Part shown: positions 1 through 64,000 of the stretch, piece after piece
Numbering within the stretch: the stretch's first letter is position 1
Layout: each line of letters opens with the position of its first letter
Assembly: GCA_963752155.1 (NCBI GenBank)
Contig: CAVVXH010000002.1
Coordinates: 1-64,000 of the forward strand
Source: an uncultured Parachlamydiaceae bacterium
GTDB taxonomy: Bacteria; Chlamydiota; Chlamydiia; Chlamydiales; Parachlamydiaceae
Reading direction: 5' to 3'
Length of the DNA stretch: 64,000 bases
Notes under the pieces: generated by a model
Told to the model about the DNA's origin: nothing
Seen by the model: the letters and a program-made list of their open reading frames with translations, nothing else
Databases searched by the model: none
Made by a program: the position numbers and the translations under genes

Positions 1-265
1 TTCTGAGTAAGCTTTTGAGTTTACTTCTTGATATTAGCGCGCCGCTGGTCGCTGGGGGCTCCAAAAAGTTTTTATTAACTTAACTTGTAATGCCAGTAAT
101 AACTTTTACGTTCCCTTTAATGTACCAACCAAATGGAACCAGAAGGCTTTGTTCATTTTGGGAAACAGGCGAGATCTTTCATGTGAAATTCACCTATTTT
201 TTTAAAATGAAAATTCTTCGCGTAAGATCTCTTTGTGCTCTTTGCTTCTCCTAAATAACAAGTTC

Positions 266-724
266 GCGCCTTGCCATTGGTGCCTGACCTGATATTCTGA
301 CATTTGCCGATGCGATAACATTGCTTCCTAAAGGGCAAATGTCAGAATGTCAGGTCTGGAACCAAGGCTGGAACGTTAGGGACTGTGCAACAATAACTTG
401 CACGATTGGGCTGCGCCAAAGCCCCGTGGTTAAGCGATCGAAAGTGACCCCATATTTATAATATGGGGTCACTTTCGATCGCTTAACCACGGGAGCTTTC
501 GCGTTGCCCAATCATACAAGTTATTATTGCACAGTCCCTTACCCCCAAGATTTACGCAACTGAAAAAAGCGTCGTTTTCAATTAATAACAAGATACTAAA
601 TTCTGAGAGGTAACGTTTAGCCTTGGTTCCAGACCTGACATTCTGACATTTGCCCTCCTGGGAGGTTACGTTATCATTGTAGGCAAATGTCAGAATATCA
701 GGTCAGGCACCAATGGCAAGGCGC
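266..724. mobile_element. MITE-like palindromic element A, copy 1 (contains nested element B)
   Basis: 43-bp terminal inverted repeat gcgccttgccattggtgcctgacctgatattctgacatttgcc; related inner inverted repeat; second copy at 4523-4818. Confidence 0.85.
379..538. mobile_element. 160-bp palindromic element B inserted in element A, TTA target-site duplication
   Basis: Ends gggactgtgcaa...ttgcacagtccc; TTA at 376-378 and 539-541; perfect 34-bp central stem (423-456/460-493); copy 2 of A has one TTA and no insert. Confidence 0.92.
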
Positions 725-955
725 TTTAAAAATTTGTTATTTCCCAATAGGGGGCGCCGTAGGCAACTGTCTCGCTTTGCGTTTAATTTTTTCCTATACC
801 TTTATACCTTAATAGCGCTAGTAATTAACTTTTAAACTGATGTCCTTGCTAGTACGACGTTGTTCTGACTTTTCTTGTTTCAATTCTTAGGTAAATTTTT
901 CCCCAAAATGCAAAAATCTTGATTTAGTGAGAGAAATGTACTATATTCAAGGTAA

Positions 956-986
956 GGGACTTTGCAACAATAACTTCCACAGTCCC
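956..986. promoter_or_regulatory. 31-bp palindrome upstream of ATPase 1, matching element B ends
   Basis: gggactttgcaacaataacttccacagtccc flanked by TAA both sides, 15 bp before ATG; 23/25 identical to 379-403. Confidence 0.7.
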
Positions 987-1001
987 TAAAAGGAATAAAA
1001 G

Positions 1002-2429
1002 ATGCACTCTCCATTTTACGGACGCGAAAGAGAATTGAAGCTGCTGCAAGAACGATTGGAACTAAAGATTGCTAGTTTAATTGTTATTAAAGGTCGACGA
1101 AGAATTGGCAAAAGTCGCTTAGCAGAAGAATTTAGTCGGCCCTATAGATCAATAACAATTGAAGGACTACCTCCAAGAGAAGAGGCTCAGAGCTCAGAAC
1201 AGCAGAGACTTCATTTTGCCAATAGTTTAGAGCGTGAAACAGGTATTGCCGGATTAAAGACAGACGATTGGGACGATCTTTTTTGGTATTTAGCAGAAGC
1301 CACAAAAGAGGGAAGAGTCATAATCATCCTCGATGAAATCAATTGGATGGGTACAAAGGATCCCACATTTCTTGGTAAGCTGAAAACTGCATGGGATAGA
1401 TATTTTAAAAAAAATCCGCAATTGATTTTAATTTTAAGTGGTTCGATGTCGGCTTGGATAGAAGAAAACATTCTCAGTAGCACAGGATTTTTTGGGCGTA
1501 TATCTTTAAATTTAACTCTCGATGAATTACCACTTGATGAATGCAATCACTTTTGGCGACCCTATGAAAAACAAGTCTCGTCATATGAAAAATTTATGAT
1601 TCTTTCTATCACGGGAGGAATTCCTCGTTATCTAGAAGAGATTGATCCTAAACTACAAGCCAAAGAAATGATTCGTAGATTATGTTTTCGGCGCGAGGGA
1701 TTGCTTTTCATTGAATTTGAGAGAATTTTTGCGGATCTGTTTTCGAGACGCGCACCTACATATAAGAAAATTGTCATGAAACTGGCTCAAGGAGATGCAG
1801 ATTTTCAGCAATTATGCGAAACGTTAAATATGGAGAAAGGAGGAGGAGTAACTAACTATCTCCAAGATCTTGAAGAGACACAATATATACGGAGATATCA
1901 TTCTTGGAATTTAGAAGATGGAAAACTGGCCAAGTTAAGTCAATATCGACTTAAAGATAATTACATTCGTTATTATTTGAAATATATAGAGCCTCACGCT
2001 GAAGCTATAAAAAAAGGTACAATAACGACTGTTCCTGCATGGGAATCCATTATGGCCTTGCAATTTGAAAACCTTGTTTGTAACAATTGTAATAGTCTTT
2101 ATGGGCTTTTGGATATATCTAAGAATGAAATTATACAACAAGGGCCGTATTTTCAAACAGCAACAAAGTCGCGACGTGGATGTCAGATTGATTACTTGAT
2201 TCAATTAAAATACAATGCTCTTTATCTTTGTGAGATAAAATATTCATCCAAACCGATAGGCTTAAAAGTTATTCAAGAAGTACAGAAAAAAATGCAAAAT
2301 CTTAATCTTCCCAGGCAACAATTTTCTTTACGCCCGGTTCTAATCCATGTGAATGGAGTAAGCGACGCGGTGCGTTCTAGTGCATTTTTTACGCACATTA
2401 TCGATTTTTCTCAACTGCTATTTAAGTAA
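1002..2429 (+). CDS. ATPase_2-like ATPase with wHTH and C-terminal PD-(D/E)XK-like domain (paralogue 1)
   Basis: Walker A GRRRIGKS, Walker B IILDE, TGGIPRYL, C-terminal QIDY...LCEIK. Confidence 0.9.
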   Translation: MHSPFYGRERELKLLQERLELKIASLIVIKGRRRIGKSRLAEEFSRPYRSITIEGLPPREEAQSSEQQRLHFANSLERETGIAGLKTDDWDDLFWYLAEATKEGRVIIILDEINWMGTKDPTFLGKLKTAWDRYFKKNPQLILILSGSMSAWIEENILSSTGFFGRISLNLTLDELPLDECNHFWRPYEKQVSSYEKFMILSITGGIPRYLEEIDPKLQAKEMIRRLCFRREGLLFIEFERIFADLFSRRAPTYKKIVMKLAQGDADFQQLCETLNMEKGGGVTNYLQDLEETQYIRRYHSWNLEDGKLAKLSQYRLKDNYIRYYLKYIEPHAEAIKKGTITTVPAWESIMALQFENLVCNNCNSLYGLLDISKNEIIQQGPYFQTATKSRRGCQIDYLIQLKYNALYLCEIKYSSKPIGLKVIQEVQKKMQNLNLPRQQFSLRPVLIHVNGVSDAVRSSAFFTHIIDFSQLLFK

Positions 2430-2545
2430 GAAAAAAATGTGCAATATGATCTGTAAAATCATATTCCGTAAATTTTACTGATTAAAGAAATTCAATATTC
2501 GATTATCATCATTATTGAAAACAATACAATATGGAGGTAATTTAT

Positions 2546-3538
2546 ATGAATTTTGAAGTAAACGAAATTAGTAATAAAATGTCTGTTGCTAATAAAATGG
2601 AAATTGATTTTGCTTCATCTGTTGAAGTAACAGAAAGAGATCGAATTTATAAAATGGTCACTGCAACGTTAGAGAATGGAGAAATTTGTTTTCCTTCTAA
2701 GGATGCATTTTCTGAAGCAATAAGCGTTGGTTTTTTCCGTGTTAAAGCTCATGCTGAAATGAATTTAGAAATAGGGCGTACTTTTGCTCGAACCTTTACT
2801 TCAACGCCCAAATATAACCAATTTGGCGTCCTAAATGTGGTCAATGGTTATCTTCAAAGCGAACAAAATCAAACTGTTCGATTCTCCCTGGAGCGCGATC
2901 ATTGGGACAAATGTCACGTAAATCAAAAAGAAATTGATGGACCTAGTAATTATCCAGTGGAAATTCAAAAATTGGGTCATCAAATGTATGATATTGGGAT
3001 TAAAGTTTTGAAAACCATTTTAAAAGAATTTAAAGTCCCCGAAGAACTGTGGTTTGAAGCTACAGGAGGGAGTTCGGAAGGAGAAGGATCGTATTTTCTC
3101 TTATTTAACTGCTATGATCCTAAAAATGGAACTTCAAAGGCTCATGGAGTTGCACCTCATAAAGACTGGGGGCATATAACTGTACTTGATGCAACGGAGG
3201 AGGGTTTAGAGGGAGAAATTGATGGTATCTGGAGATCAATTTACCTTGAAGATGGGTATCTAACCATTAACTTCGGCTATCCACTAGAAAAATTACTCCC
3301 AAAAGTCAAAGCTTCTAACCATAGAGTGACGACTCAAATGGATAAAATGAGAACATCTGTTGTTGCATTTATTGATCCTCGAGTTGGTACATACCGGAAC
3401 CATTTAGAACGGCAAGGTGTTGGTATGGTTTATGATTGGAATGAAAAATTAAGCAAATTAGAAAATGGTGAAACGACGACTTCTTTCTTTACAAGTCTGA
3501 GTCATTCCTTATATGGACAAAATCAATCAGGAAAATAA
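2546..3538 (+). CDS. 2OG-Fe(II) oxygenase, IPNS/DIOX-like
   Basis: HxD (PHKDWG), distal HRV, RxS (RTS); GGAGG before ATG 2546. Confidence 0.85.
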   Translation: MNFEVNEISNKMSVANKMEIDFASSVEVTERDRIYKMVTATLENGEICFPSKDAFSEAISVGFFRVKAHAEMNLEIGRTFARTFTSTPKYNQFGVLNVVNGYLQSEQNQTVRFSLERDHWDKCHVNQKEIDGPSNYPVEIQKLGHQMYDIGIKVLKTILKEFKVPEELWFEATGGSSEGEGSYFLLFNCYDPKNGTSKAHGVAPHKDWGHITVLDATEEGLEGEIDGIWRSIYLEDGYLTINFGYPLEKLLPKVKASNHRVTTQMDKMRTSVVAFIDPRVGTYRNHLERQGVGMVYDWNEKLSKLENGETTTSFFTSLSHSLYGQNQSGK

Positions 3539-3558
3539 AAAGTTGAAATGAGAGAATA

Positions 3559-3585
3559 GCTATCTTGAGAATTCATCAAGATAGC
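3559..3585. terminator. Probable bidirectional terminator
   Basis: gctatcttga/tcaagatagc 10-bp stem between convergent genes. Confidence 0.6.
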
Positions 3586-3597
3586 ATTTTTAAGATC

Positions 3598-4350
3598 TTA
3601 CCATTCGGGAAACATTTTGACAAGATCGAGAGTTTTTTTTACGTTAAGTTTTTCTTTTGCAGTTTGTAAGTAATTTTCTATTGTTCGACGTGACAGATGC
3701 ATGATTTGACCAACTTCTGCTGCAGTATTTCCCTTTGCAGTATAAAAAATACATTCCTTCTCTCGAGTGCTTAGTAACTCCATATACGGACTTAAACTTT
3801 TAGAAAATTTTTTTTGTTCAGGTGAACAAGTTTGATGGCAAGATAAGTAGATAGATGGGGTGATCAAACGATTTGTTTCTCCTTCTCTAATCATTTTATG
3901 AAACCGATCAACAAAGAGAAGCATAAACTTTTCAAGAAAATAAAAATTTTTTAACAATTCAACATCCATATCTAAAGGCATTTTTCGACTGTAAAAGCAA
4001 AAAATATCTGTCCAGGCGGGCTGTTCTCTAGCAATAGAGATGCCTGAATGAAAACCCCAATGAGTACGTCCTTCTTTCCAAATTAAATTATTCGGATTAT
4101 GACTCCATAAGCTGATCCCAGACCGAATCAACATATGATCTTGAGCATTTTTTACATTTATATTTCCTCTTAAATATCGTTTCAAAAAATCTTCTGACCA
4201 TTTAAGTTGGTTTGAAAGATCAATGAAAGATCCATCAGGAAATCGTCGCATAAATATGAAGCCATCAATGTTCAAGTTAGTTAGAGGAGAGCACGCTGTA
4301 ATAATCGTATCTGCATGTCGAAATAAAATATGATTCTTTAATTCGTTCAT
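3598..4350 (-). CDS. LuxR-family regulator with putative N-terminal ligand-binding domain
   Basis: C-terminal LSTREKEC...G.TAAEVG..MHLSRRTIENY..AKEKL HTH. Confidence 0.88.
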   Translation of the reverse strand: MNELKNHILFRHADTIITACSPLTNLNIDGFIFMRRFPDGSFIDLSNQLKWSEDFLKRYLRGNINVKNAQDHMLIRSGISLWSHNPNNLIWKEGRTHWGFHSGISIAREQPAWTDIFCFYSRKMPLDMDVELLKNFYFLEKFMLLFVDRFHKMIREGETNRLITPSIYLSCHQTCSPEQKKFSKSLSPYMELLSTREKECIFYTAKGNTAAEVGQIMHLSRRTIENYLQTAKEKLNVKKTLDLVKMFPEW

Positions 4351-4522
4351 AATTTTTTTTCTATCCTTTTTATAGAATAATCAAATAGATGCAAAGATAA
4401 CTCATTTCTTGCGCTTTTATATTTGTTTTTGTTAAGTAGAAACTGGATATCTTTAGTATATCACACAATAAATTTAATTTGAAGGAAATTTTAACGCCTA
4501 AAATTTGTTTTTTTAAGGAAAA

Positions 4523-4818
4523 CGCCTTGCCATTGGTGCCTGACCTGATATTCTGACATTTGCCGATGCAATAACATTGTTTCCTAAAGTGCAAATGTCA
4601 GAATGTCAGGTCTGGAACCAAGGCTGGAACATTACCCCCAAGATTTACGCAACTGAAAGAAGCGTTGTTTTCAATTAATAACAAGCTACTTAATCCCGAG
4701 AGGTAACGTTCTGGCCTTGGTTCCAGACCTGACATTCTGACATTTGCCCTTTTAAGAGGTTTTGTTTTTTGTTTAGGCAAATGTCAGAATATCAGGTCAG
4801 GCACCAATGGCAAGGCGC
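4523..4818. mobile_element. MITE-like palindromic element A, copy 2 (empty site for B)
   Basis: Direct-orientation homologue of 266-724; similarity continues about 50 bp to the right in both copies. Confidence 0.85.
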
Positions 4819-5006
4819 TCTAAAAGTTTGTTATTTCCCGATAGGGAACGCCACAGGCAACTGATTCGCTATGTGCTAACAGACATTTAATTTGAAGCAA
4901 GGAAAGGAAAATGCCGCTGGATTTTATTGGTTTTTAATGATATGATGGCTTTTTTATAGATCAGAACATTTATTAAACACCACCACTCAACAATCCTTAA
5001 GGTCCC

Positions 5007-5894
5007 ATGCTTCATGAACTAGAGTTAGAATTTATAAATTATATTCAGCTGTTTAGAAACCCGCTATTTGATTATTTTTTTAAATTCTTAGATTTTTTTG
5101 ACAGGCAAGAATTCTTCTTTATATTGATACCCATCATTTGGCTCGGCAAAGGATGGAAAACGGGATTGCGATTATTCTATATTCTATTTTTCAGTAGCTT
5201 CATCAATCAAGTCTTGAAAGAATTCTTTTTGTCTCCAAGACCTTTTCATATTGATGTTAATGTAGGAATTATTCAGGTCGGTGGATTGGGCTTTCCGAGT
5301 GGTGCAGCGCAGACCGTAATTCTCTTATCCGGTCTTTTATTAATTTCATGGAAAACTCCTTGGAAATGGGTGCTAGCTTCCACCTACACTTTGTTTGTCT
5401 CTTTTTCACGCGTATATCTAGGAATTCATTTTCCAAGCGATATCTTAGGTGGTTGGTTGATAGGTTTTTGCCTATTGGCTATTTTTGTTTATGTCCTACC
5501 TCCTATTGAGAGACAGTTAGAGCGATTGAATTCATTGTCTCTTTTTCTGCTAAGTCAAGCCATCCCGATGTTAGTACTTACTTGTCAGCATTCAATTCTT
5601 ATCCTCTCTATTTCTAGTATTGCAATGGGAATGGGCTTAGGACTGTTTATCATTCATTCTTATCATCTGTTATTAATACTTCCTAAAACTCGCAAGGAAT
5701 TTATTTTGAGAGGATTAGTAGGAGTTTTAGGAACGTTTGCTTATTATTCCATGACATTGTTGCTTCCAACTTCTAATTCAATCTTCTATCTCTTCCCAAA
5801 ATTTTTATTGCTTGGCCTTTGGGTAAGCTTAGGAAGTCAGCTCGTTTGTCGAGAAATCTTTAGAAACAATCAGGCATTAGAGGCAAGTTCATGA
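5007..5894 (+). CDS. PAP2-family membrane phosphatase-like protein
   Basis: KxxxxxxRP, FPSG(A), SRVYLGIHFPSD motifs; many TM segments. Confidence 0.85.
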   Translation: MLHELELEFINYIQLFRNPLFDYFFKFLDFFDRQEFFFILIPIIWLGKGWKTGLRLFYILFFSSFINQVLKEFFLSPRPFHIDVNVGIIQVGGLGFPSGAAQTVILLSGLLLISWKTPWKWVLASTYTLFVSFSRVYLGIHFPSDILGGWLIGFCLLAIFVYVLPPIERQLERLNSLSLFLLSQAIPMLVLTCQHSILILSISSIAMGMGLGLFIIHSYHLLLILPKTRKEFILRGLVGVLGTFAYYSMTLLLPTSNSIFYLFPKFLLLGLWVSLGSQLVCREIFRNNQALEASS

Positions 5895-6430
5895 CCAAAA
5901 AATTACTCTATTTTTTTATCGCGGTTGGGTGTTTAATAGGAGGATCTTATTTCTATTTATCGAAACACTTCTCAGAGTATTCTGCAGACCAATATTGTGC
6001 TTTTTGCGACATCAATGTTTTAGATCGCCAAAAATTTTATGAAGATGACCTAGTTTTTGCGCTCTATACACATAAACCCGTTTTATCTGGACATTGTCTT
6101 ATTATTCCAAAGAGACATATTGAACGTTTTGAAATGTTGACCGATGAAGAGCTCATGCAAGTTGGTAGAGTCATTAAGAAAGTCGATCAAGCAGTCTCAA
6201 ACGTATTTAAAACGTCATCTTATCTATTACTTCAGAAAAATGGTGCAGAAGTCGGTCAAACCGTACCTCATGTTCATTTTCATTACATTCCTCGAGAAAA
6301 AGGAGATGATTCAACTCTCAAGTTTTTAGCAAAAATGAATATTGCAAATGTGCAAAAGCCCCTTTCTGCTGCTGAAATGGAGAATATTGTAGAAAAAATG
6401 AAAAAAGCAATGTCTTACAGTAATTCCTAA
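5891..6430 (+). CDS. HIT-family nucleotide hydrolase with N-terminal membrane anchor
   Basis: CAFC, GHCLIIPKRH, GQTVPHVHFHYIP histidine triad. Confidence 0.92.
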   Translation: MTKKLLYFFIAVGCLIGGSYFYLSKHFSEYSADQYCAFCDINVLDRQKFYEDDLVFALYTHKPVLSGHCLIIPKRHIERFEMLTDEELMQVGRVIKKVDQAVSNVFKTSSYLLLQKNGAEVGQTVPHVHFHYIPREKGDDSTLKFLAKMNIANVQKPLSAAEMENIVEKMKKAMSYSNS

Positions 6431-6687
6431 TGAAAGCCTTTTGAAGAAAGTCTCTTCAAGCGCTGTCTTTAATCTGTTTATTTTAGATTAAATCTTTAAC
6501 AAAAGAGGAATATGGAGCCCGCTTTACCTTTAAGTATTTTTCATCAAAACAAAGATGTATCTGATATAATTTTTCATATCCAGCTGCATCGGAGTGTAGT
6601 GAGAGTTAGACTGAGGATTATTTAGTTTTTTAATGACAGACGCTCCAAGTTTTGGCAATATAAAATTTAGTCAATTAAGGAGGCGCT

Positions 6688-9552
6688 ATGCAAGGTTTTA
6701 CGAATACGTTGAAGGCTCTTAAATCACTGGGAAACGATCGTTATTATTATTCATTACCTGCGTTAGAAGAGCAAGGAATAGGCTCCATACAAAGGTTGCC
6801 CCTCTCAATACGCATTCTATTGGAAGCTTTACTGCGCAATTGTGACGGCAATTTTATCAAAGAAGAAGATGTTCACCGCTTAGCGCATTGGAATGCCAAA
6901 GACCCAAATGATGACGATATTCCTTTTGTCGTTTCTCGCGTGCTTTTGCAAGATTTTACCGGGGTTCCATTACTCGTAGATTTAGCCATGATGCGTGATG
7001 GTGTGGCAGCTCTCAAAATGGATCCTGCTTTAGTAGAACCCAATGTGCCTGTAGACCTAGTGATAGACCATTCTGTTCAAGTGGATCAGGCTGGAACAGA
7101 AGATGCCTTTGCCTTTAATTTAAAAACGGAAATAAAACGAAATATCGAAAGATATTCTTTTTTAAAATGGGGGCAAAATGCATTTAAGTCCTTTCGAGTC
7201 ATCCCTCCAGGTATTGGCATTGTTCATCAAATTAACCTTGAACATCTTGCTACAGTCGTATCAACCAAAAAACAAGGTAATGCTCAATTGCTATATCCCG
7301 ACAGTTTGGTAGGGACCGATTCCCATACGACGATGATTAATGGTTTAGGGGTTTTAGGATGGGGCGTCGGTGGAATAGAGGCTGAAGCTGCTATGTTAGG
7401 GCAGCCAGTCTTTGTGCATACTCCTCAAGTTGTTGGAGTGCATCTTTATGGCCGCTTAAATGAAGGGGTAACTGCGACTGATTTAACCTTAAATATTACA
7501 GAACTTTTACGTAAAGCAAAAGTTGTAGATAAGTTTGTCGAATTTTTTGGGGAAGGAGTCGAGCATCTATCGGTCGCTGACAGGGCAACGATAGCAAATA
7601 TGGCTCCTGAGTATGGTGCGACTGTCGGTTTATTTCCCATTGACGAGAAAACACTGAACTATCTTCGTTTGACAGGGCGGCGAAGAGATGAAATTCAACT
7701 TGTCAAAGAGTACTACACGGCTCAAAAAATGTTTGGAGTGCCAAAGAAAGGGGACATTGACTTTTCGAACGTGTTAGAACTCGATTTATCATCAATTCGC
7801 CCTTGCGTTGCAGGTCCAAAACGTCCTCAAGACCGAATCGAATTGTCAAATCTAAAAGAAAAATTTCGTCATTTATTGAAAGCTCCGATTGCAGAAGGAG
7901 GATATGCGACGACGACAGATCCAAAAGTTTGCGTCCATGCTGGCGGAGCTTATAGCTTTGAAACACATTTGACCGGAGGAACTACAGCCATTGATTCCAT
8001 CAGTCTGGAAACAAACGAGAAAGATGGCGCTTTGTATTCTGCCTGGAGCGAACTGGAAATGGTGACCAATCGCCCATCAACTTACCCGGCTCAAAATCGG
8101 GAAGAATCTGAAAAATTGGTGTCCGATATTATTCTAAGGCATGGATCAGTCGCTATTGCTGCGATTACTAGCTGTACAAATACAAGTAATCCCAGCGTGA
8201 TGATTGCGGCTGGGCTTCTAGCAAAGAAAGCTGTGGAAAAAGGTTTGAAAGTCAATTCAATGATTAAAACAAGTTTAGCCCCTGGATCGCGCGTTGTGAC
8301 CGATTATCTTGAAAAAACTGATCTGCAGAAGTATCTAGACGCCCTAGGGTTTCAACTCGTTGCTTATGGTTGCACAACATGTATCGGCAACAGTGGACCT
8401 TTGGAAGAGCGGATCGAAAATGCGATTGAAGAGCATGATTTAGTTGCTGTGAGCGTTTTAAGCGGGAACCGCAACTTTGAAGCACGCATTAACAGTAGTA
8501 TCAAAGCGAATTTTCTTATGTCACCTCCATTGGTCGTTGCCTTTGCCATCGCAGGACGCATCGATATTGATATGGCCAACGAACCATTGGGGTGCGATTC
8601 TAACGGCAATAAGGTCTACCTGCACGATATTTGGCCTTCGACAAAAGAAATTGAAGAAGCGATCTCTAAGGGCGTAAAGCCCGAAATGTTTTCATCTCGA
8701 TATAGTAATATCTATCAAGAAAACCCTTCATGGGATGAAATTTCTTCTCCAGAAGGCACACAATATTCCTGGGACCCAAAGAGTTCTTATATTCGACGTC
8801 CTCCATTCATCGAAGAAAGTGCGCCGGAAGATGCGCAAATTCCTCATACTTTAGATGGAATAAGGGTCTTAGCACTCTTCGGCGATTCAGTGACAACCGA
8901 CCATATTTCTCCTGCAGGATCTTTCCTTAAGGATCAACCTGCCGGAAAATATTTAAACGCTATGGGAATAAAGGAAACGAATTTTAATAGTTACGGAAGT
9001 AGACGAGGAAATTATGAAGTGATGACCCGCGGCACCTTTGCCAACGTACGTATTCGCAATAAAATGGTCGACCGAGAAGGGGGATATACAAAACTTCAGC
9101 CTGAAGGTACCGAAATGCCTATCTATGAAGCTTCAAAAATTTATCTCGAAAGGGGCGTGCCACTGATCATCTTTGCAGGCAAAGATTATGGGATGGGAAG
9201 TTCTCGCGATTGGGCTGCTAAGGGAACAGCTTTGCTTGGAGTTAAGGTTGTCGTGGCCCAAAGTTTTGAACGTATTCATCGAAGCAATTTAATTGGAATG
9301 GGAATATTGCCATTACAGTTTATGGATGGAGAGAGTTTTAAAAGCTTAGGGATTACCGGAAGTGAATCATTTTCATTGGTAAGTTTAGAGGGTATTCTTA
9401 CGCCGCATCATGAAGTAATTCTTGAAATTTATGATGGAGAAAATGTGCGGAAGATTCCATTGCTTTCGCGATTGGACACTCCTAGTGATGTTGAATACTA
9501 TCGAAATGGAGGGATCATACCTTTTATTTATCGCAAAATTATTGGGAATTAG
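6688..9552 (+). CDS. acnA: Aconitate hydratase A
   Basis: [46 protein letters not shown]. Confidence 0.98.
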
Positions 9553-10127
9553 TGTTGATCAACATATTCCATGATCACTTGTTTTCCGTTGGGAGTTTCT
9601 TTAAACCCTGCATCATTTATGCTTGGGACATAAATCGCCTTTCCGTTGAATCCAAAAGTAAATTTTACTTCATAAGGTTCGTGAGGATCTATCAAACACT
9701 TTGATTCTTCCCATTCTTCGTGAGGGGCATATCCATTTTTTTTAGCGAATGCAATAGCTCCAAGAATTAAACTTCTAGCATCTTGATAAGAAATGAATTC
9801 TTTAGTAATTCTTTCGTTAAGTATTTCATATTTAGCAAGCGTTGACTTTGAAATATCTACCGATATAAATGCATCCTTCAGCCCAAGACATAAAAGGTCT
9901 AACAAGTAACTCCCAACGGTATAGTTTCCATTTGGCATTGTCTTTGCTACAAAGACAGTTATTTTGTGGGATTTATTTTCCTCACATAAAGTCCAACATT
10001 GGTAGACTGGCCACTGACTCGTTACTTTGATAATTTCACTTGAGTTTTTCTCTATAAAAATTTTGTAACAACAAAATTTATATTTTTTCCCACTTTTACA
10101 TGAGCACGGGTCGTATAAAGGTATCAT
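9549..10127 (-). CDS. SEC-C motif protein
   Basis: N-terminal [15 protein letters not shown]. Confidence 0.8.
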
Positions 10128-10267
10128 TTTTTTCCATTGAGTTTGAAGTTTTCAGCTTAGAGTTTATCACTGAATTTTTTAAAAAGCTATTCATTTTTTT
10201 GAATACACAGCACGAAAAAAAATAATTTTTCAAAAAGAAAGCAGGCATATGAAATCAGAACAATTAG

Positions 10268-10410
10268 GCTATGTTCACCTGGACACGAGAAACTTTCGCT
10301 CAATTATTCCACCTCTGTGTTCTCTGTGATCTCTGTGGTAAAAAAAATCTACCACAGAGATCACAGAGAACACAGAGGAGGAATAATTGAGCGAAGAAGT
10401 GAACAAGGCT
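10268..10410. repeat. Palindromic element C with internal 9-bp repeats and flanking 9-bp direct repeat
   Basis: About 45-bp stem with 3x ctctgtgNt and its inverse; aacaattag at 10259-10267 and 10411-10419. Confidence 0.85.
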
Positions 10411-10415
10411 AACAA

Positions 10416-11411
10416 TTAGAACTTGCTAGGAAGGGAAAAACGGACTCGATTCGTGTATAAAGTTTTGCCAATCATTGTGATGATAAAGAGAGCTCCGATC
10501 ATAGCCACTACAATCCCTCCTGTAGACAGAGGAAACCCTGAGACCGAAAGAAAATGCCTTGAGAGGGCTACTCCAATAATAGAAGCTAAGGCCCCAATAG
10601 GTCCTGCTATGAGTAGCATTGTTTTCAGATGGTTGGTGAGGAGACGCGCGGTCAACGCAGGTCCAGTCATGAAAGCAAGCACCATCAGAACCCCTACTGC
10701 TCGAAAGCCCCCTATCGTAGTTGCAGACACCTGAATCATTAACAAATAGTTGAAGAATATGGGGGAAATCCCTAGAGCACGAGATAGACCTGGATCAAAA
10801 GTTGTGATAGTAAATTCCTTAAAAAAAACAAATAGAAGCACAGCATTTAAAACCAGGGCAATTAACACGAGTTTAAGGTCATTTAGCGAAAGAGCATCGA
10901 CGTTCCCCATAATCACTTCAGTTCCTACATGGGCACTGCGAGTCAGCAATGTCACTAATACGATTCCTAAAGCAAAGAGACTGGTAAATACCACTCCAAT
11001 GCTTGCATCTTCTTGCAGACCTGTATATTTAGTGAGAAAATCTGTTAAAAATGTTGTTAATAGTCCCATGACAAGGGAGGCGACGATCAAGGCTTCCAAG
11101 GGAATTTGATCATGGTGAGCGTTGGCAGTTGACATCATTCCTTGAGAGGCAATGAAATAGGCAAGGACAATTCCTAGTAAGATCGTATGGGATAAAGCAT
11201 TAGCAAGCATTGTCATGCGACGCAAGACAAGAAAGCATCCTAGTGTAGCTGAGGAAAGGGAAACTCCGAGGAGAACTAAAATTTGAATTTCGTCAGATGC
11301 AAGGTTTGAAAAGGCTATCTTTCCTGTCAATAATTCCCATAATCTTTGAAAAAAAACGAGAAAGAATTCAAAAAAATTTGTGTCAGAGTAAGGATTATGG
11401 TAAAAATTCAC
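10416..11411 (-). CDS. ytgD: Mn/Zn/Fe ABC permease (TroD/YtgD)
   Basis: ABC-3 motifs (ANALSHTILLG, EDASIGVVFT, TFDP); operon context. Confidence 0.9.
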   Translation of the reverse strand: MNFYHNPYSDTNFFEFFLVFFQRLWELLTGKIAFSNLASDEIQILVLLGVSLSSATLGCFLVLRRMTMLANALSHTILLGIVLAYFIASQGMMSTANAHHDQIPLEALIVASLVMGLLTTFLTDFLTKYTGLQEDASIGVVFTSLFALGIVLVTLLTRSAHVGTEVIMGNVDALSLNDLKLVLIALVLNAVLLFVFFKEFTITTFDPGLSRALGISPIFFNYLLMIQVSATTIGGFRAVGVLMVLAFMTGPALTARLLTNHLKTMLLIAGPIGALASIIGVALSRHFLSVSGFPLSTGGIVVAMIGALFIITMIGKTLYTNRVRFSLPSKF

Positions 11412-12772
11412 TTGATTCCTCCTGGCGGTGGTATCGGCTGCTGATGTGGATCCAATTGAGGATCGTTTAGAAGCACTGTGAGCTCCCGTTCCAGTTCAGG
11501 AGTTAAGATGTGCTCCATTTCTTCAGCACTTTTGTGAACCCTTTCGACGCCCACTCCGAGGTAGTCGCATAGATAGACTTCCCATAGGCGGTGTAAACGC
11601 AGAATCTGGGCCGCACGTTGAATGCCATCCGAAGTTAGAGAATAGTTTCCACGTTGACATTGAATCCAGCCTTGGTGCATCAGTGAGAAAAGCACTAACC
11701 ATAAATAAACTTTTGATATAGGTTGAGTGTGTTTGATCTCATCTAAGGTAAAAGAGCGATCTTTTCCTTGCCTCCACATTGTTTTTAATATATTTTCTCG
11801 AAGGCAACGAGAGCGGAAATAGATGATTCTGATGAGTCGAGTGCAAAGTCCTCGTTGAGGAGCAAATAACAAGGAAAAAATGCAAATCATGCTTGCAATA
11901 AGCACGATCATAGGACCTGTTGGTAACGAAAGTCGTTGCATAGGGTACTTTAAAGACAAGTAAGTGGTGATTTCTGTGGAGATGACATTTCCTACGAATC
12001 CACTAAAGAGGCCGAAAAGAGCAGCTAGAAGTAACATATACGAAAGGCGATTGGTATATTGCCTGGCAGAAGCCGCAGGGGCAATCAGCATCGCAGACAT
12101 TAAGACGACTCCCACAGAACGTATCCCTACGACAATTGAAAGGCTTAGGAAGATGAGTACAATTGTGTCAATCAGTTTGACGCGTAGTCCTAACGAACGA
12201 GCATAATCTCGATCAAAAGTCACAACTTTTAGCTCTTTATAAAAAAGAAAAATCGTGCCGATTACCGACAAAGAAAGAAGGCCATAAAGCATGACATGTC
12301 CATCATCCATTGTCGCTGCTTGACCGTAGAGGTAACTTAAGCTTTGTTTATAAAGCGCGGAATGCGTGAATTGTATTAATGAAGCTAGTAAGATGCCAAT
12401 GCCAAAAAAAATGGATAGGACAAAGCAAAGTGCTGAGTCCGATTTTATTTTCCATCGCGTTTCAAGAAAGTAGATTGCATAATTACCTAACAGAGCAGAG
12501 AGAAAGGCTCCGGCCAAGGTGAAAATAGCAGGCCAGACCTGATTGAGGTCTCCATCGATCCAAGTTGTAGCAAAAATAGCTCCTAGAATAACTCCAGGGT
12601 AGGAAGCGTGTGAAAGTGCCTCCCCTAAAAGAGATTCCTTTCTTAGATAGGCGATAACACCTATGAGCGCTGCAGCTAAGCACATTAACATGCTACCGAT
12701 CGTCGGAGCCCTCAGGATGGGATCTGTGAAGTAGAGCAACAGTGATTCCATTGAATTAGTAACCACTCTCAA
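11408..12772 (-). CDS. ytgC: Metal ABC permease fused to DtxR-like repressor (YtgCR)
   Basis: ABC-3 permease plus C-terminal RLHRLWEVYL...AEEMEH...DPHQQPIP. Confidence 0.92.
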   Translation of the reverse strand: MRVVTNSMESLLLYFTDPILRAPTIGSMLMCLAAALIGVIAYLRKESLLGEALSHASYPGVILGAIFATTWIDGDLNQVWPAIFTLAGAFLSALLGNYAIYFLETRWKIKSDSALCFVLSIFFGIGILLASLIQFTHSALYKQSLSYLYGQAATMDDGHVMLYGLLSLSVIGTIFLFYKELKVVTFDRDYARSLGLRVKLIDTIVLIFLSLSIVVGIRSVGVVLMSAMLIAPAASARQYTNRLSYMLLLAALFGLFSGFVGNVISTEITTYLSLKYPMQRLSLPTGPMIVLIASMICIFSLLFAPQRGLCTRLIRIIYFRSRCLRENILKTMWRQGKDRSFTLDEIKHTQPISKVYLWLVLFSLMHQGWIQCQRGNYSLTSDGIQRAAQILRLHRLWEVYLCDYLGVGVERVHKSAEEMEHILTPELERELTVLLNDPQLDPHQQPIPPPGGIK

Positions 12773-13547
12773 TGTGTTTGGAAATTTTTATGGCTTCATC
12801 AAAAAGGGCGTAGCTTTTACCGTAGCAAGCTTGAAGTTTTTCTGGAGTGAATGTTTCCTTTGTAGGTCCATAAGCAACTAAACGGACATTTAGCATGATG
12901 AGCCAATCAAAATTGGCTTCTACGCTATCAAGTTCATGATGTACCACGAATACCGTTTTACCTTCATTTTTAAGTTGGTGTAACAGGCTCATGATAATTG
13001 TGCGCGTGGCTACGTCGACCCCAACAAAAGGTTCATCCATTAAGTAGAGATCTGCCTCCTGGATAAGAGCGCGGGCCAAGAATACACGTTGTTGCTGCCC
13101 GCCGGAAAGTTGACTGATTTGTCGATTAGAGAATTGCGAAATCCCCATCTTTTCGAGATATTCGTTGACAGCTGCGTAATCCGCTTTGCGAGGCCGGCGA
13201 AAAAGGCCTAATTTCCCGTAGCGTCCCATCAAAACCAAATCGCGGACAGTGATCGGAAAATCCCAATCGACACTTTCTCTTTGGGGAACGTAGGCAATTC
13301 TTTGGCGGGCTTGAGGAAGGGAAAGCCCAAAAAATTTTATGACACCTGACACAGGGGAAATGAGATTTAAGGAAGTTTTAATCAAGGTTGATTTCCCTGC
13401 GCCGTTAGGACCAATAATGCCGACAACGACTCCAGTAGGAATTGTCAAAGAGACGTCCCAAAGAGCAGGAACTTTGCCGTAGTTAACAGAGAGATCCTGT
13501 ATTTGAAGAGCTATCTCCTTTTCATTGGTGTGCATGGGATGTTCCAT
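12756..13547 (-). CDS. ytgB: Metal ABC ATPase (TroB/YtgB)
   Basis: GPNGAGKST, LSGGQQQR, DEPF. Confidence 0.93.
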   Translation of the reverse strand: MEHPMHTNEKEIALQIQDLSVNYGKVPALWDVSLTIPTGVVVGIIGPNGAGKSTLIKTSLNLISPVSGVIKFFGLSLPQARQRIAYVPQRESVDWDFPITVRDLVLMGRYGKLGLFRRPRKADYAAVNEYLEKMGISQFSNRQISQLSGGQQQRVFLARALIQEADLYLMDEPFVGVDVATRTIIMSLLHQLKNEGKTVFVVHHELDSVEANFDWLIMLNVRLVAYGPTKETFTPEKLQACYGKSYALFDEAIKISKHIESGY

Positions 13548-14520
13548 TTTCTGTCAGGAGCTTTTTAAAAGTTTCAACATTGTGTTGAATCATTTTGATG
13601 TAAGTGTCTCCACTGGAACCTGGAGGGCCCATGGCATCTCCATAGAGGGGTGCATTAGAGATTTTTAGTTTCAATCCTTCTTCGATTCCAGCGTTTAAGA
13701 GTTTTCGGATAGAAGCTTGGCTGACATTGGACTCAGGAAAGATAATTCTAATATTATATTTTTTGATGTGGTTTAGGATGTAACGAATATCGGAGCTGCT
13801 GAGTTGACTTTCAGGCGCTAACCCTTCTGGAGCGGCAAAACGTTCATGACCTTTATTTTCTTTAGCTTCTGCATCGGTGGTGAGGTAGGCGCGTGAAAAA
13901 TAATTAAATGCATCATGACTAGTGACTAGATATCTTTTTTCTGGGGGAACAGTTTGCATTTCATTACGGAGACGCATGTGTTCCGCATTCAATTTTTGGG
14001 TAAGCTGAACACCTCGCTTTTCATATTCTAAAGCGTGGGTAGGATCTTTTTGGCTTAGAGCCTCTACAATGATAGGCACACCTTTAGCCCATAAGCTCAT
14101 ATCCATCCAGATATGTGGATCTGGAGTATTTTGTAAGAAGATGATGGATTTTGGATCTGTCTTTCGGATAGAATCTCCGATGCAAAAGGCTTTAGGATTG
14201 GCTGTAAGGATTTCTCGTAAGCTAGGGCCATGTTCTAATCCTAGGCCATTGCAAAAAATGAGATCTGCGGCGATGATTTTTTCATCATCTCCCTTGACTA
14301 ATTGGTAACTATGAGGATCGAGTTCTCCATGGATTAAAACTAAGGTGGAGATCTCATCTCCTCCGATTTCTTTAACTAAATCGTCTATCATGCCAATTGT
14401 GCTGAGCACTTTTAAGCGATTTTCATGTTTCCATTTGTGTTGTTGTCTTTTCTCTTGGAGGGAGCAAGCGGCTGTGAACACAAGGAGTGAGATGAATAAA
14501 ATGACAGTTTTTTTGATCAC
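13522..14520 (-). CDS. ytgA: Metal ABC substrate-binding lipoprotein (TroA/YtgA)
   Basis: Lipobox-like TAAC, DPHSY, DPHIW, HDAFNYF. Confidence 0.93.
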   Translation of the reverse strand: MIKKTVILFISLLVFTAACSLQEKRQQHKWKHENRLKVLSTIGMIDDLVKEIGGDEISTLVLIHGELDPHSYQLVKGDDEKIIAADLIFCNGLGLEHGPSLREILTANPKAFCIGDSIRKTDPKSIIFLQNTPDPHIWMDMSLWAKGVPIIVEALSQKDPTHALEYEKRGVQLTQKLNAEHMRLRNEMQTVPPEKRYLVTSHDAFNYFSRAYLTTDAEAKENKGHERFAAPEGLAPESQLSSSDIRYILNHIKKYNIRIIFPESNVSQASIRKLLNAGIEEGLKLKISNAPLYGDAMGPPGSSGDTYIKMIQHNVETFKKLLTENGTSHAHQ

Positions 14521-14606
14521 GATCCTTCCTTGTTTTTGTTAGGAAGTATAGTATATTTTCGTCGATTTGTCAATTTTCGGAAAGTAATGGTGCAAACCTC
14601 GCAAGT

Positions 14607-14945
14607 TTATCCCAAATCAAAATATAGATTCCAATGATTTTTACATCTGGAGTTATATGCGCAGGCACAGTTAGGGCAAATATTTTGGCAATTTAGATAT
14701 TTTTCAATAGAAAATCTACTGCCGCAGCGACCACATAGAATGGCTTCTGCGGTTAAATCGCACCATTTTTGTGGAGGATGGTTGGCGAGTTCTTGGTGAC
14801 AAAAATAGCATGCATAATATTCTTCGCAGCAAGCGAATTTAATCGCTATCACGTCCAGATCCGTATGGTAATGCAAACAACCTGTCAGTGGGGTTAACTC
14901 TCGCCCCAAAATTGGCACATTTTGGATAACTAAGCTATTGTCCAT
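14607..14945 (-). CDS. CHY zinc-finger protein
   Basis: CLHYH...KFACC..YYACYFCH...CGRC...CPNC; start uncertain. Confidence 0.85.
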   Translation of the reverse strand: MDNSLVIQNVPILGRELTPLTGCLHYHTDLDVIAIKFACCEEYYACYFCHQELANHPPQKWCDLTAEAILCGRCGSRFSIEKYLNCQNICPNCACAYNSRCKNHWNLYFDLG

Positions 14946-15261
14946 GAGTTCCTGAGCTAAAGATGGCTTGAAAGTTGTGTGTGGTTTGTATTTTTTGTTG
15001 AAGTTCATCATCATCATTAATCGGAGATTCTCGGTTTCGATTCACCAAGATAGATACATCTTTGGCTGAACCATGTATTGCTACACGCTCCGGAAAATAT
15101 CGATTAAAATCAGCCCAGAAGCTTTCGAATACTTGTTGTTTAACTTTTGTTAAAGTGGTTGGTAGGGAAATTTCAATGGTGGAAGTAAGGATCATTTTCA
15201 TGACTCCTATATGTTCCACATGGATTTGAATGGTTGCAGGGATGAAATTTGATTCTAACAT
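14935..15261 (-). CDS. Hypothetical protein
   Basis: 108-aa ORF overlapping the likely start of the CHY gene. Confidence 0.45.
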   Translation of the reverse strand: MLESNFIPATIQIHVEHIGVMKMILTSTIEISLPTTLTKVKQQVFESFWADFNRYFPERVAIHGSAKDVSILVNRNRESPINDDDELQQKIQTTHNFQAIFSSGTHGQ

Positions 15262-15466
15262 GCTTTATTCCTAAATTCCTAATATTGCTAAATTGGGTTA
15301 GATCCGTTCGGTTACCGATGATTTTATTTCATTAGTCTTTTTTATGGTACTTTAAAAGGTCAAATAGTCAGGGTATAGAAAACAAAAACAAATATTTGAA
15401 AGCGCAGACTAGTATTTGGTGTTCGTTTGTTAAAATTTGAGCAGATTGTAGTTCATCATTCAGATG

Positions 15467-15542
15467 TTGAGTGTAGCCACGAACCCTCTAAATTGTTTAA
15501 ACTACTGTGTGAAGTCGCAACAGCTAAGAAATTTGCGCAATT
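15467..15542. repeat. Dispersed composite repeat shared with 45340-45460
   Basis: 15467-15506 matches 45340-45379 at 35/40; 15504-15540 matches reverse complement of about 45424-45460. Confidence 0.75.
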
Positions 15543-15648
15543 TTTTGGTTGTTCTGATTTCATATACCTCAGATAACTTAAACATTGACATTTTTTTAGC
15601 TCTATAGGTATAAAAATTGAAAAATGATATCGCATTAAAGGATCGAGA

Positions 15649-16056
15649 ATGTTTCTTACACATAGTCGCGTTAGAATGGATGATACAGACGCTGCAGGGA
15701 TTATTTTTTTTGCTAATCAATTTCGACTTGTCCATGACGCATGGGATGATTTTCTTGAATCTGAAGGGCATAGCTTTTATAAAATGGTTTTCGAAGATAA
15801 TTTTCTTTTCGTCATCGTACATGCTGAGTCCGATTATCTAGCCCCATTAACGGTAGGAGATGAGCTCGATATCGAGGTGAAGGTCGAAAAAATTGGAACG
15901 ACTTCTTTAGCGATGGTTTATAGGATCTATAAATCAAACGATCAATCCCTTGTAGGGACCGCTAAAATGGTGCATGTGTGCCTTGATAGAATTCATCGTA
16001 CCAAGCAACCGATTCCGGATTCTTGTCGTGCTCTATTGAGTAAACATCTTGTTTAA
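15649..16056 (+). CDS. 4HBT-family acyl-CoA thioesterase (possible DHNA-CoA hydrolase)
   Basis: VRMDDTDAAGIIFFAN hotdog-fold motif. Confidence 0.85.
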   Translation: MFLTHSRVRMDDTDAAGIIFFANQFRLVHDAWDDFLESEGHSFYKMVFEDNFLFVIVHAESDYLAPLTVGDELDIEVKVEKIGTTSLAMVYRIYKSNDQSLVGTAKMVHVCLDRIHRTKQPIPDSCRALLSKHLV

Positions 16057-16080
16057 GATTAAAAAATGTGAATACGGGGG

Positions 16081-16653
16081 ATGACGATGAAAAAAATGAT
16101 GAGTCTGCTAGCTCTTTTAACCATAACCGTTTCTGACGTGACTTTAGGTGCTCACTGCCAGTTGCCTTGTGGGATATATCACGATGAAGTTATTTTTGGC
16201 CGAATAGATCAGTATGTAGAGACAATGTACAAAGGTGTTTCGGTTCTTAAGACTAATAAATTTAATGATCCAAAAGATCGAAATGAATTTGTGCGATGGG
16301 TAATGCAAAAAGATCAAGCATCTGATGAAGCAGCAAATCTTATTTTAAAATATTTTCTACAACAAAAGATGAAGCCAGGTGATGAGGACACGACAAAGCA
16401 GTTGATTTCGGCGCATAAACTTCTTTTCTTAACTGTGAGTATTAAGCAAGGAGTTGATTTACAGTTTGTTGAGGATTTTTCCGATGAATGGGAAAAATTT
16501 AAATTGATGTTTCATCTTGAAGGCTATGTGTGCGATATGGCAAAAATTAAGATGCAAAAGGAAAGAGCAAGAAGGGCTGCAGCAGGTTTGCCAGACCACG
16601 ATCACGAACATGATCATGCTGAAGAAGTCAAGGAAGCTCCGAAAGCAAAATAG
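16081..16653 (+). CDS. sodN: Nickel superoxide dismutase with signal peptide
   Basis: Ni-hook HCQLPCGIY directly after a signal peptide; His-rich C-terminal tail. Confidence 0.88.
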   Translation: MTMKKMMSLLALLTITVSDVTLGAHCQLPCGIYHDEVIFGRIDQYVETMYKGVSVLKTNKFNDPKDRNEFVRWVMQKDQASDEAANLILKYFLQQKMKPGDEDTTKQLISAHKLLFLTVSIKQGVDLQFVEDFSDEWEKFKLMFHLEGYVCDMAKIKMQKERARRAAAGLPDHDHEHDHAEEVKEAPKAK

Positions 16654-16687
16654 CAATTCTTCAACAATGAGTCTTAGGCAGAAATCC

Positions 16688-17176
16688 ATGCAATCTGAAC
16701 TTCCAACATATATTTTGCGTCATCGGCGTGAAAATCTTAAGAAGTGCAGTTTGCGTGGTCTTGAAAAAGATTCGCGATTTCACTTTTTGACCTATCCGAC
16801 AAGTCCATTGCCGAATTTAGATGATTATATACTTCTTACTTTAGATGGGGAGCCTCTTTCTGAAAAGGATGCCTCCTATGGGCTATTCTTATTGGATGCC
16901 ACATGGCGATATGCTGCAACGATGCAAGCCTTTGTACAAGGACATTTTGATCAGCCAATCAAAATGCGTAGTATTCCTGCGGGTTTTAAAACCGCCTATC
17001 CACGTCGTCAGCCTGATTGTCCTGATCCGGAGGTGGGCCTTGCATCCATAGAAGCTTTGTATGTTGCCTACTGGGTTACAGGGCGTGATTTGGCAGGGCT
17101 TTTAGACAATTATTATTGGAAAGACCAATTTTTAGCTAAAAATTCCTCTATTTTTCAACCTTCGCCATCACCCTGA
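16688..17176 (+). CDS. DTW/Tsr3-like putative aminocarboxypropyl transferase
   Basis: HRRENLKKCSL, LLDATWRYA, LASIEAL. Confidence 0.75.
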   Translation: MQSELPTYILRHRRENLKKCSLRGLEKDSRFHFLTYPTSPLPNLDDYILLTLDGEPLSEKDASYGLFLLDATWRYAATMQAFVQGHFDQPIKMRSIPAGFKTAYPRRQPDCPDPEVGLASIEALYVAYWVTGRDLAGLLDNYYWKDQFLAKNSSIFQPSPSP

Positions 17177-17193
17177 AAGATTGGATACTCCCG

Positions 17194-17281
17194 AGCAGCA
17201 AATCGTCAATTTTACTATTTGCTGCTAATTTTCCATATACAAAAATCGAGCAGCAAATCGACATTTTTGCTGTTTGCTGCT
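17194..17281. promoter_or_regulatory. Tandem pair of 33-bp palindromes upstream of ATPase 2
   Basis: agcagcaaat-N13-(a/g)tttgctgct at 17194-17226 and 17249-17281; period 55 bp. Confidence 0.75.
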
Positions 17282-17339
17282 TGATTTTTACATCCTATTG
17301 CCGTTATGCTTATGTATAGAATATAGGAGAAGAAAGATC

Positions 17340-18775
17340 ATGAAACCATCTTAGTTTATAGGACGCGAAGCCGAAATGAATAGGCTTAGAGGGCTCCTAG
17401 AAAAAAGAAGCGCGAGCCTTATAGTGGTAAGGGGGAGAAGGCGTATTGGAAAAAGCACGCTTCTTGCAGAATTTGGAAAAGAAATGAAAAGTTTCTTCTT
17501 TTCAGGAAACCCTACCAGTCCGCGAGACAACAGCTCAAACTCAGCGTGAAGATTTTGCACGTCAGCTTGAGAGAGCCGGTATTCCAGGGATTAAGCCCGA
17601 TGATTGGAGCAATCTCTTCTGGTACCTCTCAAAGGAAGTAAATAAAGGTCGAGCCTTTATTGTATTCGATGAAATTTCATGGATGGGAGGAAAAGATCCT
17701 CATTTTTTAGGACATTTGAAAACTGCTTGGGATATGTATTTTAGCAAAAATCCACAACTAATTATTGCTCTTTGCGGGTCCGTATCGTCATGGATTGAAA
17801 AAAACATCCTCAGCAGCACAGGATTTCTTGGAAGAATTACTTTTGATCTTATGCTTGAAGAGCTCCCATTAGAGGTCTGTAATGCTTTCTGGCATCCAAA
17901 AGAAAAGCGTATTACCTCTTACGAAAAGTTCAAGTTGTTATCTGTAACAGGAGGTGTGCCACTTTATTTAGAACAAATCAAACCAAATCTTCCTGCAGAG
18001 CAAAATATTCAAGATCTTTGTTTTACTAAAGGTGGCTTGCTGGTGCGGGAATTTGATGAGATTTTCTCAGATCTTTTTTCTCGCACTAAAACTAGACATA
18101 AAGAAATTGTTCTATGCTCTTGCCAATGGTCCAAAAGAGCTTAGTTCAAATTTGCAATGAATTAGGGAAAAGTTTGGGAGGGATATTCAGCAAGCATTTA
18201 GATGAATTGGTAAAGGCAGGTTTTGTAAAAAGAGACTTTACATGGGATCTAAAAAATGGGAAAGAAGGAAAATTGAGTCGTTATCGATTAAGTGATAATT
18301 ATTTGCGATTTTATTTGAAATATATAGCTCCTAATCGTTCTAACATAGAAAAAGAAAGCTTTTCCACCTTAATAACTCAACTTCCTGGTTGGGAAGGGAT
18401 CATGGGATTGCAGTTTGAAAATCTTGTCGTTCATAATAGAAAGACTTCTCTGGAAGATGCTAGGGATTGCTCCAGAGGAAATAGTCATGGAAGGTCCATT
18501 TTTTCAAAGTCATACGACTAAGCAAGCTGGATGTCAAATTGATTATATGATTCAAACTCGATTTCATAATTTATATTTGTGTGAAATCAAATTTTCTAAA
18601 GGTCTTGTCAGCATATAAGATTATTGAGGAAATGGAAAAAAAAAGAAAGAATTTAAAAATTCCTAAAAACTATTCTATCAGGCCTGTTCTTATTCATGTG
18701 AATGGAGTAGAGGAAAGTGTTTTAGATGAGAGATATTTTGATAAAGTCATCGATTTTGGCCAGCTTTTATCCTAA
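17340..18775 (+). pseudogene. Disrupted ATPase-wHTH-PD-(D/E)XK paralogue 2
   Basis: TAG at codon 5, then FIGRE...GRRRIGKS; frameshifts near 17515, 18115, 18445, 18615; fragments align with paralogues 1 and 3. Confidence 0.9.
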
Positions 18776-18950
18776 AAGATAATGCAGATCATCAAGAAGA
18801 GCGCTAGCCTCTCTTCTCAGAGATATATTATCCTGAGGTAAAACTTCAGTTTGCCTATGAAAGCTTTAATATGTTATACTCTTTTTCGTATAGGCAAGCG
18901 GATAGACAATTAAAGGAAAACGTGCTATTTAAAGGAAAAGAGGTCGAATA

Positions 18951-19235
18951 ATGCTAATGGATTTAACTCTAATAGTCACAATAGTGGGGTCGGCAGCAGC
19001 TTTGATAGCATGCATTTATGCATTCCGTCAAGGTTTGAAAACTGATCTTAGAAACTTGAAAATTGATCTTAAAGACGATATCAATGGACACATTGATCGC
19101 CTTGAAACAAAAATGGGACGATTTGATAGCAGAATGGATGCACTTGAAGATAGAATATTTTGGCTGGCAACAGGCAAGAAGCTTGAAGATGCTATTCTTG
19201 AAGAAAGAATGAAGCGGCCAAGAACTGATTCGTAA
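18951..19235 (+). CDS. Small protein with N-terminal TM helix and coiled coil
   Basis: GAGG RBS, hydrophobic N-terminus, heptad-like repeats. Confidence 0.75.
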   Translation: MLMDLTLIVTIVGSAAALIACIYAFRQGLKTDLRNLKIDLKDDINGHIDRLETKMGRFDSRMDALEDRIFWLATGKKLEDAILEERMKRPRTDS

Positions 19236-19288
19236 AACTCCAGCTTTACAAATTCCCAAATTTTAGAGCATAGAGAAAGAGCAGTAAG

Positions 19289-19400
19289 AGTGTTTTAGAT
19301 GAGAGATATTTTGAATCGATTTTGGTCAGCTTTTATAAATTGATGTTCAACTTTTTTGATTACTCCAGATTACTCCAAAAGATAATGCAGATCATCAAGA
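19289..19400. repeat. Duplicated junction of ATPase 2 3' end and SNF2 3' end
   Basis: 19289-19336 copies about 18716-18770 with a 7-bp deletion; 19377-19400 is identical to 18774-18797. Confidence 0.9.
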
Positions 19401-22090
19401 GTCAATTGAGAGATTGGTACATCCTCTTGCATGATATCAGCTGCCAACGACCTCTTTGCCGCTTTTAGAGTCATCATCTTCTCTTCGATCGTTTCGACAA
19501 TCACATAACGCTTGGCAATTACAGTATCCTTTCTTCCAATACGGTGTGCACGATCGATGGCCTGATTTTCCACTGCTTCATTCCACCACGGATCAAATAA
19601 GAAGACATAGTCCGCAGCAGTAAGGTTTAGGCCAATTCCTCCAGCTTTCAGGCTGATTAAAAAAATAAGTGTAGTTGAATTATCTTGAAATTCATTCACA
19701 ACCTTTTCTCGATCCTTAGTTTGCCCATCTAAATAAACAAAACTCCATTCACGTGCCCGAATTTCTTTGGCGATCAATTGAAGCATGCTTGTGAACTGAC
19801 TGTAGACTAATACTTTGCGTCCTTCTTCGACCGCCGTTTCTATGTCTTGCAACAGCGCCTCCAGCTTCGCTGAAGGGGCATCACAAAACTCTTCAGATTG
19901 ACCAATGGCTAGCAGCGGGTGGCAACAGATCTGCCGTAAGCGAAGAATGGCCTCTAATACCTCCATACGATGTTTCCCAACCCCATCTAACGCAACTTTC
20001 TTAAAAAGGTTACTTTTAAAACCTGCTAACAAGTCTTCATAGACTTTTCTTTGAGCTGGAGCCATTTCCACCCAGACGATTTGTTCAATTTTTTCTGGAA
20101 GGTCTTTTGCGACTTCATCTTTTTTTCTTCTCAGTGTAAATGGGCGCATCTTTCGACGAATCATTTGCAAATGACGGAAGTCGGCTCCGCCTGATTCTAT
20201 TTGAGCATTGAATTTTTTTTCTGAGCCGAAAAGATCGGGCATGATAAAGCGAAAATGGGCCCAGATCTCTGTTAGATGATTTTCAACAGGCGTGCCGGTC
20301 AAAGATAATCGAAATCCTCCTTTGAGCTTGTGGATGGCTTGCGCTGTAAGTGTGTTTGGGTTTTTAATCATTTGAGCTTCATCTAAAATGATGCACTGGT
20401 ATTCATGACTTTGAAAAAAAGTTAAATCAATTCTCAAAGTGGAATAAGAGGTTAAAATGATCGGCGGAGAAGATAGATCGTTGGGCCATGGAGTCCGTTG
20501 AGCTCCTTGATAGATAACCACAGGAGGTCCTGGCAAAAAGTGTTCAAGCTCACGTTTCCAGTTGAAAATCAATGAAGTTGGCAGAACAATAAGAATCGGT
20601 TTAACGATCTCTAATCTCGACAAAAAGGCCAGCACCTGTACAGTTTTACCAAGGCCCATATCGTCCGCTAAAAGTCCATGGAAGCCATATTCATAGAGAA
20701 ATGCAAGCCAGTTGACTCCTTCTTGCTGGTAGGGACGCAAATCTCCTTTAAACTTTGTCGAAGGAAGGGCTTCTTTAAGTCCTGTAAAAGAGAGCAATTT
20801 TTCTTTAAGATTGGCAAAAGTGTCATCATAGGAAAAGTTAGCCGTTGAATCAAAGATCTCTGAAAGGCTGCCTAGACGGCTTCGATGTAGGCGAATTCCG
20901 TTTTGAATGATTTCTCCTTCTTCTGCCAACCCATTAAGGCCATAGCTATCGAGCCCTTTGGGCAAAAGACCTACTCTGTTTCCACTTAATTGAATAAATC
21001 GATCTCGTCGATTGAAGGCCCCGATTACATCTTTGAGGTCAACATGATGTTCATCATAGGAGATTCTGCCATTCACGATGAAGCTATCACTTTCAGAAGT
21101 TATCTTTATGTCGCTATTTGTAAGGCGGCAAATACGATGACCCTGACAATCATCGATGGACCATCCTATTTCGAGTAAAAATGTCAGAGATTTAGCCACG
21201 CAATCGACAGGACAATAATAATGAGAGGAGCCTGCGATTTTGTGAACAAAGTCGGTTTCTAAAAGGTCCATTTCCCATTGCTTTTCGCTGGAAGGGTCTC
21301 TTCGGATGGTTATTTTGTTTTTTGGATCTTTAATCCAGGGAGAAGGATCGAGGAAAGAGATGATCTTTCGTTCGTTGCTGTTAGCGATTGGATAGCTCAT
21401 GAAAAGATTTGCAAACGCCCCAAGGCGATCTGTTAAAATGAGAAGAGGGAAGGGTTGGCTAATCGTTTCTAAAGATTTTTCAGCATGTTTCTCATAAACA
21501 AATTTTGGTTGATGAGGGCCTTCATCGGCATAATCTTTTTGAATTTGAGGTAATGAAATTTTGCTGGGATCGCGGTAGAGTTGTTTTAAATCTTTCCAGG
21601 CAATTTCGGTGATAATTTGTTTTAAGGATACGCCCTTGATGTAATAATGATAAGCTCCTGTACATAAAAAATCGCAATCTTTTAGATCGAATTCTTGATC
21701 ACCGCTTTTGAGTTTGCCAGAAATTTTGGGTGTATTTGCTTCGCTAGCTTCAATCAAGTAATGAAATTCAGTTTTATCAAAAAAATCGCAAACCAATGGT
21801 TTATTTTTAAAATAAAATGCATGGGTAGCGGCAAGCAATTCTAGCACGCGTGTCGTGGAAAGAAAGTGGATGTGGAATTTTGTGAGAGAAGTATTACCCC
21901 CGATCGATTGACTGCCTCGAATTTTACTCCGATAGCTACATTCTTGTTGGTGAAGCAGAAGTAAAAGCTCTTTGTGAAGAGGGGCCTGACGGATGACGTC
22001 ATATGTAATTGAAGGAGAAACTGCAATGACAAGAGTGCCGGTTAGATCGGATTCTTCTTGATCTATGCTGAAGCGGAAGTCTAAATACAT
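19370..22090 (-). CDS. SNF2-family helicase
   Basis: LADDMGLGKT, DEAQ, TGTPVEN, SLKAGGIGLNL, QAIDRAHRIG. Confidence 0.96.
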   Translation of the reverse strand: MYLDFRFSIDQEESDLTGTLVIAVSPSITYDVIRQAPLHKELLLLLHQQECSYRSKIRGSQSIGGNTSLTKFHIHFLSTTRVLELLAATHAFYFKNKPLVCDFFDKTEFHYLIEASEANTPKISGKLKSGDQEFDLKDCDFLCTGAYHYYIKGVSLKQIITEIAWKDLKQLYRDPSKISLPQIQKDYADEGPHQPKFVYEKHAEKSLETISQPFPLLILTDRLGAFANLFMSYPIANSNERKIISFLDPSPWIKDPKNKITIRRDPSSEKQWEMDLLETDFVHKIAGSSHYYCPVDCVAKSLTFLLEIGWSIDDCQGHRICRLTNSDIKITSESDSFIVNGRISYDEHHVDLKDVIGAFNRRDRFIQLSGNRVGLLPKGLDSYGLNGLAEEGEIIQNGIRLHRSRLGSLSEIFDSTANFSYDDTFANLKEKLLSFTGLKEALPSTKFKGDLRPYQQEGVNWLAFLYEYGFHGLLADDMGLGKTVQVLAFLSRLEIVKPILIVLPTSLIFNWKRELEHFLPGPPVVIYQGAQRTPWPNDLSSPPIILTSYSTLRIDLTFFQSHEYQCIILDEAQMIKNPNTLTAQAIHKLKGGFRLSLTGTPVENHLTEIWAHFRFIMPDLFGSEKKFNAQIESGGADFRHLQMIRRKMRPFTLRRKKDEVAKDLPEKIEQIVWVEMAPAQRKVYEDLLAGFKSNLFKKVALDGVGKHRMEVLEAILRLRQICCHPLLAIGQSEEFCDAPSAKLEALLQDIETAVEEGRKVLVYSQFTSMLQLIAKEIRAREWSFVYLDGQTKDREKVVNEFQDNSTTLIFLISLKAGGIGLNLTAADYVFLFDPWWNEAVENQAIDRAHRIGRKDTVIAKRYVIVETIEEKMMTLKAAKRSLAADIMQEDVPISQLTLDDLHYLLE

Positions 22091-22145
22091 TGTAAAAGAA
22101 CAGTAAAATTGATATTTTAAGACTTTATTATAAATTATATGAAGA

Positions 22146-23501
22146 ATGATGTCAATTAAAATGACTCTATATACTTATGCAGAAGCTATCTTAAAGCTTT
22201 CGTCTATCGGTGAAGAGCATCTTCTTCAACACTGGAATGCGTTAACTGAGAGCGAGCAAACACTTCTTTTAAATGAAATCCAGGCACTTGTTGTGGCTAA
22301 ATTTAAAAGACAACAACGAGCTCTGCAACAGCATTTGAAAGTACAAGAGCAACGGATAGCAAAATCATGGGAACCTTTTTGTGACTACTATTACGTAGGC
22401 TCACAGGAACGTCAAGAGTTAGGGACGCAACTTTTGGCGCAAGGTAAAGTGGGTTGCCTGCTTGTGGCCGGAGGACAAGGGACGCGCCTTTCTTATGATG
22501 CTCCCAAAGGAACCTATCCTGTAAGTGTGATCAAGAAAAAAAGCCTCTTCCAAATTTTTGCAGAAAAGACTCTCGCAGCCAGTAGACAAGCCAACTGTCG
22601 ATTGCCCTTGGCGATTATGACTTCGCCGCTTAATCATGCTGCAACATTAGGCTACTTTAAAGAAAATAATAACTTTGGTTTAGATGAAAAACAATTGTGT
22701 TTCTTTATGCAGGGAGAATTGCCCTTTCTGGACCCTCGGGGGCATTTGCTTATTCAGGATAGATGTTCGATCGCGAAGGGGCCTGATGGCAACGGTGGGT
22801 CTCTCAATCATTTTGTACAGAGCGGTATTTGGGATACTTGGCGGGATCAAGGCATTGAATACATTAACTATGTTCTTATTGACAATCCATTAGCGGATCC
22901 GTTTGATGCTGAACTCGTTGGATTTCATGCGACAGAGGGATGTGAAATAACTGTCAAATGTGTGGATAGAAATTCACCTGAAGAACGCGTTGGATTGCTT
23001 GTACAGGGCGATTCGAGGGTTAGCATCGTCGAATATTTCGAAATAAGTGAGAGTGAACGCAAAGCAGTTCTTCCGGATGGAAGCTTTAAGCATCGTTGTG
23101 CGAACATTAGTTTATTTTGTTTTTCGATGGATTTCACGAAGAAAAGTGTGAAAAACATTTCTTTGCCTTGGCATTTGACTTCCAAGCCTATTTGCCTGAA
23201 TGGGCCCGTGGCTTGGAAATTTGAAACATTTATTTTTGATTATCTTGCAGCTGCCAATGTGGTAAAAGCATTGCTTTATCCTCGTGAACAAACTTTTGCT
23301 CCTTTAAAGGGAACCGATAGTCTCGAAACTGTTCAAGAGAGACTGAACAAATATGATATTGCCACGTTGGAAAAGAGATGTGGTCATAGAATTCCTTTTT
23401 GCCCGCTTGAATTAGAGCAACAGTTTCATTATCCTACGCCAGAGCTTCTGGAAAAATGGAAAGGGTGTATGGGCCCCTTTGGTGGGTATATACAATATTA
23501 G
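22146..23501 (+). CDS. UDPGP/UAP-type UDP-GlcNAc (or UDP-glucose) pyrophosphorylase
   Basis: AGGQGTRL..PKG, PDGNGG, DNPL, KFETFIFD. Confidence 0.9.
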   Translation: MMSIKMTLYTYAEAILKLSSIGEEHLLQHWNALTESEQTLLLNEIQALVVAKFKRQQRALQQHLKVQEQRIAKSWEPFCDYYYVGSQERQELGTQLLAQGKVGCLLVAGGQGTRLSYDAPKGTYPVSVIKKKSLFQIFAEKTLAASRQANCRLPLAIMTSPLNHAATLGYFKENNNFGLDEKQLCFFMQGELPFLDPRGHLLIQDRCSIAKGPDGNGGSLNHFVQSGIWDTWRDQGIEYINYVLIDNPLADPFDAELVGFHATEGCEITVKCVDRNSPEERVGLLVQGDSRVSIVEYFEISESERKAVLPDGSFKHRCANISLFCFSMDFTKKSVKNISLPWHLTSKPICLNGPVAWKFETFIFDYLAAANVVKALLYPREQTFAPLKGTDSLETVQERLNKYDIATLEKRCGHRIPFCPLELEQQFHYPTPELLEKWKGCMGPFGGYIQY

Positions 23502-23537
23502 AACTGTGAATCACAGTTTTTTAGATGGAGAAAGAGT

Positions 23538-23727
23538 TATGCGTCAGCAAATCATCGACAAATGGAGTTTTGTTTTTATGTTTGTTTGTTGGATATTTTC
23601 GTGGTTTGTCTTCTATGGTTATAGTGGAGAGTTTAATTTTAGTTTATGGGCAGCAATTATCTCAGCCTTTATGGGTTGGATGGCGTATGTCTTTGTGAGG
23701 TTGTTAGTGTTGACCCTACGGAAATGA
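23538..23727 (+). CDS. Small two-TM membrane protein
   Basis: GGAG upstream of ATG 23538; two hydrophobic segments. Confidence 0.55.
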
Positions 23728-23728
23728 T

Positions 23729-25144
23729 TCAATAACGCAAGGTCATGTCAACGCCACAGAGTACCATGCCTTTCTTTTTTCCATTGTCAAAGGCGCGATG
23801 ATTCCAGTTTCTATAATATCCAATTTCTGGTCGCATTTGTACATTAGAATTGAAATTATAGCTTAAACCAACCGTATTGCTGGTATAGGTTCCAGCAAAA
23901 CCGGATCTTTCACCCGCGGCGTCTCTCCAAACCTCATTCCTAACAGTCACGAACTCTTTATCACTCAATCTGAACAGTGTGTAATTTAGAATTCCATAGG
24001 CCCATGAGACCCCTGAAATGTTTGCTCCAATACCACCACCACCTCCGAAAGGACGTACAGGTCCAGCGCTGGGTGTTCCACCTACGACGGCATCACGTTG
24101 CCACATGAAATAACTCTCGGTTTTGGTATGAATGTCTTCATTAATGACATGTTGCCATGTCCCCACAAGGTAGTTGAAGTTATCATGGCCTAGAGGTTGT
24201 CCGTACATCTGAAATCGACGAAATTTAGCGCTATTGATGGAATTTAGCACGAGATAAACGGAATCCTTGTTGTCATGTGAGACCCATCGTATTCCAAACA
24301 TCCCAGTAGGAACTGCTCCTTTATACCATGGAGCCATATCTGTGCCGGCATGAAGACAGGCTTGTACAGTCCAGTACTGATTAAGCATAAATGTGAACAT
24401 GATACCCGTTTGAGTATAGGTGTCAAAAGTGAATAGTAGAGAATGGGATCCCATGTAGTTATCTGGAGCAAACTGTGTTTCAATATCGGGACATGCGATC
24501 CATCGGCCAATACGCACAATCATTCCTTGTGCCACTTTTGGAGTATAAATATCGATATATTGTTCTGTGAAATCGTATCCGTATAGAGAATTATGCTTGA
24601 GTAATTGGAAGCTGGACCATCCTCCTGCAGTCATATACCGATAATCTGTGCCATATAAAAAGGAGGAACGGAAACCGATGTCCATATGGTCGGTTTGTAC
24701 GGAGTCTAGAACTCTTTCCACTCGAAAGAGAAATTGATTGAATTCTACTCTATTGGGGACGAGCCAATAGGACGAGGGCATATTTGAATCTCGGCAGTTG
24801 CTTACATTGATTGAGCCATTGAACCAGCCATAGATATTAATACCACTTTCTTTTAAAGCTTCACCCCAAGATGTTTTGGAAAGGGCTTTCATAAGGGGAT
24901 ATTCATCATCGCTTGAGGGAACGCCGATCAAAGGATAGCCTTGAAATTCACCAGTAGGAAAGGGAGGTGATGGAAATGGAGGAGGTAAAGCACGTCTTAT
25001 TTTTTCGTCTTCCTTACATTCCTCTTTATCATTGGCTTTTTCTTCTGTAGAAGAATCGTTGGATGTGTTAGCTTTAAATTCTGTTTCTTGTGTATATCCA
25101 AAGCTTGATAGGATGATGCAAGCGATGATGGCGTAATTTTTCAT
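23729..25144 (-). CDS. Outer-membrane beta-barrel (putative porin)
   Basis: Signal peptide, amphipathic beta-strand pattern, terminal aromatic residue. Confidence 0.75.
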   Translation of the reverse strand: MKNYAIIACIILSSFGYTQETEFKANTSNDSSTEEKANDKEECKEDEKIRRALPPPFPSPPFPTGEFQGYPLIGVPSSDDEYPLMKALSKTSWGEALKESGINIYGWFNGSINVSNCRDSNMPSSYWLVPNRVEFNQFLFRVERVLDSVQTDHMDIGFRSSFLYGTDYRYMTAGGWSSFQLLKHNSLYGYDFTEQYIDIYTPKVAQGMIVRIGRWIACPDIETQFAPDNYMGSHSLLFTFDTYTQTGIMFTFMLNQYWTVQACLHAGTDMAPWYKGAVPTGMFGIRWVSHDNKDSVYLVLNSINSAKFRRFQMYGQPLGHDNFNYLVGTWQHVINEDIHTKTESYFMWQRDAVVGGTPSAGPVRPFGGGGGIGANISGVSWAYGILNYTLFRLSDKEFVTVRNEVWRDAAGERSGFAGTYTSNTVGLSYNFNSNVQMRPEIGYYRNWNHRAFDNGKKKGMVLCGVDMTLRY

Positions 25145-25361
25145 TTTAGATGACCCCTGGTTGGTTTTGAGATCTATAGATCCTTTCACATAAAAGGATC
25201 AATAGTGGAAAATAGGTTTTTTTGCAAGAAAAAAAATAAAGACTGTTGTGTTTTTGCTGTTACAACAAAATTTAAATTGACAAACAATTAGTTTAATTTA
25301 TAGTTAGAAATTAGGGAAGCTATTTTTTTACAATAAAAATTTACAAAATTTTGGAGGAAAT

Positions 25362-26942
25362 ATGAGATATTTTCCGTTAGTGGTCATCTCGTCTATTTTT
25401 TTATCTGCAACGACGACTGATATAAGCAATATCCAAGAAAAGCAGTTAACAAAGCATATCAAAGTTCAATACCAAGGGATAGAACAAAAAGGAGATGACT
25501 CCAAATTTGAAATCATTCTCAAGGATCCTTATTTTTTCTGGACAGATAGTTCCCCTGAGTCTTCTGGAGACACTGAAGAGGATGAATCTACTGTGGCCGT
25601 CAAAGTTGGGGTAGAGGTTCCAGGAAATAGAGCTAACGTTGAATCTGGTGGTTTAATCCAGCATACAGGAACAGTCAAAATTTGGGTAGATATTCCAAGA
25701 AATACTGCAAAAGTTGAATCTGTTGGGGTAACTCGTATCGTTTTAGGGAATTCAAAAAAACCTCTTGAAATGTTTATCGATGGAAAAATAACTAAAACTG
25801 CGGAAGGAGATTTTTCAAAGATAAAGGAAGTTTTTGCAAAAATTAGGGCAGGAAATATTACGGGCGACGAAGTTTTAACTATCTTAAAAAATGTGAACAA
25901 AGCTTCGTTAGAAGGAAATAATGTCAAAATATCAATTCCGGATATTCCTAAAAATATGGTGATTGAATCGGGCAAGATCAATTATGAACACACTTCTGGG
26001 GCTACTCCAGAGCAATTCACAATTTATATGAAATCTACCGCAGATAACAAGAAACATCATTTTCTCGATACCGACAAACGCGATAATACTGTGTCGGGGA
26101 CACTATCATTGGCTCCCTGGAGTAAATTTGTGGATTTTGCACGCAAACCAGATTGGATGAATATGCCAGAAAGCAAAGCTTCATGGGATCTCACTTCCAA
26201 ATCTGAACTAGATACGTCGACATCAAAAGCTCTGTTCTCAAGCATTCAAGGTGAAAACCCTTCTTTTTCATTTGATTTAAATAATAAAACAGATTTCGTT
26301 ACAGATTGGGCACAGCAATTAATTGCTTCTGCAAAGAGAAATCCTCCTAAAGAAGAGATCAACGATAGAGATTCTCAAGTCCAGCTTTCGATTTATCAAT
26401 GGCTAACTTCGCCAAAAACACTTCCACTTTTATCACGTATTCCTTTGCAATCTACCTTAAATCTCAATGGTCTTTTCCAATATTCTGCTGTTCCTTCTTT
26501 AAATTTATCCCTACTAGGAAAGAAACAATCTGGGATTAAACTGTCGTTTAATGGAATTGAGGGGCGAAACAAGATGGATAGTGGAGAGTTACAATTGACT
26601 TTGGTTGGTGGACGTCCTCTTTATAATCGTCTTGTCACTCTTTATAATTCATTTGTTGAGAGTGTTGCCCCTTTCCTTTCAAAGAACGATGAGAGTATAA
26701 AGCCATTGACACCAGAATTGAAAGACAAGCTTTACCAACTTCTTCTTGCTTATACTGCGGATCCAAAGATTCAAGATAAAGAGCTTAAATTTAATATAAA
26801 ATATGCTCCTGATAATAAGGTGACTATCGGAAACAGGACTTTAATACAGTTTTTTGCGGATATTACTTCAGTATTTCAAATACCAATAGATGATACTATC
26901 CAAGATGAACTGATTGAGGATGAAGTCATGGATGTGAGGTAA
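25362..26942 (+). CDS. Hypothetical exported protein
   Basis: 526-aa ORF, GGAGG RBS, signal peptide. Confidence 0.8.
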   Translation: MRYFPLVVISSIFLSATTTDISNIQEKQLTKHIKVQYQGIEQKGDDSKFEIILKDPYFFWTDSSPESSGDTEEDESTVAVKVGVEVPGNRANVESGGLIQHTGTVKIWVDIPRNTAKVESVGVTRIVLGNSKKPLEMFIDGKITKTAEGDFSKIKEVFAKIRAGNITGDEVLTILKNVNKASLEGNNVKISIPDIPKNMVIESGKINYEHTSGATPEQFTIYMKSTADNKKHHFLDTDKRDNTVSGTLSLAPWSKFVDFARKPDWMNMPESKASWDLTSKSELDTSTSKALFSSIQGENPSFSFDLNNKTDFVTDWAQQLIASAKRNPPKEEINDRDSQVQLSIYQWLTSPKTLPLLSRIPLQSTLNLNGLFQYSAVPSLNLSLLGKKQSGIKLSFNGIEGRNKMDSGELQLTLVGGRPLYNRLVTLYNSFVESVAPFLSKNDESIKPLTPELKDKLYQLLLAYTADPKIQDKELKFNIKYAPDNKVTIGNRTLIQFFADITSVFQIPIDDTIQDELIEDEVMDVR

Positions 26943-26952
26943 GAGGCTGTTA

Positions 26953-26981
26953 GGATTGCAGCAAGTCTTTTGCTGCAATCC
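26953..26981. terminator. Probable bidirectional terminator
   Basis: 12-bp stem ggattgcagcaa/ttgctgcaatcc between convergent genes. Confidence 0.65.
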
Positions 26982-26989
26982 GTCTAGAG

Positions 26990-27436
26990 TTAGTTAGGTG
27001 AATTAGGGCGCGGAGCATTTCCTAGTTGAGGTAAAATGGCATCTGCAGGAAATTCCCCTTTTAAGATCATAGAAATTAATTTTGAGTCGGACCAAATTTC
27101 TTTGGCGCGTCTTCTCAGTTCTTTTTTTTCAGGTGTATCTTTATTATCTATTAGTATTGGCTTACGAATAAATAATGGTTCATTGTATTTATTAATATAA
27201 GCAAAACACTCATTGATTGTGGCTTGCAGCTTAAACGCCGTTGCAATGTTTGCTTTATCAAGGTGTTCACATTGATAAAGTGCGCCTATTGTAGAGGCAA
27301 TTTTTCCACAATAATTGTTTAATTCTTGATAGTTTCCTCTAATATCTAATCCTAAATCTTTTTGATCAGATATAGACATAATAAGTGCTTGCATAATAGC
27401 AAAATCATCTGAGTTCATAAATTGGTTAACGTTCAT
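26990..27436 (-). CDS. Hypothetical protein
   Basis: 148-aa ATG ORF with AGGT upstream. Confidence 0.65.
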   Translation of the reverse strand: MNVNQFMNSDDFAIMQALIMSISDQKDLGLDIRGNYQELNNYCGKIASTIGALYQCEHLDKANIATAFKLQATINECFAYINKYNEPLFIRKPILIDNKDTPEKKELRRRAKEIWSDSKLISMILKGEFPADAILPQLGNAPRPNSPN

Positions 27437-27675
27437 TTTTAAACCTATAAATAAATTAGTTATTATTTTTTGAAATTTTTCATTTATGAAAAAATCACAT
27501 TTTTGTAGATGAACAATCTCATCTATTATTGATTATATAGAATTAAGAATGATTGTTGCAACATCTAAATGAGTAAATTGTCAGATTTTTTATTCTTTTA
27601 CTGTTGTGAAATTATTTATATAGTTATATACTAAAAGTAAAGGGGTGTTACCAGTTATCAATAAGGCGGTGTTTT

Positions 27676-27945
27676 ATGAAATTAAAAATTATTTTATTAT
27701 TAATATTGTCAGTTGGAATAAATGCTTCTTCAATTTATGCAACTACACAGACCCCATCAAAGAATAGTATGTCTACTTTAACAGATCAACGGTTTAAGAA
27801 TAATATTCAGAATCAACAAAGTGCTGGCGGGTCTTCTCTTTATCAAGGAAGAGATAATTCGAGTTCTTTATACCAAGGTGGAAGTGGATCAGCACTGACC
27901 GCAAAGCCTACAGCTAAATCTGCTAAATCATCGGGTACTCATTAG
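27676..27945 (+). CDS. Small exported low-complexity protein
   Basis: Signal peptide; repeated SSLYQG. Confidence 0.65.
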   Translation: MKLKIILLLILSVGINASSIYATTQTPSKNSMSTLTDQRFKNNIQNQQSAGGSSLYQGRDNSSSLYQGGSGSALTAKPTAKSAKSSGTH

Positions 27946-27955
27946 TAGGATAGCG

Positions 27956-28637
27956 CAAGGACAAGGATAAGGACAACAACAATAAGTTATCGCTTGTGTC
28001 TTTGTTGTCGTTGTCGTCCTCACGATACAACGATAAGAATGATAAGAACGATAGGAACGATAAGAACGATAAGAATGATAAGAACGATAGGAACGATAGG
28101 AACGATAAGAACGATAGGAACGATAAGAACGATAGGAACGATAAGAACGATAGGAACGATAAGAACGATAGGAACGATAGGAACGATAGGAACGATAAGA
28201 ACGATAGGAACGATAGGAACGATAAGAACGATAGGAACGATAAGAACGATAGGAACGATAAGAACGATAAGAACGATAGGAACGATAAAAACGATAAGAA
28301 GATACAACGATACAGACAGATTTCTAGACGAGTCGAAAAGTCAATCTTTCTTCATATAAAATGATGTTCACCACCTTCTTTCAATTATAATTTTTACCTT
28401 TTTATCATTTTTATCGTTCCTATCATTCCTATCATTCCTATCGTTCCTATCGTTCCTATCGTTTTTATCGTTCTTATCGTTCTTATCGTTCTTATCGTTT
28501 TTATTGTTGTATCATTCTTATCATTCTTATCGTTGTATCGTGAGGACGACAAGGACAACAAGGACACAAGCGATAACAGTTCTTTATGCCTTCAGTGTTT
28601 TTTAGTCTTGTTGTCGTTGTCGTCCTTGTCGTCCTTG
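27956..28637. repeat. Large nested palindrome D with inverted 9-bp tandem arrays
   Basis: 30x aa(c/t)gata(a/g)(g/a) at 28029-28298 and about 15 inverse units at 28401-28534; inverted arms 27986-28028/28535-28577; outer gacaag-type repeats. Confidence 0.95.
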
Positions 28638-28708
28638 TTTTGGTTGCAAATCAATCTTCTTATTGGTACAACTTGTATTAAGGGACTGTGTATTCGAACA
28701 ACGAGTAA

Positions 28709-30610
28709 ATGATGGGACTTCTAGAAGATCCGAGTTTAGCCAAAGCGACTTTTTTTGTTTTACCTTGGAAAGGTTATCGTTCCCAAGAAGAACTTGATCA
28801 ATTCATCCATTGTTTAAACACCCACCCTAAAAGTCATTCTCAGATCTGTTTGCTGGCACTTCCTTATTCTCTTTTACAAAATAAAACTAGTGTATTAACT
28901 CTCCCCCATTTTATTTTGGGCTGCAGCGCCATGGCCAATGCTATTCCAGGTAGTTTTACTGAAGCGATCGCTGCCAAAGTCCTTCGGAAAAATAATGCAC
29001 GCTTTGTGTTAATAGGGTCTAATGACAATCGTGAACTGCGCGAAGACAATGCACATATCAATGACAAGATTAAGAAAGCTCTAGATAATGACATCACCCC
29101 GTTTTTTTGCATGGGAGAAACCCTGCAAGAGATGCTTGCAGGAAAAGGGTCTGCAGTTCTAAAAAAGCAATGCCAAGAAGGATTGAAGGGGCTAACCCTC
29201 AAGGAAATAGCTAAAATTGCTTTTGTCTACGAAGCTCCTTGGTTACAAAGCACTGCCGAGTTGATTTCAATGGAAAAGCTGCTAGGGCATTATTTTTCCT
29301 ATCGACAAATTGTGGCGGAAGTTGTTGGGCCTAAGGTTTTTTCTAAAATTAGGTTCATCGATCCATTTCCGAATGATATGGAAAATTTTGCTGACTTGTT
29401 GTCTTCAATGCAAGGAAAAGGATTATATATCTCAGAACCTTCATTATTTATTCCTTTATTAGACGCCTTGGAGTCTTTAAATGATTTTAAATATCCTGCA
29501 GAAGAAATGGAGCCTTATTCAGAAGAAGGTCTTGAAGAAGAGCCTCCAGTTGCTGAAGAAGTTTTAAAAGAGGTTATTGCTGAAACCTCAAATGAAATGC
29601 CTCTAGAGGCTTCTCCTCAGTCTCAAGAAGAAACCTTACTCGCACCTAAAGCAGACGAGGAGCCACATCCACAAGAAATTCACTTGGTCGTCGAAGAAAA
29701 GGCCCCGACTCAAGAGGTGCCTACAGTCGCTGAAAGTGTCCTAGAAAAAGCCTTGAAAGAACAGATTTCTCCTCCAATTGAAGTAACAAGTCATGAATCT
29801 TTGCCTGATACAATTATTGAAGAAGCTGTGACAGAGAAAGAAGAAACAATTCCTCTTTCAATGACAGAAGAAGAAACAGAGCCTTCGCAAAGTATGCCAG
29901 AAGTCCCCGCATATACTGAAGAAATATTAGAAGATAACTTCGATGAATTGTCGTTGACGCCTGAAACTAAGTCTGATGCTTTTACCCCCTTGCCTGATTT
30001 ACCACCAGAACCTTCTGAAGAGGAAGTGAAGCCTACTGAAATTGCAAATGCAGAAGAAGAAAAGCCCAGTCTTGAAGAAAAAATATCAAAAATGCAGGAA
30101 CTGAATCAGGCGTTAGAAGAATGCTATCAGCAAATTGATAAGAAGGCCAAAATTTTTCCTCAACTTAGAAGCGCTTTCCCTGAAAAGCTCGGCAAGATGA
30201 CAGCGGATTTAAATCAACTTGATCCAGCCTTGCAAGATGAGATTAATCGTGGAAACATCGCCTTTTTTACAGAAAATCCAGAGAAGGCTAAGGAGGCTGG
30301 AGGGGTCTTATTGCAACTACAGGAGCTTAATTTTCTTTTGCAAGAGACAACAGCCATCCCACGAGATATTGATCGCTTGTTTTCAAAAGGAAAGGAGTTG
30401 CGTAAGCAACTTGAAGAGGTCTGGGCTTATTTTTCAAAACATCGACATGAAATCAAAGAGAATCATCCAGATTTTGAGTATCCATTAATGCCTTCACAAC
30501 TTTCTGCTAAGGAACCTGTTGTCGATCTGAATCCAAGAAGCGCAGGGCCCTCACCGCTCATCGGAAAACGGATGGCAGTGGTGAAGGCCCCTCCTATAAA
30601 AAATTATTAA
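28709..30610 (+). CDS. Degenerate triosephosphate-isomerase domain fused to acidic linker and coiled coil
   Basis: WK, GSFTE, VLIGS, CMGETLQE, YEAPW resemble TIM motifs; Glu/Pro-rich centre. Confidence 0.75.
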   Translation: MMGLLEDPSLAKATFFVLPWKGYRSQEELDQFIHCLNTHPKSHSQICLLALPYSLLQNKTSVLTLPHFILGCSAMANAIPGSFTEAIAAKVLRKNNARFVLIGSNDNRELREDNAHINDKIKKALDNDITPFFCMGETLQEMLAGKGSAVLKKQCQEGLKGLTLKEIAKIAFVYEAPWLQSTAELISMEKLLGHYFSYRQIVAEVVGPKVFSKIRFIDPFPNDMENFADLLSSMQGKGLYISEPSLFIPLLDALESLNDFKYPAEEMEPYSEEGLEEEPPVAEEVLKEVIAETSNEMPLEASPQSQEETLLAPKADEEPHPQEIHLVVEEKAPTQEVPTVAESVLEKALKEQISPPIEVTSHESLPDTIIEEAVTEKEETIPLSMTEEETEPSQSMPEVPAYTEEILEDNFDELSLTPETKSDAFTPLPDLPPEPSEEEVKPTEIANAEEEKPSLEEKISKMQELNQALEECYQQIDKKAKIFPQLRSAFPEKLGKMTADLNQLDPALQDEINRGNIAFFTENPEKAKEAGGVLLQLQELNFLLQETTAIPRDIDRLFSKGKELRKQLEEVWAYFSKHRHEIKENHPDFEYPLMPSQLSAKEPVVDLNPRSAGPSPLIGKRMAVVKAPPIKNY

Positions 30611-30613
30611 TGC

Positions 30614-32227
30614 ATGAATATCACGTTTAAAACTTTTCTCTTCAGTTTATTACTTCTATGTTCATTTTTAGAAGGGACTGCTCAATTTGGAAAAAATGCG
30701 CAGGAAAAGCTTATAGAGCATATTCATTACAATGTCGATGGACCGAATGTCATCGGACATTTGTTGATTGCAGATCATTCAAGCAGCATCAATCAAAGCA
30801 CATGGCTTTATGTCAAAAATGCTCTTGAATATTATAAAAAGAAAAAACCTATTTTCATCATTCTGGAATTGAATACACCTGGTGGAGAAGTGTTTCCTGC
30901 TCAGAAAATTTCAGATGCACTAAAAGAGTTTGATACTCAGTACGATATTCCCATTGTTTGTTTTATTAACAACTGGGCAATCTCTGCAGGAGCAATGTTG
31001 GCCTACTCTTGCCGTTTTATTGTGACATCGAAAGATGCCAGTATGGGGGCTGCTGAACCTATCATTATGGGAGAAAATAGCCAAATAGTGACTGCCTCGG
31101 AAAAAATAAATTCCGCTTTGCGTGCAGATTTTGCAAATCGAGCCAGTTATTTTGATCGCAATCCATTGATTGCAGAAGCGATGGTAGACAAAGATCTGAT
31201 CTTAGTCGTTAGGGACGGGAAAGTTATTAAAGTGGACAGTGAGTCTCAAATTCGCAACAAAGGTTCAGATCCGGATGATGTGCTTTCGCCAAAAGGAAAG
31301 TTACTGACACTCAATGCAGAACAGCTTCTTAAATATGGAGTGTCGGATGTTCTTTTGCTGCCGCAAAAGACTGGAGTGATCACTGACAGTGAGCAAGCAA
31401 GCGGCATTTGGCCTGCTAGCAAGATGTTGATGTTCCATGCTCCATTTTTTGACCAGATCCCAAATGCGCGTATCGAGTCCTATCAAATGGAATGGAAGGA
31501 GCGATTATTTGCTTTTTTGGCATCCCCCCTAGTCTCTTCTTTACTGCTTTTGGGATTCATTTTAGGAACCTATGTAGAGCTTTCGACTCCTGGTTTAGGA
31601 TTGTCAGGGGTGGTTGCTTTGACGTGTTTAATTTTGATCGTCCTATCGAGCTTCGCTTTAGAAATTGCAAATTGGTTAGAAGTGATTTTGTTAGTCATTG
31701 GGTTAGCAATCATTGCTATAGACCTCTTTTTGCTTCCTACATTTGGATTGTTTGGCTTTGTGGGGTTATTATTTTTCTTTGCTGGGCTTTTTGGTTTATT
31801 GCTTCCTGGTTTGGATTCGATCCGTTATGAAGTGGATACCAATACATTCAATGCAGCTGGTCAAATGGTGCTAGAAAGATTGGTCTGGTTTAGCTTAACT
31901 CTACTTTTAGGAATAGGTATCATTTTATTACTTGCACGCTATATCACACCTCACCTAGCCGCATACACTTCTCTAGTTCTCAAAGGGAATGAACAAGACG
32001 CTTCTAGAGGATATATCGCCAATGATGATCCGAAGTCATTGCCGCAAGTCGGTGAAACGGGAGAAGTGATCGCTACACTCAGGCCTGCAGGAAAAATTCA
32101 AGTTAAGGATACGATATATGAAGCCTTGAGCCCTGGGAGTTTCATCGAAAAAGGGGAAAAAATTGTTGTGGTGGCCTTAGAAGGGAGTTCCATTATTGTT
32201 GATAGATATCAAAAGGTAGAAACATGA
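30614..32227 (+). CDS. NfeD long form, ClpP-class serine protease (YqeZ-like)
   Basis: LNTPGG, AISAGA, MGAAEP, LLTL, C-terminal LRPAG OB-fold. Confidence 0.9.
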   Translation: MNITFKTFLFSLLLLCSFLEGTAQFGKNAQEKLIEHIHYNVDGPNVIGHLLIADHSSSINQSTWLYVKNALEYYKKKKPIFIILELNTPGGEVFPAQKISDALKEFDTQYDIPIVCFINNWAISAGAMLAYSCRFIVTSKDASMGAAEPIIMGENSQIVTASEKINSALRADFANRASYFDRNPLIAEAMVDKDLILVVRDGKVIKVDSESQIRNKGSDPDDVLSPKGKLLTLNAEQLLKYGVSDVLLLPQKTGVITDSEQASGIWPASKMLMFHAPFFDQIPNARIESYQMEWKERLFAFLASPLVSSLLLLGFILGTYVELSTPGLGLSGVVALTCLILIVLSSFALEIANWLEVILLVIGLAIIAIDLFLLPTFGLFGFVGLLFFFAGLFGLLLPGLDSIRYEVDTNTFNAAGQMVLERLVWFSLTLLLGIGIILLLARYITPHLAAYTSLVLKGNEQDASRGYIANDDPKSLPQVGETGEVIATLRPAGKIQVKDTIYEALSPGSFIEKGEKIVVVALEGSSIIVDRYQKVET

Positions 32228-32703
32228 TGGCCTATTTTTTATTGCTCTTAGGAATGGTTCTCATCTTCATTGAATTTTTTTTACCGGGCGCGGTGATGGG
32301 ATCGATCGGAACCCTCTTAGTGCTGGCCAGCATCTATTTTTTTGCAGTACAGAATGAATCGACGCTAGCTTTGGTGATTTACATCATTGCTGTTATCCTT
32401 CTCATGTTTTATTTATTTAAATTCGCTATTTGGCGTATGCAAAAAACAGCCTCTAAGCATACAATTGTCTCAAATTCGGCACAAACCGGTTATGTTGCTT
32501 CTTCATACGATTCTACAGCTATTGGTAAACGTGGGATAGTATTGTCGGATCTAAAGCCGGGTGGGTATGTGCTTGTGGATGGTAAAAAACAACAAGCCAT
32601 TTCAGTGAGCGGGTATGTTGCACAAAATCAAGAAGTTGAAGTGATTGGTGGACAAGAGGAAAGTCTTCTTGTTAAATTCATTGAAAAATCACACGAATCA
32701 TAA
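32224..32703 (+). CDS. NfeD short form
   Basis: TM helices with EFFLPG; SDLKPGG. Confidence 0.85.
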   Translation: MMAYFLLLLGMVLIFIEFFLPGAVMGSIGTLLVLASIYFFAVQNESTLALVIYIIAVILLMFYLFKFAIWRMQKTASKHTIVSNSAQTGYVASSYDSTAIGKRGIVLSDLKPGGYVLVDGKKQQAISVSGYVAQNQEVEVIGGQEESLLVKFIEKSHES

Positions 32704-32712
32704 GGAATCATT

Positions 32713-33726
32713 ATGGGTAGTTCTGTTGTTAGTTCTGACTGGGGAATTGAAGCTTATATTCTTATTTTCCTATTATTGATTGTTGGACTATTTTTATTTA
32801 GCATTCTTGCCAAATATATTAGTTTATGGTTTCAAGCCTTTGTGTCAGGGACGCGCATCCCCATTGCAAATATCATCGGGATGAGCCTACGTAAAATACC
32901 CCCTAAAGTTATTGTCAATGCTCGCATCACTGCCTATAAAGCTGGTTTGAAAGATGTTTCTGTTTCTGATTTGGAAACCCATTTTATGGCTGGGGGTCAT
33001 GTCACAGAGGTCGTGCAAGCTCTTATTGCAGCCGATAAAGCAAACATTCCTTTGGATTGGAGACGTGCCACTGCAATTGATTTAGCCGGTCGTGATTTGC
33101 GCGAAGCGGTGCAAACTTCTGTTTATCCTAAGGTCATTGATTGTCCAAATCATGGTGGGTATATCACAGGAGTCTCTAAAGACGGCATTCAGATTAATAC
33201 GCGTGCTCGAGTCACTGTACGTACCAATATTGCTCAGCTTGTCGGAGGAGCTACTGAAGAAACGATTATCGCTCGTGTCGGAGAAGGAATCGTTAGTGCG
33301 ATTGGAGGTTCGGATACCCATTTACAAGTTTTGGAAGCTCCTCAAACGATTTCAAAAAGGGTTCTTGATAAGGGGCTGGATTCTTCTACAGCTTTTTTAA
33401 TTTTGTCTATTGATATTGTAGAATTGAATCTAGGGGAAAATATCGGAGCCAAATTGCGTGCAGATAAAGCTGAATCAGATAAGAGGATCGCTCAGGCAGA
33501 AGCTGAAAAAAGGCGGGCTATGGCTGTCGCCATGGAACAAGAAAACTTGGCTAAGGTGCGTGACAAAGAAGCTAATCTCGTTGAAGCACAAGCTGCAGTC
33601 CCCATTGCGATTGCCGAAGCATTTCGCACAGGAAATTTAGGAATTATGGATTACCAGCGTATTCAAAATATTGAGGCCGACACTAAAATGCGTCGAGCTA
33701 TAGCTGAGCCTGAAAAAGGAGCCTAG
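32713..33726 (+). CDS. floA: Flotillin-like protein FloA
   Basis: [36 protein letters not shown]. Confidence 0.95.
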
Positions 33727-33727
33727 T

Positions 33728-34204
33728 GTGAACTTAGTAGAATTTCTGGGATTTATTGCAATGCTCTTTTTTTTATTGCATTCTGCAAGAAATACTAAAC
33801 GTAACAGGGTCGATCCTGACGTGGATGATGCAGAAGAGCAAGAACAGGCTAAGCGTCTAAGGGAATTTTTACAGGGTGTCGACACCGATATGAAGGAGAT
33901 CTCTGCTCCAAAGCCTAAGTCGACGCCTAAACCTCAAAGTGTTAAGCGGGAAAAGCTACAATGGGAGCATCAGGCTGCTAAACATCTTCAGAGATCTCAG
34001 TCCGACAGTGAAATCTACAAAGATTCTCCTGATCCTTATGCCATGGAAAAAGACGCCTACGCAATCACCAAAAAGAAAAAATCGCGAGCATTTTACCTGC
34101 GCCAAAAGCTAAAAAATCCTCAGGAGATGGTGATCATGTACGAAATAATGGGCTCGCCAAAGGCTTTGAAAAATGAAAGATCAAAACACTCCCTCCCTTA
34201 TTGA
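33728..34204 (+). CDS. Hypothetical membrane-anchored protein (YqfB-like position)
   Basis: Follows floA; C-terminal EIMGSPKAL. Confidence 0.7.
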   Translation: MNLVEFLGFIAMLFFLLHSARNTKRNRVDPDVDDAEEQEQAKRLREFLQGVDTDMKEISAPKPKSTPKPQSVKREKLQWEHQAAKHLQRSQSDSEIYKDSPDPYAMEKDAYAITKKKKSRAFYLRQKLKNPQEMVIMYEIMGSPKALKNERSKHSLPY

Positions 34205-34868
34205 ACGCTATCTAAAGCTGGTTGAAGAGATCAAAGAACAAGCTGTAAAATGTCATCGAAATCCACAAGACATAGCTTTAGTGGCCATTTCCAAAACACG
34301 ACCGGGGAGCGAAATTCAATCTTTATATAATGTTGGGCAACGTTTTTTCGGAGAAAATCGGGTGCAAGAATTGGTTGTTAAAGTAGCTGAGGCCCCGGCA
34401 GATACCGAATGGCATTTCATTGGGCCCTTACAAAGAAATAAAGTTCGAAAAGTGATTACCTTGAGTTCGCTCATTCATTCAGTTGATTCAGTGGAGCTTG
34501 CAAGGAAAATTTCGCAATGTAGTTTGGAAGCTTCAGTAACGACCAGAATTCTTTTGCAAGTCAATGTTTCAGAAGAGTCTACAAAGCAGGGGATGAGTGT
34601 TGTAGAGTGTAAAGCCGCTTGTGATAGTATTTTGGCTTTTCCAGGGATCACGATTGAAGGGTTGATGACCATGGCTCCGATGGTTGAAGACCAAAGCATC
34701 ATTCACGCTTGTTTTGCGGGCTTACGAGAGCTTCGAGAAGATTTGAAGCAACGTTATGGAGTTAATACGTTTCCACATCTTTCTATGGGAATGTCCCATG
34801 ATTACCGGATAGCTATTGCAGAAGGGGCCACTTTATTGCGCATTGGGACGGCTCTTTTTAAGCTTTAA
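34173..34868 (+). CDS. yggS: PLP homeostasis protein
   Basis: VAISKT, FGENRVQE, WHFIGPLQRNK, LSMGMSHD. Confidence 0.96.
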   Translation: MKDQNTPSLIERYLKLVEEIKEQAVKCHRNPQDIALVAISKTRPGSEIQSLYNVGQRFFGENRVQELVVKVAEAPADTEWHFIGPLQRNKVRKVITLSSLIHSVDSVELARKISQCSLEASVTTRILLQVNVSEESTKQGMSVVECKAACDSILAFPGITIEGLMTMAPMVEDQSIIHACFAGLRELREDLKQRYGVNTFPHLSMGMSHDYRIAIAEGATLLRIGTALFKL

Positions 34869-34873
34869 GCGCA

Positions 34874-34898
34874 GCAATTCCCGTTAAACTTTCGTGCC
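34874..34898. repeat. Left end of element family E
   Basis: 24/25 identical to 38129-38153. Confidence 0.75.
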
Positions 34899-34922
34899 TG
34901 CGTGGCAGAGCCACAATTAGAA

Positions 34923-35669
34923 TTATCGATTTCGAAGCTTCGCTAGAAGCCTTAGGCACTCAACATATAGCCAAACTAATGTCACCATAAGTGCAAAGGC
35001 TCCATACCATTCTAAGTATTTGGGAGCTCTTCGTGCTTGTCCTTGCTCAATAAAATCAAAGTCTATGACTAAATTAAAAGCTGCAATAAGCACAACAAAT
35101 AAGCTGAAACCAATTCCAACCCAACCATTACCAAAAATATATGGAATCTGAACGCCAAAAAAACTTAGAAGAATGGATCCGATATAAACTACGGCGATAC
35201 CTCCTGTCGCAGCGAACACTCCCATTTTGAAGCTTTCCGTAGCCCGCACCAAACCTGATTGATAAGCCATTAACATGGCAATGAGGGTAGCAAAAGTCAA
35301 ACTGGCAGCTTGAATTGCTATTCCGTGAAACTGTGATTCAAACATTGCTGAAATGCCACCGATAAACAAACCTTCAAAAAGAGCATAAAAAACTGAAGTA
35401 ATAGAAGCCCAGGTTGGTTTATAAGCTGTTAGAATCGCTAAAATAAAGCCTCCAAACGCTCCTGTGATGGTTAAGCCTGTTACAGAATCCGGATTACCGC
35501 CTGATTTCATAAACTTTACCCATGTCCATCCTGCACTAAGCGTAGCTAACAGGATTAAAAGAAGTGTTTTTAACACAACTCCATGTATCGTCATTGTATC
35601 AGTCGTCGCACTGGCATATCCTCGACTGTCAAAAATGTCATTTTGTAAAACTGGATTGGCTGAACGCAT
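34923..35669 (-). CDS. Bax inhibitor-1/YccA family membrane protein
   Basis: MRSANP, MTIHGVV.KT, LVIDFDFIE, TLVWLYVE. Confidence 0.9.
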   Translation of the reverse strand: MRSANPVLQNDIFDSRGYASATTDTMTIHGVVLKTLLLILLATLSAGWTWVKFMKSGGNPDSVTGLTITGAFGGFILAILTAYKPTWASITSVFYALFEGLFIGGISAMFESQFHGIAIQAASLTFATLIAMLMAYQSGLVRATESFKMGVFAATGGIAVVYIGSILLSFFGVQIPYIFGNGWVGIGFSLFVVLIAAFNLVIDFDFIEQGQARRAPKYLEWYGAFALMVTLVWLYVECLRLLAKLRNR

Positions 35670-35765
35670 TGTAATCCTCCGTGGAAAAATAAACTTAATT
35701 TTACGAGATGTTTAATTAAGACGCAAGGTTTTGGTGATGCCTGCAGCAATTGCTGCTAATTGTAC

Positions 35766-37196
35766 TCAGTACTTGCAGTTAAATAGCATCTCTGAGAAGT
35801 CTATAATCCGTGCAAAATATCCTCTATCAACAACATCTTCCGAAACACCATTGACATGAATGAGCACAGGACGACAGGAAAAGCCTCGAGGAAGCTGTAA
35901 ACGATGAAGCTTTTCTTCCATCTCTTCAATGACTTCTATTCCCACCACTCCTTGTCGGAATTTGACTTCACACGCATATAAATCACGAAATCGCGTTTGA
36001 ATCAAATAATCGATTTGACATCCTCGTCTACGAATAGTCGCCTTTTGAAAATAAGTATTAGCGATCACCACATCTTCTGGTGAAATACCCAGGATCTTAC
36101 ATACGAGAAATCCATTGTTGATGATCAAATTTTCAAACTGCATTCCCATTATAGACAACCACCCATGAGGTAAACGTTGTAGATGAGTACTTTCGATTTG
36201 TTCTTTATGTGGAAGAATATACTTCATATAAAATCTTAAATAATTATCTTTAATCCGATAAAGGCTAGATTCTAATCGTTTTCCAGTTGCTATTGACCAA
36301 TTATAATCACGTGACAAAAAACCGGATTCCATTAAATCCCCTAGAGCTGTGCTCAAATCGCCTCCCCGGGATCTATCCAATTTTTCTGCGAGTTCTATGG
36401 TTGAAAGAGGAGAATTGATTAAATTTTCGACAATTTGTTTATAGAAAAGGCCTTGCTTTTGGAATAAGTCATGAAAAATTTGATCAAATTCACGGAAAAG
36501 CAATCCTTCCTGGTCAAAGCATAAACGTAGCAGGTTTGCTTCTGCAGATAGATCTGGACGTAATTCTTCAAGATAACGTGGGATTCCTCCTGTCACTGAT
36601 AAAAATTTAAACTTTTCGTAAGCGGAGATTTTTCCAGGACTCCCTTCCCAAAACAGATTACATTCAGGCAAGGATAGCTCTTCTAACAGAAGGCGAAGAG
36701 AAACTCGGCCAAAAAATCCTGTGCTGCTAAGGATGTTTTTGCTGATCCAAGCTGAGTTTGATCCCGAAAGAATCATTACAAACTGAGGATTTTGTTTAAA
36801 GTAACGATCCCATGCAGTCTTTAATTTGGGGAGGAATGTGGGATCATGTGAACCCATCCAGGTAATTTCGTCGAGAACCACAAGTATACGTTCTTTCTTA
36901 CATTCTTGAGCTAAATCGTAGAAAAGATTTCCCCAATCATCGCATCGATAAATTGGTAGTTTATATTCTTGAAGTTGCCGAAGAAATTCTTCTCTTTGTG
37001 TTTGTCCAGTGACGCCTGGTTCAGGGGGAATCCCCGATAAGATGTATGCTTTACTGAAGGCTGAGGCATATTCTTCAGCCAAACGACTTTTGCCTATCCT
37101 TCTGCGGCCACGAATCACGACAAGGCTAGAGCTCTTTTTTCGAAGGAGCCCCTTGAGTGATTCAATTTCCTTTTCTCTTCCAATGAATTTTGTCAT
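35766..37196 (-). CDS. ATPase-wHTH-PD-(D/E)XK paralogue 3
   Basis: MTKFIGRE, GRRRIGKS, VVLDE, QIDY...ACEVK; start chosen by homology. Confidence 0.9.
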   Translation of the reverse strand: MTKFIGREKEIESLKGLLRKKSSSLVVIRGRRRIGKSRLAEEYASAFSKAYILSGIPPEPGVTGQTQREEFLRQLQEYKLPIYRCDDWGNLFYDLAQECKKERILVVLDEITWMGSHDPTFLPKLKTAWDRYFKQNPQFVMILSGSNSAWISKNILSSTGFFGRVSLRLLLEELSLPECNLFWEGSPGKISAYEKFKFLSVTGGIPRYLEELRPDLSAEANLLRLCFDQEGLLFREFDQIFHDLFQKQGLFYKQIVENLINSPLSTIELAEKLDRSRGGDLSTALGDLMESGFLSRDYNWSIATGKRLESSLYRIKDNYLRFYMKYILPHKEQIESTHLQRLPHGWLSIMGMQFENLIINNGFLVCKILGISPEDVVIANTYFQKATIRRRGCQIDYLIQTRFRDLYACEVKFRQGVVGIEVIEEMEEKLHRLQLPRGFSCRPVLIHVNGVSEDVVDRGYFARIIDFSEMLFNCKY

Positions 37197-37212
37197 TTTT
37201 ATCTCAAATATT

Positions 37213-37282
37213 TTCCCCAAAAATGACAAAATGGTATTTTTGGGGGTTTTTTTAATATTAGATGAATTCCCCAAAAATGACA
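37213..37282. promoter_or_regulatory. 31-bp palindrome plus half-copy upstream of ATPase 3
   Basis: ccccaaaaat-N11-atttttgggg at 37215-37245; ttccccaaaaatgaca repeated at period 54 bp. Confidence 0.7.
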
Positions 37283-37390
37283 TCTTAAAAATGATCTGAC
37301 TTTTTTCAATGTTACAACAACACTACAATAGATCTTAATTTTCGGTTCTGTCCCCGAAGGGCGAATCACAAGCCTACTCTCATCACTTAA

Positions 37391-37813
37391 TTAATGATCA
37401 AAAGGTGTAATACAAGGTAAGCATGAATTCTTATTTTTTCTATATATTTTAAAACTTCCATCGAGTGTTAAAATCTTTGCATGATCATGAAGTTCAGCCA
37501 TTCTGACTAGACAAGCATCTGCGAGAGACATGGGAACATTTTTATATTTATGAACGAATTGTTTTATTAATTTCGCCTCTACATTAAGATTAAATTCTGT
37601 CACTATTATATTTCGGTCTATCATTTCTAAAATAATTTCTCGCCCTTGATCAATATGCCGCGTCAAAAAGCAAGCTTCAGAAATTACAGCCTGACAGGTT
37701 AGTATGGGAGGAGAAATTTCTTGAAATCTAGTTTTAGCCCAACCATGGTACTTGTCTTTAAGATTGAGATAAGCGACTAAGGGACCGGTATCTAAAATGA
37801 TCAAATTTGTCAT
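37391..37813 (-). CDS. PIN-domain toxin (VapC-like)
   Basis: ILDTGPL, VISEA, SLADACLV, LTLD. Confidence 0.9.
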   Translation of the reverse strand: MTNLIILDTGPLVAYLNLKDKYHGWAKTRFQEISPPILTCQAVISEACFLTRHIDQGREIILEMIDRNIIVTEFNLNVEAKLIKQFVHKYKNVPMSLADACLVRMAELHDHAKILTLDGSFKIYRKNKNSCLPCITPFDH

Positions 37814-38049
37814 TGTCCATAGCCTTCTAAATAGGTAGGATTTTCTGATAGATCTTCAGGCCCATTAATTGCTCCGCACAAATCCTTCGACAATGTATAT
37901 AAACTGTTATGAGAAGTTGATCTTTTTTGACTCAGGTAAAATTCTAAAGCTTGACGAATAAGATCTGATTTTCGCATTTTTCTTCTTTTAGACTCGCCAT
38001 CCAAGTTATTGGCCAGCTTCTCCGGACATTTAAAAGAGAGTGTTTTCAT
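37810..38049 (-). CDS. Ribbon-helix-helix antitoxin
   Basis: TLSFK...KSDLIRQAL; 4-bp overlap with the PIN gene. Confidence 0.85.
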   Translation of the reverse strand: MKTLSFKCPEKLANNLDGESKRRKMRKSDLIRQALEFYLSQKRSTSHNSLYTLSKDLCGAINGPEDLSENPTYLEGYGQ

Positions 38050-38128
38050 AAGTTTCTCCAGGTAATACCCCTATAAACACATTGTATTACTTTTTACAGT
38101 ATTAGTCGAGAATCATTTTTTCGAATCT

Positions 38129-38238
38129 GCAATTCCCGCTAAACTTTCGTGCCGGTGTGCACGCGTGCGTGCCCGAGCCCGAAAAATTTCGTAGATTTTA
38201 CTAATTTTCGGGCATGGGCACGAATTAGCTGGAATTGC
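38129..38238. repeat. Palindromic element E with internal gtgccc-like repeats
   Basis: Ends gcaattcc.gctaa/ttagc.ggaattgc; inner cgtgccc..gcccgaaaa/ttttcgggc..gggcacg. Confidence 0.8.
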
Positions 38239-38319
38239 TTAAAAAAGGTCTTTTTTCCTGCCAAAAATGTCACAACTTGATATGATCCTAATTATGAGGA
38301 AATCTATTAACGAGGAAAT

Positions 38320-39399
38320 ATGGATATGAAATATTTAGTTTTATTTTTACTTTTAGTTACACCTTCAATCATCCTTTTTAGCTCTGTATCCAATGAAAAG
38401 GCTGATCCCAAAATTATTCCTGTAACAACTCCGCCGCCAGAAGAAAATAAAATTTACCCAATTGCTGTGATTGGTTCAGGGGCTGCAGGCACGATGGCTG
38501 TTAAAAGAATTGTTTTAAATAACGATGAAGTGCTTCTCTTTACTGGCGCTAAATCAGAAAGAAGGCGATCAAGAGGAAATTGGGTTAGAAAAGTCGATAA
38601 TATTCCAGGCTTTGAGAAATATTCTAGAACTGTCTTAGAATTACGCAATGAGTCCCTAAAGGAGCTGCTCAAAAGTGATTTAAGCCACAATCTTTTTGTC
38701 ATTGAAGACTCAATTACTGAAATCACAAAAGAAAACGAAATATTTAAACTCAAAGATCAAACGGGTCGCACGTTCTTTGTTAAGTATGTCATTTTAGCTA
38801 CCGGAATCATGGACGAACAACCACATATTCAAGAGAGTATTCGGCCAATTCTTGATTTTGCGAATGGTCAAACAGTCGCTTATTGCCTAATATGCGATGG
38901 GCATCGCAGCTTTAGAAAAAAGACTGTGATCATTGGACATTCCGAAGAGACTGCTGATGCAGCTATTCTTCTATCTGATAAATATTCATTAACAGATGTT
39001 ACGATACTTACAAATGGAAAACCTCCAGAATTTAATCGTCAAGAAATGTTAAATAGGAAAATTCAAATCAATGAAAATCCAATTATTGAAATACTTGGAG
39101 ATAGGAGTGATCAACAACTTACCGGCTTTAAATTACAAAATGGCGAAATTGTGGAAGCAGAAATGGGATTTGTTTCTTTGGGAATTAGGCCTAACAATCA
39201 ACTTGCTTTGCAGTTGGGAGCTCAGGTTGATGCTAGAGGACTCGTAATCACCGACAAAGACGGTGAAACTTCCATTCCAAATTTATTTGTAGCCGGCGAC
39301 CTGCGTGCACAAAGTATGAAACAAATTTACACTGCCTGGCAACATGCAGTCGAGTGTGCCCAGATCATTAATTGGCGCCTACGATCAGCAGTGGAATGA
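38320..39399 (+). CDS. Thioredoxin-reductase-like FAD/NAD(P) oxidoreductase
   Basis: IGSGAAG, ILATG, CLICDG, TSIPNLFVAGD; N-terminal signal or anchor. Confidence 0.85.
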   Translation: MDMKYLVLFLLLVTPSIILFSSVSNEKADPKIIPVTTPPPEENKIYPIAVIGSGAAGTMAVKRIVLNNDEVLLFTGAKSERRRSRGNWVRKVDNIPGFEKYSRTVLELRNESLKELLKSDLSHNLFVIEDSITEITKENEIFKLKDQTGRTFFVKYVILATGIMDEQPHIQESIRPILDFANGQTVAYCLICDGHRSFRKKTVIIGHSEETADAAILLSDKYSLTDVTILTNGKPPEFNRQEMLNRKIQINENPIIEILGDRSDQQLTGFKLQNGEIVEAEMGFVSLGIRPNNQLALQLGAQVDARGLVITDKDGETSIPNLFVAGDLRAQSMKQIYTAWQHAVECAQIINWRLRSAVE

Positions 39400-39406
39400 T
39401 GCGCGT

Positions 39407-40909
39407 ATGCAAAAAATGCAAACCATCACACCTACCTACTCCTACTGGAAGGCACATTGGAATCAATTTAAAAAGCACTATCCAGGCTATATAGGGCTAT
39501 GGGTCGTCCTCGTATTTTGCTTAGTTGGAATCTATGCTCCCTTTTTAGCTTCCAGTAAGCCTTTGTTTGTCATGTACGAGGGCGTGCCTTACTTTCCTCT
39601 TTTTCGATATCTCTTTTATCCCGAATTTTTCACTAAACCACTTGACATTTTCTTTAATTTGCTCATGTTCACATTTCCTTTCATGCTACTCGGCATCTGC
39701 TACAGTCGCATAAAATATCGTGGAAAGGTATTTTTAGGGTTATGTGGATTACAAATTGTACTATTTATTTACCTTCTTTCCAATCCCCCTTCGGATCCTG
39801 CAAACAATCCAGAGCTCAGCCTCGAACGCAACTCAGTTTTAAAGAATCACCCTGAGAAATATTTCGATTGGAATTTCAATTTAAATCATATGAACGCCTA
39901 TGCAAAACTTAACCTACTCACAAGATACCGGCTGCAAAAAGCCCAATTTGAACAGTTACGACATGACCTTCACGAAAACCCTCAAACACTTTATTACACA
40001 GAGCAATTACGCCAGAAAGCGATCATCGAGCAAGAAAAGAAAAAACTGAAGGACTCACCTGAGTCCCAAAATTCAACTTCTTCTCAACAAGTTGAAACCA
40101 AAATAAACTACATTCAAGATCGAATGAAATGGATCGAAAATGAAAGTCAAAAACTAAATTTCATGCTAATGCCTCTCTTGAGCCATTTTCACTGGGAAGA
40201 TGATGCCGGAGGCGATCAAAGTTTAAATCAAAAACTTCCTTGGTGGGAACTTACGCGTACTAATCGAAAAGACCTCTTAGCGGCATTAATTTTTGGAGTA
40301 CGAATTTCTTTAGTTGTCGGATTTCTAGCCGTTGCCATAGCTTTAGCCATTGCTATCCCCATTGGGGCGACAGCAGGATTCTATGGCAGTACAATCGATA
40401 TGATTATTTCTCGAATTTTAGAAATTTGGGAAGCGATGCCAACATTTTTTATGCTATTAATGATGGTTGCGATCCTTCAAAGTAAATCCATATTTATTGT
40501 CATCGGAATCATAGGACTTTTTAGTTGGACAGGATTCAGTCGTTATTTACGAGCAGAATTTTTTAAACAACGCAATCTTCCCTATGTAGAAGCCTGCTTT
40601 GCTTTAGGTTACAAAAATAGCTATATCATGTTCGTCCATATCTTACCAAACGCCATGCCTCCTTTACTCACATTACTCCCATTTGCCATTATGGGGGCAA
40701 TCAGCAGTGAAGCTGGCCTTTCTTTTTTAGGTCTAGGAGAGGAAGGATCATGTTCTTGGGGAGTTTTGATGGATGAAGGGCGTGCAGCTTTTCCTGGAGA
40801 AAGTCATTTACTATGGCCTCCTGCAATTTTACTCACCACCTTGCTAGTCGCTATTGCACTCGTTGGCGATGCCCTTAGAGATACTTTTGATCCTAAAATG
40901 CAAAGATGA
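39407..40909 (+). CDS. oppC: Oligopeptide ABC permease OppC/DppC
   Basis: GVRISL, YVEA..ALG, HILPNA, EAGLSFLGLG. Confidence 0.88.
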   Translation: MQKMQTITPTYSYWKAHWNQFKKHYPGYIGLWVVLVFCLVGIYAPFLASSKPLFVMYEGVPYFPLFRYLFYPEFFTKPLDIFFNLLMFTFPFMLLGICYSRIKYRGKVFLGLCGLQIVLFIYLLSNPPSDPANNPELSLERNSVLKNHPEKYFDWNFNLNHMNAYAKLNLLTRYRLQKAQFEQLRHDLHENPQTLYYTEQLRQKAIIEQEKKKLKDSPESQNSTSSQQVETKINYIQDRMKWIENESQKLNFMLMPLLSHFHWEDDAGGDQSLNQKLPWWELTRTNRKDLLAALIFGVRISLVVGFLAVAIALAIAIPIGATAGFYGSTIDMIISRILEIWEAMPTFFMLLMMVAILQSKSIFIVIGIIGLFSWTGFSRYLRAEFFKQRNLPYVEACFALGYKNSYIMFVHILPNAMPPLLTLLPFAIMGAISSEAGLSFLGLGEEGSCSWGVLMDEGRAAFPGESHLLWPPAILLTTLLVAIALVGDALRDTFDPKMQR

Positions 40910-41048
40910 TTGATTTTTAGAAAAAAAACCTTGCTTTTATGATAGTAATTTCTATATATATAATCATAAGGGGCTGTGAAACAAAAATTTGCACGATCCC
41001 AAACCTTAAATTGCATTTTTTGTTTTTTCTGAAAGTCTTGGTAATAAT

Positions 41049-42101
41049 ATGTCGCAACCCGATAGGAAATTTGAACTTAGAAAAGATCAATTCCTTCTGA
41101 ATGAACAACTCGTTCAGTGGGTACAAGCATTTGAGCCAAAATTCAGAAAAATTATTTATGGACACATAGCTCTACATGTTTCCTTCCTCTCGATAGGCAT
41201 TCTGGAATTCTTTTCTTTTACTTTTTTTTTCACTTTTTTAAAAGAATATTCTCTCATAGCGTTTGCCCTAGCACTCCTTTTTTTAACTCTATTTTCATAT
41301 TACATAGTGTATCTTTATAGTCAAACACGAAAACCGGAGCAACTTAAAGAGTTAAAAAATACGTTCTCCAATGGGGCTAGAGAAATCATTAATTACGATC
41401 ATGATATGACCGATTCCCATTTAACACTAGCTGATACTTTTTGTAAATTAGCTTACAGCCTAGATGGAATGGAATACACTCTTTTCAACCCTCCTAGAAT
41501 CTTAAAAAGGCTCTCTTCTTACTTTGAGAAATTGAGTTGTTGGGCTTATTGGCATGATGTTTATACAATAAAAGAAATGGTTCTCGTTGCCATGGTCGAA
41601 GAGCACATCAAACTCGTAAAATGCGATGCCGCAAATCTTGAAGCCCATACTGCACTTGCTAATGCCTATATTCTACTCTCAGCCTTATATATGGTACCTG
41701 AGGAAGAAGAGGAAAGAAGCCGTATGATTTCATCATGCTCTACAGAGGAGCTTAAGGAAAAATTTCAGGCTATTGCTAAGCGAGCTATTGAAGAATTCAA
41801 AATTTTAAAGGAATATTCTCCACATGACCCCTGGATTCATGAGCAGCTTGCCCATAGTTATTGTGACTTGCAAATGCCCCTAGAAGCTATCAGTGAATAT
41901 GAACAGATTTTAAAATTAAATTCAACAGACTCTGAAACATTATATAAACTAGGTATTTTGTATTTCCAACTTGGACGCAATGCCCATGGCTTAAAAGTCT
42001 ACGAACAACTTAAGCGCTTAAATTACAAAAAGGCCAACACTCTTATCGCTCATTATGGGGCTTATTCTGATTCAATATTTAATTTTAAAAAGGAAATCTA
42101 A
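41049..42101 (+). CDS. Membrane-anchored TPR protein
   Basis: Two TM helices and C-terminal TPR-like repeats. Confidence 0.8.
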   Translation: MSQPDRKFELRKDQFLLNEQLVQWVQAFEPKFRKIIYGHIALHVSFLSIGILEFFSFTFFFTFLKEYSLIAFALALLFLTLFSYYIVYLYSQTRKPEQLKELKNTFSNGAREIINYDHDMTDSHLTLADTFCKLAYSLDGMEYTLFNPPRILKRLSSYFEKLSCWAYWHDVYTIKEMVLVAMVEEHIKLVKCDAANLEAHTALANAYILLSALYMVPEEEEERSRMISSCSTEELKEKFQAIAKRAIEEFKILKEYSPHDPWIHEQLAHSYCDLQMPLEAISEYEQILKLNSTDSETLYKLGILYFQLGRNAHGLKVYEQLKRLNYKKANTLIAHYGAYSDSIFNFKKEI

Positions 42102-42931
42102 TGAATGTCCCTTCGGAACAAGAACTTGAAGAATTTTTAGCTACCGCCCTAGAAGCTGCAGCAGCAGCTGGAATTATTTTACGTCAATTCTGGGGAAAAA
42201 TATTAAATATACAAGAAAAAAGTCATCCAGGTGATCTCGTCACTATAGCAGACCACACGGCCGAAGAAAGAATTATCGAATTTTTGCATGATCGATATCC
42301 TCATCATGCCATACTTGCAGAAGAATCAGGAGCACGATATATTAGCGGTAATCCCGGTGAAAGTAAGTTCACATGGGCGATTGACCCGTTGGATGGAACG
42401 ACGAATTACACACACCAATTTCCCGTGGTGTGCGTTTCTATAGCTTTACTTCTTGACGAGATACCAATTGTAGGAGTTGTCTTTAATCCAATTACCGGAG
42501 AGCTCTTTCATGCGACGAAAGGGGGCGGCGCTTATTTGGATGCACTTCCTATCAAAGTTTCAAGCGTGTCCGAAATTTCCCGCAGTTTACTAGCAACAGG
42601 TTTTGCCTATGATAGAACTGTAAACGTGAATAACAACTTAGCTGAATTCTGTAAGCTTACACTTCTTTCTCAAGGTGTTCGTCGAATGGGATCTGCTGCT
42701 TTAGATCTCGCCTACGTAGCCGCAGGTAGATTGGATGGTTACTGGGAGACAAATTTACAGCCTTGGGATGTTGCAGCAGGCTCTCTGCTTGTGACCGAAG
42801 CAGGGGGCCTTGTGACTGATTATGACACATCTTCCTTCAAAATTTATTCAGGGCGCATTCTTGCCACCAATAATCTTCTTCATAAGGCTCTAAGCACTGT
42901 TTTAGAACAAGAAAAAAAATCGCCTAAATGA
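42101..42931 (+). CDS. suhB: Inositol monophosphatase
   Basis: DLVT.AD, AEE, WAIDPLDGTTN, WDVAAG. Confidence 0.93.
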   Translation: MNVPSEQELEEFLATALEAAAAAGIILRQFWGKILNIQEKSHPGDLVTIADHTAEERIIEFLHDRYPHHAILAEESGARYISGNPGESKFTWAIDPLDGTTNYTHQFPVVCVSIALLLDEIPIVGVVFNPITGELFHATKGGGAYLDALPIKVSSVSEISRSLLATGFAYDRTVNVNNNLAEFCKLTLLSQGVRRMGSAALDLAYVAAGRLDGYWETNLQPWDVAAGSLLVTEAGGLVTDYDTSSFKIYSGRILATNNLLHKALSTVLEQEKKSPK

Positions 42932-43683
42932 TAACGATTAAAATTCGCATATTTATTTCTTGGCTATTTATTTTTTTGATTTTTGCAAATTGTTGTGCTG
43001 ATTTCGAAGAGGTCGACAAATGGCTTTTACCTAAAGCTCATCCTGCTTCTACTATTTTGGATAAGTTAATAAAAAATTCTAAGATGTTTGACAGTTTAAC
43101 ATCTTTAGAGAAAAAGGGGTTCACTTCTGCAATTGAACCGGAAAACGTGAAGCCGTGGTCTATTTTTGTCATTTCTCATCCAAAACTTAAAGATTATTTG
43201 ATCAAAAAATATTCGAACGATGTTTCGAGTAAAAAGCAATTGGAGAACTATTTGGCAAGGCTCAGAGGAGCTAAAGTCATCGCAGATTATATAAAAGACT
43301 ATCAACTTAAACATATCGTTGTGCCCAAAAAATGGCTTTATAAGCTTAAGAATGGGAAAGAAAAAAATGCAAATTTTTTATTGCTTGTTGAAAAGCTGAC
43401 TATTTGCCCAGGTGGCTATTGGGGAGGGGAAACTCTAGAGAGATACCTCAACATGCCATTTTCAATGGTTGCTGAGCTATGTCAAATTCTTCACGCTATA
43501 AAAGGATGCGATGCGTGGCCGCAAAACCAACCTGTTACCTATACTGATAAAATTGCCTTTATCGACACCGAGCATGTGGGGTGTTCTCCAGGGGATTTTT
43601 TACAAAACATTGTACCTTATATAAATCCTCATTTCAAAGCGCATGCTCTACAGCTATGGGAGGAACTAGGTGAATGTCCCTAA
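42928..43683 (+). CDS. Hypothetical exported protein, possibly kinase-like fold
   Basis: Signal peptide; LIKKY, DAWPQN, IAFIDTE. Confidence 0.6.
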   Translation: MITIKIRIFISWLFIFLIFANCCADFEEVDKWLLPKAHPASTILDKLIKNSKMFDSLTSLEKKGFTSAIEPENVKPWSIFVISHPKLKDYLIKKYSNDVSSKKQLENYLARLRGAKVIADYIKDYQLKHIVVPKKWLYKLKNGKEKNANFLLLVEKLTICPGGYWGGETLERYLNMPFSMVAELCQILHAIKGCDAWPQNQPVTYTDKIAFIDTEHVGCSPGDFLQNIVPYINPHFKAHALQLWEELGECP

Positions 43684-43694
43684 AGGCCAATTAA

Positions 43695-44519
43695 TTATTT
43701 GTCTCGCTGAACAAATTGAATAAGACGACATTTATGGCTAAAGGGAGGATTTCGTGTGCTGTCAGTAAACACGTATATTTCTTCAGCATTTAGTAATTCT
43801 TCGTCAGAAGAATCAGAAGTGATAGCTTTTCGTGGCAGATTCTTTTTTTTCATGATCTCACGACTAAATCGCATTAAAATTCTACCTTGATATCGCCCCA
43901 AGTACTCAAACCTTGTAAAATCTGTAGCGATTAAAAAATCGTACATTCTACGGACATGAGATTCTTGACTCACGTGCCCCTCATAATACATCGTCTCTCC
44001 AGCAAATCGAGAGAGGTTGGCTATGACAGCAGTTTTATTAAAAAACTCAGAAGTATCCAAAACGGCAAGTAAAAGGACCGTGTCCACTTTTGGTAAAGTA
44101 GCTAAAAGAGCTTTATTTTCTATGTCGCCTGAAAAGAAATAGGCTCTTGAAATATCCAGTCGAGATGCATTTTCTTGAGCTCTTTTGATGCAATGAGGAT
44201 TGTACTCTACTCCATAAACTTTGAAGGCACCAAGTGTTCTGCAAGCAAGTAATACACCTCCATCATTGCATCCAAAGTCCATGATGAGCTTTCCTTCAAT
44301 ATCCGATGATCGAAATCGCAAAGCACGTTCGAGGCTTTCTTCTCGATTGCTTTTTTGGTAAGACCATTCAGGAGCACCGTAGCTTGGGTTTTCGACTGTT
44401 TGATTTTTCACACAGTCCTCTTGCGCATTATAACGATAGAGATTTTTTGACGTTGCTTTTATTTCGCTGGAAAAGAAGAGGGAGCTTAGGAGAGCCAAAT
44501 AGAAAATTAAACATCGCAT
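43695..44519 (-). CDS. Class I SAM-dependent methyltransferase with apparent signal peptide
   Basis: MDFGCNDG motif I, GVEY motif II. Confidence 0.85.
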   Translation of the reverse strand: MRCLIFYLALLSSLFFSSEIKATSKNLYRYNAQEDCVKNQTVENPSYGAPEWSYQKSNREESLERALRFRSSDIEGKLIMDFGCNDGGVLLACRTLGAFKVYGVEYNPHCIKRAQENASRLDISRAYFFSGDIENKALLATLPKVDTVLLLAVLDTSEFFNKTAVIANLSRFAGETMYYEGHVSQESHVRRMYDFLIATDFTRFEYLGRYQGRILMRFSREIMKKKNLPRKAITSDSSDEELLNAEEIYVFTDSTRNPPFSHKCRLIQFVQRDK

Positions 44520-44711
44520 AATATATCTCCGAAAAAGGGCATTCAGTGAACACAATCTAACACAAGTCTATTTTATTTTCATTTTGTTGAATAACAAAAC
44601 CTGAGCCTATCTGGATCGGGAGTCAAATAACGTTTGCCAAATCTTTTTTTTGAAACCTAGAACCTAGAGGCTCCAATCTTGAAAATAGCCTTGCCATTTC
44701 TTCCTCCCCCA

Positions 44712-44789
44712 TTTCCGGATTCGAAATATGTGACTTCTAATTAAGTATGCACCCCTGATTATGGAAGTCACATATTTTGGCTCCGGAAA
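44712..44789. repeat. Imperfect palindrome
   Basis: tttccgga....aaatatgtgacttc / gaagtcacatattt....tccggaaa. Confidence 0.75.
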
Positions 44790-44814
44790 AGATTGAGTCA
44801 AAAGCATGATTCCG

Positions 44815-44924
44815 ATGCATACGCATCAGGATAAGGATAAAGATAAAGATAAGGATAAGGATAAAGATAAGGATAAGGAAAAAGGAAATTAAAATTTTAT
44901 TACCTTATCCTGATGCGTATGCAT
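44815..44924. repeat. Palindromic element F with 8x gataa(g/a)
   Basis: Perfect 22-bp IR atgcatacgcatcaggataagg; a third end copy at about 45305-45337. Confidence 0.9.
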
Positions 44925-44975
44925 TTCGAGTATATAGTTTGACACGTTCTGTTGCTACTGTGGATCAACGGTAAA

Positions 44976-45244
44976 AAACGATAAAAACGATAAAAACGAT
45001 AAGAACGATAAGAACGATAAGAATGATAAAAACGATAAGAACGATAAAAACTATAAAAACGATGGAAAAAGTCTGGTTGGGAAAACCGTAATCGTGGAAT
45101 TAAAATGTTGTGAAAGTTTGGTTCAATTATTCAACTATTTAAAAGTTTCTTCTGGAAACTCAACTTTAAATCGGTTTGTTACTAAATTTCCGACATAGGT
45201 AATTGGAATGACTTTCGTTTTTATCGTTTTTATCGTTGTATCGT
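44976..45244. repeat. Degenerate second member of family D (9-bp arrays in inverted orientation)
   Basis: About 10x aacgataa(a/g) at 44976-45063; inverse units ending atcgttgtatcgt near 45215-45244. Confidence 0.85.
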
Positions 45245-45472
45245 TTGCATCGTTGATTACGTCTACATAAAAAAACAGATCCCGACAACGTCGTGAATGG
45301 ATGTTAATTTCCTTATCCTGATGCGAATGAATTTCGATTTTGAGTGTAGCCACGTAGCCTCTAAATAGTCTAAACCACTTTTCAAAGATAGTTTTTATAG
45401 TTTTTTATAATTTAGTGGTTCAATTTGCGCAATTTCTTAGCTATAACGATTTCACACAGTTTACGTTAATCG

Positions 45473-45556
45473 GGCAAAATCTATCTAAATTTTATAGATT
45501 TTGCCGAGTTTAAACACTAATCAGGCAAAATCAATCCAAATTCCATAGATTTTGCT
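45473..45556. promoter_or_regulatory. Tandem pair of 33-bp palindromes upstream of ATPase 4
   Basis: ggcaaaatctat-N9-atagattttgcc at 45473-45505, variant at 45524-45556; period 51 bp. Confidence 0.75.
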
Positions 45557-45644
45557 CGTTTGGATTTTCAAATGGGCATTAACTATGTGTACAAAAATCT
45601 AAAAATTTGATATTATTAAGATGAATCAAAATGAAGAGGTAACC

Positions 45645-47096
45645 ATGTCTGATTTCTTTTTTGGCAGAGAAACAGAGAAAAAACAATTAAATGAGCTCTA
45701 CACATCAGACAGGGCTGAATTTCTGGCAATCTATGGGAGACGTAGAGTAGGGAAGACTTATTTGATTACTGAATATTTTAAAGATAAAGGGGTTTATTTT
45801 GAGATAACAGGCAGTAATAAAGCCTCAAAATCTGAACAACTTAAAAATTTCTATCGAGAATTCACCGCTCTTTTTTCTAATCAAGAAGCTAGAAAGCCTC
45901 CAAGTGATTGGGGAGAGGCTTTGCATCTTTTAAAAGAAGCCATTACCAAAATACCCAATACTCAAAAAGTTATTCTATTTTTCGATGAACTGCCTTGGTT
46001 AGCATCTCCAAGATCAGGATTTCTTGCCGCTCTAGATTATTTTTGGAATAGGCATATTTCTAGAATGAAGAATGTAAAACTGATTGTTTGTGGCTCAGCA
46101 GCTTCTTGGATGATTCACCATATTATTCAAGATAAAGGAGGATTATATGGACGGTTAAGTTATCAGATGCGCCTGGAGCCTTTTACTCTTGCCGAAGTCG
46201 AGCAGCTCTTATCTATAAAAGGAATTAGGCTTGACCGTAAACAACTTATCACTCTTTACATGGCAATTGGTGGTATTCCTAAATACTTAAATTTTGTCAA
46301 ACCAGGTTTATCTTCTTCTCAGTTAATAGATGAACTTTGTTTTAAGCCTCAAGGATTTTTATTTCAAGAATTCCCTAAACTTTTTGGATCTCTTTTTGAG
46401 AACGCAGAAAAGCATATTAAAATTATTAAACTACTGTCGAACAAACGATATGGACTTACGCAAACCGAAGTTTTGCATCTAGCTGGACTTCCTATAGGTG
46501 GCCATTCTTCCTCAATACTTGAAGAATTGGAAGAGAGTGGCTTTATCACAAGTTTTCCTGAATATGGAAAAAATATAAAGGACAAGCGTTGGAGGCTGAC
46601 AGATGAGTATTCATTCTTTTATCTTACTTGGATTGAAAATATGCGAAACAGTGTCTTACGCCACAGCGATCCTGAGTATTGGATGAAAGCTCAATCTTCT
46701 CATCAATGGTTGACTTGGTCCGGCTACGCATTTGAAAATATCTGTTTAAAACATATCCTAAACATAAAAAAAGCTCTAGGACTAGCTGGGATAAGTACTA
46801 TTGAATCCCAATGGTCTTTTAAAGGTAGTGAAAATGAAGAAGGTGCACAAATTGATCTTGTTATAGACAGAGCAGATAATTGCATTAATTTATGTGAAAT
46901 TAAGTTCTGTAACGATATTTTCGTGATGACAAAAAAAGATAAAGAAGCCCTCTTAAGAAAGCAAAAAGTATTTCAAAGAGAGACTAAAACTCGAAAAACA
47001 CTCTTTACAACGATTATTACGCCTTATGGGACAGAGGAAAATATCCATTATCTAGGAACTATTCAGAAACAATTGACAATGCAGATTTTGTACTAG
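45645..47096 (+). CDS. ATPase-wHTH-PD-(D/E)XK paralogue 4
   Basis: FFGRE, YGRRRVGKT, FFDE, GGIPKYL, QIDL...LCEIK; GAGGT RBS. Confidence 0.9.
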   Translation: MSDFFFGRETEKKQLNELYTSDRAEFLAIYGRRRVGKTYLITEYFKDKGVYFEITGSNKASKSEQLKNFYREFTALFSNQEARKPPSDWGEALHLLKEAITKIPNTQKVILFFDELPWLASPRSGFLAALDYFWNRHISRMKNVKLIVCGSAASWMIHHIIQDKGGLYGRLSYQMRLEPFTLAEVEQLLSIKGIRLDRKQLITLYMAIGGIPKYLNFVKPGLSSSQLIDELCFKPQGFLFQEFPKLFGSLFENAEKHIKIIKLLSNKRYGLTQTEVLHLAGLPIGGHSSSILEELEESGFITSFPEYGKNIKDKRWRLTDEYSFFYLTWIENMRNSVLRHSDPEYWMKAQSSHQWLTWSGYAFENICLKHILNIKKALGLAGISTIESQWSFKGSENEEGAQIDLVIDRADNCINLCEIKFCNDIFVMTKKDKEALLRKQKVFQRETKTRKTLFTTIITPYGTEENIHYLGTIQKQLTMQILY

Positions 47097-47102
47097 TACA
47101 CC

Positions 47103-47142
47103 AAACAGCAATTCTCGCTAAAATTCGGGGGAATTGCTGTTT
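47103..47142. repeat. Minimal family E palindrome overlapping the murJ stop (may also act as terminator)
   Basis: aaacagcaattc/gaattgctgttt; gcaattctcgctaaa is 14/15 identical to the element E end. Confidence 0.65.
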
Positions 47143-48692
47143 TTTTTGTAAAACATTCTGACGATACTTGAAAAGGAACCCAACGCAAAAATTCCTGTAA
47201 ACAATACCGCCAGGGTCCCTAAATAAATCCCCTTCTCGAAGATGGAGTTTCCAATAGGAATCAGATCTGAGAGCCACCATGACGAAGCAGACGCAAGTAA
47301 CAAAGACCACCCAATTTGATAAACCCCTCCCCTCATTGCTTCGAGAAAGACTGTTCGTGTTAATGTATCCATTGAAGTAATTAAATGGCCTAGATTATAG
47401 ATCGAACTTAGACTTGTGGCTATAGCTATGCTAGGAGTCATCCAACCAAATCCAAAGATAAATAACATATTTAGGCATAGATTTAATATCATTGCATTGA
47501 CTGAAGCTGATGTAGGAATCCGATAATTATTTTTAGCGTAAAATATCGGGGCTGCAATAAGAACTAACGCCATGGGAACGAGGCCTAAAACATACCCCCA
47601 AAGACAATGCGTTGTACCTGCAATAGAGTCCTTTCCAAAGTCCCCGTAACCATACAAAAGATCAATGCTGCGACGACCAAAAAGAAGCAAGGCAATGGTC
47701 ATTGGCAAAATAAAAATAATGACGCACTCGATGGCACTTTTTAGTAAAAGGTGAGAATGAGCATCTTCAGATTTTTTAATTGCTCGCGTTAAAGGAGGCA
47801 AAAGAGCTCCCGAAAGTCCGATGCCAAATAAAGCCAAAGGCAACTGTTGTAGGCGTATGGCATACCATAGGTATGCAGGCCCGGAGCGATCAGCATACGC
47901 TGCAAAGAAGGTGTCACATAGGCTGTTTATTTGCGTGGCTCCAATACCGATCATTCCTAAGAAAAAGGGTTTCCAAAGTTTAAGTAAATCTTCAGAGAAA
48001 ACATTTTTTGGTAAAATTAAACTAAAGTTAGGTTTGGTATATTTGCACACGATAGAGATCACTTTGGGCAAAGTCACTAGCCATTGACAGCAACATGCTA
48101 AGACGATGCAAAGGGCTAGTTTCGGCATGGCTTGGGATGGAGTCAAATGGTGCAACAAAAGGACTCCAATGATCCAAATTGCATTAAACGCTACAGGAGC
48201 AATACTGGGAAGGAAATAGCTTTTTTCACATTGCAGTAAAGCTGCATTAAGCCCTGATAAACAGATAAAGATCAAGCTTGGCAGCATCAGCAAACTTAGA
48301 AATACGATCTCCTGGATCGATGAGGACCAACCTGTCAGATATCCTTGAAAGGCTCCGTAGCCTAAAAAGACAAATCCCACTAATAGACAAAGAAATAAGC
48401 TCAATACAATATAAAGATGGATGAACAAAGCTGTAGCTCTTTCGTGAGAGTTTTTCTGGCTTCGCAGAGTTTCAAAATGTGGAATGAAAGTGGATTGCAG
48501 AGTGCTTTCTCCAAAAAGACGACGCAACAAATGCGCTAAACGAAACGCTACAAAGAATCCTGCTAGGGCTGGATCGGTCCCAAAAGCAAAAGCCATGGCA
48601 ATATCTCGCAATAGGCCGCTTATTCGACTTAATAATGTGCCGGAAAAAAAGCTTGCGGCAGCTCGAACCATCCTTCTAGGAGAATCTTCCAA
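47118..48692 (-). CDS. murJ: Lipid II flippase MurJ
   Basis: SRISGLLRD, AFRLAHLLRRLFGE, RLQQLPLALFG. Confidence 0.95.
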   Translation of the reverse strand: MEDSPRRMVRAAASFFSGTLLSRISGLLRDIAMAFAFGTDPALAGFFVAFRLAHLLRRLFGESTLQSTFIPHFETLRSQKNSHERATALFIHLYIVLSLFLCLLVGFVFLGYGAFQGYLTGWSSSIQEIVFLSLLMLPSLIFICLSGLNAALLQCEKSYFLPSIAPVAFNAIWIIGVLLLHHLTPSQAMPKLALCIVLACCCQWLVTLPKVISIVCKYTKPNFSLILPKNVFSEDLLKLWKPFFLGMIGIGATQINSLCDTFFAAYADRSGPAYLWYAIRLQQLPLALFGIGLSGALLPPLTRAIKKSEDAHSHLLLKSAIECVIIFILPMTIALLLFGRRSIDLLYGYGDFGKDSIAGTTHCLWGYVLGLVPMALVLIAAPIFYAKNNYRIPTSASVNAMILNLCLNMLFIFGFGWMTPSIAIATSLSSIYNLGHLITSMDTLTRTVFLEAMRGGVYQIGWSLLLASASSWWLSDLIPIGNSIFEKGIYLGTLAVLFTGIFALGSFSSIVRMFYKKNSNSPEF

Positions 48693-48944
48693 GGGCTTTC
48701 CTTGACATTTGTTTAAGCTTTGCTTTGGATGTTTTCATCAAAATCCTCTTCATGATACACACCTAAATCTTTTTGGAAAATACCACTATTTTTTTTATTT
48801 AAGTTTCTCTTGATGCAATATTTTCCCATCGTTAAAATGACTTATCAGAGCCACGACTATGGCATTACAATGAGTTTTTTGCAAATATTTTCTTTCAAAT
48901 TTGCAATTTTCTCTATATTTTTAAAAATCCACTCGAGGTGAACA

Positions 48945-49982
48945 ATGATGAGCACTCACTCAAAATTAAATCCAATGAGCCAAGCGATACACGACAGCAA
49001 AAGTCAAAAACATCGGCAACTCCTTGGGCAATTGCAGGATCTTATAGCGTTTCTTAACAAAGTTGTCATGGGACAAGAAGAATTAGTCAATCGTTTAATT
49101 ATTGCTATCCTAGCCGATGGGCATCTCTTAGTCGAAGGGGCTCCAGGGTTAGCTAAGACTCGTGCGATTAAAGCATTAAGTCAGGGTATTCAAAGCAGTT
49201 TTCATCGTGTACAATTTACACCCGACCTTCTGCCTGCAGATCTCACAGGGACCGAAATCTATCGAATGGAAACGGGCAGTTTCGAATTCCAGCAGGGGCC
49301 TTTATTTCATAACTTAATTCTAGCAGATGAGATCAATCGTGCTCCAGCCAAAGTTCAATCAGCCCTTTTAGAAGCGATGGCAGAGCAACAAATCACTGTT
49401 GGTAAAAAAACTTACTCATTGCCAAAATTCTTTCTGGTGATGGCTACCCAAAATCCTATTGAGCAAGAAGGGACCTACCCTCTTCCAGAAGCACAACTCG
49501 ACAGATTTCTTTTAAAAGTTAACGTGGGCTATCCTGATCCTAAAAGAGAAATTGACATCTTAAATCTTGTTTTGAACGAGGCAAGTCACAGTGCCCCGGA
49601 ACATTCGACTTACGTCCGGAAATTGACTCAGGATGAACTTTTTGATGCTCGGGAAGCTGTCTTAGATATATTCATGGCCAAAAATATCCAAGAATATATT
49701 GTTCAACTCGTTTTGGCGACGCGCAATCCGGGAAAATATGGAAAAGAGTTTGCAGAATGGATTCAGTTTGGCGCTAGTCCTCGTGCAAGTATTGGTTTGG
49801 CTCGTTCCGCAAAAGCATTGGCTTTCTTGCAAGGAAGTGATTTTGTCGGTCCCGAACACGTACAAGCCCTGGCTCATGATGTGCTCCGTCATCGCATTAT
49901 TCTATCTTACCGAGCTGAAGCAGAAGGGGTTACTCCAGATCTCTGTATTAATGAACTGATTGCAAGAGTACCGGTGCCATAA
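48945..49982 (+). CDS. moxR: MoxR-family AAA+ ATPase
   Basis: GAPGLAKT, QFTPDLLPAD, DEINRA, ATQNPIEQEGTYPLPEAQLDRF. Confidence 0.96.
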   Translation: MMSTHSKLNPMSQAIHDSKSQKHRQLLGQLQDLIAFLNKVVMGQEELVNRLIIAILADGHLLVEGAPGLAKTRAIKALSQGIQSSFHRVQFTPDLLPADLTGTEIYRMETGSFEFQQGPLFHNLILADEINRAPAKVQSALLEAMAEQQITVGKKTYSLPKFFLVMATQNPIEQEGTYPLPEAQLDRFLLKVNVGYPDPKREIDILNLVLNEASHSAPEHSTYVRKLTQDELFDAREAVLDIFMAKNIQEYIVQLVLATRNPGKYGKEFAEWIQFGASPRASIGLARSAKALAFLQGSDFVGPEHVQALAHDVLRHRIILSYRAEAEGVTPDLCINELIARVPVP

Positions 49983-49983
49983 A

Positions 49984-50916
49984 ATGATAAGCTTACAGAA
50001 AAAACGAACAGGCCTGCAATGCGTCTCTGTTGAGCTTTCAGAATTACTTCAGCTGGCAAGCAGTGCAAGGCAATTGAAATTATCAGCTCTACGCTTTGGC
50101 AGATCCCAAGGGGGCCAAAACTTGTCTCGATTTTTGGGACGTGGAATGGAGTTTGCAGAAAGTAGGCTCTATCTTGCCGGAGATGACATCAGAAATATCG
50201 ATTGGCGAGTGACAGCGCGTACTGGAAAAGCCCACACAAAGCTCTTTACAGTTGAAAAAGAAAGAGAAGTTTTGTTATGGGTCGACATGCGAGCATCAAT
50301 GCATTTCGCGACTCAGGGATCTTTTAAGTCTGTTCAGGCTGCTTTATTAGCGGGTTATATTTCGTGGAATGCCATACAAACAGGGAATCGTTTAGGCGGC
50401 ATGATCTTTGATGATTCTGGTCATATTGAATTTCGGCCAAAACTTGGGAAAAGGGGTCTACTGCCATTCTTGCAAGGAATTGCTGAAAAAACAACCTATA
50501 AGGAGAACTCAAATAAATCTTCCACCTGTTCTTCGATGGATGGACCGCTTGCCGGAATTACTCAAGTGGCTAATTCTGGAAGTTTAATCTTTGTCATCAG
50601 CGACTTTCGCAATCTCACTGCTGATGCCGAAGATCAATTGATTCAAGTCTCAAAATATTGCGATCTCTGTTTATGTTTTCTCTATGACCCTTTCGAGGCC
50701 TCTTTACCCAAAAACGGTTATTTTCCTGTTACTGATGGAATAGGTGAACTCCAATTAAATACGTTCAATAGACGTAGTTTAGAACAATACGAACAACAAT
50801 TTATGCAGCGCAAAAATAAAGTTGAATCGTTGACAAGACAACGACACGTTCATTTCATCGAATGCAGTACTCACGATGACTGTTTCGAGTTACTCAGCAA
50901 AAATTTTTGTAAGTAA
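49984..50916 (+). CDS. DUF58 protein
   Basis: GMEFAESRLY..GDDIRNIDWRVTAR. Confidence 0.93.
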   Translation: MISLQKKRTGLQCVSVELSELLQLASSARQLKLSALRFGRSQGGQNLSRFLGRGMEFAESRLYLAGDDIRNIDWRVTARTGKAHTKLFTVEKEREVLLWVDMRASMHFATQGSFKSVQAALLAGYISWNAIQTGNRLGGMIFDDSGHIEFRPKLGKRGLLPFLQGIAEKTTYKENSNKSSTCSSMDGPLAGITQVANSGSLIFVISDFRNLTADAEDQLIQVSKYCDLCLCFLYDPFEASLPKNGYFPVTDGIGELQLNTFNRRSLEQYEQQFMQRKNKVESLTRQRHVHFIECSTHDDCFELLSKNFCK

Positions 50917-50928
50917 AAGGAGGCAGCT

Positions 50929-51429
50929 TTGAATCGTTCCACACTCGCATCCATGCCTTCTTTAACGGAGCTTCCTCTAAGAGATATACATCTACCGTCT
51001 CCTATCTCTTGGTGGCCTCCTGCACTAGGTTGGTGGATCTTGTTTGCCGCATTCATCCTTATCTTGTTGATGGCTATTTTTTTCATTTGGTACTACTTTA
51101 AACCTACCTTGAAAAAGCAGGCTAAAAAGCAATTATGTGCTCTTGAAAATGGGTTACAACGTACAGGAAATGCCTCACATTGTCTCTCCGAAATTTCGAT
51201 CTTTTTGCGAAGCACTGTTCTTAGTCAGAAAGATCCAATGCCTCCTGCAAGTCTTGCAGGCCTTACCGGAGTCGCCTGGCTGACATTTTTAGATCAAACT
51301 CTAGAGACTCCTGAATTCAGTCAAGGCGTCGGTAAAATTCTATTAAAAGGTCCCTATCAGCCCCATGCTGAACAAGAGGACGTCATTCAATTAATTCAAC
51401 TTTGCCATAAATGGGTGGATCGGCTGTGA
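50929..51429 (+). CDS. DUF4381 protein
   Basis: LRDIHLP..ISWWPPALGWW. Confidence 0.88.
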   Translation: MNRSTLASMPSLTELPLRDIHLPSPISWWPPALGWWILFAAFILILLMAIFFIWYYFKPTLKKQAKKQLCALENGLQRTGNASHCLSEISIFLRSTVLSQKDPMPPASLAGLTGVAWLTFLDQTLETPEFSQGVGKILLKGPYQPHAEQEDVIQLIQLCHKWVDRL

Positions 51430-52412
51430 TACAATTTGCTTGGCCTTACATATTTTTACTTAGTTTAGCTCCATGGGTCATTTATAGATTTTTGCCCCCA
51501 ATTCAATCAAATGAGAATGCGGCTTTGCGTGTGCCTGCAATGAAGGACTTCTCAATTATTCAATTTTCATCGCAAAATTCCTCCTCCATTTTGAAAAAAG
51601 GCTTTATTTTTCTCATCTGGCTAGCCTTGCTTATTTCAGCAGCCCGTCCGCAATGGGTGGGAAAGATCATCGAAATCCCTCAAAGTGGCCGAGACTTAAT
51701 GTTGGCTGTGGATTTATCAGGAAGTATGCAAATCAAAGATTTCAAAATCAAAGGGAAATTGACCGATCGTTTAACAGCCGTCAAAGTGATTGCAAGTGAT
51801 TTTATCGACAGACGCATTGGTGATCGGATAGGACTCATTTTATTTGGATCTCAGGCCTATCTACAAACGCCTTTAACCTTTGATCGATCAACTGTAAAGC
51901 AGTTGCTCATGGAAACTGCGGTGGGTCTAGCCGGCACTGAAACCGCTATGGGAGATGCTATTGGATTAGCCACTAAACAACTGCGTAGTACTCCACAGGA
52001 AAGCCGAGTGTTGATTTTAATTACAGATGGTAATAGTAATGCTGGAGAATTGACCCCTGCAAAGGCGGCAGAACTGGCTGAACATGAAAATTTAAAAATT
52101 CATACGATTGCTATTGGCGGGATGGAACAGCACATTCAAACACCGATGGGACAAATGTTGGTTCCCTCTGCAGAAATCGACGAAAAAACCTTGAAGCTCG
52201 TGGCAGAAAAAACAGGTGGAAATTATTTTCGCGCTTATAACACAGATGAGCTAGTCAAGATTTACCACCATATCGATCAGTTAGAAAAACGAGAGGAGGC
52301 AAATCAATACTATAGGCCTACCGAGGAGATGTATCAATGGCCTTTAATCGCTGCCCTCATCGGTTTAGGAGGATTGATGTTTTATGAATGGGTTCTTAGG
52401 AGGCAACGATGA
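51426..52412 (+). CDS. batA: VWA protein BatA-like
   Basis: MIDAS DLSGSM, TAMGDAI, LITDG; start uncertain. Confidence 0.88.
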   Translation: MIQFAWPYIFLLSLAPWVIYRFLPPIQSNENAALRVPAMKDFSIIQFSSQNSSSILKKGFIFLIWLALLISAARPQWVGKIIEIPQSGRDLMLAVDLSGSMQIKDFKIKGKLTDRLTAVKVIASDFIDRRIGDRIGLILFGSQAYLQTPLTFDRSTVKQLLMETAVGLAGTETAMGDAIGLATKQLRSTPQESRVLILITDGNSNAGELTPAKAAELAEHENLKIHTIAIGGMEQHIQTPMGQMLVPSAEIDEKTLKLVAEKTGGNYFRAYNTDELVKIYHHIDQLEKREEANQYYRPTEEMYQWPLIAALIGLGGLMFYEWVLRRQR

Positions 52413-54259
52413 ACGATTTTCATTTTTTACGCCCTACTCTATTTTGGCTGATCATTCCTTTTTTAGGACTCTTGTTTTTGTTAATCCGTTGCAACCGCGA
52501 TGGGAGCGTCTGGAACAAAGTTTGTTCTAAAGATTTACTTCCTTACATTCTTGTAAGAAAAGCAAAAAGTCATTTTCTTTCTTACTTCTTGATTTTAGTA
52601 ACACTTATTTTGTTGATGATTGCTTTAGCTGGCCCGACATGGCAAACGATCCCTCAAAAGCTCTTTAAATCAAAATCAGGCCTTGTGATTGCTTTGGATT
52701 TGTCTCCTTCCATGGATGCCGGAGACATTAAACCGTCACGCCTTAAAAGGGCGCTTTACAAAATCAATGACCTCCTCAATATACGTAAAGAAGGTCAGAC
52801 AGCATTGCTCGTCTTTTCTGACAACCCCTTTGTTGTGACCCCGTTGACAGATGATTTGGGAACCATCAAAGCCTTGCTTCCATCCTTAGACACAACGATC
52901 ATGCCCTCGGCAGGTCATCGTGTAAGTAAAGCCATTTCAAAAGCCTACGATTTACTTATTCAGGCTGGATTGTCGGACGGAACCATTTTGCTTATCACTT
53001 CAGAGTTGTCATCAGAAGAACTCAACAAATCGATGGAGTTTGCAACTCAACATGGTGTGAAAATTGCAGTTTTAGGTGTGGGTACAGAAGAAAGTGTTCC
53101 CATTCCAAAACCAAATGGAGGGTTTGTTACTGATTCCAAGGGCGCTTTGGTCATAACAACGTTAGCAAATGAAAACTTATCTCGTCTGGCAAAATCAGCT
53201 CATGGCAAATATGTAAAAATCAGTGTAGATGATAGCGATCTCAACACATTAAATAATCTCTTCACAGGAGGGCATCAACCCGATTCCCAGGACGAGATCC
53301 AAAATGCACAGGCAAAATGGCATGATCAAGGCTATTTATTCGTTCTTTTAGCACTGCCATTTGTTGCACTGCTCTTTCGTCGTGGAGTCGCGGGAGTCAT
53401 ATTGTTATTTATCCCACAACTCTTACAGGCTTCTACTTCTACTTCTAGTTCTTTATGGAAAACCCCTGATCAAGAAGCCGAACAATGTTTTCATCAGGAA
53501 AATTATCAACAAGCTAAAGAATTGTTTCAAGATCCTGACTGGTTGGGTGCAGCGCATTATCGTCTGCAAGATTATGAGGCAGCAGCCAATTTGTTCGAAA
53601 AGAATGGAACTACAGAGGGATTATTTAACTATGCTACTGCTAAAGCTAAATTAGGCGATTTCAAAAAGGCTCTTGAGATATATGAAGAGGTCCTAAAAAA
53701 ACAACCAGGCCATGAAGATGCTTTGTATAATAAAAACCTCATCGAAGAGTTCTTAAAACAACAACAGCAAGATCAACAAAATCAATCGCAAGATCAGGAC
53801 CAAAAGGAAAATCAATCCAATAAAAATAATCAGCAAGATTCAGGTTCTGAAGAAAAAGATCATTCTGAATCTAATTCTAAAGATTCTCAACAAAATAAAG
53901 ATCAAGATTCTCAGGATTCTAAACAACAGGATTCTCAAGACTCCTCTGACGAAAAACAAAAAAATAATGGTAAAGATCAAGATGTAAAAGAAAGTTCATC
54001 AGATACAAAGGATTTGCAAGAGCAATATCGCGATCAGATGAACGAAAAAATGCAACAACAAGATCAACAACCCTCTGACAAGGAAAATGGCAAAGACAAA
54101 TCAGAGCGAGAGGAGATGACTCCAGAAGAACAACAACGACAGATGGATGATCGATGGCTACAACGGATTCCGGATGATCCAGGTGGATTGCTACGACGTA
54201 AATTTCTTTACCAGTATAAAAATCAAATTCAAGAAAAAAATTCAGGCACTGTCAGATAA
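52409..54259 (+). CDS. VWA + TPR protein (BatB/BatC-like fusion)
   Basis: DLSPSM, TPR segment, Q/D/S-rich linker, WLQRIPDDPGGLLRRKF. Confidence 0.88.
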   Translation: MNDFHFLRPTLFWLIIPFLGLLFLLIRCNRDGSVWNKVCSKDLLPYILVRKAKSHFLSYFLILVTLILLMIALAGPTWQTIPQKLFKSKSGLVIALDLSPSMDAGDIKPSRLKRALYKINDLLNIRKEGQTALLVFSDNPFVVTPLTDDLGTIKALLPSLDTTIMPSAGHRVSKAISKAYDLLIQAGLSDGTILLITSELSSEELNKSMEFATQHGVKIAVLGVGTEESVPIPKPNGGFVTDSKGALVITTLANENLSRLAKSAHGKYVKISVDDSDLNTLNNLFTGGHQPDSQDEIQNAQAKWHDQGYLFVLLALPFVALLFRRGVAGVILLFIPQLLQASTSTSSSLWKTPDQEAEQCFHQENYQQAKELFQDPDWLGAAHYRLQDYEAAANLFEKNGTTEGLFNYATAKAKLGDFKKALEIYEEVLKKQPGHEDALYNKNLIEEFLKQQQQDQQNQSQDQDQKENQSNKNNQQDSGSEEKDHSESNSKDSQQNKDQDSQDSKQQDSQDSSDEKQKNNGKDQDVKESSSDTKDLQEQYRDQMNEKMQQQDQQPSDKENGKDKSEREEMTPEEQQRQMDDRWLQRIPDDPGGLLRRKFLYQYKNQIQEKNSGTVR

Positions 54260-54274
54260 CGTAAGGTATAAACT

Positions 54275-55897
54275 ATGAGAAAACAAATTTGCATTTACTT
54301 TTTGAGTGCATGGTGCAGTTTATTTCAGTTATGTGCAGAGATTACGCTCACGCTTGATAGGACGACTATAGGCTTTGATGAGGCTATCACAGCTAATTTT
54401 TCGTCGAATAGTTCCTTTAAAGGCCAGCCAGACTTTAAACCTCTGACAACTGATTTTGAAATTATATCAACCTCTCAAAATTATATGACTTCATCTATTA
54501 ACGGTAAAACGACCCTTGAGACATGTTATCAGCTTATCCTTAGACCAAAGCATGTTGGACACTTAATCATTCCTCCTATTTGGTTTGGAAATGAGCAATC
54601 TCCTCATAAAACGATCGAAGTCACAAATATGACTACAGCTAAACCTGATAACACACTTTTCCTTGAAACAAAGATAACCACTTCTCAACCTACCTATCCG
54701 CAAACTCAGATCATCTATACTGTTCGATTATTCCGAGCAGTCAATTTAGCTCAAGCAGGCCTCTCAGAGGTTAAAGTGAATGATTCAGACGCTATCATTG
54801 AAAAGTTAGGCAAAGATGCTGAATATGAATACATTCATCCAAATGGAATTAGATATATCGTTCTTGAACGTAGGTATGGGGTTTTTCCTCAACGTGAAGG
54901 AGAGCTGATTTTTTCACCTATAGTCTTTGAAGGGCAGGTGATTAAGGGGGGAAATTCCTTTTTTAACATGCATGCAGAATTCAAGCGTGTGACTTCGAAT
55001 ATTGAAAAAGTCACTGTTGCAGCCATTCCAGCACCGTTTCAAAAAAATGACTGGTTTGCGGCCAAAGATCTCAATTTAATTGAAGAGTGGTCTGCGAATC
55101 CGGAAAAAATAAATGTGGGAGAACCCATTACTTGGACCTTGACACTCACAGCTGAGGGATGTTTGGGCTCTCAAATTCCTGATATAACTTACAATTTGCC
55201 TTCAGGCGTAAAACAGTATATTGATAAACCTGAAGTTAGTAATAGCTCGGCTGCTAAAGGGTTTATCGGTCTTCGAAAAATTAAAACAGCATTGATTGCC
55301 ACCAAACCAGGGGAACTTATTCTACCGGAACTAACGGTCAAATGGTGGGATCTCAATACGAATCAATTGAGATATACCCACCTGCCAAGCAGGACAATTC
55401 AAGTTCAAGAGGGGGCTGTGGCTATGGAAACCCCATCCCTCGTTCAAGTTCCAAAACAAATTGAGATCGATACAGAGAAAGAGCCTGAAGCAAATACAGC
55501 AAAAAATGAAATTTCTACAGTTTTGCCTGGATGGGCATGGGGTTTAATTGGATTAAACAGTATTTGGATGATCCTCTTGTTCAAAAAAATCTATGAAAAA
55601 TTTTCGAGAAAATTCTGTAAAGATGAAAAAGATACCTTTTCAAAGAGGCAGGTAAAATCGCTTTTAAAGCAAGCTTGCCAGGAAAACAATGCTAAGCAGG
55701 CAGAGATTTACCTCCTCTCATGGACAAAACATCTATTTCCGGAGAATAACGTGACAAACCTCGCGCAAATCATCCATTACTTTCCTTCCCCAATGGATGG
55801 AGCTATCAATGAACTTAATCGAGCTTTGTATGGTCAAATGGATGCATCTTGGGAAGGCAAATCGTTATGGAATGCGTTAACAAGATGCAAACTGTAG
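54275..55897 (+). CDS. batD: BatD-like protein
   Basis: Signal peptide, Ig-like repeats, VGEPIT, WWD, C-terminal TM; operon context. Confidence 0.85.
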   Translation: MRKQICIYFLSAWCSLFQLCAEITLTLDRTTIGFDEAITANFSSNSSFKGQPDFKPLTTDFEIISTSQNYMTSSINGKTTLETCYQLILRPKHVGHLIIPPIWFGNEQSPHKTIEVTNMTTAKPDNTLFLETKITTSQPTYPQTQIIYTVRLFRAVNLAQAGLSEVKVNDSDAIIEKLGKDAEYEYIHPNGIRYIVLERRYGVFPQREGELIFSPIVFEGQVIKGGNSFFNMHAEFKRVTSNIEKVTVAAIPAPFQKNDWFAAKDLNLIEEWSANPEKINVGEPITWTLTLTAEGCLGSQIPDITYNLPSGVKQYIDKPEVSNSSAAKGFIGLRKIKTALIATKPGELILPELTVKWWDLNTNQLRYTHLPSRTIQVQEGAVAMETPSLVQVPKQIEIDTEKEPEANTAKNEISTVLPGWAWGLIGLNSIWMILLFKKIYEKFSRKFCKDEKDTFSKRQVKSLLKQACQENNAKQAEIYLLSWTKHLFPENNVTNLAQIIHYFPSPMDGAINELNRALYGQMDASWEGKSLWNALTRCKL

Positions 55898-55953
55898 CGC
55901 CCCATCTGGGGGCTTTTGAGTAAATCTACCAAATATAAAAATTAAACTTAAAA

Positions 55954-56316
55954 TTAATTAGGAATGACCTTAAAGTCTTTTGGTGAAGTAAGATATAAAA
56001 AACGATTTTTCTTTTCAGGCGTCCCTTGAATGGATATGCTGCATTCATCTCTATGAGCATCGCATGCCCGACGATATTGTTCAATTGTTAAAGGAATTCT
56101 AATAGAAGTAAATTTTCCTTTTTCATTTTCCCAGTTTACAATTATTAGTCTTGAATCTTCTTTTATTCCATTTTCTGATTCTTCTAAATCGTCTTCAGTC
56201 AATGAGCTATCCGCTTGTAATTGAATAATTCGACCTTGAATAACAATTTCTTCAGATTCTGAACAAGTTCTAAGTGTCTTAAATGACTGTTCAGTATGAC
56301 AGCGCTTTGAGCGCAA
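55954..56316 (-). pseudogene. Probable C-terminal gene remnant
   Basis: Protein-like ORF with a non-ATG start and no clear RBS. Confidence 0.4.
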
Positions 56317-56500
56317 CTGAGTATTTGGATTTTATCATACCCATAAGGTTTTTATGTCAAAGAACCATTAAGCCTGTCAGATCATAAGCCAACTCATTCA
56401 ATAGCAGAAGCCCCGCATACGTGATGTGCAAGATGTTATTTTTAAATATTCAAATGTGCACTTTGACGTCAATCAGAGTAGCACTTTTTATATATTATTT

Positions 56501-57049
56501 TTATTTTTTTAATGAAAGAGGTATGTTATGACTATTAACCAGTTGTTTCGCAATTAAATTAAAGATCTCAGGCAAAAAAACTTCCATGGAGCAATTTTTA
56601 TCTAGTTTTGCTAAATGCAAATGCTTGAATCCGGAAAGCATGTCAAACCATTCTTTAATTTGTGATGCTTTTAGGGAAGGGCCATCTCCGATAGGATGGT
56701 AACCTTTTCCAAAATATTTACATTTTGCTAACCGTGCCAAATGTGCAAAAGCTTGATTTTCAACCTGAACTTGAGCTGCTTTAGTTCCCAAAAGATTGGA
56801 TATTTCTTCACTTTTAATTAGTTGAATTTTATAGTTTCCTAATTGTTGTAACGATAGATTCATCATCCTTGGACAGTAATAGGATAATTTTCCTTCAAAA
56901 TCCATAAGATTACAGCAACAAGGATCAAATGCAGCATCCAAGCGACTAATGACTTTATGGGGTCCTTTCTTATCTTCAGATAATGTATTGGTTTCAAAAA
57001 GAATCCATTGACCAGGAACTAAACTTTCGGGTCCTATATAAGCTGACAT
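56501..57049 (-). CDS. Hypothetical protein, tandem paralogue 1
   Basis: AGGAG RBS; similar to 57106-57636. Confidence 0.8.
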   Translation of the reverse strand: MSAYIGPESLVPGQWILFETNTLSEDKKGPHKVISRLDAAFDPCCCNLMDFEGKLSYYCPRMMNLSLQQLGNYKIQLIKSEEISNLLGTKAAQVQVENQAFAHLARLAKCKYFGKGYHPIGDGPSLKASQIKEWFDMLSGFKHLHLAKLDKNCSMEVFLPEIFNLIAKQLVNSHNIPLSLKK

Positions 57050-57105
57050 AAACTCTCCTTTAAATACGACTATTTTTGTCTGATTTTTTAATTCCTATAT
57101 TACCT

Positions 57106-57636
57106 TTATTTTTTTACTGAAAAGGGTATACTATGATTATTAACCAGTTGTTTTGCAATTAAATTAAAGATCTCAGAAAAAAAGAAATACATAGAGCAAT
57201 TTTTATCTTGTTTTGCTAAATACAACTGCTTGAATCCGGAAAGCAGGTCAAACCACTCTTTAATTTCTAATTCATCTAAGACTTTGTTAGGGTCAATCGG
57301 ATGAAAACACAATCCAAAATCGCTTTTGCGTGCTATCCTTTCTAAGTGAGTAAGAGCGAAATCATTTACAATCTTATTTTTATCTCCTAAAGAGACTAGT
57401 ATTTCTTCTTTAGTAAATAATATCATCTTATATTCTTCCTTCAAAGAGTCACCATCTACAGTTCGAGATGTAAAATCATAAGAGATTAATTTTCCTTCGA
57501 CATTCATAAGAGTGTAGATGTAAGTATAGAGAGGTTTGATAATAACTTTATAGGGTCCTTTCTTATCTTCAGTTAATTGATTAGTTTCAAATGCAATCCA
57601 TTGGCCTGGACATAAGCTATTTGGTGGTATATACAT
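57106..57636 (-). CDS. Hypothetical protein, tandem paralogue 2
   Basis: Shares PGQWI.FETN.L.EDKKGP and IKEWFD.LSGFK...EIFNLIAKQLV with paralogue 1. Confidence 0.8.
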   Translation of the reverse strand: MYIPPNSLCPGQWIAFETNQLTEDKKGPYKVIIKPLYTYIYTLMNVEGKLISYDFTSRTVDGDSLKEEYKMILFTKEEILVSLGDKNKIVNDFALTHLERIARKSDFGLCFHPIDPNKVLDELEIKEWFDLLSGFKQLYLAKQDKNCSMYFFFSEIFNLIAKQLVNNHSIPFSVKK

Positions 57637-57809
57637 GAATATAAATCCTTGTTTGTAACTTAATTCAAAGCATTTATAGCATAAATTGACTTTTCTAGTC
57701 AATGTTTTAAAATTCGATGGTTTAAAATTCGACCTTGAAATACTAAGAAAAATTAAACGCAAAGCTAGACAGTTGCCTGCAGCGCCCCTTATCGGGGAAT
57801 AACAAATTT

Positions 57810-58487
57810 TTAAAGCGCCTTGGCTAGAGCACGAGCTATCACCAAATCCTCAGGTGTCGTAATCTTCAAATTACGATGACAGCCTTCAACTAACTGAACC
57901 GGTAAACCCATCTGTTCAATCAATGAGGCATCATCTGTGACTGTCAAATGATGCCGATTGGCATACTCAAAGCCCTCTTGTAACAATGAATAACGTACAA
58001 TTTGTGGAGTTTGAATTTCCCAAAGAGAAGAACGATCAGGTGTACAAACCACTTGTTTGTGCACATTACTTTCTTTAATTGTAAATTTCACCGGCAAAGC
58101 CGCTACAGCAGCACCATGTTCTTCAGCTGCGAATGCTACTCGCTGCACTAAGGGGGCGGTGATGAACGGACGCGCCGCATCGTGTACACAAACTAAGATC
58201 GGATTAAGTAACAACTCTTGCAATCCATTATATACCGAATCCTGACGCCTCCTTCCCGGCATAGCAAAGCTAAGCTTCGCAGTACACTTATCAATAAAAA
58301 ATAAATGGCGATATTCAGGAGAACACACAATCACTATTTCAATGATCTCGGGCATAGAAATAAACACATCCAAACTATGCTGAACAATAGGTTTATCTTG
58401 TAAAGACAAAAATTGCTTTGGCACAGGAGTGCCCATACGAGAGCCAATACCGCCAGCTAATAAGACAGCCCCTATTTTTAGTGACAT
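57810..58487 (-). CDS. ispD: 2-C-methyl-D-erythritol 4-phosphate cytidylyltransferase
   Basis: AGGIGSRM..PKQF, VHDAARP, QTPQ, TDD, KITTPED. Confidence 0.96.
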   Translation of the reverse strand: MSLKIGAVLLAGGIGSRMGTPVPKQFLSLQDKPIVQHSLDVFISMPEIIEIVIVCSPEYRHLFFIDKCTAKLSFAMPGRRRQDSVYNGLQELLLNPILVCVHDAARPFITAPLVQRVAFAAEEHGAAVAALPVKFTIKESNVHKQVVCTPDRSSLWEIQTPQIVRYSLLQEGFEYANRHHLTVTDDASLIEQMGLPVQLVEGCHRNLKITTPEDLVIARALAKAL

Positions 58488-58499
58488 TTTCCCTCAGCT

Positions 58500-61115
58500 C
58501 TATGAAAGGTGCTTGCTAAGCACTCCTGCCAATTTAAACATATCTAAGGGCTCAGAATTGCCAAATATTTTAGCGAGCTTTTCGTCCGGAACGATCAGTC
58601 GTCGATTTTTAGGATCTTGCAGGTTATGTTCTTTAATATAGACCCACAACTCTTTTGTGACTTCACTGCGGGAAAGCTCGGGTTTACCCACAACAGCCGC
58701 TAATTCTGGGGAAAGTTTTTGCGCAGGCATATTCGAAGTTTTACGTGCCTTTGCAGGTTTTTTATCAGCACTTACTTTTGTGCTGCTTTTGGTGGATTTC
58801 TTTGCCCCACTCTTTTCCTCAGTCTTAGTACTAGTTTTCTTTGACGCTGTTCCTTTCCCTTTCCCTTTTGGTTTTCCAACATAGGCTGTACGTGGATGAT
58901 CGATATATTTAGTTTCAAGCTGTTCTAAAGAATTTACTATGACGTCACATTCCGGAAAAGTTGAACAGGAATAAAATGTTTTGCCAAAACGAGACTTACG
59001 GGCAGTGATCTTTCCTGGACATCCCACAGCGGGACAATCCGGCATGTCTTCATTCGAGATGATGGTTTCTCCCTTTTTAGGGATATTGACCAACGTTTTA
59101 CACTCTGGATAACCTGTACATCCCAAGAAGGGGCCAAAACGACCATGCCGCAATTTCATTTCCTTGCCGCACTTAGGACATTTTTGATCCCAATCAAAAT
59201 CTTCAGCATAGTCTTCTTTATTAAAAGAGACTTCTTCGATAGGGGCGGAAAAAGAGCAATCGGGATATCTTGAGCATCCATAGAAATATTTATTTTTGAA
59301 CCAAATTTTTTGCAATTTGGCTCCGCATGTCGGGCAATCAATATCAGTTTGTATCTTTGGAACAAAAGCTCCTTTTTCAGCTAAATCCAAAGTAGGGCTA
59401 AACTGCTCCCAGAATTCACGTAAAAGGAGTTTCCAATCTTTGCCCCCTTCAGCAACTAATTCCAGACTATCTTCCATTTGAGCTGTAAAACCAATGTTCA
59501 TGATCTGTTGAAAATTAGCTTCTAATAATTCTGCAATGACTCGACCAAGTTCGGTGGGCTTCAGTCGACCACTTTCTTTGACAGTATAGTCACGACTTTG
59601 AATCTTATTCATGATCGTTGCATATGTGGATGGACGACCAATGCCCGATCTTTCTAATTCTTTGACCAAGGAGGCTTCACTATAGCGCGGTGGAGGTCTC
59701 GTGAAGGCCTGTTCTCCAACTAATTCTTGCAAGATCAAAAGCTGATCGGCCTCTAAGGGAGGAAGGATTTTACCCTCTTCGTCGCTTTCATCATCGTCAT
59801 TTTTTTCTTGGTAAACAATTAAATAACCTTGGAATTTTATTGTCGAACCTGTGGCTCTAACGATGATGTTATCTCCCGCAGAAATATCAGCCGAAACCGT
59901 ATCATAAATAGCAGGCATCATTTGTGACGCTACAAAACGTCTCCAAATCAGTTGATAGAGCATGAATTGCTCGCGCGTCAAAAATTTTTCAATCCTTTCG
60001 GGCGGATGGAGTAATGAAGAGGGGCGTATGGCTTCGTGAGCATCTTGGGCATTTTTTTGTGTTGAGAACACTTTTGCCTGTGGAGGTAGAAAGTCGGGGC
60101 CAAAATTTTCGAGGATAAAACCACGAGCTTCTTCCAAAGCCTCAGGAGCAATCCGTACAGAGTCTGTACGCATGTAGGTGATTAACCCTTCAGGCCCTTC
60201 GTTTCCTAAATCGATTCCTTCATAGAGTTTTTGAGCTACACTCATCGTCTTAGCTGAAGAAAATCCATGGTGGCGGCTAGCTTCCTGTTGCAATGTCGAC
60301 GTAATAAACGGAGGCGGTGGATTCCGTTTTTTTTCCTTCCTATCGACACTGATGACAACATAGGGGCCAGCTTTCATTCTGGCCAAAATCTCATCTGCAG
60401 TTTCTTTGTTACCGATGATTTGGAAATCTTTTCCTTCGACAGTTTCTTTTTCTACCCGTTTTCCATCCACAGAATAGAGGGAAGCTCTGAAAGTGCGACC
60501 TTCGGCTTCTCCCTTTAGAAGAGCTGCAAGGTTCCAGTACTCTACCGGTTTAAATGCCTCAATCTCTTTTTCACGATCGACGACGAGTTTTAATGCCACC
60601 GATTGGACGCGGCCAGCTGAAACAAATCCCTCTTTTCCACGTTGAATGCGCCTATTGAGAATTGGAGAAATTTTGTATCCGACAATTCGATCTAAAAGAC
60701 GCCTTGCCTGCTGTGCATTTACTAAGGATAAATCAATTTGGCGTGGCTGTTGAATAGCCTTTAGAACAGTTTCTTTAGTAAGTGAATTAAAGGAAATACG
60801 TTTAATAGGAATTTCTGGAGGCAAAATTTGGGCGATATGCCAGGCGATTGCTTCTCCTTCACGGTCGGGATCGGGAGAAAGATACACCGTTTTGCAAAGT
60901 TTAGCTGCTTTCTTTAGTTTGTTGATCACCTCTAATTTATCGGGCATGATGACGTAGGTCGGTTCAAAATCTTGTGCAATATCAATTCCAAATTCTTTTT
61001 CCGGAAGATCTCTGACATGGCCCACGGAAGATTCAAGTAGATAGTCATTCCCCAAAAATTTTCTCAAAGTTTTGATTTTTGATGGAGACTCTACAATGAT
61101 TAATATTTTTGCCAT
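58500..61115 (-). CDS. topA: DNA topoisomerase I with C-terminal SWIB domain
   Basis: IVESP, DPDREGEAI, SAGRVQS, ITYMRTD, zinc ribbons, SWIB (LWVYIKEHNLQDP). Confidence 0.98.
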   Translation of the reverse strand: MAKILIIVESPSKIKTLRKFLGNDYLLESSVGHVRDLPEKEFGIDIAQDFEPTYVIMPDKLEVINKLKKAAKLCKTVYLSPDPDREGEAIAWHIAQILPPEIPIKRISFNSLTKETVLKAIQQPRQIDLSLVNAQQARRLLDRIVGYKISPILNRRIQRGKEGFVSAGRVQSVALKLVVDREKEIEAFKPVEYWNLAALLKGEAEGRTFRASLYSVDGKRVEKETVEGKDFQIIGNKETADEILARMKAGPYVVISVDRKEKKRNPPPPFITSTLQQEASRHHGFSSAKTMSVAQKLYEGIDLGNEGPEGLITYMRTDSVRIAPEALEEARGFILENFGPDFLPPQAKVFSTQKNAQDAHEAIRPSSLLHPPERIEKFLTREQFMLYQLIWRRFVASQMMPAIYDTVSADISAGDNIIVRATGSTIKFQGYLIVYQEKNDDDESDEEGKILPPLEADQLLILQELVGEQAFTRPPPRYSEASLVKELERSGIGRPSTYATIMNKIQSRDYTVKESGRLKPTELGRVIAELLEANFQQIMNIGFTAQMEDSLELVAEGGKDWKLLLREFWEQFSPTLDLAEKGAFVPKIQTDIDCPTCGAKLQKIWFKNKYFYGCSRYPDCSFSAPIEEVSFNKEDYAEDFDWDQKCPKCGKEMKLRHGRFGPFLGCTGYPECKTLVNIPKKGETIISNEDMPDCPAVGCPGKITARKSRFGKTFYSCSTFPECDVIVNSLEQLETKYIDHPRTAYVGKPKGKGKGTASKKTSTKTEEKSGAKKSTKSSTKVSADKKPAKARKTSNMPAQKLSPELAAVVGKPELSRSEVTKELWVYIKEHNLQDPKNRRLIVPDEKLAKIFGNSEPLDMFKLAGVLSKHLS

Positions 61116-61119
61116 GATC

Positions 61120-62274
61120 TTACCTTATTTTCTTATAGACTTTTCCGGGGAACTCTTTAAGATGCCCTTTTATTACTAGTCCCATTAATAGCACATTTAG
61201 CGCAGAAATAGGTATTTTTGTTAGTAAAAAAATTTGTTCAACGGATAGTTCATGTGTGGGAAGCAATTGTAACACGGTTGCTTCACTTTTGTCAAGCGGA
61301 ATCGAAGATGATGACGATAAGGTCTGTGAAGGCACAAACGGTATATGGCCAAATAAACTTTCAAAATGAGAGACGATCTCTTGCGGACTTTCTACTAAAG
61401 TAGCTCTCTTTTGCTTGATCAAGGCGTGGTTCCCTCGAAAATTCTCGTTGTCAAGACGTCCAGGCAAAGCAAAAAGAGGGCGGCCCTGAGCTTCCCCTTT
61501 TTCCATTGTTATCATCGCGCCACTTTTTAACGGAGCTTCGATCAATAAAATTCCTAGGGTCATTCCACTCACAATCCGATTGCGTTGAGGAAAGTTCTGC
61601 TTGTCCGGGGGAGTTGACATCGGAAATTCACTAAGGATAGCCCCTTGGTTTATCATTCTCTCGGCTAGTTTGCGATTTTCAGCAGGATAAATATCGGCCA
61701 ATCCAGAACCAATCACTGCAATAGAGCGACCCCTCTCTAAGGCTCCGAAATGTGCTGCGGTGTCTACCCCACGGGCAAGCCCACTAATAATAGTAAAGCC
61801 TGACGCAGCAAGATCGCTTGCAAATTGATGAGCCATCTCTTGACCGTAAATACTCATTTGACGGGTTCCGACAATAGCAATCGAACGACGATCCTCTGGG
61901 AGGAGATTCCCTTGCAAATAGAGTAAAACCGGGGCGTCGGGAATTTCAAGTAGACGTTTAGGATAACGTGCAGAGGTATAGGGAATCAGTTCGGTACGAT
62001 GCTTGGCCACTAATAAAAGATTATTTTTCCATGAGGTGTCGGAAATCCAATTCTTCCATGTATTAGCAACCTTGGGCCCTACGAAAGGCAAGACTTCTTC
62101 GGGGCGAGCTGATAAAGCTTGCACCGCTGAGCCGAAATGATCGACAAGATGGCGAATTCTTATAGCTCCTAATGAGTCCATGCTCATTAAGATGGCCAAG
62201 GCTTCCCCTTCCTCTAGATCGTAGAGTGTAATTTTTCCTTTAAGAGGATGCTCTATGTCCATTGATTCATTCAC
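61120..62274 (-). CDS. dprA: DNA processing protein DprA
   Basis: AIVGTR, SGLARGVD, FPQRNRIVSG. Confidence 0.96.
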   Translation of the reverse strand: MNESMDIEHPLKGKITLYDLEEGEALAILMSMDSLGAIRIRHLVDHFGSAVQALSARPEEVLPFVGPKVANTWKNWISDTSWKNNLLLVAKHRTELIPYTSARYPKRLLEIPDAPVLLYLQGNLLPEDRRSIAIVGTRQMSIYGQEMAHQFASDLAASGFTIISGLARGVDTAAHFGALERGRSIAVIGSGLADIYPAENRKLAERMINQGAILSEFPMSTPPDKQNFPQRNRIVSGMTLGILLIEAPLKSGAMITMEKGEAQGRPLFALPGRLDNENFRGNHALIKQKRATLVESPQEIVSHFESLFGHIPFVPSQTLSSSSSIPLDKSEATVLQLLPTHELSVEQIFLLTKIPISALNVLLMGLVIKGHLKEFPGKVYKKIR

Positions 62275-62508
62275 TTTCCCGTTGAAATCATAAAACTACT
62301 TTAACAGATTCCTAATTAAAAGCGAAGATGAGGTTAGACCTTTTCGAACAGAAAAACATGAAAATTCCCAGTTTTTTCGAGAATAAATTTCAGCTATTTT
62401 TTTTATCCCTAGAGAAAATTTGATTTTTTAGTACACAAGATTGACATTTGTCATTTATATGTAGTAAAATTAAACTGAAATCTCACTACACAAGAATGAC
62501 ATGAAATC

Positions 62509-64000
62509 TTATAAATCCGCACGAGCTATGTGGATTTCTACGACATCTAGTTCATCTTCTAAGTGCTTTAAAAGCTTATCGTCAATTTGATTGCTTTCCC
62601 ACAAGTCCAATATTTTTTTGCGTTGCGCTTGGATCACATAAAGCCTCGCAAATTCAACATGCCCCATAGAAGCATCTTTATCGTGAGCCATCTCCAAAAT
62701 TTGATGTTGAGATGTAAAATAAGCCTTTAAAAACTCAAATTCTTTTTCATTGATCTTTTTTGAAGAAAGCAAATGATTGAGCTTCTTTTCAGAAACTTTG
62801 ATGAGTTCATTTCTGATTTTTTCACTTTCACCATGTTTAGAAGAATGTTGAATATTTAATCTACGAATAAGATAGGGAAGAGAGAATCCCGGTAACAACA
62901 AAGTGATCAAAATCACTAGAAAAGTGATAAAAATAACTTCATTGCGTCCTTCCACTAGCGTTCCGTCTGGAAGTTTAAAAGGTAAAGCAATTGCTGCTGC
63001 TAACGAGACGATCCCTCGCATTCCTGACCATCCTACAATCACAGCATCTCTTAAAATTTGCGGACAAATGGTAGAAGACTTAGGTCTGTGAAGCGCTTTA
63101 AGATAGGCAATTCCACTTTTTGTAAAAACCCAAATCATACGTACAATAAGCATCGCAAAAGCTATCAACAAAGCATATCCTGTATACAACAAGATCTCTT
63201 GATTTGTCATCAACTGGGTAATTGCTTTTAATTGTAAACCTATCAGAATGAAAACAAAACAATTGAGAAGAATGGTAAAAATATCCCATGAGGCATATCC
63301 TAAAATTCTTCTTAAGGAAGAATGATGCGTTAAAAGTACTCGAGAGCCTATAAGGCCATTCACAACGACAGCTAAGACACCGGATACATCCATAATATTT
63401 GCTACAATATATGTGATGTAAGGAATCATGAACGAAAATACGACTCCAAGAACGGGCTCAAGGTAACGTCTTGAGAAAAATTGAAAGCAAAAGCCGAGGA
63501 CAAGTCCTACAAAAATTCCGCCGACAACCATTTGGACAAATTGTGTTACACCTTCAAAGAATGAAAATGTTCCTGAAAGAATCGCTACCACAGCAAGTTT
63601 GTAAAGCACGAGAGCAGAAGCATCATTAACTAAACTTTCCCCCTCTAGAAGGGTAATTAAACGGGTATTGATCGCAAAACGTTTAAGAATAGTTGTCGCA
63701 GCAATGGCATCCGGAGGCGATACAATGGCTCCAAATGCAAATGCAAGCGCCCAGGAATACTGGGGAAACATCCACTTAAAGAGTATCCCGATGATAAAGG
63801 TTGTAGCGGCAACCAACCCTAAAGCTAGAGAAAAAATGGCTCTCCAATTTTGTTGAAATTCACGATAGGAAATTCCGAAAGCTCCATAATAAAGAATTGG
63901 GGGGAGAACAATCACCAGCATTAGATTGGAATCAAAGTAAATATCGTTTAAACCAGGGATAAAACCTAAGGCCGTTCCTCCAATCACAAGCACTATGGGG
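62509..64000 (-). CDS. CPA1 Na+/H+ antiporter (5' end outside window)
   Basis: LPPILY, SPPDAIA, LEGESLVNDA, GMRGIVSLAAA. Confidence 0.93.
   Translation of the reverse strand, partial: PIVLVIGGTALGFIPGLNDIYFDSNLMLVIVLPPILYYGAFGISYREFQQNWRAIFSLALGLVAATTFIIGILFKWMFPQYSWALAFAFGAIVSPPDAIAATTILKRFAINTRLITLLEGESLVNDASALVLYKLAVVAILSGTFSFFEGVTQFVQMVVGGIFVGLVLGFCFQFFSRRYLEPVLGVVFSFMIPYITYIVANIMDVSGVLAVVVNGLIGSRVLLTHHSSLRRILGYASWDIFTILLNCFVFILIGLQLKAITQLMTNQEILLYTGYALLIAFAMLIVRMIWVFTKSGIAYLKALHRPKSSTICPQILRDAVIVGWSGMRGIVSLAAAIALPFKLPDGTLVEGRNEVIFITFLVILITLLLPGFSLPYLIRRLNIQHSSKHGESEKIRNELIKVSEKKLNHLLSSKKINEKEFEFLKAYFTSQHQILEMAHDKDASMGHVEFARLYVIQAQRKKILDLWESNQIDDKLLKHLEDELDVVEIHIARADL

Follow-up and report, generated by a model that had tools for sequence, protein, structure and literature searches.

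Structure of the locus

The window, the whole 64,000-nucleotide stretch analysed here, is the start of a contig (C2) from a Parachlamydiaceae genome of 3.13 Mb that is 80% complete, and it harbors near its left edge two paralogous copies of a palindromic repeat, hereafter called A (Table 1). The first copy reads ggaacg-TTA, then a 160-bp element hereafter called B, then TTA-cccccaag, whereas the second reads ggaaca-TTA-cccccaag, with ggaaca at 4626-4631 and a single TTA. A further conserved module follows the right arm of both copies (725-790 and 4819-4873) and is sometimes found inverted before the left arm, suggesting that A grows outward in layers. The window also encodes an AAA ATPase (PF01637, 1002-2429) with a paralogue about 16.3 kb away (about 17300-18750) and more copies in the genome, and it contains 9-bp and 6/12-bp tandem arrays in both orientations (27975-28550 and 44800-45260). 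Elsewhere in the genome, two multi-copy ORFs (C1:76690-77304 and C11:327042-328559; 6 and 7 copies) look by eye like an IS607-type resolvase and TnpB pair.

Table 1. Positions in the window of the features that make up elements A and B
Feature	Positions	Strand	Basis
Left TTA of the duplicated target	376-378		read in sequence
Right TTA of the duplicated target	539-541		read in sequence
Element B, 160-bp non-coding palindromic MITE	379-538
B left terminal inverted repeat (TIR), ISAzo13-like	379-403	+
B right TIR, ISAzo13-like	514-538	-
Core of B common to other chlamydial MITEs; right arm with one additional base	418-499
Perfect 34-bp stem of B (423-456 with 460-493; loop 457-459)	423-493
Repeat A, filled: two inverted, self-complementary arms of about 105 bp, B in the spacer adjoining the left arm	266-724
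Repeat A, empty paralogue, one TTA at 4632-4634	4523-4818
Free 31-bp B remnant (956-986) with TAA on each side, directly upstream of the ATPase ORF at 1002	953-989
Lone decayed B end following TAA	40967-40997	+

Comparison of the filled with the empty site bore out the element boundaries and the 3-bp TTA duplication that a sequence-only reading of this DNA had proposed. That reading had also described the insert as almost wholly a hairpin with a perfect 34-bp stem, and the whole as a palindrome inserted into another palindrome, and both descriptions held: the stem pairs throughout around a 3-nt loop, positions 376-541 fold at -83.5 kcal/mol (z = -22), an energy equalled by none of 200 shuffles, and the host repeat A likewise folds as a long hairpin. 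The second copy had been taken as the empty site of the first. It does lack B and has one TTA, but it falls within a more divergent subfamily in the tree of A copies, and is thus a paralogue of the filled copy, not its direct ancestor. The 375-539 joint present in X1 and X3 (one sample) is accounted for by empty A paralogues; contigs of one other run carry B with a different left flank, and those of another run an empty A.

Copies of B in the genome

Most copies of A are empty. Among the 58 matches to A with both flanks, 44 lack B and 14 contain it, in forms of 159-160 bp (six), 75 bp (five) and 54 bp (three). Eleven one-flank matches comprised three empty sites, one filled, one half-filled and six that were without a left arm or due to chance; with one further half-filled copy found outside this census, the genome totals about 47 empty A sites and 17 with B or part of it. 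Two-ended copies of B number 32, of 31-160 bp, after exclusion of one 1105-bp chance pair, and identical TTA or TAA triplets flank 26 of them. Outside A, such copies number 17, with TTA or TAA on each side in 16 and the same triplet on both sides in 13; the target of B is T(T/A)A in general. Since about 47 A sites are empty and free copies of B lie at T(T/A)A sites, B is inserted: its presence in A is an insertion, not the remainder of a deletion that produced the empty copies. No empty paralogue of a free B site was found in the source genome.

Overall, 75 loci in the genome match B or its core. Like other MITEs, B is dispersed in many copies with unrelated flanks, and is short and non-coding with terminal inverted repeats, its arms pairing end to end. 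Most full copies are of 159 bp, the copy in the window having one extra T in the loop. Stops in all six frames of the two copies translated rule out a protein-coding B. Two of 26 free copies fall within a naive ORF call, both at the 5' end of the ORF, and in four of the 26 the TAA stop of a gene serves as one flanking triplet. A search of Rfam returned only 19 matches to miRNA hairpins, all below the gathering score.

The shorter forms of B (75, 54 and 31 bp, from 159 bp) appear to be hairpin deletions at microhomologies. Indeed, five of the eight short forms within A equal a prefix plus a suffix of full-length B with no mismatch, joined at GCT or TTGC overlaps, and the other three need 3-6 extra changes; a TTGCAC overlap accounts, but for 1-2 mismatches, for the three 31-bp forms tested. 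The long hairpin would thus collapse by slippage between short direct repeats, yielding the 75-, 54- and 31-bp forms.

Relation of B to ISAzo13 insertion sequences

The ends of B point to the ISAzo13 family. In a genome of the same bacterial family that carries B-type copies (G012), an intact ISAzo13 (L246; NF033519, 568 bits, cut-off 200) can be read directly as TTA-TIR...TIR-TTA, with a TIR 18/25 identical to the end of B. A survey of 23 ISAzo13 loci from 12 genomes gave a TIR pair for 19, with 4 unresolved. The flanks were TTA/TTA in nine, TAA/TAA in six, ATA/ATA in one and TTA/TAA in three, that is, a direct 3-bp repeat in 16 of 19 pairs and TTA or TAA in 15, a tally that leans to this pattern because the TIR finder demanded a G after the A and rewarded matching flanks, and to which several loci contribute as copies of one element. 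The best ISAzo13 ends match B at 20-21 of 25 positions (L279, L293, L310 and L312) and share with it an inner AATAAC block; no IS end is identical to that of B. A weight matrix built from 29 IS ends scored the two ends of B at 22.9 and 24.9 bits, against a background of -9.4 ± 6.5 over the 50,375 TWAG sites of the source genome, and 89 of the 90 best TWAG sites were B-like ends. Free copies of B show an orientation bias (11 TTA/TTA vs 2 TAA/TAA, p = 0.022, some of the calls being weak), unlike the ISAzo13 elements (9 vs 6, p = 0.61).

B thus shares with the chlamydial members of ISAzo13 the 25-bp end motif and the 3-bp TTA or TAA target flanks, but has neither a transposase nor the interior of the IS; as in type II MITEs, the likeness is confined to the TIRs. 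The core motif of B was not found in the ISAzo13 loci screened, and two matches to it occurred in loci from an IS630 search. An ISAzo13 DDE transposase acting in trans would, very probably, recognise the 25-bp ends and, cutting T(T/A)A with a 3-nt stagger, insert B there. Weighing against this link, no gene for such an enzyme was detected in the 80%-complete source genome (no PF07592 candidate, no tblastn match at E ≤ 0.01), and two congeners have no PF07592 match. ISAzo13 is also rare, being present in 4 of 73 genomes of the family and 22 of 401 in a sample of the phylum. The exact end pattern of B occurs in 4 of the 73 family genomes and at 16 metagenome loci, none of which holds an IS-sized pair of exact B ends. 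With the gene of its enzyme missing from the assembled genome, B may now be immobile by itself.

The host repeat A and an associated tyrosine transposase gene

A is present at 164 merged loci in the genome, about 60 of which are of at least 280 bp, and is dispersed as inverted doublets, as are the repeats associated with TIRYT and RAYT enzymes. A single-copy Y1_Tnp gene of the genome (contig C10, L001:1453-2478; PF01797, 52 bits, cut-off 23; NF047646, 71.7 bits, below the cut-off of 80) has A-type arms on both sides, in tandem and inverted arrays. These arms align with the arm in the window over 98 columns, only the loop differing, and are devoid of B. Such an arrangement, in which inverted repeats flank the transposase gene, is described for RAYT/REPIN and TIRYT repeats in the accessible text of PMC3116915 and PMC3733652. 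A shares with them inverted self-complementary arms that also border a Y1 gene, but its arms are of about 105 bp, compared to REP units of 20-40 bp in the same texts, and it appears to bear a MITE as cargo. A is hence best viewed as a repeat associated with a tyrosine (RAYT/TIRYT-like) HUH transposase, which would be its putative means of movement. The spacer of A was not found outside the source genome among 72 genomes of the family, where only arm matches occurred, in two congeners.

A second RAYT gene is located on contig C11 (L002:760-1325; NF047646, 98 bits, above the cut-off); upstream of it lie tandem and inverted repeats of its own, which differ from those of A.

One insertion or many

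The nested state, represented by 17 copies, most likely goes back to one event. The seven full B copies within A differ from one another by 0-2 columns, and the six free full copies by 5-41 from one another and by 4-36 from the form within A. The same end of B comes first in all 16 copies with a preserved left junction, and B occupies only one of the 13 TWA triplets of A. Two well-supported divergent clades of A (10 and 3 rows) are entirely empty. The outer flanks of the filled copies differ, which indicates that these are not one segmental duplication. The near-identity and common orientation of B within A, together with the emptiness of the divergent clades, favour one insertion into what would be the youngest subfamily of A, after which A::B dispersed as a composite. 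Taken as a whole, the sequence comparisons depict B as a gene-less MITE that bears ends of ISAzo13 type and duplicates T(T/A)A. An ISAzo13 DDE transposase probably provided its mobility in trans; B likely entered the spacer of A a single time and was then probably carried along as A spread. Provided that the ISAzo13 step is right, a single insertion into the spacer with later spread of A::B along with A is quite probable; this spread would proceed via the HUH transposase of A or by gene conversion between A copies.

The same element and enzyme could also have struck the TTA of A many times, if this site were a hot spot for one recently active variant of B. IS targeting of REP-like hairpins is indeed known (accessible text of PMC3116915 and PMC10969869), and the orientation bias of free B would agree with it. 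So would the tree of 49 A copies, in which the filled ones form no clade (11 changes vs a shuffled mean of 13.1; one-change trees in 0% of 200 bootstraps) and the backbone of one filled copy has exactly the sequence of an empty one. However, this tree is star-like, with 34 of 44 inner branches open, and the scatter of the filled state could stem from gene conversion or from precise loss at the TTA as well as from repeated targeting. Moreover, a variant active 17 times should have struck elsewhere too, but none of the six free full copies has the sequence found within A, the closest being four columns away. We consider repeated targeting unlikely.

Other enzymes and the deletion reading

A REPIN-like identity, in which B would move as a single strand through an HUH (RAYT/IS200-like) enzyme and the TTAs would be a shared cleavage site instead of a duplication, is very improbable. 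B is almost entirely hairpin, with a conserved bulge and the orientation bias, and the genome has two Y1 genes; neither of these is flanked by B, however, each having its own repeats, and the ends of B correspond to those of a DDE family whose flanks agree as well. In five B-rich or core-rich relatives, the core lies near only 3 of 16 Y1 loci, which overlap or neighbour each other in one repeat-dense genome, and it does not bracket the gene. With the Y1 genes surveyed bracketed by neither B nor its core, RAYT was rejected as the enzyme of B; the REPIN/RAYT and TIRYT description suits the host repeat A. The analysis thus supports the view that the two palindromes would depend on different kinds of transposase.

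Some IS5 groups have a TWA target and GG ends, and an 877-bp IS-like unit with TTA-GGG ends was found at one locus (L214). The ends of this unit part from those of B after the first bases, whereas the ISAzo13 ends share the inner AATAAC block as well. In the source genome PF13586 has no match, and none of three weak PF01609 matches is bracketed by B ends; no IS630 or IS5 gene was found there with PF13358, PF13586 or the L207 protein described below. Mobilization of B by an IS5-family transposase is therefore slightly less credible still than that by an HUH enzyme. Least probable of all is that B is an ancestral part of A, since, even if hairpin deletion does erode B and an empty site would be restored exactly by loss between two TTAs, empty copies outnumber filled ones (about 47 vs 17), the divergent clades and the arms of the Y1 gene are without B, and B outside A is of greater age and diversity than within it and occurs in genera that lack A; we consider this reading refuted as a general account, but some young empty A copies may be secondary losses.

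A core shared across Chlamydiota

B-like sequences were found in 18 of 40 relatives, with the 82-bp core conserved and the outer 38-39 bp variable. In Chlamydiota, the core recurs at a fixed distance from three types of ends, one ISAzo13-like and two IS630-like. When the ends of 66 dereplicated core elements were sorted by a rough rule, 29 had TA-TA on both sides (target, then element), 14 were TWA-GG, 12 were CTAG-T and 11 were mixed or unclear, the latter mostly decayed or mis-sorted. Each of the three classes matches IS ends, that of B being ISAzo13. An IS630 gene (L207; NF033545, 135 bits, cut-off 100) has the CTAG-type arm of a Rhabdochlamydia MAG (L046, G041) as its left end, and in L199, read by eye, such an arm closes the 3' end of an L207-type IS630 gene; agreement with IS630 ends reaches 23/24 for other CTAG arms and, with a different IS630 subgroup, 20/24 for TA-TA arms. 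The search pattern specified one bulged core arm. Of the 118 matches, 85 had a partner arm free of the bulge, 33 one that was truncated or unclassified, and none a second bulge; the asymmetry of the core thus persists though the arms otherwise change together. No recurring neighbour gene was detected among 575 open frames from flanking loci. A strand-specific RNA fold of the core elements found no support, since G-T pairs show no strand bias in the 66 elements (35 vs 43 in the core, 68 vs 77 in the outer parts).

Nested arrangements are also seen with these relatives of B. Element C, which has the core of B and TA-TA ends, is nested three times in another repeat of the source genome (C11:55838-55999, C11:159507-159670 and C19:8870-9027), and an empty site for it (C9, near 20234 counted on the minus strand) reveals a TA duplication by comparison with the filled copies. 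At L107:2480-2830, two TWA-GG core elements lie head to tail, 163 bp apart, with one triplet in common.

The core might, tentatively, be a portable transposition-helper module, in which the asymmetry (one bulge and two mismatches) and the distance of 38-39 bp to the tips are fixed. Recombination inside the core would let ends of ISAzo13 and of two or more IS630 subgroups replace one another, so that throughout Chlamydiota one non-autonomous lineage would survive the loss of any particular transposase. Our leading guess for its role is that of a helper for the synapsis of the two ends. One core, at L266:1655-1825, combines a B-type (ISAzo13-type) end with an opposite end of IS630 type; situated on a single metagenome contig, it is possibly an end-swap intermediate or an assembly chimera. 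If the helper-module reading is true, the core at L266 would be a swap intermediate, and riding in the RAYT-type repeat A would be a second route of spread after loss of the element's own enzyme.

Comparison with known elements and significance

Mobile elements commonly insert into one another. The nesting itself is ordinary; less expected are the link to ISAzo13 and the sharing of the core. Several type II bacterial MITEs have been described (RUP, NEMIS/Correia, ERIC, YPAL, Nezha and QMITE), which, in the accessible text of PMC10969869 and PMC3733652, are similarly shorter than 500 bp, non-coding and intergenic, with TIRs, direct repeats and a stable hairpin, share only their TIRs with an IS and display a series of length decay. 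B fits the type II definition as worded in the accessible text of PMC10969869. It differs in that its ends point to ISAzo13, that nearly the whole of it is one hairpin, and that among its relatives the interior is kept and the ends belong to different IS families. Rickettsia palindromic elements are likewise palindromes of about 150 bp dispersed in an intracellular bacterium (accessible text of PMC10969869 and PMC3733652), but B has stops in six frames, is intergenic and has a candidate enzyme family; the in-frame insertion in genes with a conserved peptide that marks those elements does not apply to it, and this identity was rejected. No account of B or of any ISAzo13 MITE was found in the literature searched, including the accessible text of PMC9208149 and PMC11602168, and ISfinder or supplementary files may list one.

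The pair of filled and empty sites gives the exact target duplication of an element apparently dependent on ISAzo13, a little-studied family. A shared core with exchanged ends runs counter to the usual view that the TIRs are the one part of a MITE that counts. Finally, if A::B has spread, as is probable, it would be a case of a RAYT-type repeat bearing a cargo of 160 bp.

Follow-up and report, generated by a model that had tools for sequence, protein, structure and literature searches.

Upstream palindromes as likely self-operators of PDC-S27 ATPase genes in a Parachlamydiaceae genome

Four dispersed ATPase paralogues (here ATPases 1 to 4) lie in the window that we analysed, a stretch of 64,000 nucleotides from an uncultured Parachlamydiaceae bacterium (contig CAVVXH010000002.1), and palindromes lie upstream of their genes. 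This raises the question of which protein reads these palindromes and to what end. A sequence-only reading of the same DNA had proposed that each paralogue has its own palindrome with a shared geometry, and that these sites co-diversify with the winged helix of the encoded protein, giving orthogonal protein-site pairs.

The three intact window proteins (ATPases 1, 3 and 4) match the PADLOC model PDLC04984 (PDC-S27) over nearly their full length, with E values of 3e-79, 7e-75 and 2e-180, and their N-terminal part matches Pfam ATPase_2 (PF01637) with scores above the cut-off. Fold searches returned 2qen, 2fna, NLRs and CED-4, with a P-loop, a helical domain and a winged helix in STAND arrangement; these searches hardly covered the C-terminal PD-(D/E)XK part, and Pfam DUF234 gave no match to the window proteins. 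The Walker A/B residues G35, K36, D109 and E110 are retained in 307-314 of 314 proteins, as are the nuclease motif residues E355, D396, E410 and K412 in 306-314 of the 314, where the predicted structure has an alpha/beta domain. Judged by these matches, the window ATPases are PDC-S27/ATPase_2 proteins that combine a STAND-like ATPase and a winged helix with a predicted PD-(D/E)XK nuclease. In ATPase 3 (476 aa) the ATPase spans residues 1 to about 250, the winged helix about 250-316 and the nuclease about 345-470; in the structure model (pLDDT 94.6), R277 lies in the turn preceding helix 279-290, and residues 307 and 309 lie in the wing. The host genome (3.13 Mb, 22 contigs) holds about 21 intact PDC-S27 copies and several broken ones, and close homologues are found mostly in Chlamydiae. 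The expansion is larger still in the related genome G005, with 30 family matches at E 1e-30, and many of the relatives searched have none. Bacteroides thetaiotaomicron, the source of a control hit, also has a member of the family.

The family is also known as DUF234 or COG1672 in PMC3424549, whose passages on it are confined to domain content and prevalence, as are those of 10.1101/2025.11.08.687337. PMC12988326 describes the fusion of an ATPase with a PD-(D/E)XK domain, widespread in bacteria and archaea, with 3503 archaeal and 4562 bacterial detections of PDC-S27, and its defence label, as presented in 10.1101/2024.01.29.577857, rests on gene context. In the literature searched, we found nothing on upstream operators, DNA specificity or autoregulation of PDC-S27. 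The genes and sites in the window are as follows.

900..930, + strand: likely true operator of ATPase 1, a degenerate palindrome that aligns with the operators of orthologues
919-924 (-35) and 942-947 (-10), + strand: likely ATPase 1 promoter, a weak consensus match
956..986, no strand assigned: dispersed 31-bp palindromic repeat in the ATPase 1 leader, with seven genome copies, before unrelated genes
1002..2429, + strand: ATPase 1, intact PDC-S27 gene, 475 aa, clade I, K at the equivalent of position 277
17194..17226, + strand: ATPase 2 operator 1, 33 bp, retained in orthologue L048 and relatives L131 and L137
17249..17281, + strand: ATPase 2 operator 2, 33 bp, period 55 with operator 1
17281-17286 (-35, abutting operator 2) and 17305-17310 (-10), + strand: likely ATPase 2 promoter
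17340..18775, + strand: ATPase 2, a PDC-S27 pseudogene (or assembly errors)
35766..37196, - strand: ATPase 3, intact PDC-S27 gene, 476 aa, with R277, D280, R307 and E309
37215..37245, - strand: ATPase 3 operator 2, 31 bp, downstream of the likely -10 and over the likely transcript start
37255..37283, - strand: ATPase 3 operator 1 region, with right half at 37269-37278, likely -35 at 37283-37278 and -10 at 37260-37255
45473..45505, + strand: ATPase 4 operator 1, 33 bp, kept in L283 (77% identical) and degenerate in L106 (75%)
45524..45556, + strand: ATPase 4 operator 2, 33 bp, period 51
45645..47096, + strand: ATPase 4, intact PDC-S27 gene, 483 aa from the chosen start, clade II

Several other features lie near these loci. 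The 3' ends of ATPase 2 and of a convergent helicase-like gene are duplicated (18716-18810 and 19289-19400) around a small ORF at 18951-19235, an insertion-with-duplication scar. Upstream of the ATPase 3 operator, a 97-bp piece (37316-37412), whose translation we take to resemble a phosphoglucomutase C-terminus, recurs at 97% identity at C10:615831 and C10:620284 of the host genome (G000), near a Fic-domain gene. Also upstream of ATPase 3, at 37391-38049 (- strand), a ribbon-helix-helix gene (Pfam RHH_1) overlaps with a gene of 140 aa that has no Pfam hit and is, we presume from its motifs, PIN-like; the two are likely a toxin-antitoxin pair. Dispersed palindromic repeat families and short tandem arrays occupy intergenic DNA near the ATPase genes (300-760, 38160-38225 and 44790-45340), and a run of genes for a MoxR-type ATPase, DUF58-like, vWA and TPR proteins (48945-55897, + strand) resembles a Bat operon.

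The palindromes described in the sequence-only reading for ATPases 2, 3 and 4 were found as described: two 33-bp copies with a period of 55 bp for ATPase 2, a 31-bp site plus a half copy with a period of 54 bp for ATPase 3, and two 33-bp copies with a period of 51 bp for ATPase 4. The left arm of ATPase 3 operator 1 has been lost here and is present in 12/12 aligned orthologues, all of which carry the same two-palindrome array although their neighbouring genes differ. ATPase 2 has five single-base insertions (near 17517, 18117, 18143, 18446 and 18614) relative to an orthologue at 86.8% nucleotide identity. The single 31-bp site assigned to ATPase 1, on the other hand, turned out to be the dispersed repeat at 956-986, which is missing from all four aligned ATPase 1 orthologues (70-72% identical); these have two operators, of which the second, promoter-side one aligns with 900-930. 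The 956-986 element is thus an insertion in the ATPase 1 leader, not its operator.

Upstream palindromes are enriched at the paralogues of the host genome and across relatives. Inverted-repeat scores of at least 9 occur at 21/26 paralogue loci and in 94/777 upstream windows from intergenic DNA, a control set from which neither the paralogue loci nor the dispersed repeats of the genome had been removed (Mann-Whitney p 3e-13). Over the 200 bp upstream of 252 loci, scores of at least 8 were reached by 20/23 loci of the host genome, 127/153 of other genomes and 60/76 from metagenomes, with a shuffle mean of 5.3. Plasmid homologues of Emticicia, Butyrivibrio and Segatella have clear upstream palindromes; those of Paracaedimonas, Malaciobacter and Desulfosarcina have no obvious one, many distant homologues lack a clear one, and paralogue C10:401474 has none of its own that is clear, with a dispersed repeat nearby. 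The cognate palindrome lies upstream in 64/65 loci and within the gene in 0/65. Each operator measures 30-39 bp, with a period of 51-55 bp and a motif that differs by clade. When 100 distances between adjacent palindrome centres were measured in clade I arrays, 67 came to 53-55 bp and 23 more to 25-28 bp, the latter being outward-facing repeats between operators. Within clades the geometry is held in common; palindromes are wider in the ATPase 4 clade.

Such palindromes could be terminators, RNA hairpins or dispersed REP-type repeats unlinked to the protein, and the genome is rich in repeats of this kind; indeed, the 31-bp repeat before ATPase 1 is one, and on the minus strand a single terminator-like match overlaps ATPase 2 operator 2. 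Against this, best sites are single-locus in 24/26 cases (median 14-mer copy number 1-2, maximum 4), so that a REP-like reading fits only 956-986 and the repeat near C10:401474 (2/26 best sites). The palindromes have no Rfam match, and their arm mismatches (64 G-T, 68 A-C) are without a G-T bias, which argues that the symmetry is read as DNA and not as an RNA hairpin. Together with the covariation with the protein described below, this largely refutes the terminator, hairpin and REP readings, to which we give next to no weight for the operators themselves.

Single-locus palindromes or arrays also lie upstream of five other stand-alone genes of the host genome, L277, L278, L279, L280 and L281 (C10:188707, C11:73076, C11:99960, C10:616137 and C10:215430), which encode three PDC-S01 ATPases, one DUF4172-Fic protein and one AlbA_2/HATPase_c_4 protein. 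Self-operators may be general to such stand-alone gene families.

The arrays coincide with likely promoters, which are weak consensus matches inferred from conservation. A sigma-70-like promoter overlaps the arrays in clade-specific registers, the best -35 falling at five offsets from the palindrome centre in 51/114 loci. In the ATPase 3 clade the -35 lies within the operator 1 loop, with a conserved -10 17 bases further, and in the ATPase 2 clade the -35 comes downstream of both operators and is placed alike relative to the operator in the relatives of ATPase 2; a strict promoter scan found no promoter at ATPase 2 itself.

If these sites are read by the protein that they precede, changes in the site should be accompanied by changes in its winged helix. 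We numbered base positions from the palindrome centre and used a clade I site finder that presupposed C at -14 and an A tract; 114 of 144 loci of the first set were scorable, the 30/144 without a good site having been dropped before counting, as were 21/99 in a later clade I set (78 scorable) and 50/123 in clade II (73 scorable). Column 277, immediately ahead of the predicted recognition helix, had been spotted by eye before the scans. By mutual information with bases -13/-12 it ranks first of about 470 columns at 75, 65 and 60% clustering, and by co-change on the tree it ranks first of 467 (z 5.1, next 2.9), so that the proposed co-diversification of sites and winged helix is supported by both approaches. 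In the first set, K at 277 goes with AC or AT (44/47), R with CC (14/16), Q with CG (6/10) and S with GC (6/9), and the pairing of R277 with CC occurs in three separate clades. Column 277 again came first in the later 78 loci (z 4.4; K with AC/AT 39/41, R with CC 7/8, Q with CG 6/9), only 12 of which are less than 65% identical to the first set; among these 12, K held in 7/7, and the single Q and single S missed.

Across 192 homologues, and whichever of four column sets the tree was built from, the columns ranking highest for the core bases all fall in the winged helix (277 for -13/-12, 280 for -16, 307 or 278 for -15 and 309 for -11), and for the inner base -7 the top column lies outside it on all four trees. 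In clade II the homologous column, 284, ranks first of 467 for 2/7 features (z 4.7 and 3.1), shifted by one base from the register seen in clade I, with S accompanied by GC in 24/34; the covariation there is weaker than in clade I. Pairs of loci less than 60% identical agree in their -13/-12 letters in 52% of cases if residue 277 is shared and in 8% if it is not (31% versus 4% with lysine excluded). Independent-pairs tests, which were underpowered, gave none at p 0.05: of six pairs for K and R, 2.4-3.9 agreed with the expected direction and 0-0.4 ran against it, and for S the count was 1/5. In leave-one-cluster-out prediction of the dinucleotide, residue 277 reached 50% against a baseline of 38%, with T266 at 49.9% and E211 at 48.9%. 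Taken together, the alignments suggest a residue-base code in PDC-S27 that is partly readable, and the palindromes are a real feature found family-wide, likely self-operators.

Since the GC-rich core letters covary with residues of the protein's own predicted winged helix, the protein likely binds its own sites. Palindromes in promoters are the usual mark of ordinary regulators, and separate host transcription factors might be imagined to bind these too; given that the rest of the genome hardly contains these sites, that they accompany the gene and that they covary with its winged helix, we regard such factors as highly improbable readers. Our preferred explanation is instead that PDC-S27 proteins bind their own upstream palindromes as dimers, likely repressing their own promoter, and we consider this probable on the comparative evidence. 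One winged helix would bind each half-site, the core being read by the start of the recognition helix and by the wing, and two dimers, five turns apart and on the same face of the DNA, would cooperate. Because the likely -35 lies in or abuts an operator and the second operator often lies over the likely start, operator occupancy would block RNA polymerase, although the geometry in the ATPase 2 clade might allow activation as well. Such autorepression could keep a potentially harmful predicted nuclease scarce, and, as in the switches of STAND and Cdc6/Orc1 proteins, the nucleotide state of the ATPase may set both DNA binding and the release of the nuclease.

The intact nuclease and ATPase motifs, the STAND-like fold and the PADLOC listing of PDC-S27 as a defence candidate would suit an array that acts as a tether, on which scarce protein is parked inactive until chromosome degradation or an invader's DNA mimic frees it as a nuclease for abortive defence. 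The consistent overlap with promoters favours transcription control over such a tether, and in PMC12881386, where one PDC-S27 member was challenged with T4, T5 and T7 in E. coli B, the four protecting systems did not include it; we give the tether a slim chance. A restriction endonuclease acting on the same site was also considered and set aside: the expected avoidance of half-sites by the host genome was not seen, 17 half-site 8-mers occurring at 0.82-1.25 of expectation, a weak test given that the genes may be recent arrivals.

How separate the paralogues are can be judged from their cores. Among the 12 clade I cores of the host genome, 0/66 pairs are identical and three differ by one base, and in genome G005 one of 105 pairs is identical. 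That much agrees with the orthogonal pairs that had been proposed, but same-genome pairs are no more different than between-genome ones, with cores within one mismatch making up 4.8% of 210 and 6.7% of 5916 pairs, respectively. Likewise, most paralogues do have a palindrome of their own, found at a single locus, but the ATPase 2 half-site equals that of the paralogue at G000:C11:163895, from another clade, over 8 bases. These comparisons suggest that cross-talk is likely limited, not absent, and orthogonality of the paralogue sites is partly supported, as a partial property. Under self-repression, a new copy in which residue and site had both changed would no longer be repressed by the resident copies, and this escape could let more than 20 paralogues coexist.

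Orthologues lie in unrelated neighbourhoods, and a direct repeat starting at the stop codon brackets 23/365 loci against 14/1404 other genes, the latter drawn from the host genome only (Fisher p 3e-8). Among the bracketed loci inspected, eight (L005, L190, L200, L204, L207, L210, L333 and L491, of which L005 is a paralogue in the host genome) have as their repeat a copy of the operator array of the gene itself, in direct orientation and running from at or just after the stop codon to a variable end; for L411, L222 and L186 the repeated piece is a flank that stops at the operator edge. The stop-codon operator copies fit a circle closed from stop to operator. The main role of the array could then be to form the end of a mobile cassette of one gene, with the protein binding the array to cut, circularise or insert the unit of operator and gene, and with autoregulation secondary; however, 342/365 loci lack such a repeat, like scars surround the small ORF at 18951-19235 and the segment near the C10 Fic gene, so the process may be generic, and promoter overlap needs no mobility. 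We hold this reading to be unlikely. A transposon with terminal inverted repeats was rejected, the cognate sites not lying at both ends and a full downstream palindrome occurring in only 1/65 loci. Slightly better placed, though still doubtful, is a combined proposal in which operator array and gene would form a minimal self-mobilising element: operator reading by the winged helix would both repress the gene and mark the circle end, and one-residue changes in the reading head would found lineages that ignore each other's repression. We keep its odds low because similar scars surround unrelated genes.

Self-regulation via upstream palindromes is a familiar principle, and the C proteins of restriction-modification systems, which are small separate regulators, offer the nearest comparison. 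Like PDC-S27, they have two palindromic operators upstream of their own gene, for which phylogenetic footprinting revealed motifs that differ by clade, and they time a nuclease, as set out in PMC2632904; for C.PvuII-like motifs, that paper places both operators within 35 bp, as against PDC-S27 operators of 30-39 bp each with a period of 51-55 bp. Unlike C proteins, PDC-S27 unites reader, ATPase and nuclease in one chain of 470-490 aa, and no methylase was seen in the PDC-S27 flanks examined. Its control would therefore work like C-protein control at most, the layout that defines C-protein systems being absent. The archaeal ATPases PAB2304 (2qen) and SSO1545 (2fna) are, unlike PDC-S27, chains of about 350 residues without a nuclease part. 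Cdc6/Orc1 proteins act on origin boxes and Orc1 has no nuclease, whereas the PDC-S27 sites, scattered over more than 20 copies, lie on the likely promoter of the gene itself, with nothing that points to origins. A sister ATPase-nuclease family, distinct from PDC-S27, is PDC-S01 (AAA_14 plus DUF4143, COG1373); three of its members, picked for their high scores, have single-locus upstream palindromes, and several others in the host genome score low. Binding and bending of DNA is described for Rx1 in the pertinent part of PMC4599002, and in the literature searched we did not find sequence-specific operator reading by a STAND winged helix described.

PDC-S27 genes are among the commonest uncharacterised genes of prokaryotes. 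With a predicted DNA site for each protein and named residue-base pairs, binding, oligomer state, nucleotide control and toxicity become directly testable, and self-operators would imply that the native promoter be kept in phage tests. The paralogues may offer a natural set of near-orthogonal regulator-operator pairs. If the proposal is true, the STAND-type winged helix would act here as a sequence-specific reading head, linking Cdc6/Orc1 and NLR-type switches.
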